From the IMG/VR virus record IMGVR_UViG_3300045996_002337, positions 186,001 through 250,000 of that record: a stretch of DNA of 64,000 nucleotides; one strand, given 5' to 3'. Both the position numbers and the translations under genes were made by a program. Below, one piece after another: positions 1 to 64,000 of this stretch. The notes beneath the pieces were generated by a model. It was not told the DNA's origin, did not search any database, and saw nothing but the letters and a program-made list of their open reading frames with translations. Position 1 is the stretch's first letter. Each line of letters starts with the position of its first letter.

Positions 1-95
1 TTTGAACCATGCCTTGATTCTTGCAAAGAACTTACGAATTGCTTCCATCATCTTCTCCTTTATGCCAGGACAACTGGCTTGCACTATTTATGCCT

Positions 96-782
96 TCACT
101 TTGGAAGGCGTCGATTTTCAGGTAGTACGTCACGGAAATAAATTTCAGTGCTGATGTTCAAAGTTTCACCTTTGATCGAATCTAACTCCTGCGGGGTTGG
201 AACACGGTTCAAGGAAACGGTAATGTACCCCGAGAACTGTCCGTAGTACGGTGGCAGACTTGTTCTACAGACATACGGAAACCTGTTTCCTAGCCCAGGA
301 AACAACGATGCATTACCACCCTCGTTATACGCCGAGCAGGCAAACTCGCCATTGATGACCCCGACAATGCTCTCGTTGTTCTTCTCGTCAGACGTAAAGA
401 GAGGAATGCCACCGTAGCGTCCATTGAACAGCGTCTCTAGCTGGCGCTGCACTGATGCATCATCAGAGTACCATTGAATCGGCAAGCGCCGGTTGTTTCG
501 AATGTCCGCGTTCAGAACCGTGATTGCAATCACCGCATCATCGACATCAACCAAATGTTTGATTCGCGCCTTAGATGTATCTGACATGGTGAATGTCGTT
601 ACTTGAGGCGTGTCACCTTCTGGCCCATTGACAATGTAATTGACAATCACCGTGCGGTTTTCAAAGATGGTGTAGCCGATCAGTGCCACTAGAGCGGCAA
701 AGGTCCAAATCGCCACGTTCTTCAACGAGATGACGCGAATTACCTTTGCCGCAAGTGAGAACAGCCGGTCTTGAATGGCCAT
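96..782 (-). CDS. T4/T5 holin-T-like membrane protein with GAF-like periplasmic domain (paralog 1)
   Basis: One N-terminal TM segment, then about 170 aa with INGEFAC...VCRTSLPPYYGQFSGYITVSL, alignable by eye to T4 T (HLNGRHY...SCPYFNLDNIYAGTITM). TAAATA motif at 813-818. Confidence 0.6.
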   Translation of the reverse strand: MAIQDRLFSLAAKVIRVISLKNVAIWTFAALVALIGYTIFENRTVIVNYIVNGPEGDTPQVTTFTMSDTSKARIKHLVDVDDAVIAITVLNADIRNNRRLPIQWYSDDASVQRQLETLFNGRYGGIPLFTSDEKNNESIVGVINGEFACSAYNEGGNASLFPGLGNRFPYVCRTSLPPYYGQFSGYITVSLNRVPTPQELDSIKGETLNISTEIYFRDVLPENRRLPK

Positions 783-812
783 TGCGTTTTCCCTAGATTT
801 TTTCTGTCAACC

Positions 813-818
813 TATTTA
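813..818 (-). promoter_or_regulatory. T4-late-like promoter motif TAAATA (representative; about 20 intergenic copies)
   Basis: Also at 2443, 5124, 5620, 6937, 7994, 8453, 9744, 15045, 15075(+), 20038(+), 26679, 37923, 39539(+), 44250, 45831, 51472, 53594, 54928, 59292, oriented with the downstream gene. Confidence 0.6.
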
Positions 819-854
819 GGACAATGACCTCCAACCGTGACACTTACATTGGTG

Positions 855-1643
855 TCATTGGGGCTTTTTTGTGACGTCGTTTAGATAAATTTCTACCGCC
901 AAACGTGAGACTTCTAGTCGAATCGTGTCCAATTCTTGCTTTGTTAGCTGCTGACTCATCCCCACCGAAACGAAGCCGACAAACTGCCCCACGAATGGAG
1001 GGATCGCTAAGCGACAAATCGTGGGCAGTTTGCCGGCCAAGTCAGGTGCAAAACGAAAATAGATGGTGTCCTTGTAGTTGTCACACTTGAATTCATTTCC
1101 CAGGATAGCAACCATTTGAGCCGTGTTTTTTGCGTCATAATCAAACACCGCACGAGGCAAAGAAAGGGCAGATGTTATCTCTGGCGTGATAGCGACTGAG
1201 GCGTCATCGATGTAGTAGTAACGTACGACCCTGCGATTTTTCTTAAGGTCAACCTCAGAGACGCTTACGAAGGAAACGTTTGTTGATTTTGCTAAATTTT
1301 GGAGTGCTGTTTTGCTCGCCTCAGATAATTCCCAGGATGTGACGACTGGCTCGGCGGCGATGGGTGGTTGCACGAGCTTCTCGACGATGGTGAGCCGATT
1401 CTCATATAGCGAGAATAAAATCAACCCAATAATGGTGAGAAGACCGATGAGCGCAACCCGCTTGAACGTAAGCGTATCAATCAGGTCCTCAATGAAGGTT
1501 AAAACCTTTTCCTTGTCTACTTTTGGCGCGGCTGGGGCAGGAGTGGCCTCTGGTTCTGGCGAAGGTTTTGGGGCGGGAAGTTGATCTCCTTCCATTTCGG
1601 GTGCCCGAACTTCTTGATCGCTGAGAGATTTTTTGCTAGGCAT
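855..1643 (-). CDS. holin-T-like membrane protein (paralog 2); true start possibly Met at ~1595
   Basis: TM segment, LGNEFKC...ICRLAIPPFVGQFVGFVSVGM. Clear paralog of 96..782. 5' end overlaps the TAXI gene. Confidence 0.6.
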   Translation of the reverse strand: MPSKKSLSDQEVRAPEMEGDQLPAPKPSPEPEATPAPAAPKVDKEKVLTFIEDLIDTLTFKRVALIGLLTIIGLILFSLYENRLTIVEKLVQPPIAAEPVVTSWELSEASKTALQNLAKSTNVSFVSVSEVDLKKNRRVVRYYYIDDASVAITPEITSALSLPRAVFDYDAKNTAQMVAILGNEFKCDNYKDTIYFRFAPDLAGKLPTICRLAIPPFVGQFVGFVSVGMSQQLTKQELDTIRLEVSRLAVEIYLNDVTKKPQ

Positions 1644-2410
1644 GAATTGAACTCCTTGATAGCATTATCAGGTACATCGGCAGCTGCGATGAGAATAGAT
1701 TGGGTTGCCTTTGTTTCTACGGGATAATCCTGCCAAAGATACGTAAGAGCGGGGATGCGTGCTGGTTGATATACTTTTTCAAATTCTGTCTCCGTTATGG
1801 GAATCATTAGGATGCGTTCGGCCATGCTTTGCCCTAGTTCTTGAAATAGCCGTACAGGGGAACCGCCGACAATTAACATCGCGTCAACTTCACCCGTTAG
1901 AACCAGAAGAATGCTTTCTTCTGGAAGGCGGTCAACTTGAAGCCACTTGATGTTTAGCGCATTTCTGATGGTGTTGGCGGTAAACCACATTCCAGACCCA
2001 GGCAGCCCGCTTGCGACGCGCTTGCCATTGAGGTCCTTTAACGTCTTGATGCCGGATTTTTTATTGGCGATGATGGTAATTTCTTCACTGTAGAACGGCA
2101 TGACCATTTTGTAAACGGTCTTCGCCTTTGGTTCTGATCCGAGGATTGCATCGAGCGCGTCCTTTTGAACGAGCGCCAACCGATGGCCATTTTTAATTAC
2201 GGGAGGAGCAATCAGTGCGTTAATGTTAGCCAGCGAGCCTTGCGTTGGCTCTACGTTGATCTGAAACTGTGGACAGGCCTTTTGAATGTCTTCTGCAATG
2301 AGCGCATACGTGCCCTTTTGAAACCCGGTGTAGACGGTGTACAGCGGTTTACCTTGCCCGAACGTGAATGCGGGCAAGAGCAGCGTGACAACAAGCAAAA
2401 GACGTCTCAT
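1517..2410 (-). CDS. TAXI-family TRAP transporter periplasmic solute-binding protein
   Basis: Signal peptide; TGFQKGTY, TQGSLANI, LKDLNGKRVASGLPGSG, GEVDAMLIVGG, GHPKWKEI motifs. Confidence 0.8.
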   Translation of the reverse strand: MRRLLLVVTLLLPAFTFGQGKPLYTVYTGFQKGTYALIAEDIQKACPQFQINVEPTQGSLANINALIAPPVIKNGHRLALVQKDALDAILGSEPKAKTVYKMVMPFYSEEITIIANKKSGIKTLKDLNGKRVASGLPGSGMWFTANTIRNALNIKWLQVDRLPEESILLVLTGEVDAMLIVGGSPVRLFQELGQSMAERILMIPITETEFEKVYQPARIPALTYLWQDYPVETKATQSILIAAADVPDNAIKEFNSCLAKNLSAIKKFGHPKWKEINFPPQNLRQNQRPLLPQPRQK

Positions 2411-2454
2411 ATGTTTATTCCTCCATGACCCTAGGTCAGACTTATTTATGGAGC

Positions 2455-2485
2455 AAACCCCACAAAGGGCCCGAAGGCCCTAGTG
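2455..2485. terminator. intrinsic terminator-like hairpin
   Basis: gggcc-cgaa-ggccc hairpin at the 3' end of 2501..2749. Confidence 0.5.
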
Positions 2486-2500
2486 CTGGGTGTCGATGAC

Positions 2501-2749
2501 TTAGAAGAGCCAACCCATCGGGAAGCCGGGGTGCTGGCTGCGTGCAGCGTACGTTTCGTTCAGACTTTTGGCAATGTCTTGCATCGCGGTGATGCCTTCA
2601 GCTTCCGTGCCAGAGTGAATTGCGCCGCCCGGGAGGGCCGCCTTGTAGTCATGGTACATCGAGACCAGCCCATCCTGGGTGGCTGCACGAATCTTGATCT
2701 TTTCGACTTCCGTGAGGCGGTTCAGGAGGGCTTGTGCTGCTGCGTTCAT
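2501..2749 (-). CDS. hypothetical protein
   Basis: 82-aa ORF with SD-like AAGGA upstream. Confidence 0.55.
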   Translation of the reverse strand: MNAAAQALLNRLTEVEKIKIRAATQDGLVSMYHDYKAALPGGAIHSGTEAEGITAMQDIAKSLNETYAARSQHPGFPMGWLF

Positions 2750-2812
2750 GAGAGTCCTTTTGTTGATGATGTGTTATTGTACACCATCAAGGCTCTCATG
2801 TACACCGCTAAA

Positions 2813-3934
2813 TCACCTTCTTACGACGGCGCTAATGGCATAGTGCACCTTTTCAGCTGCAGCATCCCATGTAGAGCGCTTCACGATTTCATTTGACAGC
2901 GCTAGTCGGTGCGCCTGCTCAACCTCAGACTCCTTCAGCAGGTGCTCAATGTGCTTGATGAATTCTTCATGGCTGTAGCCAATTTCAACAACACTGCCAT
3001 AAAGTTCAACAACGTCATGCACCGCGGTTGACACGATGGGCTTCTCTGCGGCCATGTACTCAAGGGTCTTCGTTGGTGAAATGAACTTCGTGCTGTCATT
3101 AAGGGCGAAAGGCAGCATGCAGACGTCCCACCCTTGAACGATCATTGGTAGAATGGCGTAATCTTTTTGGCCCAGCCAATGAATGTTTTCACGTTGCGGC
3201 AGAATTGCAGGATCGATCTTAACAACCGGACCAACCATTACAACATGCCAACGTGGATTGGCATCGGCAATTTTTGCCACAAGCTCAACATCAAGTCGTT
3301 CGTCGATAACGCCGAAGAAGCCAATCCGTGGGTGTGGAATTTTTGTTTCTTCTTCAAACAGTGTCTCAGCTTCAATTTCACGAGCTCGAGATGGTGAATA
3401 GTGCTTAGAATCAACGCATGATGGAAGACAAATGGTGTCTGGACGAATTTTTGATTTTGCTGCCCACAATGATGGACCGCCGGCGATGACCACATCCGCG
3501 GTTTGAAGTAGATCGGCCTCACGTTCCTTTAGCTCCTTGGGCGCGTTGTGGAACATCGTCAGTTCGTCCATTACGTCGAACACGACAAAATCTGGCGAGA
3601 ATAGATTATGAAGCGGGTAGGCCTGTGGGGTGTAGAACCAAATACCATAGGAGTCATCACCGCAGCCATTTGAAAAGAACCATTCGCGCAGCAATGGGCC
3701 AAATGAAATCATGTGCTGATTGGTGAAACCCCACCCTTCCTCATTTGTGTGTGGCACTACAACGGTGATGTTAGCTGCCACCTTTGCAGTGTAGAGGTGA
3801 GGTGCGCCAGTCGTAAACATCGGCTCCTCAACGAAGACGATGTTATAGTGCTCAGCCAGCCTCGATAGAAGGTGCTGTGGACGTTGAAAAACGAAGTTCC
3901 AGCGTAGGTGGGAGAATACTAGGAGGGTTTTCAT
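2813..3934 (-). CDS. GT-B glycosyltransferase (family 4-like)
   Basis: FSHLRWNFVFQRPQHLLSRLA N-terminus, IGFFGVIDERLD, PTKTLEYMAAEKPIVST. Confidence 0.9.
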   Translation of the reverse strand: MKTLLVFSHLRWNFVFQRPQHLLSRLAEHYNIVFVEEPMFTTGAPHLYTAKVAANITVVVPHTNEEGWGFTNQHMISFGPLLREWFFSNGCGDDSYGIWFYTPQAYPLHNLFSPDFVVFDVMDELTMFHNAPKELKEREADLLQTADVVIAGGPSLWAAKSKIRPDTICLPSCVDSKHYSPSRAREIEAETLFEEETKIPHPRIGFFGVIDERLDVELVAKIADANPRWHVVMVGPVVKIDPAILPQRENIHWLGQKDYAILPMIVQGWDVCMLPFALNDSTKFISPTKTLEYMAAEKPIVSTAVHDVVELYGSVVEIGYSHEEFIKHIEHLLKESEVEQAHRLALSNEIVKRSTWDAAAEKVHYAISAVVRR

Positions 3935-5096
3935 TACGAGTCTTTCTTTTGAAATGATGTTGCCAACGACGTAGGGTTTTTAGAGACCCAAAATGATGGG
4001 TGCGGGTGTCGTTAATAATCCCGCACCGAATAATAAAACTTGGATCATGCCAACATGGCCTATCCAAGATGGGATAAATGCAAAGACCCTGCAAATTTAC
4101 ACCGTGCTTAAGGGCAACGTTTACTTCGCGCAAAACATATTCTAGCCACTGAGCGCGGTCGTCACCAAAGTGCCCCGTTTCAGATACAATGATTGGCCGT
4201 TGATATCTATCTGATACTTCTGACAGCAACGCCGAGAATGGGAGGCGGCGGGCGTCTGGTGGGTTCCAACTCAAGTGCTTGTCGGTCTGCACCTCCATTT
4301 GTCCGTTGTAATAGTAGTTGACGCCGATGAGATCTAGGGCATCTGGGTGACCGCCTAGATGGGGTTCCATAGAGCCCTTCAACAGTTCCCAAGTCTGCCA
4401 TTGGTAGCCACGTACCTCCTGTGCTAGTTCAGCTAGATCTGGGCGATCCTCTGGCGCGACAACATGTAGAAGCGGCTCGACGTGCAGGAATCGAGCGTCA
4501 GGACTAACGTCCCTCACCGCGTCCATGGCCTTCAACACTGCACGTACGAGCCGACATTTTGTTCTGTAGCCTTCATGCGCGGCTTCACTTTTGGCTCCCT
4601 CAGGGCGCCCTCGATATGGCCACATGAAATCTGTTTGTGAAGTAGCCCAGGCCAAGAAGCTTATCTCATTGATGAGATTGAAGACGGGTGGCCGTGTGTG
4701 ATATGGCTTTAGTGCTTTGGCGGCTTCAACCGCGTACTTCACAAAATGATCAATGAAAGAATCATCGAGCAGGCTCACGCCCGCAGGAGTGCCATAGTGC
4801 ATGAACGTCCAAATAATTTGGATGCCTTGCTCTTTTGCTTCCTTGGCGAATGAAATGGCGCGGCTGAAATCAATTGGCGCGTCAATGCTCGGCTGCGAAA
4901 TGCGCCAACCGATGCTTTCACGAATTGTGTAGATACCGAGTTTGTTGAGCTTTTGATAATCTTGGCGATAGTGGTCCAGGTGGCCGCTACCTTGAACCAT
5001 GTCAAGCTTATTTTCTTGTGCATTGACGTGATCTGCACCTTCAAAGCCACCCATCCAGAATGACTTGTACAGACCCGCTGTGGGTGTTTCGTTCAT
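3852..5096 (-). CDS. glycoside hydrolase, GH1-like (beta-glucosidase-like)
   Basis: SFWMGGFEGADH, INEIS (acid/base Glu), IGVNYY, IVSETG (nucleophile Glu). Confidence 0.8.
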   Translation of the reverse strand: MNETPTAGLYKSFWMGGFEGADHVNAQENKLDMVQGSGHLDHYRQDYQKLNKLGIYTIRESIGWRISQPSIDAPIDFSRAISFAKEAKEQGIQIIWTFMHYGTPAGVSLLDDSFIDHFVKYAVEAAKALKPYHTRPPVFNLINEISFLAWATSQTDFMWPYRGRPEGAKSEAAHEGYRTKCRLVRAVLKAMDAVRDVSPDARFLHVEPLLHVVAPEDRPDLAELAQEVRGYQWQTWELLKGSMEPHLGGHPDALDLIGVNYYYNGQMEVQTDKHLSWNPPDARRLPFSALLSEVSDRYQRPIIVSETGHFGDDRAQWLEYVLREVNVALKHGVNLQGLCIYPILDRPCWHDPSFIIRCGIINDTRTHHFGSLKTLRRWQHHFKRKTRNENPPSILPPTLELRFSTSTAPSIEAG

Positions 5097-5141
5097 CGTT
5101 TGTCATCAGTAGTTCATCGGATATATTTACACCCTGAAAGC

Positions 5142-5170
5142 AAACAAGGGTGCCCTGGGCACCCTTGTAT
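5142..5170. terminator. intrinsic terminator-like hairpin
   Basis: caagggtgcc-ctg-ggcacccttg inverted repeat. Confidence 0.6.
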
Positions 5171-5188
5171 TGAGTAGATTTTACCTAC

Positions 5189-5596
5189 TTACTTACGTTC
5201 ACCGGGCAGGTCGCTCTTGAAGCGCGCAATGAAAAGCATCTTGCTACGTGAGTCATACTGCATGAACCCTGTGCGGATTCTAATTGGGCTACCATCCATT
5301 GGAACACCCAGAATATCAAGCATGAAGGCAACGATCGGGTCTTCATTGCGAATACCGAACACCTTGTCCTTTAGATTAAATGACTTGTCAGAAGGCGATA
5401 GCATCACAGTGTGAATGCGGGACATGCTCAGCTGCTTCGTCGGATCCTTGATTGACTTTCCGTCTTTTGAACCAAAGAGAGAAAATTTCTCATAGAGGTC
5501 TTCAATAGACTCAAGAAGTGATTCGTACTGTTCGTTCGTGACTTCTTCTGTAATTGGTGCTGGAACGTAAGTTGACAGTTCTTTAAGGATGGACAT
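5189..5596 (-). CDS. hypothetical protein
   Basis: 135-aa ORF; TATAAATA at 5620-5627 upstream. Confidence 0.6.
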   Translation of the reverse strand: MSILKELSTYVPAPITEEVTNEQYESLLESIEDLYEKFSLFGSKDGKSIKDPTKQLSMSRIHTVMLSPSDKSFNLKDKVFGIRNEDPIVAFMLDILGVPMDGSPIRIRTGFMQYDSRSKMLFIARFKSDLPGERK

Positions 5597-5674
5597 GGTG
5601 ACCTTTCAAATGTATCGCGTATTTATAAGTTCCGGATACAAAAATGCCCAGCTTAGCTGGGCATTAAGTTCAAC

Positions 5675-5932
5675 TTACTTTGTCTCGACTGTTGTCGAGG
5701 ACTCGGTCGTTGAAGAAGCTGGTGCGTCTGGCGATGAAGCTGCAGATGCTGGATCAGCTGGGACTGTTGGTTCAACGGGTGTTGGAGTCGTGATCACTGG
5801 AGCTGGGACCGTTGTAGGGTTCTCAGTAGTGGTCGTCGATTCCGTTTCCGTTGTCGTCGTAGTCTTCTTCTCGCAGGCTGCGAGACCGAGAGTGGCAGCC
5901 GTAATGGCTACAATAGCGATTGCTGTTTTCAT
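5675..5932 (-). CDS. small Thr/Pro-rich lipoprotein
   Basis: Signal peptide with LAAC lipobox. Confidence 0.75.
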   Translation of the reverse strand: MKTAIAIVAITAATLGLAACEKKTTTTTETESTTTTENPTTVPAPVITTPTPVEPTVPADPASAASSPDAPASSTTESSTTVETK

Positions 5933-6020
5933 GGGGGTTTCCTCCTATCAGCGTGTAAAGGGGGTGGAGGGCGCGGTTAAAACTGCGTCACGCCCACCTC
6001 TAGCATCGAACGAAGGGGTT

Positions 6021-6425
6021 TTACTCGCGAACCCACTTACCTTGCTTCTTGACAACGGTCGTTGTTTCAACCTTGTCACCAGCAGTTACGGTAACTTCCT
6101 TCTTGTCTGCGCCAACTTCCTTGACTTCAGACGTCATTTGAACGCCCTTAGCCGAGGTCCACGACTGAGTCGTGTTGGTTTCGACAGATTTGACAACCAT
6201 CGAGTGATCGTGCTTGTCCATGTGCTTACCAACTGCACCGCCGACAAGAGCACCACCGAGGGTACCAATTACGCCACCAGCGATTGCGCCAGTACCGGAA
6301 CCAATTGCGGCTCCAGCTACGCCGCCGACCATCGCGCCGACGAGCATACCAGTTTGCTGGTGCGTTGCGCAACCAGTTGCGAGTGCGGCTGCTGCGAGAA
6401 CAGCTCCAAGTTTCATTGTCATCAT
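6021..6425 (-). CDS. glycine-zipper outer-membrane lipoprotein (17 kDa surface-antigen-like)
   Basis: ATGC lipobox; GAMVGGVAGAAIG...GALVGGAVG glycine zipper. Confidence 0.8.
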   Translation of the reverse strand: MMTMKLGAVLAAAALATGCATHQQTGMLVGAMVGGVAGAAIGSGTGAIAGGVIGTLGGALVGGAVGKHMDKHDHSMVVKSVETNTTQSWTSAKGVQMTSEVKEVGADKKEVTVTAGDKVETTTVVKKQGKWVRE

Positions 6426-6572
6426 AATAATTCTCCTTCAAGAATATGTGTACACTTCCCCAAAGGGGACGAACAGCCTATTTAATAGGTCTTGATATCG
6501 CTATGAGGTGTTTCAGGCAAAGGCTTTGTAAAACTTACACTCCCGTGTAAGGGACGTACCAGCCTATGAGGA

Positions 6573-6905
6573 TCATTTTGAAATCCAGATTCCGTTTTCT
6601 TGCCGACAAGCGGTGCCTGTTAACGTTCTTCCACCATAGATGGCGCGGAAGTCACGACAATCAAGTTCGCCCTTTTTGAAAGTGCGAGTAGGTGAAACGG
6701 TAAATCGCTTACCGCTTCGTGGATTAACCCAAGACACGGGTTGATTTTCAGAGCCACCTTCAAGGACCTCATTGGCACGAGCATGGTCTGAAGCGTCCAT
6801 CAACGAACCAAAAGAGCCGGAGAGATAACTTGCGGGAATTGTCTGTGGTTGGGTGGCACAGCCCACAAGTGTAATTGCAAGTGCGAGTGCGAGAACCTTC
6901 ATCAA
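6573..6905 (-). CDS. RT0821/Lpp0805-like surface lipoprotein
   Basis: LVGC lipobox; W-x-NP-x-SG...CRDF...GTACRQ-x-x-G-x-W. Confidence 0.7.
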   Translation of the reverse strand: MMKVLALALAITLVGCATQPQTIPASYLSGSFGSLMDASDHARANEVLEGGSENQPVSWVNPRSGKRFTVSPTRTFKKGELDCRDFRAIYGGRTLTGTACRQENGIWISK

Positions 6906-6988
6906 AGACTTCCTCCTTCTAGGTGTCTGAAGTGTTTATTTATAGGAAAAATCTAGAAGCATGGGCGCTAACCCATGCTCTTTGAAGG

Positions 6989-7144
6989 TTACAATCGGAT
7001 TGCACCACTACCGAAAATGAGCCAGAGAACAAGAATCAGCACGATCACACCAACTGGGCCATAACCCCAGTTAGAAGAGTAGCCCCAAGTAGGGAGAGCG
7101 CCAACAAGAAGAAGTACCAGAAGTACGAGTAGAATTGTAGACAT
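6989..7144 (-). CDS. DUF3309-like small membrane protein (51 aa, not in ORF track)
   Basis: MSTILLVLLVLLLVGALPTWGYSSNWGYGPVGVIVLILVLWLIFGSGAIRL; SD AAGGA upstream. Confidence 0.8.
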   Translation of the reverse strand: MSTILLVLLVLLLVGALPTWGYSSNWGYGPVGVIVLILVLWLIFGSGAIRL

Positions 7145-7156
7145 TTCAATTTCCTT

Positions 7157-7969
7157 TCAACGTAATGCGTTAACCTGCTGGAGCAGGCTTTCGTGTTTCG
7201 ACCCTGGTGGTAGCACTCCAAGCAGGTGCATCAAGGTCTGTGCATTATGAGGGGCGTGAGCCCTTCCATCATTATTGAAGAAAATGTAGACTTCTTTGCC
7301 GGCTTCTGCAAGTCGACGAATCATGGCTGCATCGTTCTTCAAGTCTTGGTCTGTGTAGTTACCCCAGTATTTACCGGAGGTTTTTGGCCCGTGTCTGCGA
7401 ATGTAGACAAAATCCGCGGTGTCAGTTGGATCTGTTTCAGTGAAACGGTCTGATGCCACAAGCACTGCGTTGTGACGCTTGAGCTCGTCATACGTCTCCC
7501 GAACAAGCCAAGAGGTGTTGCGCACTTCCAGCGCAAGCTTCAAGCCGCTGGAGTTCAGAAATTCAGCAAGCGGGCCAACTCGATCAAGGAGCTTGCTGCT
7601 CGAGCGCTCTGCGAGCTGCACTAGAACTGGACCTCGTTTGTTGACATCAATCTTGTGAATGCCTTCGACGAAGTACTTCATCAGCTCAATGCCGTCTCTT
7701 GTGTCCCCGTCTGAATGCAGCTTGAGCTGACGCGAATGTGTGAATGACTTTGGCGACTTCAGGACAAGCTTGCTATTTGCATGCATCTTAGCACCCCAAC
7801 GCTCAACTGAATCGGGCTTTGGGATGTTGTAGAAGGACGCGTTAATTTCCAACGTGTTGAAGTGGTCAGCGTAGTACTGGAGCAGATCACCTGTTTTCGG
7901 TGGATAAAATGCTCCATTCTGCCAATGGTGGTACGAGTACCCACTACAACCAATATAAACGTTCTTCAT
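7157..7969 (-). CDS. DUF72 domain protein
   Basis: IGCSGYSYHHW, EINASFY, K-x-PK-x-x-TH, ALEVR-x-x-SW, YIRRHG, YIFFNND...AP-x-NA. Confidence 0.9.
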   Translation of the reverse strand: MKNVYIGCSGYSYHHWQNGAFYPPKTGDLLQYYADHFNTLEINASFYNIPKPDSVERWGAKMHANSKLVLKSPKSFTHSRQLKLHSDGDTRDGIELMKYFVEGIHKIDVNKRGPVLVQLAERSSSKLLDRVGPLAEFLNSSGLKLALEVRNTSWLVRETYDELKRHNAVLVASDRFTETDPTDTADFVYIRRHGPKTSGKYWGNYTDQDLKNDAAMIRRLAEAGKEVYIFFNNDGRAHAPHNAQTLMHLLGVLPPGSKHESLLQQVNALR

Positions 7970-8001
7970 CTGTGCTTCCGAGTCATCGTGGAGTATTTAG
8001 G

Positions 8002-8421
8002 TCACTCTTTATTAGTGAGCGCCTTTTCAACAGCCCTATCTTTTGGAATGACGGCGACACGCGGAAGACGGAGAATGAACGGCCAAATTGCAATTGCAGT
8101 TGCCACGGAGGCAATCGCGGTTGCGGCCTTCACCCAGCCCTGTAGCCAGTAAAGTGGGTACCAGATAACAGCGATATCGACGAGGTGAGTCGTGCCGCAC
8201 AAGAAAATGAAGGCGCAGAAGAGCATGAACACCCAACTTGCAATGATGTCCTTGCGCTTGTCGAGGAGAACAAGCAACGCAACGGGGATGGAATAGTAAG
8301 CAAGGGCGATCAACAGGTCCGAGAGGACCATCAGCAGAACTAGATCGCCGTTCCATTGGAAACAATAGCCATGCGGAAGAAGGCCGTTTCTAGCGACCCA
8401 GTTGACTAGGTTATCACCCAT
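8002..8421 (-). CDS. stand-alone ethylene-receptor-like (ETR1-type) 3-TM sensor domain
   Basis: PHGYC...SDLLIALAYYSIP...FCAFIFLCGTTHL...VKAATAIASVATA; retains the D, Y and C-x3-H residues of ETR1-type domains; no kinase domain. Confidence 0.75.
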   Translation of the reverse strand: MGDNLVNWVARNGLLPHGYCFQWNGDLVLLMVLSDLLIALAYYSIPVALLVLLDKRKDIIASWVFMLFCAFIFLCGTTHLVDIAVIWYPLYWLQGWVKAATAIASVATAIAIWPFILRLPRVAVIPKDRAVEKALTNKE

Positions 8422-8451
8422 GTTATTCTCTCATCGTGTGTGTTGAAAGGT

Positions 8452-9126
8452 TTATTTATGGGGCCAGAGAAGATCAAAGTTTCCCGCCATCACCCTATCA
8501 CAGGCCGCGGATCGCCCAGTTCGATGATCCTTTACAAGATTATCTTGAAAGCGGTACGTTCGAATTTTATCGCCACGTTCGCCACTTCCAACCTGTGCCT
8601 TGCGATCAGCTGCCAGCTCCAGGAGCTGACCATTTCGGGCAACGGAATTCAGGCGCACCATTATTTCTGTTTTGGCTTCGTTCAGAGAATTTTCACGTGA
8701 GCGGCACTGCGCTGTCACAATTTCACTTGATGGAATGTGCGTGATGCGACACGAATTTTGGTGCTTGTTTCTATGCTGGCCTCCAGCACCCGTGCCAGAG
8801 TACCATTCTATCTTGAAGTCACGCTCATTGAAGGTGACTCGTTTGATCTCTCCTGGATGGATGATTGCCACCGTGACGGTCGAGGAGTGTACCCGTCCCC
8901 GTCTCTCGGTTGGCGGTATGCGCTGAATCCGGTGTCCGCCTGGCTCGTTGTTGAGCTCTGACAGATCCTCGCCGGTTACCTCAATGCTGAGTTCGCGAGA
9001 ATCAATCAGGCGGGTAGTTCAGCCGACGCGTTGCGCGTGGGCGATGTAGGCTTTAGCCAGGTCCTTCACGAACAGCTTGCTGTCCTCTCCGCCTTCGGCG
9101 GCTCGAATCTCAATAATGCGTTTCAT
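8452..9126 (-). CDS. RF1-like class-I peptide chain release factor (224 aa) containing an in-frame TGA at codon 36 (9019-9021)
   Basis: SD GGAG and ATG at 9126: MKRIIEIRAAEGGEDSKLFVKDLAKAYIAHAQRVG-TGA-TTRL...GGHRIQRIPPTERRGRVHSSTVTV...GAGGQHRNK...RSRENS...IRTYRF. PxT and GGQ motifs are intact and in one frame. Confidence 0.85.
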
Positions 9127-9138
9127 AACTTCTCCAAA

Positions 9139-9213
9139 TGGCGCCCCTGGCAGGAATCGAACCCACATTCACGCTTTAGAAGAGCGGTGTATTTTCCATT
9201 ATACGACAGGGGC
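9139..9213 (-). tRNA. tRNA-Arg(TCT)
   Basis: Cloverleaf, loop CT-TCT-AA, encoded CCA. Confidence 0.9.
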
Positions 9214-9219
9214 AGAGGT

Positions 9220-9738
9220 TTATTTTAACTCGTTTTTCTTCTCTATCTCAACTATTTGTTCAAGAACTGCGGTTGGGTTTGTTTCATCTGAAAGTCCCTG
9301 TGCTTCCGTGCGGTGTTCTTGTCTAACATCTAACCGCTCAGCTATCTTGTCAAGCAGCCGGAGGATAGCTGTGCTCTCGCGTTCAGCCAGCAGGTTAATT
9401 TGCAGGTCGAGTTTGTGTCGCTTGTCTGCTTCTTCAGCTAGACGATTCTGACTCAACAAAAGGAAACCAGAAAGGAGAATGGCCTCGAGCGAGACGAGTG
9501 TCGTGAGCAGGGTAAATGGGAACGGATCAAACTGCCATACAGTCAAATTAAGGGTTGTCCAGCCAATGAAGATGGCTAGATGAACGGCGATGAAGCTGAC
9601 GGTGCCAGCCCATTGTGCCACAGTATGTGCCACTTTTTCCGGGATGGATTGTTTCTTGAGCTGATCTTGCTCGTGCACAAAGATCGCCTCGATGTTCTCG
9701 TGGGTGATCTGCACTGGGTCATTAGGTGCTTCATTCAT
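9220..9738 (-). CDS. DUF1003 family membrane protein
   Basis: FDPFPFTLLTTLVSLEAILLSGFLLLSQNR...DLQINLLAE-x-E motif. Confidence 0.9.
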   Translation of the reverse strand: MNEAPNDPVQITHENIEAIFVHEQDQLKKQSIPEKVAHTVAQWAGTVSFIAVHLAIFIGWTTLNLTVWQFDPFPFTLLTTLVSLEAILLSGFLLLSQNRLAEEADKRHKLDLQINLLAERESTAILRLLDKIAERLDVRQEHRTEAQGLSDETNPTAVLEQIVEIEKKNELK

Positions 9739-9752
9739 GCACCTATTTATGT

Positions 9753-9879
9753 TGGTGGTGGCGGAAGGAATCGAACCTCCCCTGGCCGTTTATGAGTCGG
9801 ATAACCAATTACGGACGGTTGAGCTAACAACGAAAGGTGCAATCGATGTTTACCGTGCTGTCCACTACACTACGCCACC
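9753..9879 (-). ncRNA. tRNA/Y-RNA hybrid: tRNA acceptor, D and T arms with CCA, and a ~50-nt Ro60-helix-like domain in place of the anticodon arm
   Basis: GGTGGCG/CGCCACC-A-CCA, D arm, T loop TTCGATT; insert contains TCG-TTG[TTAGCT]CAA-C-CG and GGTTATCC/GATTGC, shared with the Y-like family. Confidence 0.6.
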
Positions 9880-9884
9880 ATGTT

Positions 9885-9956
9885 TGGAACCGCGGATGGG
9901 ATTCGAACCCACACATCAATCCTTCGGAGGGATCGTGCCGTTCCACCGGCCGCGGT
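9885..9956 (-). tRNA. tRNA-Arg(CCG)
   Basis: Cloverleaf with weak D arm, CT-CCG-AA, CCA. Confidence 0.8.
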
Positions 9957-9957
9957 A

Positions 9958-10033
9958 TGGTGCTCTCGTCCAGGCTCGAACTGGATCCTCCGGATTACGA
10001 AACCGGCATACCACCATGTAATACTTCGAGAGC
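9958..10033 (-). tRNA. tRNA-Thr(CGT)
   Basis: TT-CGT-AA loop, CCA. Confidence 0.8.
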
Positions 10034-10099
10034 ATAGCCTAGATTCGATGTGAGCAGTTTCTACTCAAGTCATCAGTCTCTAGGCGGGACTTTAATTGA

Positions 10100-10181
10100 T
10101 CTGAACAAAGCCTTGCGGCGGCGCGGTCGAGGGCGAGTTCAAGTAAAAGTTGATAACCCTGCGGGTGCGATCCGGTTCAGA
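10100..10181 (-). ncRNA. Y-RNA-like small RNA (no tRNA module)
   Basis: TCTGAA-C-CG...GGTTATC...pyrimidine-rich loop...GCC-GCAA-GGC-TTTG-TTCAGA; homologous to 13170..13248. Confidence 0.6.
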
Positions 10182-10193
10182 AATTTTGTGTGT

Positions 10194-10418
10194 TCAAACA
10201 GCTTCGAGACCCTTTGCGTTGACCTCGAGCTGTTTTCGGATGTACCGCATGAAGAGCATGGCCTTGTCTTCCGCAAGGAAGACACCATCACCACAGTCTT
10301 CGACAGGCACGACGAAGTCAAAGCCGTCGTCAGTCCGGTAGTGAAGCTCGTTCTTGCGATACATCATGAAGCGGACCCGTTTTCCAGGTCCGACAAGTTC
10401 TTTCAGAGTGCTCATCAC
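10194..10418 (-). CDS. hypothetical protein
   Basis: 74-aa ORF coupled to 10415..10771. Confidence 0.65.
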   Translation of the reverse strand: MMSTLKELVGPGKRVRFMMYRKNELHYRTDDGFDFVVPVEDCGDGVFLAEDKAMLFMRYIRKQLEVNAKGLEAV

Positions 10419-10771
10419 ACCGTGTCTCCAATAAGATGGGGCGCGAGGTCTGGTCGATCAGGGTACTTCGCATCGATGGCATCGATCGCAAGGTGGGGCG
10501 ACGTGCCTCGATCCAGTTCGTGGATCTTGGAGAAGCCATTTTCCTTCGTGATTAGTGACTCGTGAGGCGAGATGCCGCCACGATACTTGCCATCACCCTT
10601 CTTGTGCATGAGGTTGCCAGTTGCTGGGTCGATCGAGCCCCACTTTGGCGTGTGCTCGGTCTCGATCGGCTCGACGTAGTACGTCTTGCCGGTGCGATAG
10701 GAGTAGACGATGAACCTGCCCGTGTCGTCGGTGCGACGCAGAAACGCGGAATGTACTTCACGGCTGATCAT
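10415..10771 (-). CDS. hypothetical protein
   Basis: 118-aa ORF with good SD. Confidence 0.7.
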   Translation of the reverse strand: MISREVHSAFLRRTDDTGRFIVYSYRTGKTYYVEPIETEHTPKWGSIDPATGNLMHKKGDGKYRGGISPHESLITKENGFSKIHELDRGTSPHLAIDAIDAKYPDRPDLAPHLIGDTV

Positions 10772-10810
10772 CTTCTTTCTCCTTAAGGGTTATGAGCACT
10801 ATTGCTCGGG

Positions 10811-11146
10811 TTAATTTTTCTCGAATTTGGCTTTGAGCCGCTGATACTGAGCAAGTTCGGCTTCTTTCTTTTCCTTGCGTTGTTGCTTCTTGCGCTCCTT
10901 TGCAAGGAGCTCGATGCGTTCCATCAGTTCAGTATGAGCAGCCTCGGACGCAATGCGATCAGCTTCTTGCGCATCGGTTTCAAGCCGTTGATAGACCAAA
11001 TAGATTTCGTTATCGTAGTAGCCGTGCCCCCTCTGGATGACAGCCGACTCAATTTCTTCTGGAGACAAGTTCGCGAGCAAGTCGCTCAAGCGATGCTGAT
11101 TAGTGATTTCAAAGAGTTGAAAGGTTTCGGTAATCTTTTGCTTCAT
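10811..11146 (-). CDS. hypothetical protein (coiled-coil C-terminus)
   Basis: 111-aa ORF, SD GAGG. Confidence 0.65.
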   Translation of the reverse strand: MKQKITETFQLFEITNQHRLSDLLANLSPEEIESAVIQRGHGYYDNEIYLVYQRLETDAQEADRIASEAAHTELMERIELLAKERKKQQRKEKKEAELAQYQRLKAKFEKN

Positions 11147-11164
11147 AAAAACCTCTGTTTATTG

Positions 11165-11238
11165 TGGTGCTCAATGAAGGAATTGAACCTTCTCTTCATC
11201 CTTACCAAAGATGCGTACTGCCATTATACGAAGAGAGC
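11165..11238 (-). tRNA. tRNA-Thr(GGT)
   Basis: TT-GGT-AA; two acceptor mismatches; CCA. Confidence 0.8.
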
Positions 11239-11244
11239 ATGGAT

Positions 11245-11319
11245 TGGTGGTGATGGTGGGAATCGGACCCACGACACAGAGCTTATGAGACTCCTGCTTA
11301 ACCATTCAGCTTCATCACC
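11245..11319 (-). tRNA. tRNA-Met/Ile2(CAT)
   Basis: CT-CAT-AA; CCA. Confidence 0.8.
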
Positions 11320-11324
11320 ATGTT

Positions 11325-11397
11325 TGGCAAGCCTCCATGGATTTTAACCACGACCTCCGTTCGCGACACGGCGCACTGACAATTGTGCTAAAGACTT
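11325..11397 (-). tRNA. degenerate tRNA, anticodon CGC (Ala?)
   Basis: Cloverleaf with GT-CGC-GA loop, atypical T loop TTAAAAT, lacks the usual Ala acceptor sequence; CCA. Confidence 0.5.
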
Positions 11398-11403
11398 ATT
11401 GTT

Positions 11404-11479
11404 TGGCAACCCCGGTCAGACTCGAACTGACGCCCTTCGCGCTCAGAACGCGACGCTCTACCAACTAAGCTACGAGGCA
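11404..11479 (-). tRNA. tRNA-Gln(CTG)
   Basis: TT-CTG-AG, weak 1:72 pair, G73, CCA. Confidence 0.85.
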
Positions 11480-11488
11480 ACTGATTTT

Positions 11489-11562
11489 TGGCGATCCGTA
11501 GGGGAATCGAACCCCTTTCTTACGCTAGACAGGCGTAGATAATACCAATATATGAACGGACC
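11489..11562 (-). tRNA. tRNA-Asp(GTC)
   Basis: CT-GTC-TA, G73, CCA. Confidence 0.85.
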
Positions 11563-11567
11563 ATGTT

Positions 11568-11642
11568 TGGTGCCTGAGAAAGGAATCGAACCTTAGGTCT
11601 ACCGCTTATCAAGCGGGTGCTCTACCATTGAGCTACTCAGGC
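11568..11642 (-). tRNA. tRNA-Ile(GAT)
   Basis: TT-GAT-AA, CCA. Confidence 0.9.
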
Positions 11643-12012
11643 GTTTTTTGTTTCCTTTGCCACCTTTGGATGAGGCGGCACGGTGCATTTCCTTCCATCG
11701 CTCTTCACCGTATTTCGCGACGTTTTTCGCATATTGCGACGACCATGTTCCCGCTGCTTTTTGATCAAACAGATTGTCACTGGGCGTTCCCCAATACAGA
11801 TGTTTAGGGTTTGAACACGCGTGAACATTACACGCGTGGCACAGAAGGATCTTCATGCCTGCAGGAATTGTCGTTTTAAGCGTGTGAGCTAAAAGACCTC
11901 GATAATGACGGCTGTCCGCTCCTCCAATGAGAATACAGGGCTCAGTCAAATCTAAATGCGCAATACGTTCTGCCCGAGAGCGCTGTATATAGGCTTCAAT
12001 GTCTTCAAACAT
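11599..12012 (-). mobile_element. free-standing HNH (His-Me finger) homing-endonuclease-like gene inside the tRNA array
   Basis: LLCHACNVHACSNPKHLYWGTPSDN motif; own TATAAT promoter near 12019; stop codon lies inside tRNA-Ile. Confidence 0.7.
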
Positions 12013-12032
12013 GATGCATTATAACACAAATT

Positions 12033-12107
12033 TGGTACTCCTGACGGGTTTCGATCCCGCTTCTCAACCTTGAAAGGGTCGTGTCCTAGCCACTAGACGA
12101 CAGGAGT
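12033..12107 (-). tRNA. tRNA-Glu(TTC)
   Basis: CT-TTC-AA, CCA. Confidence 0.85.
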
Positions 12108-12109
12108 AT

Positions 12110-12183
12110 TGGTACCTGCAGAAGGAATCGAACCTTCTTCTCAACGATGTCAACGTCGCGCTCTACCATTGAGCTATGCGGGT
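12110..12183 (-). tRNA. tRNA-Val(GAC)
   Basis: TT-GAC-AT, CCA. Confidence 0.9.
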
Positions 12184-12189
12184 GATGTT

Positions 12190-12264
12190 TGGCGCCGACG
12201 ACGGGACTCGAACCCGCCTAAACCTCATAGACAGTGAGGTGTTCTCCCTGAGAACTACGTCGGC
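12190..12264 (-). tRNA. tRNA-Asp(GTC)
   Basis: CT-GTC-TA, G73, CCA. Confidence 0.85.
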
Positions 12265-12270
12265 AATGTT

Positions 12271-12346
12271 TGGCAAGGGAGGTGGGACTCGAACCCACAA
12301 CAGGCGCATTCAAAGTGCGGTGCTCTACCAATTGAGCTACTCCCCA
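12271..12346 (-). tRNA. tRNA-Gln(TTG)
   Basis: CT-TTG-AA, CCA. Confidence 0.9.
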
Positions 12347-12366
12347 ACAGAAATTTATGTCTTAAG

Positions 12367-12448
12367 CTCCACGATCTGGGCTCGAACCAGACTTGATCTT
12401 TCGATCGCGGATTAACAGTCCGCTGCCACACCCGGCGGCTCTCGTGGA
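12367..12448 (-). tRNA. tRNA-Asn(GTT)-like with long variable arm, no encoded CCA, flanks extend the acceptor stem
   Basis: GCGGA-CTGTTAA-TCCGC; GATC-GAAA-GATC variable arm; CTTAAGCTCCACGA/TCGTGGAGCTTAAG 14-bp stem. Confidence 0.65.
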
Positions 12449-12476
12449 GCTTAAGACACTTACATAATGTTCTTTG

Positions 12477-12548
12477 CTCCAGAGGCAGGGATCGAACCTA
12501 CGACGGACGCATTAACAGTGCGCTGCTCTACCGCTGAGCTACACTGGA
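12477..12548 (-). tRNA. tRNA-Asn(GTT), no encoded CCA
   Basis: Canonical cloverleaf; leader TGTTCTTTGC pairs with trailer GCAAAGAACA. Confidence 0.85.
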
Positions 12549-12577
12549 GCAAAGAACACGTTTCAAAAATACTTAGG

Positions 12578-12651
12578 AGTGACCAGAGGGACTTGAACCC
12601 TCATTATCTGCATTCACAGTGCAGCGCGTCTACCAATTCCGCCATGGCCAC
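12578..12651 (-). tRNA. tRNA-His(GTG), no encoded CCA
   Basis: CT-GTG-AA; leader ACTTAGG pairs with trailer CCTAAGT; C at -1 and T73 are atypical. Confidence 0.75.
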
Positions 12652-12668
12652 GCCTAAGTATTCTTACT

Positions 12669-12744
12669 TGGTACGTCTGAGAGGATTCGAACCTCCAACC
12701 TGAGCCTTCGTAGGACCCTGCTCTTCCAGTTGAGCTACAGACGT
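12669..12744 (-). tRNA. tRNA-Arg(ACG)
   Basis: CT-ACG-AA, CCA. Confidence 0.9.
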
Positions 12745-12750
12745 ATTGTT

Positions 12751-12826
12751 TGGTAGGGGCACAGGGATTCGAACCCTGACTTGACGGATTAAAAGTCCGC
12801 TGTGATAACCATTTCACCATACCCCC
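12751..12826 (-). tRNA. tRNA-Lys(TTT)
   Basis: CT-TTT-AA, CCA. Confidence 0.85.
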
Positions 12827-12841
12827 GTTAGGAGGTACGTT

Positions 12842-12887
12842 TGGCAGACGCGCTAGGCGTCGAAGACATTTGTCGCATTGCGCGTCC
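12842..12887 (-). ncRNA. 46-nt mini-tRNA-like element
   Basis: GGACGCG...CGCGTCT-G-CCA acceptor stem enclosing a small GACA-AA-TGTC hairpin. Confidence 0.4.
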
Positions 12888-12900
12888 TTTCTTTGTTGAT

Positions 12901-12972
12901 TGGCATCCCGTCAGAGAGTCGAACTCTGTCCATGCGTTTTGGAGACGACAGGCCCTAGCCGTAGGCCGAGAT
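12901..12972 (-). tRNA. degenerate tRNA-Trp(CCA)
   Basis: CT-CCA-AA loop, intact T arm and CCA, irregular D arm and anticodon stem. Confidence 0.6.
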
Positions 12973-12984
12973 ATTAACTTGATT

Positions 12985-13078
12985 TGGCTCCCTCGGACGG
13001 ACTCGAACCGCCATATTACGCCTTACGGCCTTTACGTCTGATTAACAGTCAGGTCTCTTACCATTAGAGTACAAGGGA
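12985..13078 (-). tRNA. tRNA-Asn(GTT) with 24-nt variable region
   Basis: CT-GTT-AA; variable arm GCC-GTAA-GGC; G73; CCA. Confidence 0.8.
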
Positions 13079-13086
13079 ATAGAACT

Positions 13087-13161
13087 TGGTGCGCCTCCCC
13101 AGAATCGAACTGGGCTCTCTCCGGTTAAGAGCCGGGACTTCGCCAGCAAAGTTTGAGACGC
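13087..13161 (-). tRNA. tRNA-Lys(CTT)
   Basis: CT-CTT-AA, CCA. Confidence 0.8.
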
Positions 13162-13169
13162 GAAGAAAG

Positions 13170-13248
13170 TCTGAACAAAAGCCTTGCGGCGTGCGGTCTC
13201 AAGGAGGTTCAATAAAAGTGATAACCTTGAAGTTGCGAGCGGTTCAGA
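13170..13248 (-). ncRNA. Y-RNA-like small RNA (no tRNA module)
   Basis: TCTGAA-C-CG...GGTTATC-ACTTTTA...GCC-GCAA-GGC-TTTTG-TTCAGA; homolog of 10100..10181. Confidence 0.6.
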
Positions 13249-13253
13249 TTGTT

Positions 13254-13328
13254 TGGCGCTCCGTAGGGGTTACGATCCCCTCTAGCCAGGTTGAAAGCCT
13301 GGTGACCTCACCAGATGTCTAACGGAGC
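13254..13328 (-). tRNA. tRNA-Glu(TTC)
   Basis: CT-TTC-AA, CCA. Confidence 0.85.
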
Positions 13329-13334
13329 ATTGTT

Positions 13335-13410
13335 TGGTGGGCCCTCACGGAATCGAACCGTGTCCTTCGGAGCTTCAATCCGACGTACGCACCAGCTATA
13401 CCAAAGACCC
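13335..13410 (-). tRNA. tRNA-Phe(GAA)
   Basis: TT-GAA-GC, CCA. Confidence 0.85.
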
Positions 13411-13418
13411 ATAAATTT

Positions 13419-13494
13419 TGGCTGGCCACCGCGGTCTCGAACCGCGAACCCCTGGTTTTGGAGACCAGTGCTCTGCCAATTGAGCTAGTGACCA
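13419..13494 (-). tRNA. tRNA-Trp(CCA)
   Basis: CT-CCA-AA, G73, CCA. Confidence 0.9.
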
Positions 13495-13498
13495 ATAT

Positions 13499-13735
13499 CT
13501 ATTTCTTCAACGCTCTAGAAGTCGAGGTCGCCTTGAGAGCTTAGTCCAACCGCCGTACGAACGTTGAAGAAATAGTCCATTGCCACCGAGGTGGTACGAG
13601 AATCCTCTTCCGAGAATCCTCCAATGGACTAAAACATATCCATCCCTTTTCGCGCTCGGCAGTCTGAAGAGTACTCGACTGATTCATGGCGGTCCATCTT
13701 GTTTATATCCCGCGAGATGTAGCAACGCGGTAAAA
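13499..13735 (-). ncRNA. structured non-coding leader (several long hairpins)
   Basis: 13-bp IR tatttcttcaacg/cgttgaagaaata, 10-bp IR tagtccattg/caatggacta, direct repeat cgagaatcct x2. Confidence 0.4.
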
Positions 13736-13744
13736 ATTGTCTCT

Positions 13745-13790
13745 AAAAAACAACCCAGGGTCCAATCTTTCGAGAGGACCCTGGTTCTTG
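13745..13790 (-). terminator. intrinsic terminator (attenuator) upstream of tRNA array 1
   Basis: AACCAGGGTCC-loop-GGACCCTGGGTTG followed by TTTTTT on the minus strand. Confidence 0.85.
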
Positions 13791-13808
13791 TGAGTGTGGA
13801 AGAAGCGC

Positions 13809-13946
13809 TTAGCTTACTTTCCTCCCTAGAACCAGGGACGTATCGGTGATAATCTCATCATTTCGCTTATTCTCGAAACGCACAGAGACGTCTTGGCTTT
13901 GTTGCCAATGCATTTCTGTTTGTTTAAAGAAGGTTACGAAGTTCAC
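13809..13946 (-). CDS. putative 45-aa leader peptide (attenuator)
   Basis: SD AGGA then GTG; MNFVTFFKQTEMHWQQSQDVSVRFENKRNDEIITDTSLVLGRKVS*; its 3' part GTCCCTGGTTCT is complementary to the terminator 5' arm. Confidence 0.55.
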   Translation of the reverse strand: MNFVTFFKQTEMHWQQSQDVSVRFENKRNDEIITDTSLVLGRKVS

Positions 13947-14061
13947 GATAAGTTCCTAGTAAGGTTGTTCTGTTGCGACGCTTGCACGTCTTGTTAAATC
14001 TATATATGCGATTTCTCAGAAGTTCAGCGATTGCCTTCATCCTGTGAAGATCAGTTTGTTT

Positions 14062-14198
14062 AACCGATGAAGCAATTATAACATGTCTTCACCGTTTGTA
14101 CACTATCTTTTTCAACCTGTTGTTTGAAGCAGCTTCGTTATGTTGCTGCTTGTTCTCAACCGATGAAGCAATTTTAACACACATGGAGCCGATGTACA
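14062..14198 (-). promoter_or_regulatory. two tandem sigma70-like promoters with a duplicated downstream sequence
   Basis: TGTACA-N16-TATAAT (14102-14075) and TGTACA-N16-TAAAAT (14198-14171), each followed by TGCTTCATCGGTT. Confidence 0.7.
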
Positions 14199-14217
14199 CA
14201 CAAAGAGTGTAACTCTT

Positions 14218-15039
14218 TCAGGTCGGTTTTGGCAACTTGATCTTCTTCAGCCCAAGAATGAAATCGTTGGCGATGAGGTCATTGTCGTCTACGATCGGGT
14301 CAAGAATCACTATTTGACCGTCGCGCAGTGCAAGGTTGCGGTCTGCCACATCATAGCGGTCGTATTTACCCATCACCTTAGCCAGTTTCACAGAGATTGC
14401 CATCAATTCAAGCACATCGGGATTCAGCTTCTCAATGTACTTTGACAAATCTGCACCTTCAATGTCTGAGTCCTCAGCATGGTAGTGAAGCATTTCGATA
14501 AGCGCGGCGCGCGGGTTGTTACCCATGCCTCCCCATTCAAACACCGTTTCGATCGACGTGTAGTTCTCAATGTCGTTGAACTCCATGCCAATCTCTTCAA
14601 GCACCTTCCGGTCCTTGAAGAGCCACAGTACGCTGTCGCCTTTGAATGGTTGAAGAAGCTCCATCTTCACGTACTTCAGACCGCGGAGGATTTCGGCATC
14701 AGCTTCAAGATTATCCGGATCTTCTTTCGCGGACTTCAAATTTAGAAGACGCGGGAGATGCTTGATTTTTGATTTGAACTTTGGCAGCCATCGCGATGGG
14801 TTCTCCATGCAGAACTCAACGAACTTTTCGTAGGCACTGTCACGATGCCAGAACTTGTACACCTTTTCGCCATCAGTTAGGGCGAGGGCATTCGCACCCC
14901 TTCCCAATGGGCGCAGCTTGGTAACCCCAGCATCGATAGCTTGCTGAAGGCGCTGTAAGACAGCAGCAACATGGCTCTCTTCGTCATTTTGCGAAGGCGC
15001 CGTGATGGATTTAATGCCGGTGAGTTCAAGTAGATTCAT
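14218..15039 (-). CDS. Ser/Thr protein kinase-like protein (T7 gp0.7-like fold)
   Basis: LGRGANA G-loop, VYKF lysine, YDVADRN catalytic loop, ILDP. ORF track start 15093; likely start 15039. Confidence 0.7.
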   Translation of the reverse strand: MNLLELTGIKSITAPSQNDEESHVAAVLQRLQQAIDAGVTKLRPLGRGANALALTDGEKVYKFWHRDSAYEKFVEFCMENPSRWLPKFKSKIKHLPRLLNLKSAKEDPDNLEADAEILRGLKYVKMELLQPFKGDSVLWLFKDRKVLEEIGMEFNDIENYTSIETVFEWGGMGNNPRAALIEMLHYHAEDSDIEGADLSKYIEKLNPDVLELMAISVKLAKVMGKYDRYDVADRNLALRDGQIVILDPIVDDNDLIANDFILGLKKIKLPKPT

Positions 15040-15099
15040 GCAGCTATTTACGTGGGGTGGGGTTGCAAACTCACTAAATAGACAAGTTGCCAAGGAGCA

Positions 15100-15804
15100 G
15101 TGACGATGAGAGACTTTCTTGAACAGAACAACACGCTAGTTGTCGGTTTAGCCGTTGGCGGAACCGTGCTTGCGATCATCCTCGGCATTCTTCTGTATGG
15201 AGCTAGGGAACTTCAAGTCGAAACGCTGAAGAGAATTGATCAACCGGCTGTTGGCGCTGTGGAGCTACCAGGGCCTAAGAATCAAATCAGCGACCGTTCG
15301 AAGAAACAGGTGGATACATTGCTAGATGAAACACCCCACATCGTCGGCGGCTGGGTCACGAAGCTCCAGTATGGAAAGACGGAAAACCCCATCATTCACT
15401 TCTGGACAGAGAGTGACACCGTCAAGGACCTGATCATTGAGTTCGGAGAAATTCAGGAGAGTGGACGCGGATCGAGCTCCGCCGAGCTAAACGCGGCGAG
15501 CGAGCAGTCGCTAAGGAATTCTGAAGAAGCCAAAAGCGGTCTCATTAAGTGTGGGCCGTTGAGCGCCACAAACCTTCTTCAAATTGCACCGTCAATCGTC
15601 AACGTTGCAAAGGGAGTCTGCCGAGCAACTATCCCACCATTTGATGAAAACGTTAACCTAGGCGTGGTGGTGCTGATTGACGTTGATCCAAATGACAACA
15701 ATGCGGACATCCAAGCGATTCGCCGCACGCTGCTTCAACTTCAGATTGACGTGTTCAACCGCGATTACCAAGGTCGTGAGACCTGGGCGCGTGCGATAGA
15801 GTGA
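15100..15804 (+). CDS. holin-T-like membrane protein (paralog 3, divergent)
   Basis: TM segment, KSGLIKC...VCRATIPPFDENVNLGVVVLI...LQIDVF; TAAATA at 15075-15080. Confidence 0.55.
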   Translation: MTMRDFLEQNNTLVVGLAVGGTVLAIILGILLYGARELQVETLKRIDQPAVGAVELPGPKNQISDRSKKQVDTLLDETPHIVGGWVTKLQYGKTENPIIHFWTESDTVKDLIIEFGEIQESGRGSSSAELNAASEQSLRNSEEAKSGLIKCGPLSATNLLQIAPSIVNVAKGVCRATIPPFDENVNLGVVVLIDVDPNDNNADIQAIRRTLLQLQIDVFNRDYQGRETWARAIE

Positions 15805-16188
15805 TTACATTCCAGCGCTGATGGCTTCGCGCTGGGCGTTCTTCAGCTCATGATCTATTGCACGTTCTTCACATTCGCTTTTTAGTTTAACGATGTCACG
15901 ATTTGTGATCGGGCGGCGGAGTGAAGTCTTCCAGCCAGTCAGCGTGTTTTTGACGCACGTGTCTGCTTTCATTTCTGCCACGATCGTTTCTGCTGTTGCA
16001 ACTGTATCAAGATACCTTTGCCAAACAACTGCGCCAATAAGGGGACCTAGAAGGACCGTAGTCAGTGTGATACCGAAAATTGATTCTTTGAACCATGTAT
16101 AGAACTTTACAGGCGCTGCCAGGATAGGCGCGATCAACCATCCAGCACGTGCGGCGCGCCGCGCCCAAAGACGACGAGTTGCGGTCAT
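15805..16188 (-). CDS. hypothetical membrane protein (paralog of 16185..16586)
   Basis: ATRRLWARRA, TM segment, D-x-CVK...ITN-x-D...C. Confidence 0.65.
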   Translation of the reverse strand: MTATRRLWARRAARAGWLIAPILAAPVKFYTWFKESIFGITLTTVLLGPLIGAVVWQRYLDTVATAETIVAEMKADTCVKNTLTGWKTSLRRPITNRDIVKLKSECEERAIDHELKNAQREAISAGM

Positions 16189-16586
16189 TTCAAAATCTCC
16201 ATTTGTTTCTCACGCTCACGTAGACCATCACAAGCTTTGATGGCCCAGTCGACATCCCAGTTAGTAATGGCTTTAAGGGTGGCGCCTTGAACCAACAGCT
16301 TTTTCACACACGGGTCTTTTGCGGCTTTCGCAATACTTTCGTTGGTTGCGGCTCGGGTCTCATGGAAAATGACGAAGTAGAGAAGCGCTGTAATAAGCGG
16401 TGGAAGCCAGATTCCCATCCATGCAATCATGAATTTGCGGATGGCTTCGACAAGAGAGCCAAGACCCCATACGAGTCGATGCGCTCGTCGGGCCCACAGG
16501 CGACGGGTTGCTGTACTTTTCACCGTGAGAATCCTTCTTCTAGAGCCATGACCAGCTTTGGAATGTCGGCGGCATAGAAGCCGCAC
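16185..16586 (-). CDS. hypothetical membrane protein (paralog of 15805..16188)
   Basis: Same ATRRLWARRA and Cys motifs. Confidence 0.6.
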   Translation of the reverse strand: MRLLCRRHSKAGHGSRRRILTVKSTATRRLWARRAHRLVWGLGSLVEAIRKFMIAWMGIWLPPLITALLYFVIFHETRAATNESIAKAAKDPCVKKLLVQGATLKAITNWDVDWAIKACDGLREREKQMEILK

Positions 16587-17317
16587 GAGTTCAACGTATT
16601 GATTTCTACAACCTTCATTCCATCTGGCGTGTCACAGACGTCGATCACAAATGCGGCGTGAGGCTGCCATTCAGCAATTCTATCACGCGCGTAGTCGAAG
16701 AAACACTGGTCAACCTCCGAAGAGTAGATGACCTGGTCGCCGCGCTTGTAGAGCGAAGCCGTGATGATGTCACCGTGTACGACCCAGAAACGGTATTCGG
16801 AGTAGATCACCTTCGGTTTGGTGACTTGAACGAGGGTGTTCTTCGTCAAGGAGTTGCCGTAGTCCTCTTCAAGGACGCAGACCTTTCGCTTCCAGGTGTA
16901 GAATTCTTCCTTCTCGAAAACCTTACCGGCGAATACCTTGCTGTCCTCAATTGGTCGAATGAAGGCGAGATGCTCCTCACCACGTTCAAAGAACGGAAAC
17001 ACCGCGTCCTCGAAACGGCTGACCTTCGAGTCGAAGTTAAGCATATGCTCGCCCCACTTCTCGCGCTGCATTTCAAAGTTGCACGGCTCGAGGTCGAACA
17101 CGCCAGGTGTCCAAATCTTGCGCTTCGCATAGTGCCGGAGGGAGTACGACCCCATGCAGATCACGTTCTTGTGGTCAAGCTCGGGCTCTGGCATGAGGTC
17201 ACCAACGAATGGAACGACCTTGTGAATGGAGTAGGGCAAGCCAAGCCGCTCGAGGGTGTCGAGTAGGGTCTGGTAGGCGGCCTCATTGAAGAGGTTGTTC
17301 TGTAGAATCCAATGCAT
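16520..17317 (-). CDS. ATP-grasp protein, R2K/DUF4343-like
   Basis: FIRP...SKVFAG, SEYRFWVVHG, AFVIDV...VVEINTLNSCGFY. Confidence 0.8.
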   Translation of the reverse strand: MHWILQNNLFNEAAYQTLLDTLERLGLPYSIHKVVPFVGDLMPEPELDHKNVICMGSYSLRHYAKRKIWTPGVFDLEPCNFEMQREKWGEHMLNFDSKVSRFEDAVFPFFERGEEHLAFIRPIEDSKVFAGKVFEKEEFYTWKRKVCVLEEDYGNSLTKNTLVQVTKPKVIYSEYRFWVVHGDIITASLYKRGDQVIYSSEVDQCFFDYARDRIAEWQPHAAFVIDVCDTPDGMKVVEINTLNSCGFYAADIPKLVMALEEGFSR

Positions 17318-17318
17318 G

Positions 17319-17666
17319 TCAGTGCAGCGGCGGGCTGTCGTCGAGGTAGATGTTGTCGTCATCTTCAGCTGTCACTTCTATCAGGTGCAAGATGATCGTC
17401 TGAAGAACTTCAGCATCCAGTTCGTGGATGATTGGGGCCTCTTCTCCGTCACCACCTATTTCGTAGCGCATGAGGTCGCGTGACCCACCCTCAATCGGAT
17501 CCGCGATCACGATGTGCGAAAAGTTCATCAGCTGATAGGAGCTGTCAGGACCAACGGTGAACATGGGCGCGAGGTCCCCAAATTCACCGTCATCGTCGAC
17601 GGTAACTTGTGCGAAGCACTTTTCGCCTTCAACGTCAGGCACACGAAAAATGGCAAGCTTTGACAT
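17319..17666 (-). CDS. hypothetical acidic protein
   Basis: ORF; start MSKLAIF at 17666. Confidence 0.55.
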   Translation of the reverse strand: MSKLAIFRVPDVEGEKCFAQVTVDDDGEFGDLAPMFTVGPDSSYQLMNFSHIVIADPIEGGSRDLMRYEIGGDGEEAPIIHELDAEVLQTIILHLIEVTAEDDDNIYLDDSPPLH

Positions 17667-17950
17667 CACATCACCTCGAAAGCAAAGTTGAGCAGTTCTT
17701 GGGCACCCCATAGATCGAAGGGCACAGGGTCAGGGGTTTCACCGCAGCAGAACTCTTCGAGCTCGGCAGGTGAGAGCTTCGAGAGGGCAATGTCCACCGC
17801 CTTGATGTCAGCTTCAGCATAACGCTCCTCGACGAGATGCATCACGTGGTTAACAACCGATTCCTCGGTCACCCCACGGTAAATGACGCCACTGTCGTAG
17901 GCAATCTCAATGACGGCCTTGATGAGCGATGGGTACTTGTGTGGGATCAT
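17666..17950 (-). CDS. hypothetical protein
   Basis: 94-aa ORF coupled to both neighbours. Confidence 0.6.
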   Translation of the reverse strand: MIPHKYPSLIKAVIEIAYDSGVIYRGVTEESVVNHVMHLVEERYAEADIKAVDIALSKLSPAELEEFCCGETPDPVPFDLWGAQELLNFAFEVM

Positions 17951-19014
17951 TTTGCAAGCTCGTTTGGAATGAAGGCGCGGCCGGCCCGCCAGTGTTTTTG
18001 CGTTTGAACATGATTGGCGCGAACGAACTTTGCCACGCTCTTGCGAAAATCGCCGTAGCTAAACTCACCAGCAATCCGAACCACGTAACCTTCGTCCTTT
18101 TCAAAGTCTAGACTCTTCTCAATGTCACGAACAGTTTTCTCATCCCACATGCCATCATAAAGAACTGGGACAGGTGTTAGGCCGAGCAGCTCACACCAGA
18201 CGATGGTGTCATCCCACCTCAAGCAGCGGTTCTTTGCATCCCAAATGCTAAAGCACATGAAGTATGAAGGCAGGGCGGTGTAGTGAATCGAGTGCTCGGC
18301 CCAGAGGTTCTCGCCGCAAACACGCCAGCCTTCAGGAAGATTGAAGCAGACGTTCTCGATCAGGAACTTCTTGACCCAGGCCCGGTCTTCGCCACCACGG
18401 CTGTCAATCGAACGTGCGTGAATGTGACCATCGCTGTACGCGGTGGTGTTCTCACCGTCCATCTTCTTGGTGATGACTACACGGCGACCTTCAAACTGCG
18501 AGCAGTCCTTCAGGGCTTTGTCGTCGTCTTGTTTTCCAGGAGACCAGGGGAGGTGGAACGTCCGCTCGTACTTGACGTACGAGGTAAACAGATCCAACGC
18601 TCCACCCGCGGCCAGAACTTTCTGTACGGACTCGTCAAAGAAGAGCTCGCCCTTGGCGCGGCGACCGTCAGCAAGTACTGGGTTTCCCCATTTGTCGTAC
18701 TGATGGTCAGGGTAGAAGTGCGGAGGAACCACGATCTTCGTGATGCCTGCTGCTTGACGCACGTCCTCGACCGAGTAGAACGTTTTCTCGCAGAGAAGAT
18801 GATGCAGCTCGCACACGGTCGCGCCGTTCTCGAGATAGTAGCCACCATCTGGCCACAGCCGCCGCTCGAGAATGTGATGCGCGTCGAGCTTGCCCTCAGG
18901 GGTTTGCGCTGCAGTGATTCCGCAGAAAACGCACTTGTGACCATCTCGAAGGAACACACCTTCGCGGAAGTTGTCTCGAGTAAGTAGTTTGGGCTCTGCC
19001 ATGTTATTCTCCAT
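17947..19014 (-). CDS. HNH-domain / RNA ligase fusion protein
   Basis: N-terminal CVFC...DAHHI...NGATVC-x-x-HH; C-terminal ligase motifs KMDGEN, CGEN, EGYVVR, K-F-V-R. Confidence 0.85.
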   Translation of the reverse strand: MENNMAEPKLLTRDNFREGVFLRDGHKCVFCGITAAQTPEGKLDAHHILERRLWPDGGYYLENGATVCELHHLLCEKTFYSVEDVRQAAGITKIVVPPHFYPDHQYDKWGNPVLADGRRAKGELFFDESVQKVLAAGGALDLFTSYVKYERTFHLPWSPGKQDDDKALKDCSQFEGRRVVITKKMDGENTTAYSDGHIHARSIDSRGGEDRAWVKKFLIENVCFNLPEGWRVCGENLWAEHSIHYTALPSYFMCFSIWDAKNRCLRWDDTIVWCELLGLTPVPVLYDGMWDEKTVRDIEKSLDFEKDEGYVVRIAGEFSYGDFRKSVAKFVRANHVQTQKHWRAGRAFIPNELAK

Positions 19015-19032
19015 TTACAGAGGATTATAACG

Positions 19033-19260
19033 TCAATAGAGGCTCTTGTACATAGTTGCCAGCATCTGTTTGGCAACTTTGCGACCTTCTTCCGTAATGA
19101 ACGCATGGTTAAAGTGATGATTGGAACAATGGCGGGCGGCCAGTCCGTTTCGCTCAAGCTCAATGATGTGGCCAGCGTGGGCGTCGACAGACATCGGCGT
19201 TTGCCCTTCATCCAAGGCAAGCAGGACAATAGCTGCCCCATGACATGAGAGTGAAGACAT
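19033..19260 (-). CDS. hypothetical protein
   Basis: 75-aa ORF. Confidence 0.5.
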   Translation of the reverse strand: MSSLSCHGAAIVLLALDEGQTPMSVDAHAGHIIELERNGLAARHCSNHHFNHAFITEEGRKVAKQMLATMYKSLY

Positions 19261-19568
19261 CAGAGTGGCACCCCGATGAGATGACAGCTTTCAACGCCAA
19301 ACTTGACAGCCTTGTCAAGGCCGTCCTTATCATCAGCGGCTTTCATCCTCGTCATCATGTCAAGGTAGTGATGCGCGAGATCGACCGCGTTGTGGACGTT
19401 TTTCGCTTTCAGCAGCGCGCGTTCAACGGCTGGGGCATTTGCCGAGATTGCATGAATGGCGGAGCAGGCAGCGGACCGCAGATCAAGTGGATCTGGCTTG
19501 ATGGCCGGAGGCAATGAAGCAGCGGCGGCCGTGTTGGTCGCCACAATCAACGCAAAGAGCAAACTCAT
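19260..19568 (-). CDS. hypothetical exported protein
   Basis: Signal peptide; early promoter TATAAT near 19594. Confidence 0.6.
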   Translation of the reverse strand: MSLLFALIVATNTAAAASLPPAIKPDPLDLRSAACSAIHAISANAPAVERALLKAKNVHNAVDLAHHYLDMMTRMKAADDKDGLDKAVKFGVESCHLIGVPL

Positions 19569-19609
19569 GGAATCACCTCTGTTAAGATGATTCCATTATA
19601 ACACAGGAT

Positions 19610-19966
19610 TTAGTCTTCCATGCGCTCAAGCAGTGCATCTTCTTCGCCTTGTCCTGATTCAATGTAGGCGTTCGAACCGTATGCCGGTCGGGCCCATTCC
19701 CAGTTTGCGAAACCGACGGGGAGCTTGCCCTTCTTGAAACGTTCGGTGAGGCGGGCCGCGAACTCTTCGGCGAAGGGCAGAACTTCGTGCTCATAGCCAA
19801 TTGCGAGTCGAAGGCGCAGGCGATTGCCGTTCTCGTCTTCGGCGCAGACGTAAGCTGCAGATCGAATGATTTCACCGCGAGGATTGTCGTAGTCAGCCAT
19901 TTCGGAATTGTGACCTACGACAACCAGGTCCGTGCTACCGAAGAACGTGAGGTTGGATGTTTGCAT
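19610..19966 (-). CDS. hypothetical protein
   Basis: 118-aa ORF directly behind a TATAAT promoter. Confidence 0.65.
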   Translation of the reverse strand: MQTSNLTFFGSTDLVVVGHNSEMADYDNPRGEIIRSAAYVCAEDENGNRLRLRLAIGYEHEVLPFAEEFAARLTERFKKGKLPVGFANWEWARPAYGSNAYIESGQGEEDALLERMED

Positions 19967-20072
19967 GAATGCATTATAACATCCAACCTGATTTATGTAG
20001 AACTGTTACACAAAATGTTCAACCTTGGCCGTATCCATAAATAGAGGTTTGAGGATGATGAGGAGAACGAAC

Positions 20073-20831
20073 ATGGCAAAACTTTTCGCCGTGCTTTTGC
20101 TCACGCTGCTGACTGGTTGTTTTAATCACGTTGATGAGTCAAAGATTCCACTGACTGAGGATGAGCTGGCATACATTGCTGGGCACCCTACGGTCACCTT
20201 CGCGGCCGAGGATAATCGACCTCCATACATTTTTGTGGAGGGCGATCAAGTGAAGGGGCTTTCGACCGAGTACATTGAGCTGATCGCAAAGAAGACGGGT
20301 CTTAAATTCCAGCCTGTTAAAACGGGCAGCTACATCGAAAGCATGGACGCATTAGAAATGGAAAAGGTAGATGTGATGACCTCCATCAGGCCAACTCCGG
20401 AAAATACTCGGTTTATGGGCTTCACCCCGCCAATTGCATATCAGGGCGGTGTTTACGTTTTTCGGGTAAACACTCTTCCTCGTTCTCCGCTTACAACTGG
20501 ACTTCACAAAGGGTGTCCAGCCCGAGGCTACCTCGTGTCTAGATTTCCGGACATGCAGCTCGTTGACACAGTTGATGATGAAGAAGCGATTTCCCTTCTT
20601 CATAAAGGGCTGCTAGACGGAGTGGTCACTGATGCTGGAACAGCACGATACCTAACAAACAAAAGTGACGTTCAAGTGCGGTGGGCTTCCATTAACTTCG
20701 ACTTCCCGTTTTCATTTGCATACAACAGCAATGCTGTCACGCTTGGCAGCATTCTAACAAAAGCTATCTCCTCAATCACCCCCGAGGATAAGCACACCAT
20801 CAATTCACGTTGGTTAGTAGGAACAAAATAA
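20073..20831 (+). CDS. family-3 (amino-acid/PAAT-type) periplasmic substrate-binding lipoprotein
   Basis: LLTGC lipobox; LTEDELAYI...AEDNRPPYIF...G-x-x-x-EYIELIAKKTGLKF; stop overlaps the next ATG (TAATG); TAAATA at 20038-20043. Confidence 0.85.
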   Translation: MAKLFAVLLLTLLTGCFNHVDESKIPLTEDELAYIAGHPTVTFAAEDNRPPYIFVEGDQVKGLSTEYIELIAKKTGLKFQPVKTGSYIESMDALEMEKVDVMTSIRPTPENTRFMGFTPPIAYQGGVYVFRVNTLPRSPLTTGLHKGCPARGYLVSRFPDMQLVDTVDDEEAISLLHKGLLDGVVTDAGTARYLTNKSDVQVRWASINFDFPFSFAYNSNAVTLGSILTKAISSITPEDKHTINSRWLVGTK

Positions 20832-21493
20832 TGGTCATGAAGGTAACTCCCACCACTACCGCCCGTGAAGAGCGCACGTGGAAAACTCTAGCAATTGCCG
20901 CGTGTGGCGTTGCAGCCCTAACTGCGGGGCTCGTCGTGTACAAGGGGTGGGACGTGAAGGAACGAGTTGACAATCTGCCACCTGTTATCTCAAACACAAA
21001 ATTTCAAATTTCTGATCGTTCAAAAGACGCGCTGGTTGAATACATGCGTGAAGAGCCGCTCATTGTCGGCGTTGCAGCTGTTGAAGTTGATCTTGCAAAG
21101 AACACGCGCCGCACTGTTTTCTTTCAGGCAAGCTTGTCAGCTCTTCAGCGGGTGTGGGATGATTATCTAACACGCAGAGCCCCACCACCTGCAGTCTTTT
21201 CAGCTTCTTCACCTGCCCAGCAAAATGAGCGCATGGCGCACGTGATCAATGGCAACTTTGACTGTCGCCCATTTAGAGACACTGTCGGCTTCAAATACTA
21301 TCCAGAGGCAGAGAACTTTGCACCCTGGATCTGCTCAATTTCCGTTCCGCCTGGATTTACCGGCGGGGATTTTAGCGGCTTCATTACGTTTTACTTAACG
21401 CGAGAACCAGAAGACGCTGAAATGAAGAAGATGACAAAGAACGCAATTGAGCTGTCAGCTTTGATTCACCGTCGCGATATCCAGAAGAAATAA
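20831..21493 (+). CDS. holin-T-like membrane protein (paralog 4)
   Basis: TM segment, VINGNFDC...ICSISVPPGFTGGDFSGFITFYL. Confidence 0.6.
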   Translation: MVMKVTPTTTAREERTWKTLAIAACGVAALTAGLVVYKGWDVKERVDNLPPVISNTKFQISDRSKDALVEYMREEPLIVGVAAVEVDLAKNTRRTVFFQASLSALQRVWDDYLTRRAPPPAVFSASSPAQQNERMAHVINGNFDCRPFRDTVGFKYYPEAENFAPWICSISVPPGFTGGDFSGFITFYLTREPEDAEMKKMTKNAIELSALIHRRDIQKK

Positions 21494-21507
21494 GGATTGT
21501 TCACATA

Positions 21508-22149
21508 ATGCAAAACAGACCAGACCGCCTACAGTTTTGGAAACTGATCACCATCGTCTTTACGCTCATTAGCATTGTGGCCTTGGGCATCTTTGGATTT
21601 CAGCAACGTCAACCGATCGCTCTTCAAATTGTCGGGAAGCGAGTCAATTTAGATAGTGGACGAATGCCGGCACCAAGTGACGCGTCTATCAGCGAGCTGC
21701 AGGATTTTACCGAAGCCGGGGGAAACATCATGGGCATCAACGTCATTCGAGTGGATTTTAGAATGAACACCCGCAATACGACGTTCCGTCATTTTAAGGA
21801 ACCTGCAGTAACTGCTGCTTGGGAAAAATTTCTTGAGACGCAGCAGGTGGCACCGCTGTTTGGCTCTAACGAACAGACAAACCAACGTCTGATTAACCTG
21901 ATCAATGGTCAATTTCTGTGCGTTAATACCACGAACACCGTGGCGGCGCAATTGATTCCTGAAGTTGCATCACACAGTCAAACTACGTGTATGGCACCGA
22001 TCCCGCCTGGCTACGGCGACTTCGTCGGCTTCATCAATGTGTTCCTTCGCAAGGCACCCTCAGTGCAGGAGATCACTGAGCTTGAAGAATCAACTAGAAA
22101 ATTGGCGATTGACATCTACGAACGAGACGTCGTAAAAACTAAAAAATGA
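21508..22149 (+). CDS. holin-T-like membrane protein (paralog 5)
   Basis: TM segment, LINGQFLC...TCMAPIPPGYGDFVGFINVFL. Confidence 0.6.
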   Translation: MQNRPDRLQFWKLITIVFTLISIVALGIFGFQQRQPIALQIVGKRVNLDSGRMPAPSDASISELQDFTEAGGNIMGINVIRVDFRMNTRNTTFRHFKEPAVTAAWEKFLETQQVAPLFGSNEQTNQRLINLINGQFLCVNTTNTVAAQLIPEVASHSQTTCMAPIPPGYGDFVGFINVFLRKAPSVQEITELEESTRKLAIDIYERDVVKTKK

Positions 22150-22180
22150 AGAAAGGGTCCGTAAGGACCCTTTCTTTTTT
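22150..22180. terminator. bidirectional intrinsic terminator
   Basis: aagaaagggtcc-gtaa-ggaccctttctttttt between convergent genes. Confidence 0.85.
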
Positions 22181-23082
22181 CAGCGGTACTTGAACAGCTC
22201 GCGTCGGGATCGGGCTGCCGAGTCTTCCTTGAACTCTGCAGTACCAACGAGGCCAAAGCGCTTGAGCAGCTTGCGGCCAGCGATGCGCTTTTTGAAGTAG
22301 TAACGCCCGCTTGGGCATGGGCTTTGTCGGTAGCCGTAGCCAGGAACAGCAGGAGCCGGAACAGCAGCGTCTTGGTAGACGTATTCCTTGTCACCTTGCT
22401 TCTTCTTCTCGTCGGTGGTCAGAGCGTCCCAGGTGGCGCTGTTGATTCGCCGCCAGGGGCGAACGTAACGTACGGTTGGAGGGGTGCGATCTACGATCGC
22501 AAAAACCCACCAGACGCCATCTTGGAAGTAGAGGTGGTGATCCTTATCGACGACACGGAACACAGCATCCTGGCGCGTCTTAAGCTCCTCAGCCTCCTTC
22601 ACCTTGTAGGAAGGGTCGTTGTCCTTCTCAGTCGTGCAGAGAATTTTGGTGGTGGGGTGCACGTAGAAGTTGCGACGCCAGCTCTTTGCAACTGGGGTCC
22701 AGCCATCGTAGGCGTTGAAGGTGCACACGACACCATCGATCAGCTTGGTCTTGGTTTCGACGAAATCGAGCAGCAGGTGCTGGTGAACGTGGTCCTTGAT
22801 CTGACTGCGACGGTCGAAGAGCTCGGAAACTTCGCTGTAGACGACGTCCCAGTTCTTGCCGACTTGCTTTCGGACCCAGCGTTCGAGCGGGTTCAGCAGG
22901 TCGCCAAAGCGCTTGCGGTCCTGCTTCTTTTGGTTGCGGCGCTGAGCCATGATGGACTCTTTGCCGCCGCTGAACTCCTCGTCGAAGATCGAGTTGAGCT
23001 TGCAGCGACGAATTTGTCCGAACTTGTTGCGGCTGCCCCGACGCGGATCCTCGGTGAGGACGCGGTTGAAGTCTTTACGCAT
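22180..23082 (-). CDS. hypothetical basic protein
   Basis: 300-aa ORF with good SD. Confidence 0.75.
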   Translation of the reverse strand: MRKDFNRVLTEDPRRGSRNKFGQIRRCKLNSIFDEEFSGGKESIMAQRRNQKKQDRKRFGDLLNPLERWVRKQVGKNWDVVYSEVSELFDRRSQIKDHVHQHLLLDFVETKTKLIDGVVCTFNAYDGWTPVAKSWRRNFYVHPTTKILCTTEKDNDPSYKVKEAEELKTRQDAVFRVVDKDHHLYFQDGVWWVFAIVDRTPPTVRYVRPWRRINSATWDALTTDEKKKQGDKEYVYQDAAVPAPAVPGYGYRQSPCPSGRYYFKKRIAGRKLLKRFGLVGTAEFKEDSAARSRRELFKYR

Positions 23083-23186
23083 TTTTCTCCTTTCAGGTTA
23101 AAGTACACTAGTGCATACTAAAAACCTGAAAGGAAATGAGGTGGAAGAATTGGTGCATGTGAAGATTATACAATGTCGGAGGTCAA

Positions 23187-23576
23187 TTATTTACGGTATT
23201 TTGCGACCTCGGTTTCGCGGTAGCCGGGCGGATAAGTGGGGTACATGACGTCGACCTGTTGCCACTTGGGCACATCATTGAAGATGGACCAGTCGTTCGT
23301 AGCATTGAATCGGTCAAGGCGCTCTTGAATTTGCTGTCGTGAGAGGCTGGTCGAGAAGTCGTAGGTTTTCATGGTCACGTTTTTGCAGGCATGCTCAATT
23401 GCTGCGGTGACACGAAGATTTGCAGCATTCAGACCATCGCAGGTGGCTTGAGCTACCTCTTCCTCGGTGAGGTCGAACTGGAGGCCACCGACATGTTGGC
23501 CGTCGGGGCCCACGATGAAGATGCTCCATTCATTGCAGTATTTGCCGCAGTCAAAATCGCGTCGGAGAGTGTACAT
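23187..23576 (-). CDS. hypothetical protein
   Basis: 129-aa ORF. Confidence 0.6.
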   Translation of the reverse strand: MYTLRRDFDCGKYCNEWSIFIVGPDGQHVGGLQFDLTEEEVAQATCDGLNAANLRVTAAIEHACKNVTMKTYDFSTSLSRQQIQERLDRFNATNDWSIFNDVPKWQQVDVMYPTYPPGYRETEVAKYRK

Positions 23577-24151
23577 CAGTTGTGTCCAATCAATTCATCA
23601 AGAAAGCCAAGATCTTCACCAAAGAACTGAATCATTTTATCACGTTCTGCGAAGGATGTAAACCTCAACGCGTAATGCCAGTCATCGTTGCCGAGGAAGA
23701 AGGCGATCGCAGGTTTTTGCCAGTTCAGTTCTGCAACTGCTTTAACAGCTTCGTCTTGGTTGTCAACGTGAATGCCCGGGAGTTCGCTGTCAAAGAGCGC
23801 TTGCGTCATTTCATCGTTGAAGAACACCGGCAACACAAAAGCAGGGTGACCATCAACGTGCGCTTCATGCGCAATTGCGGTGAAGCAATTGTAGACAGGC
23901 TTGTCCCACGTTTGATAGATTGGTGGTGCTGTGTACGGCGTGACAACGATAAACCCTGCCAGTCGGAACTCCTTCCGCCAGCTCTTGTAATAGTCAGACG
24001 TTTGAACTCGAGCTGGGTTGATCAGCAGATTTTTCACGGCGAAGCCATCCAATTGAAAGAAGGTACATGGACTCGTTCGAGAAGATGAAGTCGACTGGAT
24101 CCATACGGTGTTTGTAGAGGTCGGGGCGAAAGAGAATGCCACGACCGCCAA
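23576..24151 (-). CDS. hypothetical protein (true start probably ~24037)
   Basis: ORF coupled to the downstream gene. Confidence 0.5.
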   Translation of the reverse strand: MAVVAFSFAPTSTNTVWIQSTSSSRTSPCTFFQLDGFAVKNLLINPARVQTSDYYKSWRKEFRLAGFIVVTPYTAPPIYQTWDKPVYNCFTAIAHEAHVDGHPAFVLPVFFNDEMTQALFDSELPGIHVDNQDEAVKAVAELNWQKPAIAFFLGNDDWHYALRFTSFAERDKMIQFFGEDLGFLDELIGHN

Positions 24152-24392
24152 GGAAGATCTTCGCTGGGCCCTTCACGTGCATCTTGCCTGTGCCGATGCA
24201 GGGGCTCTTCAGCGCGATGTTCAGACGGTGGTGCTCGTAACCTGGCGCGGCGGGGTCGGTGTGCTCAGGGATTCCACAACCAACGGGAATCTTGATGAGG
24301 TAGACGTCGAACTTCAGGAGCTTCGAAGCTGCGAGCAGCATCTTGCTGTAGCCGCTTAGCTGACGACCAGTGTCCCAACGAAGCCATTTCAT
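23994..24392 (-). CDS. cupin / 2OG-Fe(II) oxygenase-like protein
   Basis: H-x-D (HTDP)...HRLN...LFRPDLYKH-x-M double-stranded beta-helix pattern. Confidence 0.55.
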   Translation of the reverse strand: MKWLRWDTGRQLSGYSKMLLAASKLLKFDVYLIKIPVGCGIPEHTDPAAPGYEHHRLNIALKSPCIGTGKMHVKGPAKIFLGGRGILFRPDLYKHRMDPVDFIFSNESMYLLSIGWLRREKSADQPSSSSNV

Positions 24393-24504
24393 TACCATTT
24401 CCCGCAGCACTTGCACGCCGAAGTGTAATAGGGAGTGCCGAATTGATTTAACCGTCTAAATGGAACGTATTCATTGCGGCCAAGCAACTTACAAATGAAA
24501 TGTT

Positions 24505-24831
24505 TCATGCGGTGTTCAGGGTTGCACCCTGCTCCTTAGTGATTTCGCGTTCACGAGTGTGGGCTTCTGCCTTTCCGCGAACTGTCTCGACTACTTCTAC
24601 CTTGAAGGAGGTGGGACCGTGGCTGCGAATTGCTTCGCACAGCTTCCAGTCCTTTCCTTGAGTTAGGGCCCGGGTTACGTGGCGTTGCCACCGGCCTTCG
24701 ACAGCCTTCTTTGGCGTCATGCCGGAGCATACAGTCATTCCAACGTAGAACTCTCCGGTCTTCGTGTTGAGGATCCGATAGATGGCGTGCATCCGATCAG
24801 ATCGCTTTTTACGTTTCGGCTTGATGTCCAT
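24505..24831 (-). CDS. small GIY-YIG nuclease-domain protein
   Basis: AIYRI...FYVGMT...RWQRH...E-x-E. Confidence 0.75.
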   Translation of the reverse strand: MDIKPKRKKRSDRMHAIYRILNTKTGEFYVGMTVCSGMTPKKAVEGRWQRHVTRALTQGKDWKLCEAIRSHGPTSFKVEVVETVRGKAEAHTREREITKEQGATLNTA

Positions 24832-24893
24832 GAGTCATTATAACACGACTCATGGAGGTTGAACATACTTGATTTCGCTGTTTTACTTCACGC

Positions 24894-25400
24894 TTATCGT
24901 AATCTTCCAGGTTTAACTAATGTCCCAGTGACATGCACTATGAACATACCATCTTCCTTCGTGTGTGGACCGTTTTTGAGACCGCTCATTGCCATGCCAC
25001 TCTTCGGCCCGCTAACCGTAATCTCTAGGTCCGACAGTGCAAATCCCATTGCCCCACCTTTTGCTTTTATTTTAGCAATAGCCTTTTCAAGCGCTGATTT
25101 GGAATCTGGGTGACGGAGGCCGAGCGCTATAGTCAGATCAACCTTTGGGATATTTTTTTCCCAATTGTTTGCAAGGCGACCCGCATCTTTTGGGAACCAT
25201 TGATCTTCACGAATTTTTTCTGGTAAGGACTGCACAATTGAATTATTGAGAGCAAGCCATACTTCCTTAAAGTTTCGTTCCGAAATCTTGACGGGTCTTG
25301 TTGTTCTGCCGGGCGACGAATCAGTTTTATCTCTACTTCCAAGCAAATGATTACGATCATTTGCGTTTCGTTTATTCTCAAACAGGTCACTGACTTTCAT
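24894..25400 (-). CDS. hypothetical protein (possible virion-internal)
   Basis: N-terminus MKVSDLFEN. Confidence 0.6.
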   Translation of the reverse strand: MKVSDLFENKRNANDRNHLLGSRDKTDSSPGRTTRPVKISERNFKEVWLALNNSIVQSLPEKIREDQWFPKDAGRLANNWEKNIPKVDLTIALGLRHPDSKSALEKAIAKIKAKGGAMGFALSDLEITVSGPKSGMAMSGLKNGPHTKEDGMFIVHVTGTLVKPGRLR

Positions 25401-25402
25401 AT

Positions 25403-26305
25403 CTATTCCTTCGTCTGTTTTGCACTAATGTCAGCTGCATCTTGTGCGGCAGTTTTTGCAATTGCGGCGTCCCTAGCAGTTTTTCTGGCGGCTGCAGTTT
25501 CGTCATCCATTGCGCGGCCTGCAGCCGCGATTGTTTTTGCCTTACCGGCAAATTCATCTGATGCATATGCAAAGAGCATGTTAAGCGCTTGAGCCGCATC
25601 AGGGACTCGAGCTGGATCTGTCTGCTTAATCTTTAGTGACAGCATTGACTTGAAATCAAGATCGTCAATCTTGAAATCGTCATTGACCTTCATAAGTCGC
25701 TTGAAGAAAACCGATTCAGCGCGAACGAATTTTGTCAACGCAGAAGGTACCTCCCCCGTTCTACGAATCTTGTTCGCGGCACTTTCGTACTTGCCAATCT
25801 GTTCTTTTGTAACCTTGCCTGCAGCAACCAGTGACTTGTTAAACCCCTCACGAAGTTTTTCAAGACGTGTTGAAATATCACGGTACGCCTTGAAGGCGGC
25901 GAGCGCGGCTTCGCGCGTCTTGTACTTATCGAGCATGTCCTCTGCACCACCTCCACCACCTTGGTAAGGGAAGCGCTCAAAGAAATTGGCCACGAAGGTT
26001 TCAATGTCATCATGCAGTTCAGCGATAGCTTCAGCCGACTTTACCTTGTGGTCGGCAGCGGCAGCTTTGGCCGCTTTTTCAGCCTCGGTCTCAGCCTTCT
26101 TCTTAATGTCGTCCTCAGCCTTAACTGCAGCTTTAGCCTTACGTTCGGCCTCGTCTTGTGCTTGCTTTGCCTTCTGTTCGGCCTCTTTTCGCTTCGATTT
26201 TGCGTCTTTATAACCATCCGCGGCGTCTTTTGCGAGCTTGCGGACGCCAGACGTAATGCCTTCCTCGGCCTCGAGGATTAGCAGTTCAGCCAGGGTCTTG
26301 AACAT
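25403..26305 (-). CDS. hypothetical Ala/Lys-rich coiled-coil protein (possible virion-internal)
   Basis: N-terminus MFKTLAELLILEAEE. Confidence 0.65.
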   Translation of the reverse strand: MFKTLAELLILEAEEGITSGVRKLAKDAADGYKDAKSKRKEAEQKAKQAQDEAERKAKAAVKAEDDIKKKAETEAEKAAKAAAADHKVKSAEAIAELHDDIETFVANFFERFPYQGGGGGAEDMLDKYKTREAALAAFKAYRDISTRLEKLREGFNKSLVAAGKVTKEQIGKYESAANKIRRTGEVPSALTKFVRAESVFFKRLMKVNDDFKIDDLDFKSMLSLKIKQTDPARVPDAAQALNMLFAYASDEFAGKAKTIAAAGRAMDDETAAARKTARDAAIAKTAAQDAADISAKQTKE

Positions 26306-26655
26306 TATTCGTCGTCTTTCTCAATAGGCTGGCGTCGGTCAACCTGTGTTTCACCCATGTTCAACCTGTCAAACTCGCGGTCGATGTCCTTCAGGTTGTC
26401 CTCAAGATCAGTGATCGCCTTGATTGCGTCGCGAGCAGAACCTTCTGTCATGGTGTCCGAGTTACGATCTGTTGCGCGCATGTACTCAATCCACTTTGGG
26501 TGCTTCATGACCTTCTTCATTTTTGTAACCTGAGCGAAGAGGTCGTAGAACTCATCAGTGAATTCACCCGAATCGCTGTACTGCTTTGCCTCAGAGAAGA
26601 AGCCATTGCCTGCTTCATTTAGCGTTGTGAGATTTTTAAGGTGTTTGAGGTCCAT
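26305..26655 (-). CDS. hypothetical protein (possible virion-internal)
   Basis: MDLKHLKNLTTLNEA; TAAATA at 26679-26684. Confidence 0.65.
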   Translation of the reverse strand: MDLKHLKNLTTLNEAGNGFFSEAKQYSDSGEFTDEFYDLFAQVTKMKKVMKHPKWIEYMRATDRNSDTMTEGSARDAIKAITDLEDNLKDIDREFDRLNMGETQVDRRQPIEKDDE

Positions 26656-26787
26656 TTTGGCTCCAGTTCATGTGCCTGTATTTATTGTCCCGGGCAACAA
26701 AAAGGACTCTACAAGAGAGTCCTTATGCTATCTAGCACTAATAAAAGCGCGCGCTATTTGTCAACTAATGCTATAATTGTTGCGCGC

Positions 26788-27618
26788 TCAGTAGACAGGG
26801 TCTGGTGTTCTTACTTCCTCAAATCGGGCGAGAACTTCTTTGTAGGCCTCTTCGTTAGGAATGGGCCAGCGGAAGTTGTAGATCTGTGACAAAGATGGTC
26901 GCTCGAGTGGGATGTTCCAGTTAAGTCCACGGCTCGGCATGAAGTGGTATGCCTCCATCAGCAGTGCGTACGCATCGGCCCACCCAACTACAGCAAGTCC
27001 GAATTCCCAGTTTAGTGGGTGCTGAATGTCCCCAAGGCTCATGATGCCACGTGGTCCATACCCGAGATTGAACGCCTTGTAGATCAGGGCGTCCATCATG
27101 AGCTCGTATTTTTTGTAGATGTCGTAGATGCCCGGAAGCCGCTTGACCGGCGTTGGTAGGTCAACGAGGTAGGCTTCAGCAAAGTCGTGCATCAGCCCGT
27201 GGAATGCGTACATGCGTACATGGCCCATTCTAGATGCATCACGTTGCCTATCTTGAATGCTCGCCCACTTCCCGAATTCAGTCTCATCGGACAAATTGGC
27301 GGTTTTGTCCATCTTACCTTGAATGTACTTCTCGAACACCTCGTACAGATGGGTTCCTGGAGTGAGTGCCTCTTCGACATACTTCGAGACCAAAACGGTG
27401 TGCTGGGCAACTGTATATGGAATCTTGCACATTGTGTGGCCCGCGTACCGCGACTGGCGGCTGAGAGCCCACGCGATATCATGAATTTGAATGTCTTCAA
27501 CCTTTGGATCAAGCAGGTCAATAAAAATGCCGCTAACCGTTTCGGTCATGGTTGGTGTTGTGAGTCCTGTCATTTGAGCGCTCCGTTGTAGCGCTTGCGA
27601 CAGTTCGGTGAAGCGCAA
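26788..27618 (-). CDS. HD-domain phosphohydrolase (YfbR/YfdR-like deoxynucleotidase)
   Basis: HDIAWALS-x-x-x-RYAGH, YTVAQH, LMHDFAEAYLVDLPTPVK. Confidence 0.85.
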   Translation of the reverse strand: MRFTELSQALQRSAQMTGLTTPTMTETVSGIFIDLLDPKVEDIQIHDIAWALSRQSRYAGHTMCKIPYTVAQHTVLVSKYVEEALTPGTHLYEVFEKYIQGKMDKTANLSDETEFGKWASIQDRQRDASRMGHVRMYAFHGLMHDFAEAYLVDLPTPVKRLPGIYDIYKKYELMMDALIYKAFNLGYGPRGIMSLGDIQHPLNWEFGLAVVGWADAYALLMEAYHFMPSRGLNWNIPLERPSLSQIYNFRWPIPNEEAYKEVLARFEEVRTPDPVY

Positions 27619-28157
27619 TAGAAGTCAGTGATCGGGTAGCGAGTCACGGCCTTTGGAATGATTGGATCGGCGGGATCGTATTCAATCTCAACAACGTTGG
27701 CATCCTTGTAGCGACCATCAAGCACGTTCTTCGTGACTCTGTGGCCGATCAGCCTCGTGATGTGGCTACGAAGATCGCCGGCCCGGTTCCAAACCTTGCC
27801 AAATTTTGGGCGCGGTTGCCCGAAGGACACCAAAGTTTTGTCAGCTAGCTCGATCTTGTAGACCGCGTTTGGCTTGGATTTCGGTGAAGCGGGCTCGAAA
27901 TCTAGGAACTGGTAGTAGAACAGCACCTCAGCTTTGGAATCCTTTAGCCCTTTTTCAAGCTCGCGAATGATGATTACTTTCGTAAGATCACTGTGGGCCT
28001 TTGCAGAGTAGCCTGTGCCATAATTGGCGCGTTTCATGTGGCGCTTAACGTCTTTCGCGTTGCGGAAAAACTTAGGCATCATGTTCAGCGAGCCCTTAAG
28101 TCCAAGGTACCGCACACCACCGGGCAAATCAACTTGAACAACGTAGGCAGTGGTCAT
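27570..28157 (-). CDS. hypothetical protein
   Basis: ORF; start MTTAY. Confidence 0.6.
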   Translation of the reverse strand: MTTAYVVQVDLPGGVRYLGLKGSLNMMPKFFRNAKDVKRHMKRANYGTGYSAKAHSDLTKVIIIRELEKGLKDSKAEVLFYYQFLDFEPASPKSKPNAVYKIELADKTLVSFGQPRPKFGKVWNRAGDLRSHITRLIGHRVTKNVLDGRYKDANVVEIEYDPADPIIPKAVTRYPITDFYCASPNCRKRYNGALK

Positions 28158-28158
28158 C

Positions 28159-28710
28159 TTAATCCTCTTTCTTGATTGCAATAAGGCGAACGTCGCGGGT
28201 CAACCGCGGCTGCCATTCCTTTTCATAGATCTGTAGGGGGCTCCAGAGCTCTTTAGCATCCTCATCATAAATGACAGGACCGTAGCTGTTCAAGTCCTTG
28301 AAGTCATGGGCCCAAATGGTGAACTCATCAGAGACGACCATTCTCTTCCACAACTCACGGCCAGTCCTTGACTGTTGATAGCCAGATGCGAGGGTGATAT
28401 TTTCTTGATTGATGATCGTTCGATACAGTAGCTTGCCCCACCCCAGCCCACGAAACGCTTCAAACAAGAATGACTGTGCAACCTCGAGGGCCTCCCACCC
28501 CTTGCGCTGGCCGAGCAGCATCCAGCCCATTATCTCGTACACGCCATTCACTTCGTGAGCGAGCACGTACAGCAGCTTTGTGTTCCACGTCATCTTGTAG
28601 ATCGGAACACCTTCCAACTTCTCAAATCGTTGCTTCTTGAAACACCTAATCGAGTGTTTTAGAAAAGGCTCCCAGTACGGCTTTGAAAGCGGTGTATCTA
28701 CCATATACAT
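28159..28710 (-). CDS. GNAT-like acetyltransferase
   Basis: FRGLGWGKLLY acetyl-CoA-binding motif A. Confidence 0.55.
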   Translation of the reverse strand: MYMVDTPLSKPYWEPFLKHSIRCFKKQRFEKLEGVPIYKMTWNTKLLYVLAHEVNGVYEIMGWMLLGQRKGWEALEVAQSFLFEAFRGLGWGKLLYRTIINQENITLASGYQQSRTGRELWKRMVVSDEFTIWAHDFKDLNSYGPVIYDEDAKELWSPLQIYEKEWQPRLTRDVRLIAIKKED

Positions 28711-28716
28711 GTGATG

Positions 28717-28923
28717 TCACCACTTCCCTGCCGGGCACGAGGCCTGCAGTATCTTTGCCTTGAGGTCCATGAAGCACCCGCACAGGTCACATTGGCGAGC
28801 CAGCTTCTTGAATGACGGGCACTCCTCACAGACCTTGAGCCGTTCATTCTTCAGCTCATCCTCTGAAAGAAGGAGCTTACCTGCAAGTAGGTCCCTCGCA
28901 ATGTCCTTTAACGTGTATGTCAT
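28717..28923 (-). CDS. small Cys-rich (Zn/Fe-S binding) protein
   Basis: RLKVCEEC...CDLCGCFM...SCPAGKW. Confidence 0.7.
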   Translation of the reverse strand: MTYTLKDIARDLLAGKLLLSEDELKNERLKVCEECPSFKKLARQCDLCGCFMDLKAKILQASCPAGKW

Positions 28924-29177
28924 TTTCTAAGTAAGGTTGAGGACAACGAACCGGGTTGCGCGTAGGGGCAGTACGCCTCCCACAGCGCGGATGCCAGCTC
29001 AGGTCGTTGACTGTACAGCGCTCCGACAAGGGTGTGGGCCTGCTTCAGGGCGGCAGTTCCCTTCTCCAGGCGGACGTCATCTGTTGCGTCAATGTCAAAG
29101 TTCCAGTCCATCTTCTTCAGCGCTTCTTCAACACGAACCTCAAGGGACGGCTCGTGAATCAAGTCTTTCAGTTTCAT
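28920..29177 (-). CDS. hypothetical protein
   Basis: MKLKDLIHE N-terminus. Confidence 0.6.
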   Translation of the reverse strand: MKLKDLIHEPSLEVRVEEALKKMDWNFDIDATDDVRLEKGTAALKQAHTLVGALYSQRPELASALWEAYCPYAQPGSLSSTLLRK

Positions 29178-29189
29178 GTCATCCTTTGG

Positions 29190-29630
29190 TTACACACGTC
29201 GCTTGTTACCGCGCAATTGATTTGCGAGTTCTTCCTCTGTCACGAAAACGTCGCCGCCTTTGTTATAGGCCGGCGCGGTGTTGAACTTTCGCTCCCTTGC
29301 AATGCGTTCCCGCTCTGCCAACTCGGGGTCCTCCTTGTACAGAATTTCTGGGCGGATGACCTTCTTTCCTGCCACGCCACCAAATGAATTCAGGCTTTCA
29401 CCTAACTTCGTTTCAAGGCGTTGCTTCGTTGGCAGGGTCCCTTCCACCACTGGCGTAACCTTTTTACCAGGAACGACCTTGGCCCCCTGATATTTCTTTC
29501 CAGGAGAACTGAAGAGCTTCATGCTGTTGATGCTCTTCAGCCACTCTGCTTCTTGCGCTGCAGCATCGCGCCAACCCGGCTTCTTTTTCGGGTTCTTGCA
29601 CTTGCTTCCAGCGTAAATCATCTTTCCCAT
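29190..29630 (-). CDS. hypothetical basic protein
   Basis: ORF with C-terminal APAYNKGG; early promoter near 29663. Confidence 0.65.
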   Translation of the reverse strand: MGKMIYAGSKCKNPKKKPGWRDAAAQEAEWLKSINSMKLFSSPGKKYQGAKVVPGKKVTPVVEGTLPTKQRLETKLGESLNSFGGVAGKKVIRPEILYKEDPELAERERIARERKFNTAPAYNKGGDVFVTEEELANQLRGNKRRV

Positions 29631-29792
29631 ACTACAACGGCTCCAACTAACGTATGCTATCATTATAACACACGTCAATGGAGCCGTACAATTGAAGGGC
29701 TTACTGATCTTTGTTTCGAATGACCCAATCAATCAAAAGCAGGAGAACGAAAGCGACTAAAATTGCGATGATCCAGTCGGTAATGAAGTCAG

Positions 29793-30050
29793 TCATTTCA
29801 TGATCCTCTTGATTTCACTGGTGGCGATGTAGTCGGTGGCAATTTCGCGAACTTCATCGAGCGCCTCAATCAGGGAGGCCCTTGCATGTGCAAGCCGTTT
29901 AGGAATGACAGCCATCATGCCTCCCTCGGTTTTTGCGGCCTCAGCCTCAAGACTACGTTGATACGCAATTGCCTTTTCACGTTGGCCAGGCTCCAGGCTC
30001 CCGATGTAGTCCCACAGGGCCTTCGTCGCTTCCTCGACTGTCTGCGTCAT
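29793..30050 (-). CDS. hypothetical protein
   Basis: Start MTQTVEE with SD GGAG. Confidence 0.55.
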   Translation of the reverse strand: MTQTVEEATKALWDYIGSLEPGQREKAIAYQRSLEAEAAKTEGGMMAVIPKRLAHARASLIEALDEVREIATDYIATSEIKRIMK

Positions 30051-30246
30051 GATTACTCCTTCTGTTCCAAAGTTCAGCCGCCCGCTTCTTACCTTTCGCG
30101 AACGAGCCACCCACAGGTCCGCTAGCTCCACACCGGCAGCCAACGTACCACTTCTCAAAAGAAGGACCGATCTGGGGTTCAGACTGAGTCTCACGAAAGC
30201 CAGGACGGCCCCCGCAAAATGGACAGTCCACGAGATGTGCGCTCAT
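29977..30246 (-). CDS. Lar-like Zn-ribbon (restriction-alleviation family) protein
   Basis: CPFCGG...VGCRCGASGP...AAELWNRR. Confidence 0.65.
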   Translation of the reverse strand: MSAHLVDCPFCGGRPGFRETQSEPQIGPSFEKWYVGCRCGASGPVGGSFAKGKKRAAELWNRRSNHDADSRGSDEGPVGLHREPGAWPT

Positions 30247-30620
30247 CGCGTCGCTCCCACATCTCGCGTTTGAAGAAATCGTTCCACCTTAAGTTCTCTA
30301 AGAGTTATTCTTAACCTATTATACCCTCTTTCGTGGCAAACGGTCAAAAATAATTCCTCAATCTCTTTTGGCTTTTGATCGCGCCTCTCATAGACCTCCT
30401 GTAGGATGCCTTCAACTGGGAAGGTAATGTGCCTATCAGCAGCTCGCTGTTGTAGGGTCTCTGGAGGCACCCCAATGTCACGTACAGCAGCAATGGTGCC
30501 TGCATACGATGCAACTTTTTGACAGTCAGAAAGTGGAGGGGAAGGTGGGAGGCTAGAACAGCCTCCCAGGGCGAGGAGAAGAGTGGTTACTTGATAACCA
30601 GCGTAGCGGTTGAGCAGCAA
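30243..30620 (-). CDS. putative lipoprotein
   Basis: LGGC lipobox. Confidence 0.5.
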   Translation of the reverse strand: MLLNRYAGYQVTTLLLALGGCSSLPPSPPLSDCQKVASYAGTIAAVRDIGVPPETLQQRAADRHITFPVEGILQEVYERRDQKPKEIEELFLTVCHERGYNRLRITLRELKVERFLQTRDVGATR

Positions 30621-30940
30621 TCTACCAACTCCTGGTAAACCTTCGGGTCTACGTTGACGCAGCCCTTAGTAATTCGCCGTTGCTTTGGATCTTTAGCCTT
30701 GAGGCGTTGATCGCGCTTTTCCCATGGGCGTAGAAGCCAAACACGGTGAATGGCGTAAACTTCCTTCGAATCCTCTTTGAATTGAAGGATGTCTCCGCCA
30801 TAACCTGGGCTTTCAACAAGCCGTTGCTGAAGCTGAAACTCCCCTTTCGGGGTGTCTCCACCAATCAGCACTGGATGGCACTGCTCAACACCGTTGCTAA
30901 AGAAACAAATCGTAGCGAGGGCAATTGAGATAGTAACCAT
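30587..30940 (-). CDS. small L,D-transpeptidase-like (YkuD-fold) protein
   Basis: AIH...TKGCVNV catalytic His/Cys pattern; signal peptide. Confidence 0.65.
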   Translation of the reverse strand: MVTISIALATICFFSNGVEQCHPVLIGGDTPKGEFQLQQRLVESPGYGGDILQFKEDSKEVYAIHRVWLLRPWEKRDQRLKAKDPKQRRITKGCVNVDPKVYQELVDCCSTATLVIK

Positions 30941-31368
30941 TATTCGCGCGGCTTCTTGATCGGAACTTCCTTGAGGATGATCCGTTCAGGTCCTGGAACT
31001 GGCACTTCAACGATCGTTGGTGCCTGAGGCTCGATGATCTTCGGCGTGAAGAAGAGGTATTCGCCTCGACCCATCTTCGGGGTCCAGTGATAGCCTTCAC
31101 ACTTCACAACGCTACCATGACGATGGCATGGAACTTCAACGACACGCGGCCAAATGGTAGCTGCAGTTGGGTGGTGCGCCATGTACTGTGGTGCATGGAA
31201 GATGTCGTTCTCAAGAACAGGCAAAGCATGTTCAAAGCCTGACTTTCCAGGGGTACCAGAGCCAAGGGTTTCACGTTCGATGCCAACAACTGGCCCATTC
31301 ATTACTTGGGCTTGGGCAGTTGCCGCCGTAGCGGCAAGGGCCATGATTGCAATGAGTTGCTTGATCAT
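30940..31368 (-). CDS. hypothetical exported protein
   Basis: Signal peptide ending AQA. Confidence 0.7.
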   Translation of the reverse strand: MIKQLIAIMALAATAATAQAQVMNGPVVGIERETLGSGTPGKSGFEHALPVLENDIFHAPQYMAHHPTAATIWPRVVEVPCHRHGSVVKCEGYHWTPKMGRGEYLFFTPKIIEPQAPTIVEVPVPGPERIILKEVPIKKPRE

Positions 31369-31380
31369 GGTCGTGTCCCC

Positions 31381-32055
31381 TTATTCAGCGATCGATGGCA
31401 GACCCATGCGCTTACGAACGATCGGATCTGTTGGCTCTTGGCGAGCAACAGCTGCTGCCGAACCAGTGGTCGAAGCTGCACGTTCACGGCGAGCCGTGGT
31501 TTGCGGGCATTCGAAGCCGGTGATCTCGAGAGCTTCGCGGTTGCGGGAGTCAGTGCACATCAGGGCCATTGCGGCCGCCTTCATGCCCATGTTCCACAGT
31601 TCGCGCGAATTCTTCAGCATGACGCAGTTGTCGTCCGTGTAGGTCTTGCCGAGACCGATGCCGAAGCCAGGGCCGTTGACAGAACCGGAAGCAGAACCCA
31701 TGCAGGTGTCGTTCGAAGACACGAGCGGAGCACCGTTCACTGAAGGGGTGTTCTTGATCTTTTGCGAACCGAACGACTGATGAACAGTGCTGTTCGTACC
31801 GCCGCTGATGACTTGACGGTTGGTCGTGTCAGTCGGGACTTCCGAGGCTTCGATCGTGAAGTTGTTTGAGCCAGTAACGCCAGCGTTTGCATTCGAAGAT
31901 GCTTGCTGTTGTTGCTGGGACGAGCCGTTACCATTGCTACCAAGAGCCGGCATGGCGGCTCCGGTGTTATTGACGGTGGTATCACCAATGGTAGTTTGAG
32001 CGTTTGCTCCAACGGCCAAAATGGCGATAACGGCCATAATTGCGAATTTCTTCAT
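31381..32055 (-). CDS. hypothetical exported protein (Ser/Asn/Gln-rich, 4 Cys)
   Basis: Signal peptide; DTCMGSASG...DDNCVML...ALMC...FEC. Confidence 0.75.
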   Translation of the reverse strand: MKKFAIMAVIAILAVGANAQTTIGDTTVNNTGAAMPALGSNGNGSSQQQQQASSNANAGVTGSNNFTIEASEVPTDTTNRQVISGGTNSTVHQSFGSQKIKNTPSVNGAPLVSSNDTCMGSASGSVNGPGFGIGLGKTYTDDNCVMLKNSRELWNMGMKAAAMALMCTDSRNREALEITGFECPQTTARRERAASTTGSAAAVARQEPTDPIVRKRMGLPSIAE

Positions 32056-32119
32056 CTTTGTCCTTTGTGGTGGAAGGAGGAAGGGCCGAAGCCCTTCCGC
32101 TCATCTTTTCAGCAGTTGC

Positions 32120-32905
32120 TTAGTTGTGCGAAGTCGAGACGAACCCCGAGACGCTCGAGACAGCGTTACCGTTCGCAGAGCTATTCTGCAGAACGCCTCC
32201 AACGGCGGAACCGGTAGACGTCGAGGTGTTGAAGGTTGTGCCAGCTTGGACGTTCACGCTTGTTGCTGCGTTCTTGACGTCACCTTGCGAAACTTTCGTG
32301 CCGATGCCAAGGCCAGACAAGGCGCCCTTGATGGCAGTTGTAGTCGTCAGGTCAGCCGAAGCTTGGCTGTTGAAAGCGGACAGTTGGCCACCGATTTGCG
32401 TCGATGTACCATTACCGACCGAAACTGCGCCAGTGACAGTCAGGGCGTTCGAAGAACCGGCAACCGAACCTTGTGGGCCAGTACCAGTCGTGTGGAATTG
32501 GCCAGAGCCTTGCGCTTGGGCAAAGGCCTTACCACCAGCAGCGCCGAAAGCGGAAGCGCCACCAGTAGACGTCGTAGCAACATCAGTGCGGTTGTAAGTT
32601 TCGGTAACACCTGTCACGCCGACATTGCCAGAGCGCGTGTCAGTGAACGTGGTAACCTTGCTGCCACCAGAACCGGTGGAGCTGGAACCGAATTGGCTAC
32701 CAGCGGCACCGGTAGTGCCAACTTCGGTGCGAGCATATCCGACGTTGCCAACCGACGCGGTCGCAGAGCCGGCGCCGTTAGACGACACCGAAGCGGTAGA
32801 GCCTGAAACGACAATGTTCGACCCAGAGGCCGAAGCAGAAGAACCGTGGGCTTGTGCACCAGCGGAGAAAGCCATAATGGCCAGAGCGAGGAGGGAGAAC
32901 TTCAT
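32120..32905 (-). CDS. exported Gly/Ser/Thr/Ala-rich beta-repeat-like protein
   Basis: Signal peptide; low-complexity polar sequence. Confidence 0.7.
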   Translation of the reverse strand: MKFSLLALAIMAFSAGAQAHGSSASASGSNIVVSGSTASVSSNGAGSATASVGNVGYARTEVGTTGAAGSQFGSSSTGSGGSKVTTFTDTRSGNVGVTGVTETYNRTDVATTSTGGASAFGAAGGKAFAQAQGSGQFHTTGTGPQGSVAGSSNALTVTGAVSVGNGTSTQIGGQLSAFNSQASADLTTTTAIKGALSGLGIGTKVSQGDVKNAATSVNVQAGTTFNTSTSTGSAVGGVLQNSSANGNAVSSVSGFVSTSHN

Positions 32906-33103
32906 GAGGGATTTCCTTTGAGATTGCATGTCAAAGGTAACCACATCGGTTAGCTACGCCCAGGACGGGTTTGGCCTATCAACGTTGTTACCGCTTAGAT
33001 TCATCTTAACAATTTGTTTCAGATGAGAGGTTGATTATAACCACTTTTAATGATTACGGTCAAATCCTTTTATAGGTCAAATCATCTTTCTGACCCACGT
33101 TAT

Positions 33104-33319
33104 TTATTCGGAAGCGCCTGTTGCGAGCTGCCAGCCGAACCACATTGCAGAGATGGCTTCGTCGGCGTAATCGCCGTCTTCGCCCTTCGCAAGCAGCTCA
33201 GCTTTCGTCTTCATGTCGGGTGAAGGGCGAAGACCCATTGGGCCCTCTTCCACCACGATTGACTTAATGAAGTAAGCTTTGTAGACCTCTTCTTCAAAGG
33301 TCTCTTGGCTCAACGTCAC
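33104..33319 (-). CDS. hypothetical protein
   Basis: 71-aa ORF. Confidence 0.55.
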   Translation of the reverse strand: MTLSQETFEEEVYKAYFIKSIVVEEGPMGLRPSPDMKTKAELLAKGEDGDYADEAISAMWFGWQLATGASE

Positions 33320-33552
33320 TTCGAAGCTCCACCGGCTTCAGCGAGGATCTTCTTGGCCGCAGTCTTTTCAGACGACCCCGTGGCCTTCAGCTGTTCAGCA
33401 ATCCGCTTCTGAACTTCCGGGTTGTTCCGATACGTCCAACGCTTCCCGTGCTGGGGATTCGTCTTGCTAGGACCCTTCTCGCCGTTCTTGTGCATGGCGG
33501 AGATTTGGCGGGCCTTGGCCAGATTGCGGGCGTTCTTGCTTTGACGGGACAT
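33316..33552 (-). CDS. hypothetical basic protein
   Basis: 78-aa ORF with SD. Confidence 0.6.
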   Translation of the reverse strand: MSRQSKNARNLAKARQISAMHKNGEKGPSKTNPQHGKRWTYRNNPEVQKRIAEQLKATGSSEKTAAKKILAEAGGASK

Positions 33553-33617
33553 TTGTTTCCTTTTGTTAAACGATGAGTGATTATAGACTGAGTGTTACGT
33601 AATGAACACCAAATTAT

Positions 33618-34712
33618 TCAGGTCAGAGCACCAGCAATTGCTTCGCGGCGAGCCTGCTCAATTGCCTGACCGAGCTCCTTACCTGGAGGAATATCAGGAA
33701 AATCTGCAGCTTTAACTGGCTTTGTAACTGAGGCTGCCCTCCACAGATCAAAAGAGTTCACCTTAGGTGACTCACCAATCGATGGCATCAGTTCAACTGC
33801 TTGCACCAAATCATCGAAGGTAGAGCCTTCGCTCCATGCCTTCGCTGCTTTCAGTAAGTTGAAGACGTCATCAACGGTGCGTTCCATGGTTCGAACCCGA
33901 TTCACATTCTCAAACAGCGTTCGCGTGCGAGTGTCAGCGCTGACACGAACAGTGGTCGAAGACGGAACAGCTGCGAGCGCAGTGTGAAACATGACGCGTT
34001 CTGCTTCATCAACAAACACCGAGACTACTGACGCAGCGGCGATGACAGATTTCAGTCGAGCTGCATCAATGTGACCATACAGGCCTTCGAAGAACAAAAC
34101 GTTTTCATCGCAGTGCATGGCCTTCATGAGCCAGAAAAAGCGCCACGGTGTTTCTTCTTGGAAGACCTTGTGGAGCTCTGCCCAGAAGCGTTCAGCGGGC
34201 AGTTGATTCAGATCGCCGTTCTCGACCATGCGCTTCGCCAAATCCATCGTTTCGGTTGCAACACTGAAGTTGTCGTAGCGTGCAAAGAAGCGGGCTAGCC
34301 GCACCACCCGCAGTGGATCTTCACCGAAGGCAGCAGAGACGTGGCGCAGAACGCGCGCTTCCAGATCTTGCTGTCCACCCCAAGGATCGATGATTTTGCC
34401 GTCCTCATCCTCAGCCATCGCATTGATGGTCAGGTCTCGTCTCGACAGGTCGTCGGCCAGGGTCACACCGTCGGTTTCAACTGCGAAGCCGAGGTAGCCC
34501 TTGCCCGTCTTGCGCTCGGTTCTAGCAAGGGCGAACTCCTCACCACGTTCGTTCAGAAACACGGGGAAATCCGCACCCACCTGCTGAAAGCCCATGGCAA
34601 TCATTTGCTCGGGCGTGGAGCCGACAACGACGTAGTCAAAATCCTTCGGATCTCGCCCCATCAGCTTGTCACGAACTGCACCACCGACCGTGTAGACCTG
34701 ATATGTTTTCAT
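33618..34712 (-). CDS. cca: tRNA nucleotidyltransferase (class II CCA-adding enzyme)
   Basis: VGGAVRD...[45 protein letters not shown]. Confidence 0.92.
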
Positions 34713-34748
34713 AGATGCATTATACACTGCCCACTCTAGGTTGTAAAC

Positions 34749-35408
34749 TCATTTCTTCCAAATCATCTGAGTGGGGTAAGAGATTGAGGACTCCTCATCG
34801 CCTTCATCGTTCTTGACAATGGTTGTGAACGAGTGCCCCTTCGAATCGGCAACGACCTTAAATTCCTTGATTGCGCCGTGGCACAGCAAAAAGCCAGACC
34901 CGTATCGTGCGTTGATGTAGAGCACTTGGTCGCCGACAGACAACAACTTACCGTCGATGTCCCTCTGGTCTGGATCCTTGAGCAGTTCGTTTTTGGCCGC
35001 TTTCCTGTCGAACATTTCGTAGACTGTAGGCCCTGTGTAGTTCGGGAGAAAAATGACTGATGCATCCGGTAACGAAAGTTGGCAGCTGTTCTTACGTTTG
35101 TCCCATTTCGCGATGCCACCAAAAATGTACGGGTTTGTGATCATGTACTGCGTCTCGCCTTGCCAGCTGCGTGACTGCATTACGGCACGTCCGTACACAA
35201 CTTCTGGGTCCATTTGCACTTTTGCAATCGACCCCTTCCGATCACCAGCAATGAACTTCACATACAGCTTGCCGCCCAGAATCTTATCGAGGAGAGCATT
35301 TCTGGCCGCGCAGTACGATACTGCCAAAGGATCATCTTCAGTTTCGAAATACTGAGGTACTTGTGGGAGCTGAAACTCATCTGGAAATTCAAAATCGCTC
35401 ATAGTCAT
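34749..35408 (-). CDS. hypothetical protein
   Basis: 219-aa ORF. Confidence 0.65.
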   Translation of the reverse strand: MTMSDFEFPDEFQLPQVPQYFETEDDPLAVSYCAARNALLDKILGGKLYVKFIAGDRKGSIAKVQMDPEVVYGRAVMQSRSWQGETQYMITNPYIFGGIAKWDKRKNSCQLSLPDASVIFLPNYTGPTVYEMFDRKAAKNELLKDPDQRDIDGKLLSVGDQVLYINARYGSGFLLCHGAIKEFKVVADSKGHSFTTIVKNDEGDEESSISYPTQMIWKK

Positions 35409-35568
35409 ACATGCCCCTCAAAGGTTCGATGGCGACCGCACTTCGAGCATTCCATCTTCACAGACGTGTGTTCGTACCCACCGCGAAAGTTGTAATCGCG
35501 AAGAACGGCTGGATTGACCCAACGATGCTCGCAAAAGAAAAGCGCCTTGATTCTCTTGAAGATTGATT

Positions 35569-35835
35569 TCACGTTGTCTCTCCATTCATGATTCGCGCAA
35601 GAGAAACGAGCTCACGCGAGGTTACCAATTTTGCACCGGCCGCAAGCGCTAGCGTTTGTTGATCACTCGTGATGTCGAAGTGCGAAAGGGCTTCTTGCGA
35701 ATGCCAAAAATGCTTCTTCACACCGATTCGCTCTGCAAATTCGCGTACCTCTTCAATTGAATCTGCTACCATGTGGGCGTAGGACTTTCTCCCACCGGCA
35801 GATTTCTTGAAAACTGGCGAATCAACGTAGATCAT
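35569..35835 (-). CDS. DUF4031 family protein
   Basis: MIYVD...HMVADS-x-EE...FAERIG...HFDIT. Confidence 0.8.
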   Translation of the reverse strand: MIYVDSPVFKKSAGGRKSYAHMVADSIEEVREFAERIGVKKHFWHSQEALSHFDITSDQQTLALAAGAKLVTSRELVSLARIMNGETT

Positions 35836-36242
35836 TAAGACCACGCAAGTAGGCGGGGGATGTCGATATCCATCGTAACGCTGTGTGGGCCCTGCGCACT
35901 GATGGGCATGGGCCACACTAGGGTGTTCGGTTCGATGTGATGCGCGCTGAGATGTTTCTGAAGGCTGATTTCAAAGTTCTTGTCAGTTGCGATGTGGCCG
36001 AACGTATCAGCGTGGTACCCGTCCAGGGTAATTGCAACTGCAGCGAAAATGAGAATGGGGTCATCATTGTCATCACAAACAACGTCGACTTTTACCCGTG
36101 AAATTGTGAACCACTGGGCGATGTCATTTCGACCGTATTGGCCATTCCCATCCTCGCCAAAGGCGCAGACAGTCTTTCCAATCAGGGCGCGCTCAAGAAG
36201 GGTAGTGCAGTCCTCTTCCAGAAGTTGACGCATGTTTTTCAT
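35835..36242 (-). CDS. hypothetical protein
   Basis: 135-aa coupled ORF. Confidence 0.6.
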   Translation of the reverse strand: MKNMRQLLEEDCTTLLERALIGKTVCAFGEDGNGQYGRNDIAQWFTISRVKVDVVCDDNDDPILIFAAVAITLDGYHADTFGHIATDKNFEISLQKHLSAHHIEPNTLVWPMPISAQGPHSVTMDIDIPRLLAWS

Positions 36243-36442
36243 TCCAAATTTCCGTTATGCCAGACGGGGCGCTTGTTGTCCCCAGTCATGGCGTTCCATT
36301 GTTGATACCAGACATCGACCCACATCATTAAAATGCGGTCGTTTTCCAGCTGCGCTTTAGATTGGCATTCCTGGAGCATGGTCCAGAATGATGTGATTAC
36401 ATCACCTTGAATTTCGATTTCGATGCGATCTAGCTGCATCAT
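36239..36442 (-). CDS. hypothetical protein
   Basis: 67-aa coupled ORF. Confidence 0.55.
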   Translation of the reverse strand: MMQLDRIEIEIQGDVITSFWTMLQECQSKAQLENDRILMMWVDVWYQQWNAMTGDNKRPVWHNGNLE

Positions 36443-36636
36443 TCCCGAAAAATGACGATGTCAGATTTGCTCGCACCAAGGATTACAGAGCGCCGCTGAG
36501 TTCTGCCGACGCATTTCAGATCGACATACGGGTGGCGAACTGCAATGACCGCAAAGACCTTGTGCCCGATCTCGGAATAGACCGGATCACGCTTGATTGC
36601 CTCGGGATGAAGTTTGACGAGCGAGCCGGCGCGCAT
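36439..36636 (-). CDS. hypothetical protein
   Basis: 65-aa coupled ORF. Confidence 0.55.
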   Translation of the reverse strand: MRAGSLVKLHPEAIKRDPVYSEIGHKVFAVIAVRHPYVDLKCVGRTQRRSVILGASKSDIVIFRE

Positions 36637-36637
36637 C

Positions 36638-36820
36638 TTAATCCTCGAAAGAAAGACGACGAAGTTCCTGCTTTTCCTTTTGCCGAGAATGGTCCTTAGG
36701 ACTCTTCATGCGGCCACCAGGTCGACTCAGCAACACGTCGTTGAGATGCTTGTTACGAGGTTTGAGCGGTTCGATGATGATCGCGTCATCATCCTTGGTG
36801 TGTTGTTTGGTCTTGTACAT
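36638..36820 (-). CDS. hypothetical basic protein
   Basis: 60-aa ORF behind a TATAAT promoter. Confidence 0.55.
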   Translation of the reverse strand: MYKTKQHTKDDDAIIIEPLKPRNKHLNDVLLSRPGGRMKSPKDHSRQKEKQELRRLSFED

Positions 36821-36886
36821 TTTCCGTCATCAAGTAAGGTTGCCAAGAATCATTATACCATCAGCGAGCCCTTAAGTAAACCGTCG

Positions 36887-37489
36887 TTACTTCTTACGCT
36901 TTCTATCAACAATGCCAATGAACTTAGGGTGCGACATGATGAACTTAACGTTCTCATCGTCTTCCCCGAAGATCTCAATGGTGGCCTTTTCGATGTAGAC
37001 GCCCTTAAGAAAGCTGTTCAAGTTCTTCACCTCACCACCTGGGGCTTCGAAGCGCTTCATGTCTATCACTGGCCTGTCGAGCTTGTCACCATCTGAATCG
37101 TGCGTCTTCATGTACGTATCAGGTGTGGCCTGGACGACGAGAAATTCTTCACGTTCCCGCTTGTGATTGTTACCGCGCGGAAGACTGTAACCCCAGTTGA
37201 ATGGGATGAACTTGTACTTTTGGCGCAGCTTGTCTTGGTCGATCACGAAAACCACCCCACCCCAGCTGATTGCATATTCACGATCGCGGGTGAAGGAAAG
37301 CCCCTTCATCCAGTACGATCCTTGATACTCTGGATCGTCGTCCTTCCGCCGCTTGCCATCAGGCCACCAGCGCTGTGTTGTGGTCGCCAACATCTTGTTG
37401 TCACGCAGCGCCTGAGCTGCATATTCGAGCTTCATGCCATGGAATAGCGGGGCTCGTGCCTGCTCCTGAAGAAGGTCAATGATTTTCAT
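36887..37489 (-). CDS. hypothetical protein, possible ADP-ribosyltransferase fold
   Basis: LFHG...GLSFTRD...EREE order resembles the ART beta1/beta2/E-x-E pattern; MKIIDLLQEQ N-terminus. Confidence 0.45.
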   Translation of the reverse strand: MKIIDLLQEQARAPLFHGMKLEYAAQALRDNKMLATTTQRWWPDGKRRKDDDPEYQGSYWMKGLSFTRDREYAISWGGVVFVIDQDKLRQKYKFIPFNWGYSLPRGNNHKREREEFLVVQATPDTYMKTHDSDGDKLDRPVIDMKRFEAPGGEVKNLNSFLKGVYIEKATIEIFGEDDENVKFIMSHPKFIGIVDRKRKK

Positions 37490-37689
37490 GTTGCTAATGT
37501 CAGCAGCCACTGCGCTGATTCAATGACAAGTTCGGCCTTGACGATTTTGCATGTAGGGTGCTTTTTGCGGGCATGATTTAACATCCACGCCCTTTCATCT
37601 GGAAGCATCCCAAGCTCCTTGCCGCCAAACAAGTGATCCGCTATAACGTCCTCTTGTTCTGGAGAAACTGGAATGCTGAGCTGAATCAC
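37486..37689 (-). CDS. hypothetical protein
   Basis: 67-aa coupled ORF. Confidence 0.5.
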   Translation of the reverse strand: MIQLSIPVSPEQEDVIADHLFGGKELGMLPDERAWMLNHARKKHPTCKIVKAELVIESAQWLLTLAT

Positions 37690-37895
37690 TTCAGGCCCTT
37701 TGCTTTCCGCTTTTCTGTCATGCTATCAGCCATGCGCTTCAGGTCCTCTGCCGAATACTCGAGCGCGCGAATTTGGCTGTTGACAGGAAGGTCAATTTGC
37801 TGAACGAGCTTCTCAAGGCGCTCGACCGCGTCTTGGATCTTCATCATTTGCGCGTTGAACATGTCGTCGGCGTTTGCTTCTTGGATCAGTTTCAT
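37686..37895 (-). CDS. hypothetical coiled-coil protein
   Basis: 69-aa ORF; TAAATA at 37923-37928. Confidence 0.55.
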   Translation of the reverse strand: MKLIQEANADDMFNAQMMKIQDAVERLEKLVQQIDLPVNSQIRALEYSAEDLKRMADSMTEKRKAKGLK

Positions 37896-37905
37896 GGTGT
37901 GTCCG

Positions 37906-38841
37906 TTAGATAAGGTCAGCCTTATTTATTGTCAGCGGTTCCACAGTTCGGAATTCTTTTTCAGTCGCCTGATAGAAAGTCCAGCTGCCCAGTTCAATGC
38001 AGGTAAGGGCACACCAGCCCCGGACCTTTATGTTGCCGCTGTAGCTCTGCTCACCGAATGAACCGTACGCACATGTATCGATGTTCGTCTGTCCGACAAT
38101 CGTGACTGGCCGCTGCATGATGGTGTGACCACTGATGATGTGCGACAACTTGTCGTTGAAGACAGCAGTGCCGTTTCGCAGCTTCAATGTGCGAATGATC
38201 TTTTCGCGGTTGCTTAGGTCGGCACGATAAAAATCGTAGAACAGATGGCGGCCCCACAGAAAAGAATCACCATCCCCGTTCTGCTTGGTCGCCAAGGCGT
38301 GAACCTTCTGCCCATCCGACAGAATTTCATCGGTTATGACGTTGCCTGGCGGCAGTTCGGCGTGGATCACATGGAACTTCTTCCCATCCGGTCGATTGAT
38401 CGTGATCATGAAAGGAAGGTTCTCAACGAAGGTCAGCAGGTCAATCAGCTCCATGTCCTCGTCACTGATCAGTGGCATGTGCTCAACACGCCCAGCTTCC
38501 TTCGCTTCAAGAGCGCGAGAAACGTTCCACGCCTCAGCTCCCCACATGCCACCGTTCTGGAACCAAAATTGCCCCATGTAGCCACCGCGAAACGCTTCAA
38601 GCATCATCTGCTCGTGGTTAGAGAGGACTGCATGGAACCAGGGCTTGCGTAGCAGGGCAAGGCAGCCAAGTGAATCTGGTCCGCGATCGACGAGGTCACC
38701 AACTGAGAACATTCGGTCCTTTGTGGAATCAAATGCAAGGTTCTCAAGCAGGTTCTCGAAGCATGCAAGTGATCCATGCAGGTCACCGATTACGAAGTCC
38801 CTACCATCGTTGTTTGGTTCAAATGTTTTGAGAATTGGCAT
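37906..38841 (-). CDS. metallophosphoesterase (lambda-PP/PphA-like Ser/Thr phosphatase)
   Basis: GDLHG, VGDLVDRGPDS, LSNHE, IHAE, SGHT. Confidence 0.9.
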   Translation of the reverse strand: MPILKTFEPNNDGRDFVIGDLHGSLACFENLLENLAFDSTKDRMFSVGDLVDRGPDSLGCLALLRKPWFHAVLSNHEQMMLEAFRGGYMGQFWFQNGGMWGAEAWNVSRALEAKEAGRVEHMPLISDEDMELIDLLTFVENLPFMITINRPDGKKFHVIHAELPPGNVITDEILSDGQKVHALATKQNGDGDSFLWGRHLFYDFYRADLSNREKIIRTLKLRNGTAVFNDKLSHIISGHTIMQRPVTIVGQTNIDTCAYGSFGEQSYSGNIKVRGWCALTCIELGSWTFYQATEKEFRTVEPLTINKADLI

Positions 38842-38843
38842 GA

Positions 38844-39470
38844 TCAGATCTTAAAAACACCATGGAACGCGCGGCGCACAACACGGCTAGACATTTTTGT
38901 AATGGCATTCGCGATGCCGGTGAAAACATTGAGGAGCAGGTCGCCGATGATCAGACTGACGGCGTAAAATGGCCAGAAAAACGTCCAGCAAAACAGGTGG
39001 TCGCCCAGCGCATCACGGTTGACCTTAGGCACGATGTTGCCATGTTCTACCTCAACGTTGATGATTCGATCGACTCGGAAACCTCCTTCAAGTCTCATAA
39101 ACGCGACCGCCACTTCAGCTGGATGTTCACGCGTGCCCTGCCGGTTCTTATGGGTTTCCCATTTCACGGCCCAATGCTTCGCGGCCTTCCTGACCGCGAG
39201 ACCGAACTCAAGCAGCGAGTACACCAAGCCAATTGTGAGGTACGTGCCCGCCGCCGCCCAAAAGCTCTCTGATAGGAATAGAGACCATGAGAGACGGCCA
39301 CCATCTAAAACGTAAGAAATGCACAGCACCATCACGCCGATTACCAACGCCCACCACTTTGGTTCTGGTCGTCCACTGCGGTCAATCGCACATCCAACAA
39401 CCAGTGCGATAAAAAAGAGCCCAATGACGATTGCGAGCCACACATTCAGCACAAAGCCAAAAACTTCCAT
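38844..39470 (-). CDS. hypothetical multi-pass membrane protein
   Basis: 3-4 hydrophobic segments. Confidence 0.65.
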   Translation of the reverse strand: MEVFGFVLNVWLAIVIGLFFIALVVGCAIDRSGRPEPKWWALVIGVMVLCISYVLDGGRLSWSLFLSESFWAAAGTYLTIGLVYSLLEFGLAVRKAAKHWAVKWETHKNRQGTREHPAEVAVAFMRLEGGFRVDRIINVEVEHGNIVPKVNRDALGDHLFCWTFFWPFYAVSLIIGDLLLNVFTGIANAITKMSSRVVRRAFHGVFKI

Positions 39471-39555
39471 GCAATTCTCCTAAGATGAGTTAAGTCATTA
39501 TACCACGAAAAATGCACTGGGTTCCAGTTGTTTCAGAATAAATAGGCAGACCACC

Positions 39556-40626
39556 TTGGAGACCTACACGATGACTACCCGCTCACTCTTTATCCTAAAG
39601 CGCCGTGCCGATTATGGCACTGACCCATCCTATGAAAGCTCGTACCAAATTGCCACTGGCATGTACAACTCCGCAAAGTTCGTTGTTGACGAGCTTGAAG
39701 CGGCAGGCCGCGAAGCAAAGTTGGTGATCGTAATCGACGGCAATGACATCGACCGTGAGGTAACGGAGTACAAACCTACCCACGTGTTCATCGAAGGTTT
39801 GTGGGTAACACCGCTGAAGTTTCGACAGTTGAAGTCAATTGCTCGACACAAGGACGTTAAGTGGCACGTCCGCATTCACTCTGAAATTCCGTTTGTGGCA
39901 ACTGAAGGAACAGCGTTTGATTGGATTCCGCAGTACCTTGATGAGCGCGTCTATGTTGCCCCAAATGCTCCAAGGGCCCATGAGCAGGTCAAGTGGCTCG
40001 CCACAAACATGATTGGCGATGCTAACGCCACGACGTACGTGCCCTTGCTGCCAAACTGCTATCCTGTGGATGACTTCCAACCAATTGGGAACTTGAGCAC
40101 TCGTGACAAGGACACCCTTGACATCGCCTGCTTTGGCGCCCACCGTCCAATGAAGAACCACCTGCAGTCGGCATTTATCGCGCTACGCTACGCCGAATCG
40201 CAAGGAAAGAAGCTTCGATTCCACGTCAACAACCGTACTGACCAAGGTGGCGATAGCCCCGCGAAAAACGTGCGAAACCTTTTGTCTGTTGTCAACAACG
40301 CTGAGCTTGTTGAGCACAGCTGGGAAGATCGTGAGACGTTCCTTCAAAGCCTGTCTGAAATCGATCTGTTGCTGCAGGTATCAATGTCCGAGACGTTTAA
40401 CATCGTGGCTGCTGATGCAACTCTAGTGGGTCGCCCAATGTTGGTCTCTAAGGAAATCTCTTGGGCTTATCCTACCTACGGCGATCCTCAATCGGTCGAT
40501 GATTGCCTGAAGAAGCTTGAGCTGATCATGTCGAACAAGAAGTTCTTCATCAACAGCAATAGAGCCGGCCTCAACATTTACGCTGCGTCAGCGCGTCGTC
40601 GCTGGTTGAACTACTTGGGGGTATGA
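39556..40626 (+). CDS. GT-B glycosyltransferase-like protein
   Basis: FGAHRPMKN and SMSETFNIVAADATLVGRPMLVS resemble GT4 donor-binding motifs; TAAATA at 39539-39544. Confidence 0.65.
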   Translation: METYTMTTRSLFILKRRADYGTDPSYESSYQIATGMYNSAKFVVDELEAAGREAKLVIVIDGNDIDREVTEYKPTHVFIEGLWVTPLKFRQLKSIARHKDVKWHVRIHSEIPFVATEGTAFDWIPQYLDERVYVAPNAPRAHEQVKWLATNMIGDANATTYVPLLPNCYPVDDFQPIGNLSTRDKDTLDIACFGAHRPMKNHLQSAFIALRYAESQGKKLRFHVNNRTDQGGDSPAKNVRNLLSVVNNAELVEHSWEDRETFLQSLSEIDLLLQVSMSETFNIVAADATLVGRPMLVSKEISWAYPTYGDPQSVDDCLKKLELIMSNKKFFINSNRAGLNIYAASARRRWLNYLGV

Positions 40627-41222
40627 TGGGACTTATTGCTGATCGTGACGGAGTGGACGTTGTTATCACTCCAGCTGGAAATGAACACCCATTCAAGGAG
40701 ACATTGGATTTCAACTATGGGCGCCTTCAGCTTGCAAAGCTTGAGGACCGCTCGAAGGAATGGAAGATCAATGTCTATGATGGACGCACCCGCCTAGGTA
40801 AAGCCGAGTTCAAGGCCTACCAATTCATCGCTGATGGTGTCACAAGACGAACCATCAGTCTTTCATTTCTAGAACTTGATGAACGTCAACGTGGCATGAA
40901 GCGAAGCTATGAGCTCGTCAACTTCATTATCGACATGGTCACGAAGTCATGCGACCGTGATTGGGGTGAAGCCCACGGAAAGCCAGTTGTCTTCATCGAA
41001 CAAAAGTTCTTTGACAACGTGAAGAAAGAAGATCGCGGTCTCTTTTTCGGCATCTTCAAGAAGGTCATTGGCGCCATTGTTGGTGGCAAGGATGACAAGC
41101 CAAAAGTAACGCCAGACCACGATCTGGTGCTTTCACCAATAGGTGATGACGTGTCAATGCAGCTGATTGAAGGGCACGTCCTCAGGTCTGATGGGCTTAT
41201 TTCCCCGATTGGTCATCGCTGA
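40623..41222 (+). CDS. hypothetical protein
   Basis: 199-aa ORF coupled to the glycosyltransferase. Confidence 0.6.
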   Translation: MMGLIADRDGVDVVITPAGNEHPFKETLDFNYGRLQLAKLEDRSKEWKINVYDGRTRLGKAEFKAYQFIADGVTRRTISLSFLELDERQRGMKRSYELVNFIIDMVTKSCDRDWGEAHGKPVVFIEQKFFDNVKKEDRGLFFGIFKKVIGAIVGGKDDKPKVTPDHDLVLSPIGDDVSMQLIEGHVLRSDGLISPIGHR

Positions 41223-41385
41223 GATAGACAATAACTGACATCATGTAACCGGCTTTTGCGAGCTCGGTTACAATGTCACCGACTTCATCCTGACTGAAGT
41301 TGAAGGTTACACGATCAGCGCCATCAGCCCCCGCTTTTTCCAGAGCAGCATCCACAAGGTCCATTGTTGACTTGGTGTTTTTCAT
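41197..41385 (-). CDS. hypothetical protein
   Basis: 62-aa ORF. Confidence 0.5.
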   Translation of the reverse strand: MKNTKSTMDLVDAALEKAGADGADRVTFNFSQDEVGDIVTELAKAGYMMSVIVYLSDDQSGK

Positions 41386-41391
41386 GTTGAC

Positions 41392-41928
41392 TCACTTTCT
41401 ATGTTTCAGGATGACTTCATCGCTCAGCTTGTAGCAGAGCACCGCGAGCTGGTCGTAGTATTCCAACGTCATGTCGATGACCTGTTCGATCTGTTCGCGT
41501 GTTGCCATGATGCGAACAGGAATCATTCGCTCAATGAAGAGCTCACCACATGGTGACTTCCACTGCCCCTTTGCCGGCGACATGATCGTCAGCCCGCCAG
41601 AGATAGCACGAACCTTTTCGTCCCAGACTTTGTGATAGCGTGTGGAGTATGAGTTCCTCTTTTCCCAACGATGAATCTCGCCGGCGTAAGCTTCTTCGTC
41701 ATCCCACTCTTTGCGACGGGGCGTTTTCACACGCTTCTCAGTCGGAATCAAAATTTCCCACATGCACGCCTTCACTTCTTCCTCCATCGTTTCAAGCACC
41801 AGTGGTTGCCCATCATTATCTCGTTGAAGGTGCCGAAAAATGTAATCGCGGTGGCCAGTATCCATGAACTCACGGTTCACTGGAATCCGGCTAACCTCGC
41901 CCCATCTTTCAAAGAGATAGTACTTCAT
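41392..41928 (-). CDS. hypothetical protein
   Basis: 178-aa ORF. Confidence 0.65.
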   Translation of the reverse strand: MKYYLFERWGEVSRIPVNREFMDTGHRDYIFRHLQRDNDGQPLVLETMEEEVKACMWEILIPTEKRVKTPRRKEWDDEEAYAGEIHRWEKRNSYSTRYHKVWDEKVRAISGGLTIMSPAKGQWKSPCGELFIERMIPVRIMATREQIEQVIDMTLEYYDQLAVLCYKLSDEVILKHRK

Positions 41929-42389
41929 TTCTCATAATCGAAGTTGATCTTCACGCAGGTCTTTTCCTTAAACGACTGGTAAGCCATTTGGAAAAAGGTC
42001 GGTTCGCGATACTCAAACCTTCTGTTAAACTTACGTTCATTCCTTGCGTCTTCCCAGCGATAAAAAGCTTTTAGCAGCGTGTAAACAACAAACGTTATGA
42101 TCGCGGCGAGAGCAATTCCAAAAATCATGCCGAGCGCCATTCGAGCTTCTTCTTCGGGGGCCACAAACCCGTGCACTGAGATCGCGCCAATCCAACCGAT
42201 AAGATCAGCGACACCAACCATGACGAGCACGACTGAAACAGCCGCCACGCCGAAAATGATTTTCAGCAGCCCATACATGACGTACTTAAGATAGGAACAG
42301 AGATCCATGCAGCACCGCGCTCTAATAGATCCATAGCCCGTAGCAAGTCGGTAATGGAGGCTTCGCGTCTTGAGGGTGAATTCTTTCAT
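41925..42389 (-). CDS. hypothetical membrane protein
   Basis: Two TM segments. Confidence 0.6.
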   Translation of the reverse strand: MKEFTLKTRSLHYRLATGYGSIRARCCMDLCSYLKYVMYGLLKIIFGVAAVSVVLVMVGVADLIGWIGAISVHGFVAPEEEARMALGMIFGIALAAIITFVVYTLLKAFYRWEDARNERKFNRRFEYREPTFFQMAYQSFKEKTCVKINFDYEK

Positions 42390-42401
42390 GATTTTCCTAG
42401 G

Positions 42402-42617
42402 TTACGAAAGTGCGTAGTGAAGCATGTGGGCCGCCGTAAGAAGGCAGATCACGAGGCCGGTGACGAATGCGAACACGATAGAAAGTCCATTTCGAACTTT
42501 TTCGCTGAATCGGCGGAAGAGGTAGGTGTAAAGCAACCAGTCGATCGCGACCATGATTACGCCACCCGCAAGAACGCTTAGACCTAGAAGTGCAATCAGC
42601 CAATGTACGAATGTCAT
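42402..42617 (-). CDS. small membrane protein
   Basis: Likely start MTFVHW downstream of the tRNA; two TM segments. Confidence 0.5.
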   Translation of the reverse strand: MTFVHWLIALLGLSVLAGGVIMVAIDWLLYTYLFRRFSEKVRNGLSIVFAFVTGLVICLLTAAHMLHYALS

Positions 42618-42631
42618 CTCATTCCTTTTTG

Positions 42632-42706
42632 TGGTACCGCCGGCGGGAATCGAACCCACGTCTCAGGCTTAGGAGGCCCGCGCACTTTCCACTGTACTAC
42701 GGCGGT
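42632..42706 (-). tRNA. tRNA-Arg(CCT), isolated
   Basis: CT-CCT-AA, CCA. Confidence 0.9.
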
Positions 42707-42718
42707 GCAATACTTACG

Positions 42719-42961
42719 TCAAAGCCCTTCAGACGCGTTTCGGACCTTCAGCGCTTCGATTTCAAATTCAAGCACGAGCCGCTTGCAGGCGTGTGTATCG
42801 AAGCTCATCAACATGTAGGCTTCCACGAAAGCAAGGGATTTCTCATGCATTGGGATGTCCGACCGCATCTTGGTCTTTAGAGCGGCGAGCTTTGGCGCCC
42901 GCTCCGCGATCAGCACCATCGCCTGAGCATTGGCGAACTCATCATGATAGATGTTACACAT
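42719..42961 (-). CDS. hypothetical protein
   Basis: 80-aa ORF. Confidence 0.55.
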   Translation of the reverse strand: MCNIYHDEFANAQAMVLIAERAPKLAALKTKMRSDIPMHEKSLAFVEAYMLMSFDTHACKRLVLEFEIEALKVRNASEGL

Positions 42962-43214
42962 CCTTCTTTTCCTTCTTTGGCTTTCCGCCCTTTACAAAGA
43001 AGGACGTGAGCAGATCGTCGGTCATGCTCTTCATGTGGGCGTGCAACCCGTCGTGGGGACGGGTGCCAGCCATGTAGAACTCCTTCTTCTGACCGGTGGT
43101 CAGGAACGTGAGCGCAAGCACGACTCCGACGCGAGGAACGGCGTGTGCACCCCATTCGTAGGCGTCATCTACATCGCGGACCGTGTAGCTGAAAAGATCA
43201 GGAGAGAAGTTCAT
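42954..43214 (-). CDS. hypothetical protein
   Basis: 86-aa ORF directly behind an early promoter. Confidence 0.6.
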   Translation of the reverse strand: MNFSPDLFSYTVRDVDDAYEWGAHAVPRVGVVLALTFLTTGQKKEFYMAGTRPHDGLHAHMKSMTDDLLTSFFVKGGKPKKEKKDV

Positions 43215-43219
43215 GATGC

Positions 43220-43249
43220 ATTATAACCAACATCATGAACCTTGTACAC
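43220..43249 (-). promoter_or_regulatory. sigma70-like early promoter (representative copy)
   Basis: TGTACA(43248-43243)-N17-TATAAT(43225-43220); same spacing at 48246-48274 and 49924-49952. Confidence 0.75.
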
Positions 43250-43426
43250 TCACTCGCTACGTTTATGCGCTTCTAACTGCTCATCCGAAATACCAGCCAA
43301 ATCAACAATAGCTTCATTGGTGTCCGACTTTTTCTTACCGAAGATCCGATCCCACCCATCGCGGTACGACTCGGTTGAGGTCTTCGTGGCGATTGAATCA
43401 CCCGTGATGTCGTTGCGAGCGGTCAT
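43250..43426 (-). CDS. hypothetical 58-aa protein (not in ORF track)
   Basis: MTARNDITGDSIATKTSTESYRDGWDRIFGKKK... Confidence 0.55.
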   Translation of the reverse strand: MTARNDITGDSIATKTSTESYRDGWDRIFGKKKSDTNEAIVDLAGISDEQLEAHKRSE

Positions 43427-43641
43427 GGAAGATTCCTAAACAGCTCATAGGCGTCATCGCTGTTCTTCTTGATTTCTTTCTCAGTCCGCACCTTACTGCC
43501 GGTGCCGACGTTTGCCATGACCCACTTATCAGCAAGTTCAAGGAGGGCATCCACCTTCTTCTCGTTCATGCTGACGGTGCGGTGAAAATTGAGGCGATAG
43601 AGGAACTGTTCTACGAGTTCGAATTTTTCTTTCTGTGTCAT
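43423..43641 (-). CDS. hypothetical protein
   Basis: 72-aa coupled ORF. Confidence 0.55.
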   Translation of the reverse strand: MTQKEKFELVEQFLYRLNFHRTVSMNEKKVDALLELADKWVMANVGTGSKVRTEKEIKKNSDDAYELFRNLP

Positions 43642-43877
43642 GATAGGCTAGATTTGGTTACAGAAGTTGAACGAAGATGTGCTGCGTCATCGGGTACCTG
43701 CGGACGTGTCGTTGCAGGGCGCAAACATTCCTGTGCAAAGGTAGCCCGCTCGAACAGTCCAGTCACCTCATTGAAATAAACCACATGAACACCTGGGATA
43801 CCATCACTAACCACTGTTAGTATCGGGCTTGACGAGCGAAGCTGCACCAGTTCGCCCGGTTGAAATTGAACTTTCAT
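43638..43877 (-). CDS. YodC/DUF2158-like protein
   Basis: FQPGELVQLRSSSPILTV. Confidence 0.65.
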   Translation of the reverse strand: MKVQFQPGELVQLRSSSPILTVVSDGIPGVHVVYFNEVTGLFERATFAQECLRPATTRPQVPDDAAHLRSTSVTKSSLS

Positions 43878-44140
43878 AGGTCCTTAAGGATTGAGTTAAG
43901 CCATTCATGAGGAAAATTTGGGTCCTCATAGAGTTCATGTTTGAAAAGGATGCCGGCCCGGATATCCTCTTTCCACATGGTGACATGAACATTGAGGTAC
44001 TGCTTGCCCACCGCAAAGCCATTCTTCGGCGTCAGAGACGTGCCGTAGCTTTCATGGTTGTACAGGGAAAGCAGGGCCTCGTCAGAGAAGTCAAGCACGT
44101 GAACCCAGTCATTCGCAAAGACGCGATAGAGCTGGGACAT
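43874..44140 (-). CDS. hypothetical protein
   Basis: 88-aa coupled ORF. Confidence 0.55.
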   Translation of the reverse strand: MSQLYRVFANDWVHVLDFSDEALLSLYNHESYGTSLTPKNGFAVGKQYLNVHVTMWKEDIRAGILFKHELYEDPNFPHEWLNSILKDL

Positions 44141-44276
44141 TTTCTTGAACTTCTTAGAAACTCCGTTTACAGAGTGACGTGGAATACCATTCGTTTTGCG
44201 TTTAGCTGGGACATGCGAACCTCCTCATAAGTTGAATCATTCTAACTTCTATTTACGAAGTGGGCGGCAACATTTT

Positions 44277-44897
44277 TCAGGACGATGCGAGCCTTATCAC
44301 GCGCTCGTTAGTCGATGTTCTGAGTGTCTCAGGTAAGGCCTCAAGGTACTTTAGCGACTCATGAATGTTTCGAAGGCGGTGGGTCCTAAGCACTGAGTCG
44401 TCAAATTCCCACCAATTGAGCTTCTTTAGGCGCTCAATTGTTAAAGCATCAAATCTGAACCTTAGAAATCTTGCCGGCACGCCAGCGACTACAGCGTAAT
44501 CTGGAACGTCCTTCGTTACAATTGCACCAGCCCCAATCACCGCCCCATTGCCCACTGTAACACCAGTAAGAATGATAGCTTTATCACCGATCCACACGTC
44601 GTTCTTAATTCGAACGAGGACGCCTGGCTCAGCGGGTCGGTATGATGGAGGTGCATCAAGCTCAAACCAAGAACTCGTTGACAGCTGGGACATGTCATGA
44701 TGTCCCGTGCCCAAAGTTACGTCATAGCCAATTGAGCAGTAACGACCAATGTAAACCCCGCTGTGAATGCGCCCACCATTCATGTAGGTGTGGGAAAGAA
44801 TTCTTACTCCTGGGTCCACGTGCACGTCTCCCAGCCGAACCGGCGGTTCGTAGAAAAATGGTGCTCTTGGAAGCTTAAGTGCGGTTAGGCCTTGCAT
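44277..44897 (-). CDS. CatB/Vat-like hexapeptide-repeat O-acetyltransferase
   Basis: [10 protein letters not shown]-x-x-x-x-LST, IKNDVWIG...[32 protein letters not shown]. Confidence 0.85.
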
Positions 44898-45813
44898 TTG
44901 TCTTTAGCAGCTGCGCAATTTGAACAATGCGCTCTTGAAGCGCGGTGATTTTCAAGATGGCTTGGGTCAACTTCATCTGGGTGGCGATGATGTCGCCTTG
45001 AATTTTATGGGCAAAGTAGAGAAGGTCCGCCTGCTCAGTCGAAATGCTCATGCTACGTTCGTATGGATCGGGAATTTTTGGAAGTTGTGGGCGAGGTGGC
45101 TTCTGAACTTCATCGTAAATGATGTAGCCATTTTCATCATATGAAATGGTATACGCGCTGTCACCGTACCCCCACTTCGCGTCGTACTCCATCTGCGCTT
45201 CCCAAATCTTTTGCTCGAGCTGTTGGTCTGACGCAGCGAGCTGGGCTTCATCAATGGCTTTCTCTTCGCCGTATTGGTACCAGCGCCGAAGCATTTTTTG
45301 ACGCGAGGCAGAAACGTCAGTAAGATGGCGACGAAGAACTTGAAGACGTGCGAGCTGTGTCTCGGTCGCCGGCCCGTCCAGAATTTCTCCCGCTCTTGCG
45401 TGTTCAAACATTACCTCTAGTCTGAATGTTGACTCATACGCGTCAAACGCGGGGGTCACATCATGCCGGTCAAGGTTTGAGGCAGGACCCAATTTCGCAA
45501 AAAGGTGTGGATGCAAACGATGGCGGGTGTCAACTTCAACAAGGGCGTTGAAGAGCCTGCCATAAAGCTGATCCTGCAGACGGACGTAGTGGCTTAAACC
45601 CGTCTCAAACTTTTGAATTTGCAGCTCAAGCTGTTCGAGCTGAGTCGACAAGGCGGCCCGTTCATCAGCGCGCAGCTCAATGAATTTTGGTTGTGGCGCA
45701 TCTGGCTTTGGGCGCAGATTCTGATAGAAAAGAACGCCAACAAACACGCACGCCACCAATGAAATTGATGTGACGAGGGTATGAACATCGTTGTTAACTG
45801 TCAGCTTTGGCAT
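44875..45813 (-). CDS. hypothetical membrane-anchored coiled-coil protein
   Basis: N-terminal TM segment; TAAATA at 45831-45836. Confidence 0.65.
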
Positions 45814-45895
45814 AGAACCGTCCTCTCAAGTATTTAGGGCCGGTGCATGTCAAAAAGGGACCTAATCATAGGTCCCTTTCCAAGGATGGTAAGAT

Positions 45896-47413
45896 TTACT
45901 TCTTCATGATTTCAATCAGCACCAGCTCGTGCATTGCACGGGTAGAAGCGACGTAGCAGAGGTTGTTTTCCTGCACAACTTCCCATTCCTGCTTCGCAAA
46001 ACCAGACGGGCCGGTCTGAAGCCAGACCACCTTCTTCCACTCACGGCCCTTGCTCTTGTGAATCGAGGAGAGCAGAACCACCGGCTTGAGGTTGTCCTTG
46101 TCGTTGGTGCCGAAGATCGCATCGATCTCGGCGATCACCGCGGTCTGTGGGGGCTGGGTGATGGTGCCCTTTGCGATCACCCGATCGATGATGACTCGCA
46201 GACATTCAACCTTGTCGGCCACATCTTGAGCGCGCTTCGGTTGCTCCTTCTCGGTGAACTTCTTCACTTCACGCTCGAGGAAATCGTCGAGCTTGGTGAT
46301 CAGTGCGTCGATGGACTTGACCTTCCAGCGATTTGCAAGCTGCTTGAGACCGGCCCCGATTTCGCGGCCTTCAACACGGGCCGGAATACCTGCGGCGATC
46401 AGTTGGTAGACGTACTTGATGAGCGGTGCGTTGAAGCGGCAGAGGATGGCATCGCCGACCTTGACCTCGTTCTGCAGCTCGGCGATTTCAACCGTGCGAA
46501 CCACGCCTTCAGGTGCGGTCTCAGCTGCTTGAATGTGGTTTACCCATTGTTGTGAGTAGAGAACAACCGCCTTCGGGCAACGGAAGGTCGTGGTCAGCGG
46601 CATGCGGGTTGCATTGACTGCATCACCGATCTTGTCGAGAGCATCTGCATCAGCGCCAGTGAAACCGTAGATCGCTTGATGACGATCACCAACAGCAACG
46701 AGGCGAGAGGTGTCTTTCATCATCCGCAGGGCCATTTCGCGGCGGCTAGCATTCGTGTCTTGAGCCTCGTCGATCAGCACCCAATCGTACTTGTCGAAGG
46801 TGACATTGAAGAACAACGGGGCAAAAATCATGTCATCAAAGTCGATGACCTTGCGGCATGCATTGGCGGATTCCATGAAGAGGTCCTTCGCCAGCATGAT
46901 GATAGTGTCGGTGTTGTCAATGCCGCGGTATTCGTCGAAGCACTCCACGTTGAAGTGGGTGATCAGCTGCATCCAGACGCTGCGGTCGTTTTGGTCAGAG
47001 ATGACGCCGACAGCGGCTTGCTTGGCGTAGGATACCAGCTGAATAACCGGGCTTTCGAGAACACCGTAGTCCATCTGTCGGAACGTCATGTCGCGAAAAA
47101 TGGAGCGGCACTTGTCACCATCGACCTTACAGAACTTGTCTGCAACCCGACGCCATGCTCGCATCCCTGCGGCATGCATCGTGGAAACTTCCAGCCCGTT
47201 GCGCATTCCAGCGCGACCTGCAATTTCTTCCGCGATCTTCTTGTTGTATGCACCGAAGAAGATCTTCCCCGTCATGAGCTTGAGCGCCTCAATCAGGGTG
47301 GTGGTCTTGCCCGCACCAGCGACCGCCTCCAGAATGCAGGAACCCTTCCCGTTAATCACCCAGTCATAAAAACCGGCTTGTTGGAGGGATGGCTTGAGTT
47401 TCGGAGTCTTCAT
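45896..47413 (-). CDS. SF1 (UvrD/Rep-like) helicase
   Basis: AVAGAGKTT, LIDEAQD, VGD-x-x-QAIYGF, TFRCP, SIHKSKGREW, YVASTRA. Confidence 0.92.
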   Translation of the reverse strand: MKTPKLKPSLQQAGFYDWVINGKGSCILEAVAGAGKTTTLIEALKLMTGKIFFGAYNKKIAEEIAGRAGMRNGLEVSTMHAAGMRAWRRVADKFCKVDGDKCRSIFRDMTFRQMDYGVLESPVIQLVSYAKQAAVGVISDQNDRSVWMQLITHFNVECFDEYRGIDNTDTIIMLAKDLFMESANACRKVIDFDDMIFAPLFFNVTFDKYDWVLIDEAQDTNASRREMALRMMKDTSRLVAVGDRHQAIYGFTGADADALDKIGDAVNATRMPLTTTFRCPKAVVLYSQQWVNHIQAAETAPEGVVRTVEIAELQNEVKVGDAILCRFNAPLIKYVYQLIAAGIPARVEGREIGAGLKQLANRWKVKSIDALITKLDDFLEREVKKFTEKEQPKRAQDVADKVECLRVIIDRVIAKGTITQPPQTAVIAEIDAIFGTNDKDNLKPVVLLSSIHKSKGREWKKVVWLQTGPSGFAKQEWEVVQENNLCYVASTRAMHELVLIEIMKK

Positions 47414-47476
47414 TTGGTACCTGCGGCGGTTGGTCTAAGGTCATTATAACCAACCTGCCCGCAAAGTACACAACTT

Positions 47477-47839
47477 TTACTCAGTAAAGTACTGCGTCAC
47501 CATTACTTGACGCGGCACGACGATGTCGAAGGTTCGGTCCCACTCCGTCCCATCATAGGAGGTGTAGTGACCCGTCACTCGGAAGTACACGTCCGCTGTG
47601 GGCCCGTGATGATCGCTAATCAAGAACACCCGCACAACGCGTTCGCCTTCACCCTCGTCGCCACCCACACTATGGACAAGAGCGAGTGAGAAGCCATCCG
47701 CGTCCAGCTCGAGTCGTCTGTACGACGCGTTCTCGTAGTGATCACCGACCGCCCAAGGGGCAGTGCCGATGGACTCGAGAAATGCTTCAACGAAGGCCCG
47801 CGGATCTTCACTTCGCAGTTGGATTAGTTCGTCGCGCAT
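47477..47839 (-). CDS. hypothetical acidic protein (paralog of 47843..48220)
   Basis: GGDEGEGE...YFRVTGHYTSYDGTEWD...VPRQVMVTQY. Confidence 0.7.
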   Translation of the reverse strand: MRDELIQLRSEDPRAFVEAFLESIGTAPWAVGDHYENASYRRLELDADGFSLALVHSVGGDEGEGERVVRVFLISDHHGPTADVYFRVTGHYTSYDGTEWDRTFDIVVPRQVMVTQYFTE

Positions 47840-47842
47840 GGC

Positions 47843-48220
47843 TTACTTCGCGAAGTATTGAACAACCGTGACGTCGCGGGGCTCAACGACATAGAAGCCG
47901 TTGTCCCATTCGGTGCCGTAGTCAGACGAGTAGTAGCCGGTCGTTTCGACGTAGGCGAGGGCACCTTCAACACGACCGTCCTTGGCAACACGACCCTTTG
48001 CGGCAATCGCGAAGGTAACTTCTGCGTGCTCACCACCGCCCTCGCAGCCACCTTCAGAAGACACCTCGATGAGCTGAAGACCATCGAGCTCGAGGCCATC
48101 CATTTCGCCAACGTCACTCTGTTCCAAATCGTGGGCCGCGAGGACCGCGTCGAGCCACTTGAGCGGCTGCTCGACGGCGAGGGTTGCGAGTTCGGCGGTG
48201 GTAAAATCGGTTTGCGACAT
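47843..48220 (-). CDS. hypothetical acidic protein (paralog of 47477..47839)
   Basis: GGCEGGGE...YVETTGYYSSDYGTEWD...EPRDVTVVQY. Confidence 0.7.
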   Translation of the reverse strand: MSQTDFTTAELATLAVEQPLKWLDAVLAAHDLEQSDVGEMDGLELDGLQLIEVSSEGGCEGGGEHAEVTFAIAAKGRVAKDGRVEGALAYVETTGYYSSDYGTEWDNGFYVVEPRDVTVVQYFAK

Positions 48221-48285
48221 TTTGTTTCCTTCGTTGAAAAATTCAATTATACAACCTATGGTTAGGGCTGTACACAGTGTAAAAA

Positions 48286-48684
48286 TTACCAGTCGATCAC
48301 GATCTGGTATTCACCGGCCGGCAAGAGCCCCTTGTTGTGCAGATCATCGGCGACCATGTTGAGGCTCGGATAGAAATTGCGCTCCCAAAACCGTTCTAGA
48401 TCATAGTCATCACGCGGCCCATTTGGCGCGTTGCTCGGCTGCTTTGGATCACGAGCCAACCATGCCGCGAAGGAGACACCCATCTCTTCACCATTGACTT
48501 CCTCTGTGATTGTTTCATCTTCGTAATCGTCGACATAGGGATATGGAACGATGAGGTATTCGAGCCCACGGTCCTTGCAGCCGTCTTGCTGTTGGAGCGA
48601 ATATGGGCGACCGTACGTCTCAACAACCAAGTTATCCCAGTCTTGGAGGTCAATGCTTTGAATAGTTTGAATCTTCAGTTTCAT
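48286..48684 (-). CDS. hypothetical protein
   Basis: Start MKLKIQ. Confidence 0.65.
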   Translation of the reverse strand: MKLKIQTIQSIDLQDWDNLVVETYGRPYSLQQQDGCKDRGLEYLIVPYPYVDDYEDETITEEVNGEEMGVSFAAWLARDPKQPSNAPNGPRDDYDLERFWERNFYPSLNMVADDLHNKGLLPAGEYQIVIDW

Positions 48685-49463
48685 TTTGCTTCCAGTGCTT
48701 GAAGGGCGGCATCCATCTTTGTCATCCATTTGTCTTTTCGTTCGTGTAGCAGCTCGTTGCGGTTCAAGATGAGAAATTCGGCGAACCAGCCTTTAGTCAT
48801 CGACGTGCAAAGCTGAAAGTGGGCCCTGCTCATTGCAATTCGCTTCTCGCTCACCTTGTTGGCTTCCTTTAGGCGACTACGTTCGATCGCAACCGCCATC
48901 ATCTCCTCGAGAGCCGTCTCAAACTGCTGCTCAACCGGCAACTGTTCAAAGAGCTCTCGGCTGCACCATGCGGTGTTGTGATCAGCACGAAGCTCCTCAT
49001 GCATGGGGCGATCGTTGAAGGCGACGAGCAGGTGAAGGTACTCATGGTCGTATTCTCGCTTGACCGCGTCCTTGAAGAAGGTGTCCATGGTTTTCGCCAT
49101 GTTTACGCGCTTCTTCCCATGCACCTCCTCCCAAACTTCCTTCAGGATTCGGAGCAGGCGGTAGTTGATCTTGCAGCCCTTCCGCTTCAGGAAGGAGATG
49201 TCTGCCATCGTCTTTTCCCACTTCACGTTCCATTCGGCGTGCGAAAGCTTCAGTGTGAAGAGAAGATCGGGATCCAAAAACACGGGATCCTTGTTCGCAT
49301 CGATCAGTTCCTGTGCAGCACGGTGCCAGCTCACGTCAACCACGCAGACCTTGGAATCGTTTCCACTGATCTGCGCTGGTGTCAGGAGGTCGATATCACT
49401 CGGAACCCGGGCGTCCGGGAACCAGTGATACATCGCGACAGAACCGATGATGCGGTAGTTCAC
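48681..49463 (-). CDS. nucleotidyltransferase-fold protein
   Basis: IIGS...SDIDL (GS, DxD) motif. Confidence 0.6.
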   Translation of the reverse strand: MNYRIIGSVAMYHWFPDARVPSDIDLLTPAQISGNDSKVCVVDVSWHRAAQELIDANKDPVFLDPDLLFTLKLSHAEWNVKWEKTMADISFLKRKGCKINYRLLRILKEVWEEVHGKKRVNMAKTMDTFFKDAVKREYDHEYLHLLVAFNDRPMHEELRADHNTAWCSRELFEQLPVEQQFETALEEMMAVAIERSRLKEANKVSEKRIAMSRAHFQLCTSMTKGWFAEFLILNRNELLHERKDKWMTKMDAALQALEAK

Positions 49464-49681
49464 TTAGCGTTCCTCAATTTCAGCTCTTCATCTAGGATGG
49501 CTGCGATCTCGGCTTCGACGTCAATAATTCCGCTACATTCGAGATCATCAACGCAAGTCGCAGCAAGATGAAAGGTTGTTCCTTTGTAGGAGATCGGAAT
49601 CTGAACCGGCTTAAAAAAGTTAGGGTTTCTAAGCTCCGCTTCTCGTCCGCGCCGCCGCAGATCCTCCACATCAATCATCAT
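49460..49681 (-). CDS. hypothetical protein
   Basis: 73-aa coupled ORF. Confidence 0.5.
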   Translation of the reverse strand: MMIDVEDLRRRGREAELRNPNFFKPVQIPISYKGTTFHLAATCVDDLECSGIIDVEAEIAAILDEELKLRNAK

Positions 49682-49899
49682 GTTGCCTGACGTTCGCGAA
49701 TTTGCTTTTGCAGATCGGCCAGATCGAGGTACTCGGTTTCGTAACCGCTGTCGATGAAGTAACGCGTGTCGTAACCAGCTTCCTTCGCTTCCTCATTCAG
49801 CTGTCGAACGTACTTCTCTGCGAGATCACGGTTCGAAAGATTGGTGATGAAGATGGTCTTCATCTCGTCTTGAATCTGCTGAATGATGGCAACTGACAT
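49678..49899 (-). CDS. hypothetical protein
   Basis: 73-aa ORF behind an early promoter. Confidence 0.6.
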   Translation of the reverse strand: MSVAIIQQIQDEMKTIFITNLSNRDLAEKYVRQLNEEAKEAGYDTRYFIDSGYETEYLDLADLQKQIRERQAT

Positions 49900-49955
49900 G
49901 CTGGCTCCAATGTTGATAGGTTCATTATATCAAGCGGCTACCAACCTGTACAACG

Positions 49956-50363
49956 TTACTTGAGCACGATTACGCGGTTCGTGTAGATCAGCGCGCGAGG
50001 TGAGTTGTCGAGATACACATTCATGCCCTCGACCCGCGTCACCTCGCAGATCGAAAGGTAGGGCGAGCTACCAAAGGTCATCGCGCGAGCTACCTTCTGA
50101 CCAACCTGTAGCTCGGTACCTTGAAAGTCCTTGGGCACGGGAGCTGCCTTCTTTGGGACGGGTGGCATGGGAAGGACGGGTGGCTTAAGCCCCTTGGCCG
50201 CTTGCGCGGCGGAAAATTCTGCAGCTCGACGAGCTTGCTCTGCTTTGTTGAATCCATTCATTCGTTTCTCCTGTTGTTTGTACTCATAGATCGTCAAGCT
50301 AACACCATCACCGGTTGCTAGTTGACGATCTGCGACTTCTGTTGGGTCGTACGTGCGCCGCAT
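49956..50363 (-). CDS. hypothetical protein
   Basis: 135-aa ORF; start uncertain. Confidence 0.55.
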   Translation of the reverse strand: MRRTYDPTEVADRQLATGDGVSLTIYEYKQQEKRMNGFNKAEQARRAAEFSAAQAAKGLKPPVLPMPPVPKKAAPVPKDFQGTELQVGQKVARAMTFGSSPYLSICEVTRVEGMNVYLDNSPRALIYTNRVIVLK

Positions 50364-50366
50364 GAA

Positions 50367-51407
50367 TTAGCGCGCTGACGGACCTTCAAGAAACGCCTTG
50401 CCCACGTCCTTCCAGTACATGAGCTGAGTGCCCTTGTCAAGCTTGCGGTTGACTGAGGTAGATTGAATGAACACTTCAAAATTGCCCAATTCATCGGGGG
50501 CCAGTCGCACCGTGCCGATAGTTGGCAGCGCAAGCATCTGACGTGCAGCGTCACCTGCGTAGACTGCTCCGGTCTTCTTGTCACGGATCGCGATGCGTTT
50601 GTTGGCCTGCACCTTCGGTTCGGTCTTGACGAGCTGGTAGAAAGCACCACCACGGACCATCGCTTCACCGAGCTTGGACTCAACGAATGGACGGATAAGA
50701 GCTTGATCGTCGGCCGGCGTGACAGGGATGAATTGCACTGCAGCCGAGATGTCGGTGAGGGTCTTCTGCACGTCAGCAATCGAAACATCAGCGAGGTTCG
50801 CATAGAACTTCGTGGTCGACTTCATACCAGCAGAGCGATTCGTCATGAAGTCGGAGAATGCCTGCGTGTTGGCCTGAGCGGCAACTTGCATGCCTCGTTC
50901 GGTTTGATCCCACTCAAGAATGTTGCCAGGCTGAATGCCGTAACGGGTGAGCTCGCTCGAGTAGCCGCGCGGCACCCGGAAGACAAAGGTCCAACGATCA
51001 GTGCCTTGAAGTTCTCGAATGGCTTGAGTGAGACGAGGCGCCAAACCTGGATCGGTTGCTTGACCGTCAGTAGTTGCCATGACGAGGAATGAAACATCCG
51101 GGTCGTTGTAATCCGGAACGGCCTTGAGGATGCTGATCAGGTCGAGAATGGATTCGAACAGAGGGGTGCCGCCGCCGGTGCGGTAACCGTTTTCCGGGAT
51201 CGGTTGGAGAACAGAGATGTTGGAGTTGACGACTTCTCGTGTGACTGAACCGCCACAGCGGACGACAGAAACGATGGTGTCTTGGTTGTTTGCAACCGCA
51301 GCTTCTTTAACTGCTTGAATCGTGGAGTTGTAATCGCGAGCTGCTGCTCGAGCGATTGTTGACATGGAACCTGAGTGGTCGCGGGACATGCCGATGTAGT
51401 TTTTCAT
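50367..51407 (-). CDS. vWA-domain protein
   Basis: DHSGSM (DxSxS MIDAS), GGTPL, TDG. Confidence 0.8.
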   Translation of the reverse strand: MKNYIGMSRDHSGSMSTIARAAARDYNSTIQAVKEAAVANNQDTIVSVVRCGGSVTREVVNSNISVLQPIPENGYRTGGGTPLFESILDLISILKAVPDYNDPDVSFLVMATTDGQATDPGLAPRLTQAIRELQGTDRWTFVFRVPRGYSSELTRYGIQPGNILEWDQTERGMQVAAQANTQAFSDFMTNRSAGMKSTTKFYANLADVSIADVQKTLTDISAAVQFIPVTPADDQALIRPFVESKLGEAMVRGGAFYQLVKTEPKVQANKRIAIRDKKTGAVYAGDAARQMLALPTIGTVRLAPDELGNFEVFIQSTSVNRKLDKGTQLMYWKDVGKAFLEGPSAR

Positions 51408-51514
51408 TTCTTAAACCTTTCAAAGATGTAAACGCACAAAATTAAACTTCACTGCTCATTTGCAGTGAAGTTATTTATAGGACGAAAGGCCTCAGGTTGA
51501 TTTTAGCCTGTGCT

Positions 51515-51697
51515 TCATGCGCCATTGAGAAAGTTCTCGGGATGGTGGTACGTGTGAAGGTGGTTGCCATCTGCGTACAGCACAAGATAGCCACTGTCTT
51601 CGCCGATGCAATCACGCCAGTAGGCGATCGTACCGTCCTCAAGGGTAACAGCATTCCAGCAGCTGTCAAGAACAAACTGATCAAGGGCGTAGGCCAT
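51515..51697 (-). CDS. hypothetical protein
   Basis: 60-aa ORF behind an early promoter. Confidence 0.55.
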   Translation of the reverse strand: MAYALDQFVLDSCWNAVTLEDGTIAYWRDCIGEDSGYLVLYADGNHLHTYHHPENFLNGA

Positions 51698-51784
51698 GTG
51701 TTTCTCCGTTGTGATGTTGCATTATAGAACAACCTACAAAAGAAGTACACAGCAAAAAGGGCCCGAAGGCCCTTTTCTTAAACG

Positions 51785-51961
51785 TTACAACCGTGGTCCT
51801 CTTCGATTGATACCGCCCATAATGAGCGACACAATGAAGAGCACGATAAAGATCCAGAAGAGAATCTTTGCAATGCCTGCCGCCGCAGAGGCAACAAGGC
51901 CAAAGCCAAAGAGACCTGCGATCAGCGCAATGACAAAAAATACGGCGGCGTAGTAAAGCAT
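51785..51961 (-). CDS. DUF1328 (UPF0391/YtjA-like) small membrane protein (58 aa, not in ORF track)
   Basis: [47 protein letters not shown]; SD GGAG. Confidence 0.9.
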
Positions 51962-51974
51962 TTTGGCTCCTTAA

Positions 51975-52550
51975 TTACTGGTTGTCTTCAAGAACTTCAC
52001 GGAAGCTTTGGAAGAGAAGGCGTTCCCAACCGTCTGTGCGACCATCACCGTTCAGATCAAGGCTGTTCGAACGTGGTTGGCGGCGAACTACTTCGCGCTC
52101 GACTTGTTGATCCCAATCGAAGCAAAGAGCTTCAGTGCGTGATGGGTTCCAACGGGCATCAGAGCATGTGTAAGTTGTCGTTACGATCACACGGCGACCG
52201 TATTGATCACGCTCGACTGAACGATAGACGACTGGGTCAATTGATGGTCGGTTGGGACCACCGGCAACTGGGCCGGATTCAATGTAGCGACGGACAGTTA
52301 CGTCTTCGTCAAGGCAGCGAAGGTGGTTGTTGCGTGGGTTAACGCGTGTTTGACCGCACGAAGTTGTCGTTTCAACGCGAATGGTTCGACCATAACGATC
52401 ACGCTCGTACGTTGTCTCGGTTTTAGATTCAAAGCCGCGAGAGAACGTTACCGTGCCATCATCATTGTGATAGTGAATTCGGTTTGATTGGTGCGCTGAA
52501 GCGCCAAGTGCAGTAACTGCAAGAGCTGCAGCAAGTAGAAATTTCTTCAT
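51975..52550 (-). CDS. hypothetical exported protein with internal duplication
   Basis: Signal peptide; ERD-x-YGR-x-I-x-V-x-TT-x-x-C...C unit repeated twice. Confidence 0.7.
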   Translation of the reverse strand: MKKFLLAAALAVTALGASAHQSNRIHYHNDDGTVTFSRGFESKTETTYERDRYGRTIRVETTTSCGQTRVNPRNNHLRCLDEDVTVRRYIESGPVAGGPNRPSIDPVVYRSVERDQYGRRVIVTTTYTCSDARWNPSRTEALCFDWDQQVEREVVRRQPRSNSLDLNGDGRTDGWERLLFQSFREVLEDNQ

Positions 52551-52585
52551 CGAGTAATACCTTTCATCGTGAATCAACAGGAATG

Positions 52586-52843
52586 TTAGTCTTCTTTTCG
52601 AGCGCGGAGAAGTTCCTTTGCCTTTTCAACTTTTTCTTTTTGATCGGAGGGTAGGTTATCACCGCCACGATTTACGTAAAAGTTTAAAGAGGCCATCGCC
52701 TTTCGAAGATTACCACCATGTGATGACCATGCCCAATCAGCTATCTTTTTGGCAGAGCCATCGGCAAAGAGCCCCTCTGGAGGGTGCTTCTTCGTCTTGA
52801 CATCGCTCAATTGCTTCTCGCAAAGAAGTTCATTGACGAGCAT
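52586..52843 (-). CDS. DUF3175 family protein
   Basis: PPEGLF...SAKKIA...AMASLNFYVNRGG-x-NL. Confidence 0.8.
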   Translation of the reverse strand: MLVNELLCEKQLSDVKTKKHPPEGLFADGSAKKIADWAWSSHGGNLRKAMASLNFYVNRGGDNLPSDQKEKVEKAKELLRARKED

Positions 52844-52901
52844 TTCATCTCCTTATTCATTTGCCCCAGAGGGCAGGGAGGACCGAAGCCCTCCCTTGGT
52901 C

Positions 52902-53510
52902 TTACTTCGTACCCTTGAAAGCAGGCGACTGCTCTTCAAGTTTCTCTGCGCCGATGTCCTTGATCTTTTGTGCGTCTTCAACGGCGCCTGGCAGAACAGT
53001 GTTCATGTCCATTGCGCGTTGCTTAGCAACTGGATCGCGGGTTGGATCACCTGCAGCGAGGAGAGCTTCGCGCTCACGTTCGATACGGGCGGCACGGCGG
53101 AAGCTGTCTTCACCTTCGCGCTCTTCAAAAGCTTCTCCGAAAACACGCTGCTGTTCGAAGTAGTCCTTACCTTCGACTTCGGCAGTGATGCTCTTCAGAG
53201 TTTCTTGCTCTTGGTTAACTTCAGCCTTGCGATCAACTTGCTTGTCGCCTTCTTGGGCCTTCTTATCACCTTCAACCGACTTAGCGGCTTCACGTGAATC
53301 AGCTGGCTGCGTTTGCGCGGTACGAGCAGTTGGTGCTGGTGCTGGTGCTGGTGCTGCAGTTGGTGTAACTGGAACTGCAGTAGCATTTGCGGTTGTTTGG
53401 TTGCCGGTAGGCAGCTGAGCTGGTTGCTGAGCCGTTACCTTTGCGTTCGGTGCTGAAGTTTCGGCAGTTGCCTTTTGATCAGCTGGAACGTTTGGGTTGG
53501 TTGTTGCCAT
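52902..53510 (-). CDS. hypothetical low-complexity hydrophilic protein
   Basis: 202 aa, Ala/Thr/Glu-rich; SD AGGAG. Confidence 0.7.
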   Translation of the reverse strand: MATTNPNVPADQKATAETSAPNAKVTAQQPAQLPTGNQTTANATAVPVTPTAAPAPAPAPTARTAQTQPADSREAAKSVEGDKKAQEGDKQVDRKAEVNQEQETLKSITAEVEGKDYFEQQRVFGEAFEEREGEDSFRRAARIEREREALLAAGDPTRDPVAKQRAMDMNTVLPGAVEDAQKIKDIGAEKLEEQSPAFKGTK

Positions 53511-53648
53511 TTGTCATCTCCTAAAAAGGTTGGAATGTTCCTGGCTCGTTTGAGGGAACCAGCATTCAGGAAGAATCAACTTCATCCTGACTTTATTTAC
53601 AGCGCTGGTCCCAAATAGAGCCGGGATCGGTGTCACATTTTGAAAAAT

Positions 53649-54080
53649 TTACATTAGCTGCTGTTTGCGGGCCAGCATCTGTTGCCCAAGTTTTGCCGTT
53701 TCGAGCCCACGTTCTTGAAGCTGAGGAAACATTTCTGTTTCTTCTTCCTTGACGTGATGCTCAATTGCCAACTTTAATGCCTTGATTTCCATGTCAAGGC
53801 GCATGCCAGTCTTGAGCTTCTCAATGTCAGCGATAAGCTTCTTCGCCATTGAGTGCTCCTTGACAGCTTCCTCAATGAGGTCGTCATCGCCAAGAACATC
53901 ACGAGCAGCCGGGTAGAAGAGTTCTTCTTCAATGGTTGTGTGTGCCTTTAGCGACTTGCAGATGTTGAACGCGATCGCTGCTTTTTCGGCGGCGTCGTTG
54001 TCGTTGTCAAGCTTTTCGAACTGCGCGAAGAGGGCTTCTACTTCACGGTGATCTTTTTCAAGAAGTTGAATTGCGTCCAT
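53649..54080 (-). CDS. hemerythrin/HHE cation-binding domain protein
   Basis: DH...H-x-x-IEEELFYPA...EH...HHVKEEETEMFP. Confidence 0.9.
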   Translation of the reverse strand: MDAIQLLEKDHREVEALFAQFEKLDNDNDAAEKAAIAFNICKSLKAHTTIEEELFYPAARDVLGDDDLIEEAVKEHSMAKKLIADIEKLKTGMRLDMEIKALKLAIEHHVKEEETEMFPQLQERGLETAKLGQQMLARKQQLM

Positions 54081-54090
54081 AATTGCCTCC

Positions 54091-54444
54091 TTAGATGTCA
54101 GTTTTCTTGGCCCCGCTTTGGGCGCGGGTGCGTTGAGCAGTCTGCCGTTCAGCTTCAAGTGGATCATAGATCGTCGATTGATCAATCTTCTTATCCTCTT
54201 TGATGCCGACAGCAACAGCTGGAAGAGATTGTCCCTGATTTACGGACTGGAGCGTCGTATCACCAACACCTTTTTGACCATCGTCTGGAGTTGGCTGTGG
54301 CGGTAGACGATTGATATCACCTTCGCGCTCGAGGCGCTTTAGGCGTTCATCTTCTGTTTCAACTTCTAGCGGCTCAACTGCTTCAAGATCTGGATCTTTA
54401 GGGAGCGAGTCGAAGTCCTTGCCTTTTTGAATTGGCGTGTTCAT
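54091..54444 (-). CDS. hypothetical hydrophilic protein
   Basis: 117-aa ORF. Confidence 0.6.
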   Translation of the reverse strand: MNTPIQKGKDFDSLPKDPDLEAVEPLEVETEDERLKRLEREGDINRLPPQPTPDDGQKGVGDTTLQSVNQGQSLPAVAVGIKEDKKIDQSTIYDPLEAERQTAQRTRAQSGAKKTDI

Positions 54445-54502
54445 GTCATCATCCTTTCATTCTACATGAAAGGTGCGGTGCCTCGGCACCGCACTCTGCA
54501 TC

Positions 54503-54886
54503 TTATTCGCGAACTGGTTTTGGCTGTTCTTGTGGTGGCATTGGAGCCGGAACAGGTTTTGGAGTTTGATCAACCTTAGGCGGCACTACTGGCGCGGGAG
54601 CTGCAGTGACAGGTGGAACTACAACTTGAACTGGGCGTTCAATTTCGCAGTCGTAAAACTCCGTGATTTCGCCGCGGTCAATGCGCTTTGGATTTTGACC
54701 AAGCGTATGATTGCCAGCGTAAAACCAAGGAAGGATGCAACCGTTGTCAACGGTGCCCTTACCAGCGTGGTGGTTGCTATAGTATTCAAAGCCACCGTTT
54801 GGTGTGCGCTTTCCCACAGGCTCGTGAGCGAAAGCGGATCCAGCGGCCGCCGAAACGGCGATAGCCGTAAGAAGTACCTTCATCAT
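54503..54886 (-). CDS. hypothetical exported protein
   Basis: Signal peptide; Pro-rich tail ending KPVRE. Confidence 0.65.
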   Translation of the reverse strand: MMKVLLTAIAVSAAAGSAFAHEPVGKRTPNGGFEYYSNHHAGKGTVDNGCILPWFYAGNHTLGQNPKRIDRGEITEFYDCEIERPVQVVVPPVTAAPAPVVPPKVDQTPKPVPAPMPPQEQPKPVRE

Positions 54887-54940
54887 GTAATCCCCTTAGG
54901 AATCGCTACAACATCGTAGCGTAATCCTATTTATTGAGGA

Positions 54941-55129
54941 TCACCCGTTGACGATCTTTGTTACGACATCTTGATCATCAACAAAGACCTTTAGTCTGGA
55001 AGGTTTTACACTGGCGTCAGTGTAATAGCCAGGGCGGAGCACCACAACAGACCCATGAAAGTTGGCTCTGATCAGAGGCAGAACCACAATAAGGGGGCGG
55101 CCGATGTATTGAGTGAAGGCTGGAGTCAT
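54941..55129 (-). CDS. peptidase-inhibitor I78-like small protein
   Basis: LRPGYYT-D...RL-x-VFVD...VV-x-KI-x-x-G. Confidence 0.55.
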   Translation of the reverse strand: MTPAFTQYIGRPLIVVLPLIRANFHGSVVVLRPGYYTDASVKPSRLKVFVDDQDVVTKIVNG

Positions 55130-55166
55130 AAATCTCTCCTAAATTTGAAATGCCATTAAACATGTC

Positions 55167-55243
55167 TGGTGCCCAAGGTCGGACTCGAACCGACAGATTG
55201 CAGGTTTTGAATCTGCTGCCTATACCAATTCGGCTACTTGGGC
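55167..55243 (-). tRNA. tRNA-Leu(CAA) with short variable arm
   Basis: TT-CAA-AA, A73, CCA. Confidence 0.75.
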
Positions 55244-55390
55244 AGTATTTAATTGACACCTTTCGTTTCGTAGCCAAATTACGAGAACCTTCTCCAGTCA
55301 AGGGAGCGTTTGTCGTAAAATCAAACCACGGTCTCGAAGAAGCAAGGTGCGTTCCGAGGCGACTAACTCTCAGTAGCACGTGTCAAAACT

Positions 55391-55484
55391 TGGCGGTGAC
55401 GATGGGATTCGAACCCATGGAGCCCGATGAAGGACCCTCTTCCTTAGCAGGGAAGTGCAATAAACCTGGCTCTGCCACGTCACC
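55391..55484 (-). tRNA. tRNA-Ser(GCT)
   Basis: CT-GCT-AA, long variable arm, G73, CCA. Confidence 0.9.
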
Positions 55485-55696
55485 ATAAATTCTTGCGCGC
55501 TGGTATTCGTTGCAGAACGACTTGTAGCTTTCACCTACCAGCAAGATCCAGTTGCACACCGTCAGCCACTGGCAATCTCCACCTCCGCACTCTTAAGGGC
55601 CGCTGAGGTCTCCCTAGCCTTCTTAACGAATCAGACCAAAACGTTCCTTTAGAGTCAAGGACAACTACCACATAGACGCTGTGGCCTCGCGAATTC

Positions 55697-55783
55697 TGGA
55701 GGAGAATAACGGAATCGAACCGTCACCTGTAAACAAATGGGCTGGCTTTCGAAACCAGTTACGCGCCATGCGTCCTATTCTCC
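55697..55783 (-). tRNA. tRNA-Ser(CGA)
   Basis: TT-CGA-AA, long variable arm, CCA; 5' part overlaps the NADAR stop. Confidence 0.8.
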
Positions 55784-56211
55784 ATGACTAACTTCCAGAG
55801 ATCAGCTCGAATTTCCATCAGCATGATCCCCAGCCTGTTCTTTCCAACACCTCGGCAAACTCCCCAGTACGTGTCGTTCCAGTGGTTAGTTTCCTCGATG
55901 TAAGCATCTCCTGTTGCCAAGAGCTGCGTCATAAACGGTTCCTGTGAGAACTTCTGGATCAAGAGGTCTCTCATGACGTCCTCTTTGATCTGTTCCCAAT
56001 CTTCTCGAATCTGAATCACGCGACCAAACTTCTTTGCCTCTGCGCCAGAAGCCGCCCTTGCGATCTTCTTTCTAAGCTCAATGTCAAGCGTCTTTGCCGC
56101 CTGGTATGCGTGTTCAGTGGATGGAAACGCGACGCCTTCAAACTGGACCCATACGGACCAAAAGTTTGACAGGAACCTATGGTCTCCGCTAAATCCCTTG
56201 ATCTCGTCCAT
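55759..56211 (-). CDS. NADAR (YbiA/DUF1768) family protein
   Basis: FLSNF...STEHAYQAAK...KFSQ...LLATG...E-x-x-x-W-x-D-x-YWG...GKNRLG-x-x-LME-x-R. Confidence 0.92.
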   Translation of the reverse strand: MDEIKGFSGDHRFLSNFWSVWVQFEGVAFPSTEHAYQAAKTLDIELRKKIARAASGAEAKKFGRVIQIREDWEQIKEDVMRDLLIQKFSQEPFMTQLLATGDAYIEETNHWNDTYWGVCRGVGKNRLGIMLMEIRADLWKLVMENRTHGA

Positions 56212-56224
56212 CTTAGTTTCCTAT

Positions 56225-56332
56225 TGGCTCCCCAACCTGGGCTCGAACCAGGGACCTGCGGATTAACTAGAACACCCGATAAACCAGATGTTCGGTGTCA
56301 GTCCGACGCTCTACCAACTGAGCTATTGGGGA
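56225..56332 (-). tRNA. tRNA-Asn(GTT) interrupted by a 32-nt insertion in the anticodon loop
   Basis: Canonical Asn body; loop reads CTG[ACACCGAACATCTGGTTTATCGGGTGTTCTAG]TTAA; removing 32 nt restores CT-GTT-AA. Confidence 0.8.
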
Positions 56333-56338
56333 ATTGAT

Positions 56339-56665
56339 TTACCAGCTAACGGTAACGTTTGCGATAAAACCGTTGCGGCTGTTCACCGTTACTGTAAAGC
56401 CATCATTCTGCATGAGAACAACCGCGGCTTGCAGCTGATCGTCAATTTCTTGTTCGGTTAGGTGAAAGATCCCCAGCGCCCCGATTGAAACGTTGACGTT
56501 TAACGTCTTCGTAAACAGCCCAGCTTCAGCAGCATTTGAAACGGCGTTCTCGACGCTTCCATAGAAGCTGTTCATGACTTCAGCCTTCGTTGCGTCCTTA
56601 GCTTCAGGCGTGGTCAGAAGTGCAAGCTGTTCAACAGCGCGGGCATTAGCATCACTTGCTAGCAT
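56339..56665 (-). CDS. hypothetical protein
   Basis: 108-aa ORF, SD AAGGA. Confidence 0.65.
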   Translation of the reverse strand: MLASDANARAVEQLALLTTPEAKDATKAEVMNSFYGSVENAVSNAAEAGLFTKTLNVNVSIGALGIFHLTEQEIDDQLQAAVVLMQNDGFTVTVNSRNGFIANVTVSW

Positions 56666-56679
56666 AACATTTCCTTAAT

Positions 56680-56763
56680 TGGTGCGTACGGGGAGACTCG
56701 AACTCCCAATCCTTTCGGCGCTGGCTTCTAAGACCAGAGTGTATACCATTCCACCACGTACGC
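56680..56763 (-). tRNA. tRNA-Leu(TAG)
   Basis: CT-TAG-AA, variable arm, CCA. Confidence 0.9.
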
Positions 56764-56865
56764 ATTGTTTGGGTGACTAAAAGCCGGTGGGGTATCCGAG
56801 GTCAGGCTTCAACTCCATCCTCTTCCCATCCTCCGTTTACTTTCCTTACTTTCAGTCAGTTGTTT

Positions 56866-56939
56866 TGGTTCCTCTAGGTGGAATTGAACCACCGTCAGCC
56901 CCTTATAAGGAGGCCGCTCTACCATTGAGCTATAGAGGC
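56866..56939 (-). tRNA. tRNA-Ile(TAT)
   Basis: CT-TAT-AA; G1.A72 mismatch; CCA. Confidence 0.8.
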
Positions 56940-56940
56940 A

Positions 56941-57273
56941 TCAGATGGCAAAGCACTCAGCATGAGCTTTCACGTGAGTGAGAACATCACCACGGGCTGC
57001 AAAAACCTTTGTGCTATCATCAAACATCTTGGCATGAACGACCACTTTGCGGGTATTTCCAATGGTCACACCGCGAAACGTCTTGCCTGTAACCGTGATC
57101 TCGCACTCAATGCTGTCGTTGAAATTGTTCTTGATAACGCAGCGACCAGCCGACTTATTCCACAGACACCCTGGAGTAAGCTCAACGAGATCACGTTGTC
57201 GCTCTTGCCCATGTGAGGCAAGTGACATGAAAAGTGCAAATGCACCGATAAAATAAGCAGCAAGTTTCTTCAT
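56941..57273 (-). CDS. hypothetical exported protein
   Basis: Signal peptide, 4 Cys. Confidence 0.65.
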   Translation of the reverse strand: MKKLAAYFIGAFALFMSLASHGQERQRDLVELTPGCLWNKSAGRCVIKNNFNDSIECEITVTGKTFRGVTIGNTRKVVVHAKMFDDSTKVFAARGDVLTHVKAHAECFAI

Positions 57274-57481
57274 GTCAACATCTCCAACGTGGGGTTATTT
57301 GATTTCGTATTTGTCCGTTTTTCGGTATTAGGGTTCAGCGGTAACCCAGGGAATTCTTGATGGGCCAGGGTAAGCATCCATCATGTCCTACTTCGCCCGT
57401 TGCAGCTCCGGCTTTCGCGAGATACTGACGTGTCTAAGGACTTTGCGTCTGTCGGTGCACCGACAGGGTCGCCAAATTAAC

Positions 57482-57618
57482 AAAGCATAGAAACAACAAA
57501 AGGCGCTATCGGGAATTCCTGCCCCTGGACCACCTGCAGGATGCCACGAATCGAACGGGCTTGGGTTTATTTCCAATAATAGTAGATAACCGACAACAAA
57601 CGGTTGATTCTATGCTTT
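57482..57618 (-). ncRNA. Y-RNA-like RNA with degenerate T-loop module
   Basis: AAAGCATAGAA terminal stem; CAA-C-CG / TTG-TTG helix; GTTATC/GATAGC; TTCGATT hairpin. Confidence 0.55.
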
Positions 57619-57864
57619 GCCAACATTGGTGCGGGTGGAGGGACTTGAACCCTCAAAGCCGAAGCTGTCGGATTTTAAGTCCGATGTGGTTACCGATTTC
57701 ACCACACCCGCGCGTGTGATCCCCTCTGTTATCTCTAAAAGAGCGTCGAAACATTTTCCACAATTCATTGCACAGTTCGTTTTCATCATGATCTCTTCCG
57801 TCGTAAGAGGGAGAAGATCACGAATTGTCTGTTCAGAAACTCCAGCACAGATACAAACGATCAT
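57610..57864 (-). CDS. bfd: Bfd-like [2Fe-2S] ferredoxin whose frame runs through tRNA-Leu(TAA)
   Basis: MIVCIC...CGKC motif; own TATAAT promoter at ~57870. Confidence 0.75.
   Translation of the reverse strand: MIVCICAGVSEQTIRDLLPLTTEEIMMKTNCAMNCGKCFDALLEITEGITRAGVVKSVTTSDLKSDSFGFEGSSPSTRTNVGKA
57627..57711 (-). tRNA. tRNA-Leu(TAA)
   Basis: CT-TAA-AA, variable arm, CCA. Confidence 0.9.
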
Positions 57865-57903
57865 GAATCATTATAACACTAGTGGGAGCTAAGTGGAACC
57901 TAT

Positions 57904-58077
57904 TTACCGAAGAGCGATCATGCGCGAACGAAGACGTTCTTCATTGTCATACTCCGAGATCCAAAATTCAATCTCCTGTGGAGATTGCGGGTTCTTCGAA
58001 GCGACGAAACGTTCGAGCGCCGTCATTTGACGGGTGGAGAAAGCCTGCTTAAGCCAAGCGAAAATACGTGAGATCAT
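57904..58077 (-). CDS. small protein, DUF3563-like (57 aa, not in ORF track)
   Basis: MISRIFAWLKQAF...LERFVASKNPQSPQEIEFWISEYD. Confidence 0.5.
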   Translation of the reverse strand: MISRIFAWLKQAFSTRQMTALERFVASKNPQSPQEIEFWISEYDNEERLRSRMIALR

Positions 58078-58318
58078 GGTTCATGATCCTTTCTTTAAAA
58101 AGTTCCTTGTGGGAACGGTTTAGTGAAAGGCAGAACCGACATCCATCGACTACTCTGTTGAGTGATCCGCCATAGCCAACATTATTTACAGGTCTTGCTT
58201 CTTGTTAGGCTCTGTCCGCGCCTTTGCCACCGCGTAAGCGACAAAACGAACAGTAGCAACAAGCGCGATAAGACCCTTCAAAAACTTACTCATACGATCT
58301 TTCTTACAGTGGTGAAAA

Positions 58319-59266
58319 TTATCTCTCTACAATCACCAGCGTTCCCTTCTCAACGAGGTCAGCAACTTCAAGCGCGTCCCAGTTAGTGAGACGAATGCAG
58401 CCGTTAGAAGCGGTCTTTGAAATCTTTGAAGGTTCTGGTGTACCGTGAATTCCGTAATGCTTACGCGACAGCGCGATCCAGACTTCGCCAACTGGGTTGT
58501 TGGGGCCTGGACGAAGTGTTACCTTGGTGTTTGTCCCTGGGCTGACAAAGCGTTCAGGGTCGTAGTTGTAATACGGGTCCTTTGCGACTGCGACGACCTT
58601 CAGCTGACCAAACGGTGGAGGGCTCTTAGGAGAACCAAGCGTCGTTGGGTAGAAGCCGATAAGCTTCTCGCTGGCGTCATAAATGCGTACCGAACTTTCG
58701 GACTGGCTTACGACGATCTTCGCTACCTTCGTCGACAGGGTTTGCCCAACGCCCGGCACCTTGAGGACCGTGCCCTCAACAAGCTCAACGTCAGGATTCA
58801 ATTTCTTCAGCAGCTTCGGGCTGATCTGGAACTTCTCACCAAGCGCTTCTTCAAGCGACGTGTAGTGGAGATTGCCAGCCTTGCTCATACCCAGCATCGT
58901 ACGGGGGATTGAACGTTTGAGTGGCTGGTTCACATCTTCAGCCGTCAGTGTGTAGCTTACCATCAGGTCCGAACCGTTGTCACCCAGAGCGGTGAGGGTT
59001 GGCTGATCAATTTCTCCAGATGGCTCGAGACCTTTCTCTTGTTGGAAAGCTTTCAGCGAGCGCCGAACATTCGAACCCATCACGCCGTCAATTTCACCAA
59101 CTGAAAAGTGCCAACGATCGAGAAGGACTTGAACGCGTAGTGTCTGCGTGAACTCCTGTTCCTCGGTCATTTGTGGTGCTGAAGCAGGCTTAGCTGCTGG
59201 AGCAGGGGTCTGGGCCATCGCAGCAGAAACGCTGAGGGCCAAAAAGGTCATCAAGATCTTCTTCAT
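58319..59266 (-). CDS. L,D-transpeptidase (YkuD) with peptidoglycan-binding domain
   Basis: Signal peptide; QVLLD...GEIDG...ALKAFQ PG-binding domain; YGIHGT...ASNGCIRL. Confidence 0.92.
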   Translation of the reverse strand: MKKILMTFLALSVSAAMAQTPAPAAKPASAPQMTEEQEFTQTLRVQVLLDRWHFSVGEIDGVMGSNVRRSLKAFQQEKGLEPSGEIDQPTLTALGDNGSDLMVSYTLTAEDVNQPLKRSIPRTMLGMSKAGNLHYTSLEEALGEKFQISPKLLKKLNPDVELVEGTVLKVPGVGQTLSTKVAKIVVSQSESSVRIYDASEKLIGFYPTTLGSPKSPPPFGQLKVVAVAKDPYYNYDPERFVSPGTNTKVTLRPGPNNPVGEVWIALSRKHYGIHGTPEPSKISKTASNGCIRLTNWDALEVADLVEKGTLVIVER

Positions 59267-59311
59267 GTCATCTCCTTACGATCATCAGATCTATTTAGAA
59301 GATAACGAATT

Positions 59312-59433
59312 TGGAGCGCCGCCGAGGAATCGAACCTCTGATGCCAAGGTTGATCAGACCCAGCCTTATTTCCAACGTGAGTCACATCGATTGCTCGACA
59401 CTCACATGGTGCTACCATTACACCAAACAACGC
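59312..59433 (-). ncRNA. tRNA-like RNA without anticodon (GNRA-capped long arm)
   Basis: Acceptor plus T-CCA, D and T arms; GTGAGT-GTCGA-GCAA-TCGAT-GTG-ACTCAC replaces the anticodon arm; ~36-nt variable region. Confidence 0.6.
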
Positions 59434-59437
59434 ATAA

Positions 59438-59568
59438 AGCAACAAAGGAGCGATAACGAGTCTGCCTTTCGGCGAGGCGGCTGTCCTACCATTAGACTAC
59501 AGCTCATTGAGCCGGCGGGAATCGAACCCACGTTAACTGCTTGGGATAAACGTCATCTATCGGTTGCT
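59438..59568 (-). ncRNA. YrlA-like Y RNA (permuted tRNA module)
   Basis: GCAA-C-CGA...T arm (GTGGG TTCGATT CCCGC), acceptor closed by a loop (CGGCTC AAT GAGCTG), D arm (GTCT AATGGTA GGAC)...GCC-GAAA-GGC...TTG-TTGC. Confidence 0.75.
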
Positions 59569-59760
59569 AATCTTTTCACTCGGCCGGTGCGGTGGCTGAG
59601 GGCTTGGGCCACTTGTTAGGCTCCATTCCCCATGCTGCCCAGCGCTGCGCCCAAGTTGCCCAGTTCGTGGTGTTGTTGCCCGCGCACCGAATCGCACGTA
59701 GGGCCTCTTCCATCGAAGAAGGTTCTGTATTCAGGTCTTCGTTCATGCTGCGTTCCTTAT

Positions 59761-59847
59761 TGGTACGGGTGAGAGGATTCGAACCTCCATGGTCGCGATG
59801 ACCAACGCCTTCTGAAGACGCCGCGGCTCCCTTTTCGCCACACCCGC
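59761..59847 (-). tRNA. tRNA-Leu(CAG)
   Basis: TT-CAG-AA, variable arm, CCA. Confidence 0.8.
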
Positions 59848-60181
59848 AAATTTATGCGCCCACCTTCCGAGTACACGACTTCAAAGCATTCACCTTAGCA
59901 GCATAGTAGGATTGAGCTGACGTTCTCGAGTCCAACGAAATTAAGGCTTACTGTTCTCATGGGAAGTTGCCTCACGGACAGTTCATTCTACACGTTGACT
60001 AATTTGTAGTCAACTTGGAACACTGACAAACCAACCTGTTGACGGCGGGTGCCGGCTTTCAATTTATCGACACAGAAAAAGCGGGAACGGCTCTGTACTC
60101 CACAGCTCGAGGGAATTAGAGGGAACAGTGCGAAACTACTTCCCGAGGTCCTGCTTCCGCGGCCTCATATATCTAACTAAG

Positions 60182-60255
60182 TGGTTGCGGAGCCACGGAA
60201 TCGAACCGGCCCTTAGGGTTATGAGCCCCACGTGCTACCATCACACTCGCCCGCA
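60182..60255 (-). tRNA. initiator-like tRNA-fMet(CAT), irregular
   Basis: GGG/CCC anticodon stem, 1:72 mismatch, CT-CAT-AA, CCA. Confidence 0.7.
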
Positions 60256-60370
60256 ATTGATCGTGTCGTGGCAGGTTCTCGTAGGACACCTGCGTTTTGG
60301 TTGTCGACGTGTTTCCTCGACTTGGATTAGTCCAAGGAGTTCACTCACGTCTTTTGTCTACGACTTTGTT

Positions 60371-60460
60371 TGGAGGAGAAGGTGGGATTCGAACCCACGG
60401 GCCCCTTACGGAACCTCAACCTTTCCAAGGTTGTGCAATCGGCCGCTCTGCCACATCTCC
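60371..60460 (-). tRNA. tRNA-Ser(GGA)
   Basis: TT-GGA-AA, long variable arm, CCA. Confidence 0.9.
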
Positions 60461-60466
60461 ATTGTT

Positions 60467-60552
60467 TGGTGGGTCATCTAGGATTCGAACCTAGTGTGGC
60501 CGAAGCCGACGGGGTTACAGCCCGCTGCAGTCGCCAATGCTGCTCACAACCC
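60467..60552 (-). tRNA. tRNA-Tyr(GTA)
   Basis: CT-GTA-AC, variable arm, CCA. Confidence 0.9.
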
Positions 60553-60631
60553 AATGTTCTTGAACGACCTCAGACTTTTTATGTCGTTCGTTGCTGACAT
60601 TATCACCGCCACGTTCGCGGTAGTCAAATCT

Positions 60632-60749
60632 TGGTGGGGACTCGTGGGCTCGAACCACGGACCTACTAGATGTCTACTTTCTGCATGGACAATGGGCGCC
60701 GTTCCATGCAGTTTCGCTCTAATCGCTCTACCAACTGAGCTAAGTCCCC
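60632..60749 (-). ncRNA. tRNA-like RNA with a hairpin inserted in the anticodon loop
   Basis: Near-consensus acceptor, D and T arms plus CCA; loop holds a CTGCATGGA/TCCATGCAG hairpin; no clean 7-nt anticodon loop. Confidence 0.65.
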
Positions 60750-60842
60750 ATTTCACAGAACACACATCGAATCAACTTGTTCCCTTGGGCAGGAACACGC
60801 TGCAGGCGCTTGATTCTTTCCACTAATGTATGTGCTGTGAAA

Positions 60843-60919
60843 TGGAGCGGACAGTCGGATTCGAACCGACACTTCAAGTTTGGAAGACTCACGTGCTAAC
60901 CGTTGAACACTATGCCCGC
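60843..60919 (-). tRNA. tRNA-Gly(TCC)
   Basis: CT-TCC-AA, T73, CCA. Confidence 0.9.
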
Positions 60920-60954
60920 GCATAAACCAAGTGTTAAGGCACTTGGACACTATT

Positions 60955-61030
60955 TGGTGCCCCCACTACGATTCGAACGCAGGACCCCCGCATTACAAGT
61001 GCGGTGCTCTACCAACTGAGCTATAAGGGC
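60955..61030 (-). tRNA. tRNA-Thr(TGT)
   Basis: CT-TGT-AA, CCA. Confidence 0.92.
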
Positions 61031-61162
61031 AAAATTACAATGATTGAGTCCACCCTCAAACTCTCTTACTCTTGGATGGAAATGTCTTGTCTTCGCAAAG
61101 GCGACCCCGAAGAGTTATCCGAATCGCCACGGACTTCAGCCGCTAAGCCGCATCAATCAAAC

Positions 61163-61249
61163 TGGTGGGTACTGTAGGATTCGAACCTACTCACGCAATA
61201 GCGAACGGGGTTACAGCCCGCTTCAGCTCTCCAACTCTGACGAGTACCC
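61163..61249 (-). tRNA. tRNA-Tyr(GTA)
   Basis: CT-GTA-AC, variable arm, CCA. Confidence 0.88.
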
Positions 61250-61260
61250 ATAAAACTAAA

Positions 61261-61321
61261 GTCAACAAAAGATACGGCGAGGGGTTGCCTAATGAATGAT
61301 AACCCTCAACCTACGGTTGAC
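61261..61321 (-). ncRNA. minimal Y-RNA-like RNA (61 nt)
   Basis: GTCAA-C-CG...GAGGGTTATC...CCCCTC...TTTTG-TTGAC. Confidence 0.55.
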
Positions 61322-61326
61322 AAATT

Positions 61327-61401
61327 TGAGATTCGAAGAAGGAATCGAACCTTCGTTGCCCGACTTTAATGTGGGGTGCGTTACCACTACGCCATTCGAA
61401 T
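61327..61401 (-). pseudogene. pseudo-tRNA, anticodon unresolved (loop contains ATTAAA)
   Basis: Good acceptor, D and T arms; distorted anticodon arm; 3' end C-TCA. Confidence 0.5.
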
Positions 61402-61406
61402 GTTTG

Positions 61407-61479
61407 TGGAGGTAGGGAGGATCGAACTCCCGACATCTAGCTTGCAAAGCTAGCGCTCTCCCAGCTGAGCTATACCCCC
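61407..61479 (-). tRNA. tRNA-Ala(TGC), no encoded CCA
   Basis: G3.U70, TT-TGC-AA. Confidence 0.88.
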
Positions 61480-61613
61480 GAGATTTGGCGGGCAAGTAGC
61501 CTTCAATAGGGGCCCAATCCTATGAAGCGGTATCGGATCTACAAGACAGAAGACCTTCCATTCCGGTTTTTGATGTCTGACGCTTAGCGTAACCGGCGAA
61601 ACATTCAGCTGAT

Positions 61614-61688
61614 GTAAGACGGCAGGAGTCGAACCTGCAAAGTATCCCGTGGTCGGTGTGCCAATTCCCGTTTAACTACCACGTCTTA
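61614..61688 (-). ncRNA. tRNA-like RNA lacking an anticodon arm
   Basis: TAAGACG/CGTCTTA acceptor, GCAGG-TTCGACT-CCTGC T arm, GGAATTGGCA D-loop-like segment. Confidence 0.5.
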
Positions 61689-61694
61689 ACATTT

Positions 61695-61770
<76 letters not shown>

Positions 61771-61999
61771 ATAAATTCTTGGGAAGCTGTTAACTTACGC
61801 TAGACCGCTCCCCACGTCGTCGCAGCCGAATCAAAGCTTCGGAAGGCTTTAGGACCGGCATAGTTTCCACAGCCGGGCTCCACCACTCGGTGTCTAATGT
61901 CACCGAGACCATAGGGCAATTATCGGCCAGGGCCCCTCAACAGTGTTCCGACACCGTAAGATGTGGTACCGTCCATCGCTTTCACGACGCTGTTGTTCT

Positions 62000-62076
<77 letters not shown>

Positions 62077-62112
62077 AATGTTCTATTTAGCAATTATATT
62101 ACATGTGCTTTG

Positions 62113-62188
62113 TCTGGGCGACAGGATTCGAACCTGCGACCTCTCACTTCCAAGGCGAGCCGTCTGACCTGACTGACAATACGCCCAG
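62113..62188 (-). tRNA. tRNA-Pro(TGG), no encoded CCA
   Basis: CT-TGG-AA; leader TGTGTTTTGT pairs with trailer ACAAAGCACA. Confidence 0.8.
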
Positions 62189-62360
62189 ACAAAACACACA
62201 TAAACAAAAGATTGTTGAAGCTTCCTCTTGAGGCTCTGGGCCGGTTTTATCGGGATCCCAGCTGGGCCTTGTACCCAGTCAACAAAACTTTATTGAAATC
62301 GGCGGATCTAAACAGCCTCCTGGCGTCCTAAACCCCGGATAGGGGAACCGAAATATAACT

Positions 62361-62444
62361 TGGTGCGCTCGGGGAGACTCGAACTCCCACGCCTTTCGGC
62401 ATCAGTCCCTCAAACTGACGTGTCTACCGTTCCACCACGAGCGC
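62361..62444 (-). tRNA. tRNA-Leu(GAG)
   Basis: TT-GAG-GG, variable arm, CCA. Confidence 0.9.
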
Positions 62445-62520
62445 TTTTACCTCTGAATTTTCCTTTTGAGAAGGTGTGCGTTGACAGTTTGGACAGAGCA
62501 ACGCCCAGAAACACATGAGA

Positions 62521-62613
62521 TGTTGAACGACGGGATTCGAACCCGCACATTGCGCCGGTGATTAGCCGGTGCTAAGTATACCAATTCCTCACGTTATGCA
62601 AACACGTTCAACA
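62521..62613 (-). ncRNA. tRNA-like RNA, anticodon AAT, 9-bp acceptor, 12-nt insert before the D arm
   Basis: TGTTGAACG/CGTTCAACA; CT-AAT-CA loop; T arm intact; no CCA. Confidence 0.55.
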
Positions 62614-62663
62614 AAATCAACCATGCGCGGCTACCAATTACGCCACGAGTGCATTAAAACAAG

Positions 62664-62794
62664 AGCAACAAAGGGCGATAACGAAAAGCCTTTCGGCGAG
62701 CCGGCTGCCTTACCACTTGGCGACTATCAATTGCTCGATAGGTAGGATTCGAACCTACGTTTAGCTGGATAGATAATCATCATCAACGGTTGCT
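62664..62794 (-). ncRNA. YrlA-like Y RNA (permuted tRNA module)
   Basis: GCAA-C-CG...T arm (GTAGG TTCGAAT CCTAC), 7-bp acceptor capped by GCAA tetraloop, D arm (GCC AAGTGGTAA GGC)...GCC-GAAA-GGC...TTG-TTGC. Confidence 0.8.
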
Positions 62795-62801
62795 AATTCT
62801 G

Positions 62802-62875
62802 TGGTGCCCCGTGGGTGAATCGAACACCCGACACCGGGTTACAAAGCCAGTGTTATACCACTTAACTAACGGGGC
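62802..62875 (-). tRNA. tRNA-Thr(TGT)
   Basis: TT-TGT-AA, CCA. Confidence 0.88.
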
Positions 62876-62901
62876 AAAATTTGATATGCAAAAGTGTAAC
62901 C

Positions 62902-62978
62902 TGGAGTGCGAGGCCGGAATTGAACCGATGCGTCTCTTGTTTTGCAGACAAGCGGAAGGACCACTCTCCCACTCGCAC
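62902..62978 (-). tRNA. tRNA-Cys(GCA)
   Basis: CT-GCA-AA, T73, CCA. Confidence 0.88.
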
Positions 62979-63123
62979 ATAAAAATTGATGATCGTGAAG
63001 AGCTTTCCGAGGTGCGTCCCATGTCTATTAGGTCTAAGCATTCCCCTCGGCAATTCGTGGATTCCCCTTGCAACTTTTCGAGGGTTGCAAGCTCTTCTTG
63101 GCGCCGTCACTTACGATCAAACT

Positions 63124-63216
63124 TGGCGGAGACGGTGAGACTCGAACTCACACACCCATTTCTGAGCCTTCTGCTTTCAAGGCAGCTGCCGCTATGCCGA
63201 TTCGGCTAACGTCTCC
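63124..63216 (-). tRNA. tRNA-Ser(TGA)
   Basis: CT-TGA-AA, long variable arm, G73, CCA. Confidence 0.9.
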
Positions 63217-63221
63217 ATATT

Positions 63222-63297
63222 TGGTGGAGGCGACAGGGATCGAACCTGCGACCTGATGCTTGCAAAGCACCTGCTCTCCCAGCTGAGCTACACCCCC
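63222..63297 (-). tRNA. tRNA-Ala(TGC)
   Basis: G3.U70, TT-TGC-AA, CCA. Confidence 0.93.
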
Positions 63298-63307
63298 GTT
63301 ATTCATT

Positions 63308-63407
63308 GAACTCATTTGGATAGGACTCGAACCTACACGAGGACCTCGCGGTTTGCTCTGCTCCTACTACGGAGCCGCGTCTACCAATTCCGCCAGCTTC
63401 AGAGTTC
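63308..63407 (-). ncRNA. tRNA-like RNA with open acceptor and 6-nt anticodon loop
   Basis: Leu/Tyr-type D arm, GCTCC-GTAGTA-GGAGC, T arm; acceptor replaced by an internal loop closed by GAACTC/GAGTTC. Confidence 0.5.
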
Positions 63408-63460
63408 GCCGGGGTAATTAAGCCCGACAGCTGCTAGAAGGAGCGACCCTCTTCGCGACA

Positions 63461-63674
63461 TTTGTTTTGCTCTGAACTCCGGGTTTTCTCCGGCAAAGGT
63501 TCCAGCTTCGGCAGTAAAGATACTCTTTCCAACGTCAGGCCAGACAGCATTCAAGCTGAGGGGAATCGAACCCCCAATCGGATTTTTCTCACATAACGTG
63601 TCAGTTAGGTCCTAGTCCTGGACGACTGCTATTTCCCCTTCACGCTGATGTCTGCTAGTTCAGAGCAAAACAAA
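63461..63674 (-). ncRNA. ~210-nt structured RNA with a T-arm, closed by an 18-bp stem
   Basis: tttgttttgctctgaact/agttcagagcaaaacaaa perfect IR; GGGG-TTCGATT-CCCC T arm inside. Confidence 0.55.
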
Positions 63675-63781
63675 CATGTTGAACAGTTTCATCCGTAGGA
63701 TAACTGAAAACCTACCACCGCGGGTTGCATCCCGTTTCTCTTCGTGTATGGTGACACTAGCTGATGCTAATCAGCACGTAT

Positions 63782-63871
63782 TGGTGGATGCTGTCCGAAT
63801 CGAACGGACCTTAATGCTCAAAGCATTCATAAGCAAGTAACTTATGCCCACTCGTACCAACTACCACATCC
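63782..63871 (-). tRNA. degenerate Ser-like tRNA (anticodon ACT)
   Basis: CATAAG-TTACTTG-CTTATG arm, long variable hairpin, T arm, CCA; bulged acceptor. Confidence 0.45.
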
Positions 63872-63876
63872 AATAC

Positions 63877-63952
63877 TGGTGGACCTAGAGGGAATCGAAC
63901 CCTACCCACAGATCACTTGCAAGGCGATCCGGCAACCCCAATGCTTAAGCCC
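63877..63952 (-). tRNA. tRNA-Ala(TGC)
   Basis: G3.U70, CT-TGC-AA, 7-bp anticodon stem, CCA. Confidence 0.8.
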
Positions 63953-64000
63953 ATGTTGAATCAGGAATTCTTGTCAGCGTCCCGACTGAATAGGCAAGAA

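Follow-up and report, generated by a model that had tools for sequence, protein, structure and literature searches.

A phage represented by a 349,660-bp IMG/VR contig carries five old copies of a membrane protein built like the phage T4 lysis-timing protein T. Four of them are located in two conserved three-gene operons, each behind a nutrient-binding-type protein with an export signal, an arrangement for which no previous description was found. This arrangement may let the phage sense chemicals outside the cell, although such a function is inferred from sequence and predicted structure alone. The analysed window covers 64,000 nucleotides, at positions 186,004-250,003 of the contig (features in the table below). 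The original prediction reported five holin-T-like paralogs, four of them in tandem pairs behind solute-binding proteins of two unrelated families (TAXI and family 3) with no permease or ATPase next to either, and this observation was confirmed. Its interpretation, in which the binding proteins act as antiholin-like partners or as inputs to a holin-derived receptor tuning lysis to metabolites, was only partly supported.

All five ORFs were homologous, with pairwise BLASTP E-values from 7e-39 to 1e-3, and each scored against a family profile built without any window sequence, from 1.1e-78 (paralog 1) to 5.9e-30 (paralog 3). A profile scan of all window ORFs of at least 150 aa recovered exactly these five. 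They belong to an uncharacterised, phage-specific family (PHROG 31287; 404 clusters of about 220 aa at 50% identity) without any Pfam match. Based on hydropathy and AlphaFold secondary structure, the paralogs have the layout of T4 holin T, with a short cytoplasmic N-terminus, one membrane helix near the N-terminus, a connecting helix and a globular periplasmic domain of roughly 150 residues. Of the motif proposed in the original prediction, only C...C-x4-PP was invariant, while NG-x-F-x-C and G-x-F-x-G held strictly in paralogs 1, 4 and 5, loosely in paralog 2, and not in paralog 3. The two cysteines were invariant across 148 sequences and lie on predicted strands 148-151 and 170-176, at positions different from C175/C207 of T.

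AlphaFold models of paralogs 1 and 5 (pLDDT 93 and 91, respectively) gave a GAF fold for the periplasmic domain. In Foldseek searches, the T4 holin T periplasmic domain was the top PDB hit for paralog 1 (E 2e-4, TM 0.57-0.63) but ranked 21 for paralog 5, for which GAF domains were the top hits (5dfx, 7e-6). Overall, the T chains 6pxe, 6psk and 6px4 matched at E 2e-4 to 2e-3 and TM 0.52-0.63, and generic GAF domains (5dfx, 3o5y, 3eea and 7ckv; TM 0.55-0.63) scored as well or better, so that the predicted fold is no closer to T than to ordinary GAF domains. No sequence-level homology to T was shown: neither Pfam Phage_holin_T (PF11031) nor any Pfam GAF model matched any paralog at E<=1, and hhalign against T4 T alone gave under 1% probability. 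Against a profile of seven T holins it gave 21% (E 0.001), covering only the N-terminal helix and membrane segment, which aligned co-linearly. Annotated class III/T holins nevertheless appeared among the full-length viral matches, and the closest annotated viral matches are holins. The N-terminal amphipathic helix that T4 T needs to form holes (PMC12162936) was present in the clades of paralog 1, paralog 2 and gp076 of phage S13, but absent or inconsistent in the clades of paralogs 3, 4 and 5.

Coordinates of the features in the window, with their size and associated observations. Labels L004 to L043 designate related phage loci.
Position	Strand	Feature	Size	Observations
2443..2448	-	TAAATA promoter-like motif		33 nt upstream of the TAXI gene start
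1517..2410	-	TAXI-family solute-binding protein, first gene of triad 1	297 aa	Pfam NMT1_3/TAXI, 1.6e-25; solved TAXI proteins, 1e-15; Sec-type signal peptide, kept in orthologues
855..1643	-	Paralog 2	262 aa	Pro-rich cytoplasmic extension; 5' end overlaps the TAXI 3' end by 127 nt; orthologues in L004, L007, L011, L013-L017, L020, L034, L040, L043
813..818	-	TAAATA motif		In the 72-nt spacer before paralog 1
96..782	-	Paralog 1	228 aa	Invariant C149, C172, P177, P178; viral matches include S13 gp076 and class III holins
15075..15080	+	TAAATA motif		Upstream of paralog 3; divergent partner at 15045-15050(-)
15100..15804	+	Paralog 3	234 aa from the GTG	Likely start ATG 15106, behind an AGGAG; most divergent member; short N-terminus; solitary, no binding protein beside it; orthologue in L014 at 13244-13897
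20038..20043	+	TAAATA motif		12 nt upstream of the family-3 binding-protein start
20055..20831	+	Lipoprotein of solute-binding family 3 / Venus-flytrap type, first gene of triad 2	258 aa	Pfam SBP_bac_3, 1.8e-12; lipobox LLTGC, kept in all 22 orthologue clusters
20831..21493	+	Paralog 4	220 aa	Start overlaps the stop of the upstream gene (TAATG); orthologues in L023, L025, L027
21508..22149	+	Paralog 5	213 aa	14 nt after paralog 4; short N-terminus
22149..22176		Hairpin, likely terminator closing triad 2	12 bp	G+C-rich; between the convergent ends of paralog 5 and ORF 22180-23082

Both binding proteins were confirmed by Pfam searches and carry export signals that their orthologues keep. The best solved relatives of the family-3 lipoprotein were the sensor domains of BvgS and EvgS and of EAL/GGDEF proteins, rather than transporter receptors, and its +2 residue was never Asp in 23 orthologues. 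For the TAXI protein, seven phage orthologue clusters were found at 51-69% identity, the nearest non-phage hits being far away at 27-28%. No permease or ATPase was found among the flanking ORFs scanned: the neighbours of the TAXI gene encode a glycosyltransferase, a GH1-like protein and the two single-pass paralogs, without a fused or separate TRAP Q/M permease, while triad 2 contains only the two paralogs besides the binding protein and is flanked by opposite-strand genes without ABC permease or ATPase domains.

Conservation of the adjacency in related phages had been set beforehand as a criterion, and both three-gene arrangements recurred in divergent phage contigs. Triad 2, an isolated plus-strand unit between minus-strand genes, was present in all five relatives examined, at 44-57% binding-protein identity. 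The TAXI gene was directly upstream of a pair in every context examined, i.e. L011, L013-L017, and two orthologue clusters looked up directly (P0245 in L040-L042 and P0243 in L043). For four more orthologue clusters, the longest contig had the same length as that of a paralog 1 orthologue cluster. In L040, the upstream neighbours differed. However, the pair also occurred without TAXI in five related loci (L004, L007/L012, L010, L020 and L034), so the TAXI gene is dispensable for the pair. In addition, all relatives come from one lineage of 310-380-kb phages with a shared NUDIX-HNH neighbourhood, and part of the synteny may simply be inherited, although the operon structure was kept down to 40-44% protein identity while flanking genes changed. 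In the phylogeny, paralogs 4 and 5 were sister clades (support 85/84); the two pairs therefore arose by separate tandem duplications, each being joined to a different binding-protein family.

The T4-like phage S13 possesses genes for endolysin, spanins and rII/rIII, but no canonical T was found anywhere in it: the T profile scored at best E 0.073, against 2.5e-101 for the T4 control, and the usual t slot between the tail-fibre genes and asiA was empty. S13 carries a single family member, gp076, which fits a holin role there and appears to stand in for the missing T. In the window, by contrast, five copies are unlike any known holin arrangement, and neither the flanking ORFs scanned nor any ORF scanned elsewhere in these 64 kb of the 350-kb genome was an endolysin or spanin, so that a canonical lysis cassette may lie elsewhere.

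Taken together, the five genes are best explained, tentatively, as type-II inner-membrane proteins with a periplasmic GAF-fold domain of putative disulfide type, each pair being served by the ligand-binding-type protein encoded in front of it, one a secreted TAXI protein and the other a lipoprotein flytrap domain of the sensor-kinase type. In this view, the binding protein, with or without its small-molecule ligand, would dock on the periplasmic domains of the membrane pair, as the T4 antiholin RI docks on the globular domain of T, and would pass a periplasmic chemical cue to membrane proteins whose oligomeric state controls membrane permeabilisation or lysis timing. In T4, the globular domain is dispensable for hole formation and serves antiholin regulation, while the amphipathic helix is essential (PMC12162936; PMC11413866). 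Paralogs 1 and 2, which keep a T-like amphipathic helix, would be the candidate hole formers, and paralogs 3-5 more likely regulators or sensors. Family membership, topology, the modelled fold, export signals, operon structure and operon conservation were established by the analysis, whereas binding between the parts, any ligand, hole formation and any effect on lysis, including antiholin-like action, are inferred. In a more specific and unlikely reading, which the data still allow, the binding proteins would be ligand-gated, antiholin-like regulators: binding of an environmental or host-derived metabolite in the periplasm would change how they dock on T-fold membrane proteins and so set the time of permeabilisation and lysis. 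This would be chemical control of lysis timing by a virulent jumbo phage, using two independently assembled sensor modules, with extra family members lacking the hole-forming helix acting as modulators.

Periplasmic sensing or docking unrelated to lysis is the closest alternative, although also unlikely. The GAF-fold proteins would then be receptors or tethers for the phage's own binding proteins, serving another envelope function during infection, such as superinfection exclusion, masking or hijacking of host transport or chemosensory partners, or bridging of the envelope between an outer-membrane lipoprotein and inner-membrane proteins. This reading is favoured by the generic ligand- or partner-binding fold, by the absent or inconsistent amphipathic helix in the clades of paralogs 3-5, by the signalling flytrap relatives of the family-3 protein, by the lack of adjacent lysis genes among the ORFs scanned, and by the +2 residue of the lipoprotein, which under the enterobacterial sorting rule suggests outer-membrane sorting. 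On the other hand, the cytoplasmic parts of the paralogs comprise only about 10-60 residues with no recognisable output domain, which makes classical signalling hard to picture, and both the holin annotations among the viral matches and the lack of any other T-type holin in S13 argue for a link to lysis.

Two further alternatives appear still less likely. The pairs may be bona fide holins, or a holin plus a homologous antiholin, with the binding proteins being auxiliary metabolic genes that feed host TRAP or ABC transporters and merely share a transcription unit. The T-like layout and predicted fold and the occurrence of the pair without TAXI agree with this, and phage-borne binding proteins serve as metabolic helpers in other cases, for example cyanophage PstS. 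However, two unrelated binding-protein families each sit directly upstream of an independently arisen pair, every phage TAXI or family-3 orthologue context examined had the pair next to it with overlapping or tight junctions, the phage TAXI clade is remote from its nearest non-phage hits, and the family-3 protein resembles sensor domains. Alternatively, the family may be an expanded set of membrane proteins of unrelated function, such as assembly or envelope-stress factors, with a convergent resemblance to T and an inherited synteny without functional meaning. The absence of detectable sequence homology to T, the commonness of GAF folds and the single phage lineage are compatible with this reading, while the conservation of the operons amid changing flanking genes, the two independent binding-protein associations, and the full-length layout, including the amphipathic helix, speak against it.

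T4 lysis inhibition is the classic case of a phage sensing its surroundings, and holin T has been regarded as unique in layout (PMC12162936). The present analysis adds an unannotated phage family of about 400 clusters with the same layout and predicted fold, a T4-like phage in which a member appears to replace T, and conserved operons that put proteins of ligand-binding type in front of pairs of these proteins. If the binding proteins regulate the membrane proteins, phages could time lysis or another envelope event according to small molecules, and not only according to superinfection, which would also give orphan phage binding proteins a role other than nutrient uptake. Even if the function is not lysis, the operons offer a defined three-protein system that can be tested in laboratory E. 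coli.

Compared with T4 holin T and its antiholin RI, the window proteins share a size of about 220 aa (213-262 aa), the topology, a globular alpha/beta periplasmic domain with conserved cysteines, and a separately encoded exported protein positioned to bind it. They differ in the position of the cysteines, in copy number, in not being located beside the tail-fibre genes and asiA, and in their candidate partner, a 260-300-aa ligand-binding-type protein encoded in the same operon instead of the small RI. GAF-domain small-molecule sensors (cyanobacteriochrome, histidine-kinase and IclR-type ligand domains) have the same fold but are cytoplasmic and fused to output domains, whereas the window domains are periplasmic with conserved cysteines and no output domain. 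Binding-protein-dependent sensors, either with fused flytrap domains (BvgS, EvgS) or with separate binding proteins docking on membrane receptors (LuxP-LuxQ, or the maltose-binding protein on Tar), likewise place an exported binding protein with no transporter beside it next to membrane proteins with periplasmic domains, but the membrane partners here have no kinase, methyl-accepting or other cytoplasmic signalling module. TAXI-TRAP transporters share the secreted TAXI receptor, but the downstream genes here encode single-pass proteins that cannot form a transporter. The features of a two-component spanin were not found either, as the periplasmic domains are predicted globular GAF folds rather than coiled coils, and the lipoprotein is a 258-aa flytrap protein rather than a small outer-membrane subunit. 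In SpoIISA/SpoIISB of Bacillus subtilis, a membrane-damaging protein has a GAF domain bound by a neutralising partner (PMC3057836). The GAF domain of SpoIISA is, however, cytoplasmic, the protein has three membrane helices, and the pair is a bacterial toxin-antitoxin system with no binding protein.

Concerning the TAAATA motif, which the original prediction described as a late-type signal upstream of each locus, its presence at the TAXI gene, paralog 1, paralog 3 and the family-3 gene was confirmed, but the late-promoter label was not supported. The motif was enriched across the whole window (30 sites against 11.4 expected), strand-matched to genes and located in front of many unrelated ones, as a general promoter-like motif.

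The window (positions 186,004-250,003 of IMGVR_UViG_3300045996_002337, a viral contig of 349,660 bp) was about 50% G+C and held 47 tRNA genes, all on the minus strand, in arrays covering most amino acids, one of them being called with the odd Ser anticodon ACT. No near-identical DNA was found among sequenced phages, although related contigs of 310-376 kb exist in metagenomes. Concerning the host, the only GTDB hit was a 36.6-kb contig binned into an Acinetobacter MAG, which is weak evidence.

The observation behind the original prediction held, as the five ORFs exist as it described them. They aligned over their full length, with two cysteines, a PP pair, two serines, one further proline and an aspartate being invariant. 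Pairwise BLASTP E-values ranged from 7e-39 to 1e-3, each ORF matched a family profile built without any window sequence (1.1e-78 to 5.9e-30), and a profile scan of all window ORFs of at least 150 aa retrieved exactly these five. Each possessed one hydrophobic segment near the N-terminus. No Pfam model matched them, including Phage_holin_T and the GAF models, but four of the five matched PHROG 31287 ("unknown function"), which is centred on gp076 of the T4-like Cronobacter phage S13 and its relatives. An exhaustive profile search of 1.8 billion representative proteins found 404 clusters; most of the 150 listed were 205-260 aa long, the shorter ones matching only part of the profile. The broad alignments of the family lacked a conserved peptide stretch with which loci could be searched family-wide.

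The structure of the family was further inspected with AlphaFold2. Based on a 148-sequence alignment, a confident model was obtained for paralog 1 (pLDDT 93), with an N-terminal helix (residues 2-17), a membrane helix (20-41), a short helix and a linker, followed by an alpha/beta domain (68-225). Against the PDB, the best Foldseek hit of this model was the periplasmic domain of T4 holin T in its complex with the antiholin RI (6pxe_F, E 2e-4), other T chains giving TM values of 0.57-0.63 and GAF domains following closely. The model of paralog 5 (pLDDT 91) matched GAF domains first (5dfx, 7e-6), with T4 T at rank 21 (5.9e-4, TM 0.52-0.63). The predicted domain is therefore a GAF fold, of which T is one good match rather than a uniquely close one. 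Against predicted viral structures, the full-length model matched S13 gp076 (8e-13), uncharacterised 214-aa proteins of the jumbo phages RaK2 and GAP32 (about 1e-7), a "class III holin" of Proteus phage Stubb (4.9e-7) and annotated T holins (3e-4). Among the BFVD hits, jumbo phages reported or assumed to lack T had uncharacterised proteins of about 200-214 aa with the same predicted full-length structure (H6X3V2 in RaK2, K4F9M1 in GAP32, and two, A0A1B4XWY6 and A0A1B4XWY0, in Tenacibaculum phage pT24).

At the sequence level, homology to T4 T was not demonstrated. Searches with Pfam, a profile search of the PDB, and hhalign with one T sequence and with seven all failed or were marginal, the profile of seven diverse T holins aligning to the family only over the N-terminal helix and membrane segment (probability 21%, E 0.001). 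In T4 T, the globular domain can be removed and serves regulation by the antiholin (PMC12162936; PMC11413866). The paralog 1 clade, the paralog 2 clade and S13 gp076 possessed, as T does, an amphipathic helix just before the membrane segment, while the paralog 3, 4 and 5 clades had short polar N-termini without a consistent helix. Readings of these loci as spanins, anti-sigma factors or TRAP/ABC transporters were rejected on domain content. ICP1 TeaA/ArrA was also considered as a structural analogue and rejected, TeaA being a three-helix GTA-type holin and so not comparable.

The whole 182-kb genome of phage S13 (NC_028773; L036, L001, L037, L038, L035 and L039 among the loci retrieved here) was examined as a natural test. 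S13 is a T4-like phage with gp55, endolysin, spanins, rIIA/B and an rIII-like gene, but the usual t position between the distal tail-fibre genes and asiA was empty. The T profile found nothing in any ORF of at least 60 aa (best E 0.073), whereas it scored T4's own T at 2.5e-101. The only T-layout protein detected was gp076, a family member located beside the head genes gp23 and gp24. Its neighbours are not lysis genes, the gene annotated "hydrolase" being PTH2-like. This is circumstantial support that the family can supply the holin role, but S13 could use an unrelated holin.

Concerning the binding proteins, the first gene of triad 1 encoded a TAXI-family protein (NMT1_3, 1.6e-25; solved TAXI proteins, 1e-15) with a Sec signal peptide, and the first gene of triad 2 encoded an SBP_bac_3 protein (1.8e-12) with the lipobox LLTGC. 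The best solved relatives of the latter were the periplasmic flytrap sensor domains of BvgS and EvgS and of EAL/GGDEF proteins, not transporter receptors. Orthologues kept both kinds of export signal, including all 22 family-3 clusters. By contrast, the ORF beside paralog 3 had no signal peptide and no family match, so paralog 3 has no visible partner. In L014, a 310-kb relative, at least four family members were found within 8 kb, and one of them, a paralog 3 orthologue, was followed in the same operon by a 292-aa ORF with no family match.

The conservation of both arrangements was then examined in related loci from metagenomic contigs (designated L followed by a number). Triad 2 (family-3 protein, paralog 4, paralog 5) was present in all five related loci examined (L023-L027), with identities of 44-57% for the binding protein, 35-43% for paralog 4 and 39-49% for paralog 5, and was always a tight plus-strand unit flanked by minus-strand genes. 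In the window, the stop of the binding-protein gene overlapped the start of paralog 4 (TAATG), paralog 5 followed after 14 nt, and a 12-bp hairpin closed the unit. Triad 1 (TAXI, paralog 2, paralog 1) recurred in L011, L013, L014, L015/L016 and L017, at 40-63% TAXI identity. Seven phage TAXI orthologue clusters were found at 51-69% identity, followed by a gap to 27-28%. The two clusters whose contigs were looked up directly (P0245 in L040-L042 and P0243 in L043) were immediately followed by a pair, with overlapping junctions, and a further one, P0242, may correspond to L011. In L040, the genes upstream differed from those in the window, where a GH1-like glycosidase and a GT1-type glycosyltransferase, conserved in L004 and L005, lie directly upstream of triad 1. 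Conversely, the paralog 2/paralog 1 pair occurred without TAXI in L004, L007/L012, L010, L020 and L034; TAXI is therefore accessory to the pair. The 3' end of the TAXI gene and the 5' Pro-rich extension of paralog 2 overlapped by 127 nt in different frames, and the same extension exists in relatives lacking TAXI (L004, L007). In the related contigs L004 and L040, a Ro60/TROVE plus vWA protein was encoded just downstream of the conserved NUDIX-HNH genes that follow the paralog pair.

A maximum-likelihood tree resolved paralogs 2, 3, 4 and 5 as old clades, each with orthologues in other contigs, whereas the paralog 1 orthologues grouped loosely and were not resolved as one clade. Paralogs 4 and 5 were sisters (support 85/84), which rejects the duplication of a whole pair as the origin of the two pairs. 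The two pairs are thus independent tandem duplications, each joined to a different binding-protein family, which is harder to explain by inherited synteny alone.

The original prediction had also read the TAAATA motif upstream of these loci as late-type. The motif was enriched about 2.6-fold in the window (30 sites against 11.4 expected, none of 100 shuffles reaching 30), strand-matched to genes, and typically located 12-45 nt before start codons. However, it preceded many unrelated genes, including the GH1-like gene, a DUF72 gene, an ethylene-receptor-like gene and the gene next to the helicase, and the full T4 late form TATAAATA occurred only three times in 64 kb, none at these loci. The late-promoter reading was therefore rejected as specific: TAAATA is a plausible promoter element, probably the phage's own, but says nothing about late timing.

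Taken together, the proposal that the binding proteins act as antiholin-like partners or sensory inputs of holin-T-like proteins found support only in part. The best-supported reading, which remains tentative, is a periplasmic module in which an exported ligand-binding protein would work with a pair of T-layout membrane proteins through their GAF-fold domains, by analogy with RI on T, paralogs 1 and 2 being the possible hole formers and paralogs 3-5 the possible regulators. The main rival, judged unlikely though not far behind, keeps the coupling between the binding proteins and the GAF-fold proteins but drops lysis as the output. Holin pairs accompanied by unrelated metabolic binding proteins, and a family of unrelated function, are weaker alternatives. 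While the family, its predicted fold, the export signals and the conserved gene arrangements were established from the sequences and models, binding between the components, any ligand and any membrane damage are inferred. Within the 64 kb of the genome examined for lysis genes, a 315-aa ORF combining a peptidoglycan-binding domain with a YkuD L,D-transpeptidase domain (1.6e-18) looked like a phage-encoded cell-wall cross-linking enzyme rather than an endolysin.

Full-text literature searches, including those for binding-protein/holin systems in jumbo phages, found no description of operons pairing binding proteins with T-like proteins, nor of this family. Class III-holin-like proteins with periplasmic regulators are already known. 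The RaK2 paper states that T and RI are absent from that phage by sequence, whereas a RaK2 protein appeared among the structural matches.

Other genes in the window included a 139-aa ORF matching Pfam ETR1_N, the membrane-embedded ethylene-binding N-terminal domain of ethylene receptors, at 2e-35, which stands alone with no kinase part, in a phage, as well as a set of RNA and repair-type genes.

Coordinates of the binding-protein genes and of other features in the window and in related contigs
Sequence	Coordinates	Strand	Feature
Window	1517-2410	-	TAXI-family binding protein, triad 1
Window	1517-1643		Overlap of the TAXI gene and paralog 2
Window	2813-5096	-	GH1-like glycosidase (414 aa) and GT1-type glycosyltransferase (373 aa)
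Window	7157-7969, 16520-17362, 17947-19014, 33618-34727, 37906-38841		RNA and repair-type genes: DUF72, R2K ATP-grasp protein, RNA ligase, CCA-adding tRNA nucleotidyltransferase and NinI-like phosphatase
Window	8002-8421	-	ETR1_N ORF
Window	9139-13494, 42632-42706, 55167-63952	-	tRNA genes
Window	14218-15093		ORF beside paralog 3
Window	20055-20831	+	SBP_bac_3 (family-3) binding protein, triad 2
Window	58319-59266	-	Peptidoglycan-binding/YkuD ORF
Window	e.g. 5124, 5620, 6937, 7994, 26679, 39539, 45831, 51472, 59292		TAAATA sites
L004	10352-11968		Ro60/TROVE plus vWA protein
L040	from 8651		Ro60/TROVE plus vWA protein
L014	13244-13897 and 15312-15950		Loci cited for the at least four family members within 8 kb, 13244-13897 being the paralog 3 orthologue

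What the first reader, a model, noticed from the sequence alone, without database searches (positions are those of the whole stretch)
96..2410. Locus 1: TAXI solute-binding protein plus two holin-T-like genes, with a long coding overlap
Seen: the TAXI frame continues through the conserved-looking GHPKWKEI tail to 1517, while paralog 2 starts at 1643 or 1595 in another frame, giving about 26-42 codons of dual coding. Known: TAXI-TRAP binding proteins typically bind organic acids or amino acids and need a fused DctQM membrane partner, which is absent here. Inference: the overlap enforces tight co-expression.
Basis: partly seen in the sequence, partly recalled or inferred. Interest (0 to 1): 0.7.

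Follow-up and report, generated by a model that had tools for sequence, protein, structure and literature searches.

The report
Phage binding-protein plus holin-like gene pair
A giant bacteriophage has a gene for a secreted nutrient-binding protein whose end truly overlaps the first of two membrane proteins shaped like phage T4's lysis-timing protein; related phages keep the same three genes, so the phage may sense a small molecule in the cell envelope, possibly to time lysis.

Summary
The window is part of a 349.7-kb jumbo-phage record. On the minus strand lie a secreted TAXI-family binding protein (2410..1517) and two paralogues (1643..855 and 782..96). No canonical start codon for paralogue 2 exists downstream of the TAXI stop, so 79 or 127 nt are read in two frames.

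Comparison of 13 related loci favours the 127-nt version. An ATG at the same TAXI codon junction, with AAGGAG 8 nt upstream, is held by synonymous-site conservation in seven loci of one subclade. More distant relatives have abutting genes, so the long overlap is derived and is not needed for linkage.

No TRAP permease exists in the phage. TAXI was lost several times, while the pair was always kept.

The same window holds a second module: an unrelated SBP_bac_3 lipoprotein abutting (TAATG) another T-like pair.

Best reading: binding-protein plus T-like envelope modules, probably controlling lysis. Function is untested.

The parts
1517..2410 (-). TAXI-family solute-binding protein gene (297 aa). 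The N-terminus looks like a Sec signal peptide (MRRLLLVVTLLLPAFTFG/QG). There are two phage-clade-specific conserved Cys.
   Evidence: TIGR02122 E 3e-33 and PF16868 E 1.6e-25. Nearest solved structures are 1US4/8U79/8S4J. Equivalents of the VcGluP ligand-binding residues are kept: Y35, S59, Q82, E109. The Cys pair is seen in alignment A2.
2419..2424 (-). Shine-Dalgarno GGAGGA, 8 nt before the TAXI ATG (2410)
   Evidence: Read from the sequence.
1652..1657 (-). AAGGAG Shine-Dalgarno for paralogue 2, lying inside TAXI codons Lys-Glu, 8 nt before ATG 1643
   Evidence: AAG GAG is invariant in 6 of 7 subclade loci (CGG GAG in the seventh). GAA is the commoner Glu codon in 6 of the 7 TAXI genes, and neighbouring codons vary synonymously.
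1517..1643 (-). Dual-coding overlap of 127 nt: the TAXI C-terminal helix and tail in one frame, the paralogue-2 N-terminal extension in the +2 frame
   Evidence: The region around the start folds no better than shuffles (z +1.36).
855..1643 (-). T-like paralogue 2 (262 aa). It has a disordered Pro/Ala-rich cytoplasmic N-terminus, a membrane helix at about 1404-1457, and a periplasmic GAF-like domain at about 858-1346. An alternative start lies at 1595.
96..782 (-). T-like paralogue 1 (228 aa). It has a short cytoplasmic N-terminus, a membrane helix at about 663-716, and a periplasmic domain with invariant C149 and C172.
   Evidence: 31% identical to paralogue 2. phrog_31287 E 1.6e-12. Protein-atlas neighbours include a cluster in which 23% of members carry PF11031. 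Alignments A3 and A5.
2467..2480 (-). GGGCC-TTCG-GGCCC hairpin followed by a U-rich run, between the 82-aa gene and TAXI. It may be a weak terminator or an RNA-stabilising hairpin.
   Evidence: Read from the sequence. It falls below the terminator scan's T-run threshold.
2501..2749 (-). Small 82-aa gene upstream of TAXI. In relatives that lack TAXI, its homologue sits directly before paralogue 2.
20025..20831 (+). Locus 2: SBP_bac_3 solute-binding lipoprotein (LLTGC lipobox). Its TAA stop shares one base with the ATG (20831) of the next gene (TAATG).
   Evidence: PF00497 E 1.8e-12. The junction was read.
20810..21493 (+). Locus 2: third T-like family member in the genome (likely start ATG 20831)
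   Evidence: A5 profile E 5.8e-49. ORF.
21508..22149 (+). Locus 2: fourth T-like family member in the genome
   Evidence: A5 profile E 2.4e-56.
15100..15804 (+). Solitary, more divergent fifth T-like family member
   Evidence: A5 profile E 3.3e-14. Homologues at 55% identity occur in two related jumbo-phage contigs.

Best explanation
Locus 1 is a conserved jumbo-phage envelope module of three co-oriented genes. The first encodes a secreted TAXI-type solute-binding protein. The other two encode anciently duplicated membrane proteins built like the T4 class III holin T: a cytoplasmic N-terminus, one membrane helix, and a periplasmic GAF-like domain with two invariant cysteines.

The long overlap is real. 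In one subclade the translation start of the first T-like gene moved upstream to an ATG formed at an xxA-TGY (X-Cys) codon junction inside the TAXI 3' end. It is served by an AAGGAG built on TAXI's Lys-Glu codons. This added a disordered, weakly constrained N-terminal extension to paralogue 2. In this genome TAXI also has a longer C-terminal tail than most relatives, which brings the overlap to 127 nt.

Paralogue 2 is therefore initiated internally on mRNA that TAXI-translating ribosomes are crossing.

Inferred, not shown: the T-like pair acts in lysis control, as holin plus antiholin or as a hetero-oligomeric holin. The binding protein is a dispensable periplasmic accessory that still binds an amino-acid-like ligand.
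For: Shown:
- ORFs, start codons and overlap.
- The internal ATG and its SD are kept in 7 of 7 TAXI-bearing members of one clade. The codon before Cys is TCA (five loci), ACA or GAA, so the residue changes but the third base stays A. The SD codons are AAG-GAG, although GAA is the commoner Glu codon in 6 of the 7 genes.
- A stop-free window of that length in that frame is rare elsewhere in this gene (1 of 214).
- On the tree, each paralogue type is monophyletic (100/100) and the order paralogue 2 then paralogue 1 is fixed in all 19 loci. TAXI-bearing loci occur in both main clades, with TAXI-less loci nested among them. The overlap clade has 97/86 support, with L025 (no internal ATG) as its sister.
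- TAXI always lies immediately 5' of paralogue 2 while the outer neighbours vary.

Support for a lysis role:
- A family member lies two genes upstream of a PF00959 endolysin in the 34-kb phage MW202825.1.
- The T4-like Cronobacter phage S13 has a family member but no PF11031 match, and T4 shows the reverse.

Other support:
- TAXI keeps Y35, S59, Q82 and E109, the equivalents of VcGluP Y45, S75, Q93 and E125.
- A second, independent module in the same window pairs an SBP_bac_3 protein with two T-like genes through a TAATG junction.
Against: - There is no sequence-level homology to Phage_holin_T. hmmscan finds nothing, hhalign gives about 1% probability, and 0 of 80 family members hit PF11031 or GAF.
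- The two invariant Cys do not sit where T4 T's C175 and C207 do.
- Five family members in one genome is many for a holin.
- No endolysin is adjacent. The only muralytic-like hit is an SLT-domain ORF about 90 kb away.
- TAXI was lost in at least 3-4 lineages, so it is not essential to the pair.
- Extra T-like copies in relatives are not preceded by binding proteins.
- There is no expression, start-site or lysis data.
- S13 may have another, unrecognised holin.
Confidence: 0.5

Rival explanations
1. The TAXI protein is an ordinary auxiliary uptake gene, as PstS is in cyanophages. It delivers a glutamate-like ligand to a host TRAP or other permease, and its position next to the T-like pair has no functional meaning beyond a shared transcript for envelope proteins.
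For: - The key ligand-binding residues are kept.
- In Ralstonia phage RP12 the TAXI homologue is followed by an ABC-type binding protein and a permease.
- This genome's second TAXI lies next to an ABC ATPase.
- TAXI is dispensable in several lineages.
Against: - The closest cellular TAXI is at most about 30% identical, so it is no recent host copy matched to a host permease.
- It lies immediately 5' of paralogue 2 in all 13 TAXI-bearing loci, although the outer neighbours change.
- An unrelated binding-protein family occupies the same position before a second T-like pair.
Confidence: 0.25
2. The T-like proteins are not holins. They are membrane-anchored periplasmic GAF-like receptors (for example for superinfection exclusion, envelope remodelling or signalling) that use the binding protein as their ligand sensor. 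Host chemoreceptors and sensor kinases use binding proteins in this way.
For: - The genome holds five paralogues.
- Generic GAF sensor domains score almost as well as T4 T.
- No PF11031 homology is found.
- Binding proteins are known to stimulate transmembrane receptors (abstract of PMC9602780).
Against: - The cytoplasmic part is short or disordered and has no output domain.
- The T4 T domain is the best and most complete structural match.
- One family member sits in a lysis-cassette context.
- The family and PF11031 are complementary in T4-like phages.
Confidence: 0.2
3. The overlap is an annotation illusion. Paralogue 2 starts at a rare codon (CTG or ATT) just after the TAXI stop, near the conserved DKEK motif, and the upstream open frame is not translated.
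For: - Homology between the paralogues starts only at residue 44.
- Relative L025 has an ATG exactly at MDKEK, 11 nt after the TAXI stop.
- The N-terminal peptide is poorly conserved.
- The gene caller chose the shorter form, starting at M17.
Against: - No ATG, GTG or TTG is available there in this window or in L022, L009, L005 and L024.
- The internal ATG and AAGGAG are held by synonymous-site conservation, and the frame is kept open.
- TAXI-less relatives encode long N-terminal extensions that begin MATKKP, aligned with this window's MPSKK.
Confidence: 0.08

Closest known systems
Phage T4 holin T with its periplasmic antiholin RI (class III holin; PDB 6PSK, 6PX4, 6PXE)
   Different: No detectable sequence homology to PF11031. 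The cysteine pair is placed differently. The proteins come as fixed tandem paralogue pairs, with five copies in this genome. The candidate periplasmic partner is a 30-kDa solute-binding protein, not the small RI. No binding has been shown.
phrog_31287 (uncharacterised phage family; seed includes Cronobacter phage S13 gp076)
   Same: Both paralogues match it (E 1e-11 to 1e-12). S13 gp076 matches at E 3e-105. The family has 372 clusters at 50% identity.
   Different: The family has no assigned function. The link to binding proteins and the tandem-pair arrangement were not found described in the literature searches run here.
TAXI-TRAP binding proteins such as VcGluP (8S4J) and TtGluBP (1US4)
   Same: The profile matches above the curated cut-off, the fold family is the same, and the key ligand-contacting Tyr and Gln are kept.
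   Different: No QM permease is present in the genome. Identity to cellular TAXIs is at most about 30%. The phage clade has an added Cys pair and an invariant Trp142. The gene is always placed before a T-like gene.
Phage-encoded binding proteins as auxiliary metabolic genes (cyanophage PstS; from my own knowledge, not tested here)
   Same: A phage carries only the binding-protein part of a host uptake system.
   Different: PstS is close to host PstS and is not linked to lysis-type genes. Here the protein is highly diverged, and its gene abuts or overlaps a holin-like gene.
Lambda S105/S107 dual-start holin/antiholin
   Same: There are two in-frame starts 16 codons apart (1643 and 1595). The longer product adds a Lys-rich N-terminus (MPSKK).
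   Different: The second start is forced by TAXI's conserved Lys-Trp codons and has no SD, so a dual-start mechanism is only a possibility.

Membership tests
TAXI family TRAP solute-binding subunit (TIGR02122 / PF16868) | Profile match above the curated cut-off | tested here: met
   TIGR02122 scores 114.9 bits against a cut-off of 84.35. PF16868 scores 90.8 bits against 27.
TAXI family TRAP solute-binding subunit (TIGR02122 / PF16868) | Ligand-binding residues of characterised TAXIs (VcGluP Y45, S75, Q93, E125) | tested here: met
   Y35 is kept in 11 of 12 phage sequences, S/T59 in 11 of 12, Q82 in 12 of 12 and E109 in 11 of 12. Y200 is replaced by I/V, a site the paper calls variable.
TAXI family TRAP solute-binding subunit (TIGR02122 / PF16868) | Cognate fused DctQM membrane component encoded nearby or in the genome | tested here: not met
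   TIGR02123 and PF06808 give no match in the 349,660-bp record, which is 97% complete. A host-encoded partner cannot be examined because the host is unknown.
Phage_holin_T (PF11031, class III holin) | Sequence or profile similarity to T4 T | tested here: not met
   No hit at E<0.1 for either paralogue. No hit in the genome at E<=10. 0 of 80 family members hit. hhalign of family against family gives 1% probability. The positive control on T4 gave E 1e-119.
Phage_holin_T (PF11031, class III holin) | Topology: short cytoplasmic N-terminus, one membrane helix, large periplasmic C-terminal domain | tested here: met
   The AF2 model shows a helix at 44-81 followed by a globular domain at 104-260. 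The N-terminus is positively charged. The T4 topology is taken from PMC11413866.
Phage_holin_T (PF11031, class III holin) | Fold of the periplasmic domain | tested here: met
Phage_holin_T (PF11031, class III holin) | Conserved periplasmic cysteine pair at the T4 positions (C175, C207) | tested here: inconclusive
   The family has two invariant Cys (C149 and C172 in paralogue 1; A5). Only the second lies beside a PY-motif like that next to T4 C175. The partner Cys differs.
Phage_holin_T (PF11031, class III holin) | Hole formation, endolysin release and control of lysis timing | not testable with these tools
   Only context is available. A family member lies two genes from an endolysin in MW202825.1. 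The family and PF11031 are complementary in S13 and T4.
GAF domain (PF01590) | Profile match | tested here: not met
   No Pfam GAF hit for the paralogues or for 80 family members. Only the fold is similar.
Functional same-strand overlapping gene pair (internal start within the upstream ORF) | Start codon and SD conserved by synonymous-site constraint in the upstream gene, and alternative frame kept open | tested here: met
   Seven of 7 subclade loci. Stop-free windows of the required length are rare in the same frame elsewhere in these genes (0.005 to 0.52 per locus).

The most novel reading that the evidence does not exclude
The binding proteins are ligand-sensing partners of the T-like membrane proteins, a small-molecule-responsive counterpart of the T4 RI antiholin. 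TAXI in locus 1 and the SBP_bac_3 lipoprotein in locus 2 would dock on the periplasmic GAF-like domains of their T-like pair, depending on whether ligand is bound. The jumbo phage could then delay or trigger lysis (or another envelope event) according to a nutrient or signal in the periplasm. That would be a new, modular class of lysis-timing sensor.
Probability: 0.22. Interest if true: 0.85.

Novelty: new variant of a known kind. Interest (0 to 1): 0.6.

Why it matters
Lysis timing is a central fitness trait of phages. The only well-understood sensor of the environment is T4 lysis inhibition, where the small periplasmic protein RI binds the periplasmic domain of holin T.

Here a large, unannotated phage family has the T-holin fold and topology. 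It is repeatedly encoded directly behind secreted solute-binding proteins of two unrelated families. In one clade the coupling is so tight that the reading frames overlap by about 70-130 nt.

If the binding proteins gate the T-like proteins, phages would be reading small molecules in the host periplasm to decide when to lyse. Even without that, three results stand:
- It gives phrog_31287 (372 sequence clusters) a testable function.
- It shows a well-supported case of an N-terminal extension overprinted on the end of a neighbouring gene.
- It shows that 'orphan' TAXI proteins in jumbo phages form their own old clade.

Tried and rejected
- **Complex prediction.** A job with the paralogue-2 periplasmic domain, the paralogue-1 periplasmic domain and mature TAXI gave the verdict 'no answer'. 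It is not used as evidence either way.
- They were left out (A4) and not sent elsewhere.
- **Sequence tests of T-holin membership.** All were negative: hmmscan, PF11031 on the genome, the PDB profile search, hhalign against T4 T and against a 29-member T alignment.
- **tblastn of paralogue 2 against 50,697 phage records.** No match. Paralogue 1 and the locus-2 member found only S13-like phages and one 34-kb phage.
- **Close relatives of locus 2 in IMG/VR.** None found, and none for its binding protein among phage records. Conservation of locus 2 is therefore unknown.
- **Sequencing runs.** Only one wastewater DNA run holds 7% of the sampled words, so no reads were laid and there is no RNA evidence.
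- **Neighbours of TAXI homologues in RsoM2USA, RP12 and Motura.** They are not T-like. They are a two-helix coiled-coil membrane protein and a small membrane protein (phrog_27316) of unknown function.
- **An RNA structure hiding the paralogue-2 start.** Rejected: the region folds no better than shuffles.
- **Other endolysin families in the genome.** PF00959, PF01510 and PF00182 gave no hits. For PF00182 the search's own controls did not ring, so that result is uninformative.
- **Sampling of distant family members.** The two lookups turned out to belong to the clade B already sampled. They add little independent evidence.
Full report
**Setting.** The window is bases 186,001-250,000 of a single 349,660-bp virus record (IMG/VR, linear, CheckV 97% complete). 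It is therefore a jumbo phage, not a cell.

In the region of the finding, all genes lie on the minus strand. They follow a strong terminator-like hairpin at 5168-5144. The order is:
- a GH1-like gene (5096..3852)
- a GT1-type glycosyltransferase (3934..2813)
- an 82-aa gene (2749..2501)
- TAXI (2410..1517)
- paralogue 2 (1643..855)
- paralogue 1 (782..96)

Beyond the window edge the genome continues with a 111-aa Lys/Glu-rich ORF, a 48-aa membrane ORF, NUDIX, HNH and a Ro60/TROVE-vWA gene.

TAXI (297 aa) ends at TAG 1519-1517, after GHPKWKEI and a 21-residue Gln/Pro/Arg-rich tail. In the paralogue-2 frame the only canonical starts before the membrane helix are ATG 1643 and ATG 1595.

ATG 1643 has AAGGAG (1657-1652) 8 nt upstream, whereas ATG 1595 has no SD. 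The region is not more structured than shuffled sequence (z +1.36). Elsewhere in this TAXI gene the same frame carries 12 stops in 255 codons, and only 1 of 214 windows of 42 codons is open.

**Comparative evidence on the overlap.** Homologues of paralogue 2 (72 proteins) and of TAXI led to 20 distinct related loci from metagenomic jumbo-phage contigs of up to 376 kb.
- All have paralogue 2 followed by paralogue 1.
- Thirteen also have TAXI immediately 5' of paralogue 2.
- Seven have no TAXI.

A tree of both paralogues from 19 of these loci shows each type to be monophyletic (100/100), so the duplication is old. TAXI-bearing loci occur in both main clades, with TAXI-less loci nested among them. 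TAXI is therefore ancestral and was lost at least 3-4 times.

In the more distant TAXI-bearing loci (L015, L017, L018, L019, L065) the TAXI stop and the paralogue-2 ATG abut, at -10 to +4 nt. In L025 an ATG sits at the conserved MDKEK motif, 11 nt after the stop.

In the sister clade of L025 (support 97/86), all seven TAXI-bearing members share two features. They have an ATG at the same TAXI codon junction, xxA-TGY, just before the conserved Cys. They also have AAGGAG (GGGAG in one) 8 nt upstream, giving overlaps of 70-130 nt.

The codon before Cys is TCA in five loci, ACA in one and GAA in one. The amino acid changes but the third base stays A. The SD codons stay AAG-GAG, although GAA is the commoner Glu codon in 6 of the 7 genes and adjacent codons vary synonymously.

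The second candidate start (ATG or GTG inside the codons AAR-TGG) is forced by TAXI's conserved Lys-Trp, so it carries no information. TAXI-less relatives encode long Pro-rich N-termini beginning MATKKP, which align with this window's MPSKK.

I conclude that the 127-nt overlap is most likely real. It arose once by an upstream shift of the paralogue-2 start. It is lengthened here because this TAXI tail (21 residues after KEI) is longer than in all but one relative: L022 has 22, the others 0-13.

The overprinted peptide itself is weakly constrained. It is a disordered extension laid over TAXI's conserved last helix. TAXI's unconserved tail in turn lies over paralogue 2's unconserved linker.

**What the paralogues are.** Pfam and NCBIfam find nothing. 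PHROGs puts both in phrog_31287, of unknown function.

[quoted passage not shown] Viral structure hits include proteins named class III holin or T holin. A protein-language-model search puts paralogue 1 next to a cluster in which 23% of members carry PF11031.

Every sequence test of membership fails, however. The two invariant cysteines are not at T4's positions. So 'holin-T-like' is right as a description of shape and wrong as a family assignment.

The family is large, with 372 clusters at 50% identity and typical lengths of 215-230 aa.

Two pieces of context favour a lysis role:
- In the 34-kb phage MW202825.1, a member lies two genes upstream of a PF00959 endolysin.
- The T4-like Cronobacter phage S13 has one member (E 2.6e-27) and no PF11031 match. 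T4 has PF11031 (E 1e-119) and no member.

**What TAXI is.** It is a clear TAXI-family protein with a signal-peptide-like N-terminus. Its nearest cellular relatives are at most about 30% identical, while phage relatives reach 69%.

The phage clade includes homologues in Ralstonia phages RsoM2USA and RP12 and in Achromobacter phage Motura. It shares two cysteines that cellular TAXIs lack and an invariant Trp142.

The residues that bind glutamate in VcGluP are kept, including the two critical ones, Y45 and Q93 (PMC11574862). Here they are Y35, S59, Q82 and E109. The protein probably still binds an amino-acid-like ligand.

The phage genome encodes no TRAP permease. For a phage this is unremarkable.

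**A second module.** Searching the genome with the family profile found five members, not two.

At 20025-22149 (+) an SBP_bac_3 solute-binding lipoprotein (PF00497, E 1.8e-12) is followed by two further T-like genes. Its TAA stop shares a base with the ATG of the first of them, as TAATG. A different binding-protein family thus sits in the same position before another T-like pair.

No relatives of this second module were found. Extra T-like copies in related phages lack a binding protein upstream.

A fifth, solitary member lies at 15100-15804. A second, membrane-anchored TAXI lies next to an ABC ATPase at genome position 269,221-269,982, outside the window.

**Interpretation.**

Shown:
- a real, conserved dual-coding overlap with an internal SD and ATG
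- a conserved TAXI-T-like-T-like triad
- the T4-T-like fold and topology
- retained ligand-binding residues
- a second binding-protein plus T-like pair

Inferred:
- the pair works in lysis control
- the binding protein is a periplasmic accessory

Whether the binding protein touches the T-like domains is open. The single complex-prediction job returned no verdict. The most novel reading, a ligand-sensing antiholin-like partner, remains possible at roughly one chance in four or five.

What is conserved is adjacency on one transcript. The long overlap is a derived feature of one subclade.

Noticed in passing
window 20025-22149 (+): A second module: an SBP_bac_3 lipoprotein (268-aa ORF, LLTGC lipobox) whose TAA stop shares a base with the ATG (20831) of the first of two more T-like family genes (to 21493, and 21508-22149). 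This is the same architecture as locus 1 but with an unrelated binding-protein family.
   Followed up: partly
window 15100-15804 (+): A solitary, divergent fifth member of the T-like family (234 aa). It is flanked on the opposite strand by a 291-aa ORF and two small membrane ORFs. Homologues at 55% identity occur in two related jumbo-phage contigs.
   Followed up: partly
outside the window: G000:C1:269221-269982 (-), locus L038 1423-2493: A second TAXI gene (356 aa). It has an N-terminal membrane anchor and a PQ-repeat linker, lies directly downstream of an ABC-transporter ATPase gene, and has a C-terminus like that of the Ralstonia phage RsoM2USA TAXI.
   Followed up: partly
window 3852-3934 (-): The GH1-like ORF (5096..3852) carries a 26-residue C-terminal tail that three relatives lack. 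The tail overlaps the glycosyltransferase start (3934) by 83 nt, whereas relatives have a 4-nt overlap or a small gap. This is a second long overlap in this genome caused by a late stop in the upstream gene.
   Followed up: partly
window 1-84 and genome positions just below the window (G000:C1:181,250-186,084): Downstream of paralogue 1 lie a 111-aa Lys/Glu-rich helical ORF, a 48-aa single-helix ORF, NUDIX, HNH and a 566-aa Ro60/TROVE-vWA gene. The NUDIX-HNH(-TROVE) block is syntenic in most related loci. The two small ORFs could be further lysis or regulatory components.
   Followed up: no
L001, L002, L003 (Ralstonia phages RsoM2USA and RP12, Achromobacter phage Motura): In these cultured jumbo phages the TAXI homologue is preceded by a two-helix membrane protein with a long coiled coil (phrog_27316 in RP12 and Motura) and a small single-helix protein. 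In RP12 it is followed by an ABC-type binding protein and a permease. All of these are unannotated.
   Followed up: partly
L027 (Cronobacter phage S13, NC_028773.1, 53403-53984): This T4-like Straboviridae phage has no Pfam Phage_holin_T match anywhere in its genome. It does have one phrog_31287 member (gp076), annotated as hypothetical, which is a candidate for its missing holin.
   Followed up: partly
window 5144-5168 (-): A strong terminator-like hairpin (11-bp stem, 7 G-C pairs) followed by a U-rich run, just upstream of the GH1-like gene. It probably marks the start of the transcription unit that contains locus 1.
   Followed up: no

What the first reader, a model, noticed from the sequence alone, without database searches (positions are those of the whole stretch)
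8002..8421. Stand-alone ethylene-receptor-like copper-binding membrane domain in a phage
Seen: a 139-aa, 3-TM protein with SD-x-LIALAY-x-SIP and FIFLCGTTHL, and no GAF or kinase output. Known: in plant ETR1 the equivalent Asp, Tyr and Cys-x3-His residues bind Cu(I) and ethylene, and bacterial homologs are normally fused to histidine kinases. Inference: an output-less sensor could act as a dominant-negative or sink for a host receptor, or pair with a phage membrane partner such as the holin-like proteins.
Basis: partly seen in the sequence, partly recalled or inferred. Interest (0 to 1): 0.68.

Follow-up and report, generated by a model that had tools for sequence, protein, structure and literature searches.

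The report
Orphan ethylene-receptor sensor domain in jumbo phage
A 350-kb bacteriophage carries a 139-residue membrane protein that is a complete copy of the copper- and ethylene-binding sensor domain of ethylene receptors, without any kinase. Related phages keep it under purifying selection, so it most likely interferes with or taps into a host sensor kinase.

Summary
Window 8002-8421 (minus strand) encodes a 139-aa protein that matches Pfam ETR1_N (PF25487) at E=2e-35 over 93 of 97 profile positions. It has three confidently modelled transmembrane helices. It keeps every residue that is invariant in 119 homologues, including Asp35, Cys75, His79 and Lys98.

The record is a 349,660-bp virus record (CheckV 97%) with phage polymerase and virion genes. 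The window alone holds 47 tRNA genes.

The gene is not a decayed kinase fragment:
- At least five further phage-like lineages carry an orthologue of 149-154 aa in the same gene neighbourhood.
- dN/dS is about 0.1-0.26.
- No kinase remnant lies downstream.

The phage copies form one clade (support 99/93). Their closest cellular relatives are minimal ETR1_N-HisKA-HATPase_c kinases of Roseateles and Paucibacter (55% identity from residue 1).

Bacteria also have stand-alone copies, but these form a separate clade and each sits directly upstream of its own kinase gene. The phage genome has no HisKA and no receiver domain.

Best reading: a captured sensor module that pairs in the membrane with a host receptor kinase. 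A heterodimer model scored 0.71 against 0.00 for the best control. Ligand binding and the host are untested. I rate it a new variant of a known kind.

The parts
8002..8421 (-). Gene for the 139-aa stand-alone ETR1_N (ethylene-binding-domain-like) membrane protein, P0001
   Evidence: ORF and translation. Pfam PF25487 E=2e-35. AF2 model pLDDT 88.
8362..8376 (-). Codons for P16-H17-G18-Y19-C20. This is the extracytoplasmic N-terminal motif; H17 and C20 are invariant in 119 of 119 homologues, and it lies in the predicted dimer interface.
   Evidence: Alignment A2. Interface residues 13-22.
8257..8349 (-). TM helix 1 (residues 25-55). Holds Asp35 (8317-8319) and Tyr42.
   Evidence: Codon read directly from the sequence.
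8161..8238 (-). TM helix 2 (residues 62-87). Holds Cys75 (8197-8199) and His79 (8185-8187), the Cys-x3-His pair that coordinates Cu(I) in ETR1.
   Evidence: Role of the residues from PMC10266040.
8059..8151 (-). TM helix 3 (residues 91-121). Holds Lys98 (8128-8130), which covaries with Asp35.
   Evidence: Asp25-Lys91 coupling in ETR1 from PMC10266040.
8452..8871 (-). Upstream gene, 30 nt away: RF-1-domain (GGQ) protein of 139 aa. Part of the conserved neighbourhood.
   Evidence: Pfam PF00472 E=1.9e-17. Same neighbour in L002; only a weak 35-aa PCRF fragment is called in L004 and L005.
7157..7969 (-). Downstream gene, 32 nt away: DUF72 protein of 270 aa. Present at this place in the window and in L018/L019 only.
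   Evidence: Pfam PF01904 E=9e-53. L018.
6989..7144 (-). DUF3309 small membrane protein (51 aa). It follows the ETR1_N gene in every related phage contig.
   Evidence: Pfam PF11752 E=1.8e-16..
6957..6980 (-). Terminator-like hairpin (10-bp stem plus T run) just after DUF3309. Likely end of the RF-1 / ETR1_N / DUF72 / DUF3309 transcription unit.
   Evidence: consensus scan only.
9220..9738 (-). DUF1003 membrane protein. Upstream anchor of the conserved module; tRNA-Arg 9139-9213 lies between it and the RF-1 gene.
   Evidence: Pfam PF06210 E=7.5e-27.. Synteny.

Best explanation
What it is (well supported). It is a complete, selected, output-less copy of the three-helix Cu(I)/ethylene-binding sensor domain (Pfam ETR1_N). 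An ancestor of a clade of large phages captured it once from the N-terminus of a bacterial ETR1_N-HisKA-HATPase_c sensor kinase, most like those of Sphaerotilaceae (Burkholderiales). The phages have kept it since as a 139-154-aa inner-membrane protein with its N-terminus outside and C-terminus inside. How it most likely works (inferred). During infection it inserts into the host inner membrane and pairs, through the TM1/TM3 and N-terminal Cys20 interface that these domains use to dimerise, with the sensor domain of a host ETR1_N-type kinase or with another membrane kinase. Bacterial stand-alone copies appear to do the latter. A hybrid pair has only one kinase arm or none, so host signalling from that receptor would be blocked or rewired. 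In the two bacteria studied, this receptor type controls biofilm, surface structures and motility. The intact metal site suggests the phage protein still loads Cu(I) and may bind ethylene or a similar small ligand, so the interference could depend on ligand.
For: Identity: PF25487 at 121 bits. All invariant and near-invariant columns of 119 homologues are kept, with C75/H79 and H17/C20 in 119 of 119. AF2 model pLDDT 88 with three long helices. K/R-rich loop 1 and C-tail give N-out/C-in topology.
Selection: orthologues in five further lineages (L002/3, L004/5, L018/19, L020/21, L022) sit in the same DUF1003...ETR1_N...DUF3309 module. dN/dS is 0.09-0.26. L018 vs L020 gives pN 0.10 against pS 0.79. 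L018 vs L019 shows only synonymous changes.
One capture: the phage clade has 99/93 support.
Source: 55% identity to P0122 from residue 1 to 127. P0122 and the Roseateles protein are ETR1_N-HisKA-HATPase_c. The best-likelihood tree joins the phage clade to these kinases (lnL +19.9 over the free search, p-AU 0.87). Gene GC of 0.52 equals the phage's 0.51.
No output of its own: no HisKA, Response_reg or HMA anywhere in the 350-kb genome, and the only HATPase_c is a GyrB-type topoisomerase.
Action in trans is natural: the bacterial stand-alone clade (100/99) always lies directly upstream of, and in two of three cases overlaps, a separate kinase gene that has its own TM helices.
Pairing: predicted complex of P0001 with the Roseateles sensor domain scored 0.71, best of 3 controls 0.00. 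That mark was reached by 51 of 78 solved complexes and 2 of 108 mismatched pairs. The runs agree in at least 94% of contacts and the partner pLDDT is at least 76.
Physiology of such receptors: AzoEtr1 binds ethylene and controls biofilm and root colonisation, and needs D35 and C75 (PMC11819568).
Against: No binding of copper, ethylene or any partner was measured.
The host is unknown, so it is unknown whether it has an ETR1_N kinase.
The link to Sphaerotilaceae is the best tree but is not statistically resolved on 108 columns.
A complex-model pass between two homologous dimerising domains shows likeness, not that this pair meets in a cell.
Kinase dimers are held mainly by their cytoplasmic DHp helices, so a sensor-only protein may compete poorly.
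The window's copy has the shortest C-tail of its clade and lacks the coiled-coil-like tail of its relatives.
Some orthologues carry Asn for Asp35 and lack Lys98. In ETR1 that change lowers ethylene affinity about 100-fold (PMC11971883).
Confidence: 0.45

Rival explanations
1. Autonomous phage sensor. The domain binds Cu(I) and ethylene (or another small unsaturated ligand) and passes the signal to a phage-encoded membrane partner, for example the always-nearby DUF3309 protein or DUF1003. This would let the phage tune infection to a plant- or microbe-derived gas.
For: The full ligand-site residue set is kept. DUF3309 follows the gene in all six lineages, and DUF1003 lies upstream in every contig that reaches that far (the window, L002, L004, L005, L018, L022). 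The short intergenic gaps and a terminator-like site after DUF3309 suggest one transcript.
Against: The whole region is syntenic, so adjacency alone is weak evidence. DUF72 is inserted between the two genes in two lineages. Bacterial stand-alone copies have no DUF3309 neighbour. No pairing test was run for DUF3309.
Confidence: 0.2
2. Membrane permeabiliser. As a dimer or oligomer the three-helix protein acts as a holin-like or ion-conducting protein that depolarises or permeabilises the host membrane.
For: It has class-I-holin-like features: small size, three TM helices, N-out/C-in topology and a basic C-tail. An unrelated viral contig (L007) has a stand-alone 140-aa ETR1_N gene whose stop overlaps a 69-aa ORF with a hydrophobic C-terminal stretch, directly before phage-lysozyme-like ORFs. 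A preprint reports that ETR1 and ERS1 dimers are Ca2+-permeable (10.1101/2025.10.20.683334).
Against: In this genome no lysis enzyme is nearby. Of the three muralytic families searched, the only hit (SLT) lies about 98 kb away. Holins do not normally conserve a metal site, yet C75/H79 and H17/C20 are invariant. Foldseek matches to holins are not significant (E 0.26-0.36). The lysozyme matches in L007 are below Pfam's cut-off and are split over two ORFs.
Confidence: 0.12
3. Copper handling. The protein acts as a membrane Cu(I) buffer or acceptor that alters host copper traffic or protects the infected cell from copper stress.
For: The Cu(I) ligands are intact. In Exilibacterium a SCO1/SenC copper-chaperone gene overlaps the start of a stand-alone ETR1_N gene, which links the family to copper delivery.
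Against: One copper per monomer (PMC10266040) gives very little buffering capacity. The phage has no other copper genes found, with no HMA domain. The conserved dimer interface and Asp-Lys signalling pair point to signalling rather than storage.
Confidence: 0.1
4. Non-functional remnant of a captured kinase gene, or a mis-called ORF.
For: It is truncated relative to its nearest cellular kin. It matches no PHROG and no NCBIfam family.
Against: It is conserved as a 139-154-aa ORF across lineages that are only 43-59% identical (one closer pair, L018/L020, is 84%), with dN/dS 0.09-0.26 and all key residues kept. There is no kinase remnant downstream. Its GC content matches the phage's.
Confidence: 0.03

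Closest known systems
AzoEtr1 of Azospirillum brasilense and SynEtr1 of Synechocystis (bacterial ethylene receptors; PMC11819568, PMC6682694)
   Same: Same N-terminal three-helix ETR1_N domain. The functionally required residues of AzoEtr1 (D35, C75) carry the same numbers here. Proteobacterial type.
   Different: Those are sensor kinases (SynEtr1 also has a phytochrome-like part) with a cognate response regulator. The phage protein stops about 18 residues after TM3, and its genome has no HisKA or receiver domain.
Arabidopsis ETR1 ethylene-binding domain (residues about 1-128)
   Same: Equivalent Asp25/Tyr32/Cys65/His69/Lys91 set, seen here as Asp35/Tyr42/Cys75/His79/Lys98. Dimer through the N-terminal Cys region and the TM helices. 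The Asp-Lys pair covaries here as in the published coupling analysis (PMC10266040).
   Different: ETR1 carries GAF, kinase and receiver domains and signals to CTR1 and EIN2. Residue equivalence with ETR1 itself rests on the Pfam profile, on the AzoEtr1 paper and on my memory of the ETR1 sequence. It was not aligned here.
Minimal ETR1_N-HisKA-HATPase_c kinases of Roseateles cavernae / Paucibacter sp. (L025, L026) and metagenomic P0122
   Same: Closest cellular sequences: 55-60% identity, collinear from residue 1 through TM3. The best tree joins them to the phage clade.
   Different: They continue into a DHp and ATPase core, about 420 aa in all. The phage protein does not.
Bacterial stand-alone ETR1_N proteins in split-receptor operons (Micavibrio P0119, Exilibacterium P0045, P0025 and others)
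   Same: Same size (130-150 aa), same domain alone, same conserved residues.
   Different: They form a separate clade (100/99). Each of the three examined lies directly upstream of its own HisKA-HATPase_c gene. The phage copies arose independently and have no kinase neighbour.
Phage-encoded host-signalling genes (for example quorum-sensing genes in a Clostridium difficile phage, Hargreaves et al. 2014, as cited in PMC6324907)
   Same: A phage carrying a piece of a bacterial signal-transduction system.
   Different: Those are complete receptors, kinases or synthases. Here only the membrane sensor module is kept.

Membership tests
ETR1_N / ethylene-binding domain (Pfam PF25487) | Profile match above the curated cut-off over the whole domain | tested here: met
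   121.3 bits against a cut-off of 27, E=2e-35, profile positions 2-94 of 97. 121.9 bits in the genome scan.
ETR1_N / ethylene-binding domain (Pfam PF25487) | Three transmembrane helices, N-terminus outside, C-terminus in the cytoplasm | tested here: met
   AF2 helices 25-55, 62-87 and 91-121, pLDDT 94-98 in the core. Hydropathy peaks agree, and K/R are enriched in loop 1 and the C-tail. Topology is inferred from the positive-inside rule.
ETR1_N / ethylene-binding domain (Pfam PF25487) | Cys-x3-His in helix 2 (Cu(I) ligands; ETR1 Cys65/His69) | tested here: met
   C75 and H79 are present and invariant in 119 of 119 homologues. Codons checked.
ETR1_N / ethylene-binding domain (Pfam PF25487) | Asp in helix 1 paired with Lys in helix 3 (ETR1 Asp25/Lys91) | tested here: met
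   D35 and K98 are present. In A2 there are 113 D/K pairs, and all 5 Asn35 sequences lack Lys98. Fisher p=3e-8, not corrected for relatedness.
ETR1_N / ethylene-binding domain (Pfam PF25487) | Binds Cu(I) and, through it, ethylene with high affinity | not testable with these tools
   Needs a BCA-Cu(I) titration and a [14C]ethylene binding assay, as in PMC10266040 and PMC11819568.
ETR1_N / ethylene-binding domain (Pfam PF25487) | Forms dimers through the N-terminal Cys region and the TM helices | tested here: inconclusive
   Heterodimer model with the Roseateles sensor domain scored 0.71 against a best control of 0.00. The interface is residues 13-22, TM1 and TM3. This is a model only, and the homodimer was not run.
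Ethylene receptor two-component kinases (ETR1 / SynEtr1 / AzoEtr1 type) | Kinase (HisKA/HATPase_c), GAF or other output domain on the same polypeptide | tested here: not met
   ETR1_N is the only Pfam domain above its cut-off (a weak 16.5-bit UCR_Fe-S_N match falls below its 24-bit cut-off). The protein ends at residue 139, and the next gene is DUF72.
Ethylene receptor two-component kinases (ETR1 / SynEtr1 / AzoEtr1 type) | Cognate response regulator encoded with it | tested here: not met
   No Response_reg and no HisKA match anywhere in the 349,660-bp genome.
Bacterial split receptors (stand-alone ETR1_N plus adjacent kinase gene) | Separate HisKA-HATPase_c gene immediately downstream | tested here: not met
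   Downstream genes are DUF72 and DUF3309 in all phage lineages.
Bacterial split receptors (stand-alone ETR1_N plus adjacent kinase gene) | Belongs to the stand-alone clade in the domain tree | tested here: not met
   The phage clade (99/93) and the bacterial stand-alone clade (100/99) are separate.
Class I holins | Small three-TM protein, N-out/C-in, charged C-tail | tested here: met
   These features are generic and not diagnostic.
Class I holins | Encoded next to the endolysin or spanin genes | tested here: not met
   No Phage_lysozyme or Amidase_2 in the genome. The only SLT domain is at C1:96343-96483, about 98 kb from the gene. The condition is met only in the unrelated contig L007.

The most novel reading that the evidence does not exclude
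A clade of jumbo phages carries a working receptor module for the plant hormone ethylene. It would use it either to read ethylene directly or to switch off the host's ethylene response (biofilm, surface structures, motility) during infection. This would be the first virus-encoded phytohormone-sensing module and a three-way plant-bacterium-phage signalling link.
Probability: 0.2. Interest if true: 0.85.

Novelty: new variant of a known kind. Interest (0 to 1): 0.6.

Why it matters
Ethylene receptors are a classic signalling family, yet their membrane sensor domain still has no solved structure: no PDB chain matched by sequence. Their roles in bacteria have only just begun to be studied, in Synechocystis and Azospirillum.

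A virus that keeps only the sensor module, under purifying selection and without any output of its own, makes three things possible:
- It is a natural experiment showing that the domain has a function by itself or in trans.
- It is a candidate natural inhibitor or modulator of bacterial ETR1_N kinases.
- It offers a compact 139-aa natural minimal domain for copper and ethylene binding studies and for structure work.

I found no such domain in 50,697 reference phage genomes, none in PHROGs, and no paper on it in the held library.

The finding is tempered in two ways. Stand-alone ETR1_N proteins are common in bacteria, as split receptors. And every functional statement here is inferred.

Tried and rejected
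- INPHARED phages: megablast of window 6000-12000 and tblastn of the protein found no match.
- PHROGs and NCBIfam: no family for the protein.
- PDB by sequence: only chance hits, E 0.5-0.85.
- IMG/VR with the single protein: nothing. With the alignment: two loci. L006 is a fused ETR1_N-HWE kinase on a 279-kb contig that may be cellular or prophage DNA. L007 is an independent stand-alone copy.
- BFVD fold search: one unnamed 289-aa protein at E=1.8e-4 with 19% identity. The rest, including holins, were not significant.
- The look-up of sequencing runs: only three runs, each holding 5-6% of the words (landfill and wastewater). This is too little to name a habitat or show expression.
- Two apparent bacterial 'stand-alone' hits were set aside. 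P0011 (183 aa) ends inside what reads as the start of a PAS domain, with an unannotated ORF behind it, so it is probably a broken fused gene. P0018 of Methylobacter sits 153 bp from a contig end, beside a transposase.
- The first 100 bases of the genome recur 135 bases before its end, but the ends are not an exact overlap. I make no claim of circularity.
- Carlew et al. 2019 (Ethylene receptors in nonplant species) is not held, so I could not check whether it lists output-less forms.
- Host assignment beyond the domain tree was not attempted.
- DUF3309 as a binding partner was considered, but the single complex job went to the host-kinase pairing.

Full report
**1. The observation**

Window 8002-8421 holds, on the minus strand, an ATG-started ORF of 139 codons.

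Pfam-A gives one strong match, PF25487 'Ethylene receptor 1-like, N-terminal domain'. It scores E=2e-35, 121 bits against a gathering score of 27, and covers profile positions 2-94 of 97. NCBIfam and PHROGs have no family for it.

A hydropathy scan finds three hydrophobic stretches. Lys and Arg are concentrated in loop 1 (K55, R56, K57) and in the C-terminal tail (six K/R). By the positive-inside rule this puts the N-terminus outside and the C-terminus in the cytoplasm.

An AlphaFold2 model built on 119 homologues has mean pLDDT 88 and pTM 0.72. It shows long helices at 25-55, 62-87 and 91-121, a short N-terminal helix and a short C-terminal helix.

The protein ends about 18 residues after helix 3. 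The next gene (DUF72, 7157-7969) starts 32 nt after the stop, so there is neither an output domain nor space for a remnant of one.

**2. The replicon**

The window is positions 186001-250000 of a single 349,660-bp virus record that CheckV rates 97% complete. Its large ORFs match these PHROG families:
- DNA polymerase (E=7e-165)
- ribonucleotide reductase
- head decoration protein
- virion structural protein
- tail-fibre proteins

The window alone has 47 tRNA genes. It is therefore a jumbo phage. GC content is 0.51, and the gene's own GC is 0.52.

**3. Is it a real, selected gene?**

A word-indexed search found 154 short homologues. The closest (53-62% identity, 149-154 aa) come from metagenome contigs. 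I fetched their contigs. Five further lineages (L002/L003, L004/L005, L018/L019, L020/L021, L022) carry the gene in the same neighbourhood as the window: DUF1003, then an RF-1/PCRF-type gene or fragment, then ETR1_N, then DUF72 in the window and L018 only, then DUF3309, then small lipoproteins.

Codon-level comparison gives dN/dS of 0.09-0.26 wherever dS can be estimated. For the closest distinct pair, L018 vs L020, pN is 0.10 against a saturated pS of 0.79. L018 and L019 differ only by synonymous changes.

In a careful maximum-likelihood tree the ten phage-type proteins form one clade, with ultrafast bootstrap 99 and SH-aLRT 93.

A gene that keeps its length, its architecture and its key residues across lineages mostly only 43-59% identical in protein is not a decaying fragment.

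**4. Key residues**

These columns are invariant in an alignment of 119 diverse homologues (short proteins plus the N-termini of fused kinases): P16, H17, C20, W23, Y42, F71, I72, C75, H79, W87, Y91 and S105. D35, K98 and several others are above 90%. The phage protein has all of them.

In Arabidopsis ETR1, Cys65 and His69 hold the Cu(I) cofactor. Asp25 is needed for copper and high-affinity ethylene binding and is coupled to Lys91 (PMC10266040). In the Azospirillum receptor AzoEtr1 the corresponding residues are D35 and C75, the same numbers as here. Mutating them abolishes function (PMC11819568).

The Asp-Lys coupling shows in my alignment too. There are 113 D/K pairs, and all five sequences with Asn at position 35 lack Lys98. 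Fisher p is 3e-8, not corrected for relatedness. Three of those five are phage-clade members (P0003, P0006, P0270). Part of the clade may therefore have a lower-affinity site, as the ETR1 D25N mutant does (PMC11971883).

**5. Where it came from, and what is usual**

An exhaustive profile-free search found 8,027 cluster representatives at E<=0.001. Nearly all the best ones are long proteins with the domain at the N-terminus.

Of the best 80, 76 lie in complete ORFs of 275 aa or more and only one complete ORF is short.

The best cellular matches are in Roseateles cavernae and Paucibacter sp. (55%), followed by Methylibium and other Burkholderiales. P0122 and the Roseateles protein are minimal ETR1_N-HisKA-HATPase_c kinases of about 420 aa. 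P0001 aligns with P0122 from residue 1 to 127 at 55% identity.

The quick tree groups the phage clade with these three kinases (SH-aLRT 85). The careful free search placed the phage clade elsewhere with weak support. The tree that holds the two groups together has a log-likelihood 19.9 units higher, with p-AU 0.87.

I conclude that there was one capture from a fused kinase of this type. I treat a Sphaerotilaceae-like donor or host as a lead, not a result.

**6. Stand-alone copies in bacteria are a different thing**

Fifteen short bacterial proteins form a strongly supported clade of their own: 98 in the quick tree, and 100/99 for the eight kept in the careful tree.

In the three contexts I examined (Micavibrio, Exilibacterium, and a 324-kb metagenome contig), the ETR1_N gene is followed at once by a separate HisKA-HATPase_c gene. 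In two of the three the genes overlap by 11-14 nt. In two of the three that kinase has two predicted TM segments of its own flanking a roughly 230-residue extracytoplasmic part; the third shows one. In Exilibacterium a SCO1/SenC copper-chaperone gene overlaps the start of the ETR1_N gene.

These are split receptors. They show that an ETR1_N protein can work in trans on a membrane kinase.

The phage genes have no such neighbour. The whole phage genome has no HisKA, no receiver domain and no HMA copper domain. Its one HATPase_c match is a GyrB-type topoisomerase.

**7. Mechanism**

The evidence fits best a sensor module that acts on a host kinase in the membrane. I asked for one complex prediction: P0001 with residues 27-185 of the Roseateles kinase ORF.
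- The score was 0.71 and the best of three controls was 0.00.
- That mark was reached by 51 of 78 solved complexes and by 2 of 108 mismatched pairs.
- The three runs agree in at least 94% of contacts, and the partner's pLDDT is at least 76.
- The interface is symmetric: TM1 of each chain lies against TM3 of the other, and the N-terminal segments that carry H17 and C20 also touch.

ETR1 dimers are disulfide-linked through N-terminal cysteines and need them for activity (10.1101/2025.10.20.683334). An analogous Cys20 link is therefore plausible, but it is inferred.

As the tool states, a pass between members of a dimerising family shows likeness. It does not show that these two proteins meet.

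A hybrid of a sensor-only protein with a kinase subunit would lack one kinase arm. In AzoEtr1 and SynEtr1 such receptors control biofilm, surface structures and motility (PMC11819568, PMC6682694). A phage could gain from manipulating these traits. That last step is speculation.

**8. Rivals**

(a) A phage-internal sensor that signals to DUF3309 or DUF1003. The adjacency is conserved, but the whole region is syntenic, and DUF72 separates the genes in two lineages.

(b) A holin-like or ion-conducting role. Three observations favour it:
- The topology is holin-like.
- A preprint reports Ca2+ permeability of ETR1 and ERS1 dimers.
- In the unrelated viral contig L007, a stand-alone 140-aa ETR1_N gene overlaps a 69-aa ORF with a hydrophobic C-terminal stretch and directly precedes lysozyme-like ORFs.

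In this genome, however, the only muralytic domain I found among the three families searched is 98 kb away. An invariant metal site is also not a holin trait.

(c) Copper buffering. The ligands are intact, but capacity would be tiny.

(d) A dead remnant. This is effectively excluded (section 3).

**9. Comparison and novelty**

The protein is a member of the ETR1_N domain family. Every sequence-level criterion is met, and ligand binding is untestable here.

It is not a member of the ethylene-receptor kinase family, because output and regulator criteria were tested and not met. It is also not a member of the bacterial split-receptor group, because it has no kinase neighbour and sits in a different clade.

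I found no counterpart in 50,697 reference phage genomes. Apart from this record, only two IMG/VR loci carry the domain, one of them a fused kinase. BFVD holds one weak structural relative. The held library has no paper on a phage-encoded ethylene-binding domain. One relevant review could not be read.

I rate it a new variant of a known kind: an orphan, virus-borne ethylene-receptor sensor domain.

**10. Limits**

- No habitat or expression data could be obtained.
- The host is unknown.
- The tree rests on 108 columns.
- All functional statements are inferences from homology, context and one structure-prediction test.

Noticed in passing
L007:9989-11067 (IMGVR_UViG_3300050821_001115): An unrelated 21.7-kb viral contig has its own stand-alone 140-aa ETR1_N gene (Asn at the Asp35 position; Cys and His kept). 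Its stop overlaps a 69-aa ORF with a hydrophobic C-terminal stretch, and two adjacent ORFs follow that each match half of Pfam Phage_lysozyme below the cut-off. The ETR1_N gene thus sits where a holin would sit. The lysozyme seems split by a stop or frameshift.
   Followed up: partly
L107:4418-5438 (Exilibacterium tricleocarpae): A SCO1/SenC copper-chaperone gene overlaps the start of a stand-alone ETR1_N gene, which in turn overlaps a PAS-HisKA-HATPase_c gene. This looks like an operon that links copper delivery, sensor domain and kinase as three separate proteins.
   Followed up: partly
Alignment A2, columns of P0001 residues 35 and 98: Asp35 and Lys98 covary: 113 D/K pairs, and all five Asn35 sequences have Asp, Leu or Cys instead of Lys98. 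This is natural-sequence support for the Asp25-Lys91 coupling proposed for ETR1. Three of the five are phage-clade proteins.
   Followed up: partly
window 9139-13494 and 55167-63952: There are 47 tRNA genes in 64 kb, all on the minus strand, in two dense arrays. They include three tRNA-Asn, two of unusual length (83 and 94 nt), and a tRNA-Ser with anticodon ACT. The odd ones may carry introns or be miscalls.
   Followed up: no
window 8452-8871 (-): A 139-aa RF-1-domain protein with a GGQ motif lies directly upstream of the ETR1_N gene. Its size suggests a peptidyl-tRNA hydrolase or ArfB-like ribosome-rescue factor (my reading, not tested). One related phage contig (L002) has a PCRF+RF-1 gene at the same place; L004 and L005 have only a weak 35-aa PCRF fragment.
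   Followed up: no
window 5675-7144 (-): A run of small envelope proteins lies downstream: DUF3309 (51 aa), a 17-kDa-antigen-type lipoprotein (110 aa), a glycine-zipper lipoprotein (134 aa) and a Thr/Pro-rich lipoprotein-like ORF (85 aa). Together with DUF1003 and ETR1_N they make a cluster of membrane and envelope genes inside the tRNA region.
   Followed up: partly
window 11599-12012 (-): A 137-aa ORF sits between tRNA genes and overlaps the end of tRNA-Ile. By eye its Cys/His pattern looks like a homing-endonuclease-type insert. It was not scanned against any library.
   Followed up: no
G000:C1 ends: The first 100 bases of the 349,660-bp record recur starting 135 bases before its end, although the ends are not an exact overlap. 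IMG/VR classes the record as linear.
   Followed up: partly
L006:9956-11071 (IMGVR_UViG_3300001199_000001, 279 kb): A 371-aa ETR1_N-HWE_HK fused kinase lies on a contig filed as viral. Whether that stretch is phage, prophage or cellular DNA was not examined.
   Followed up: no
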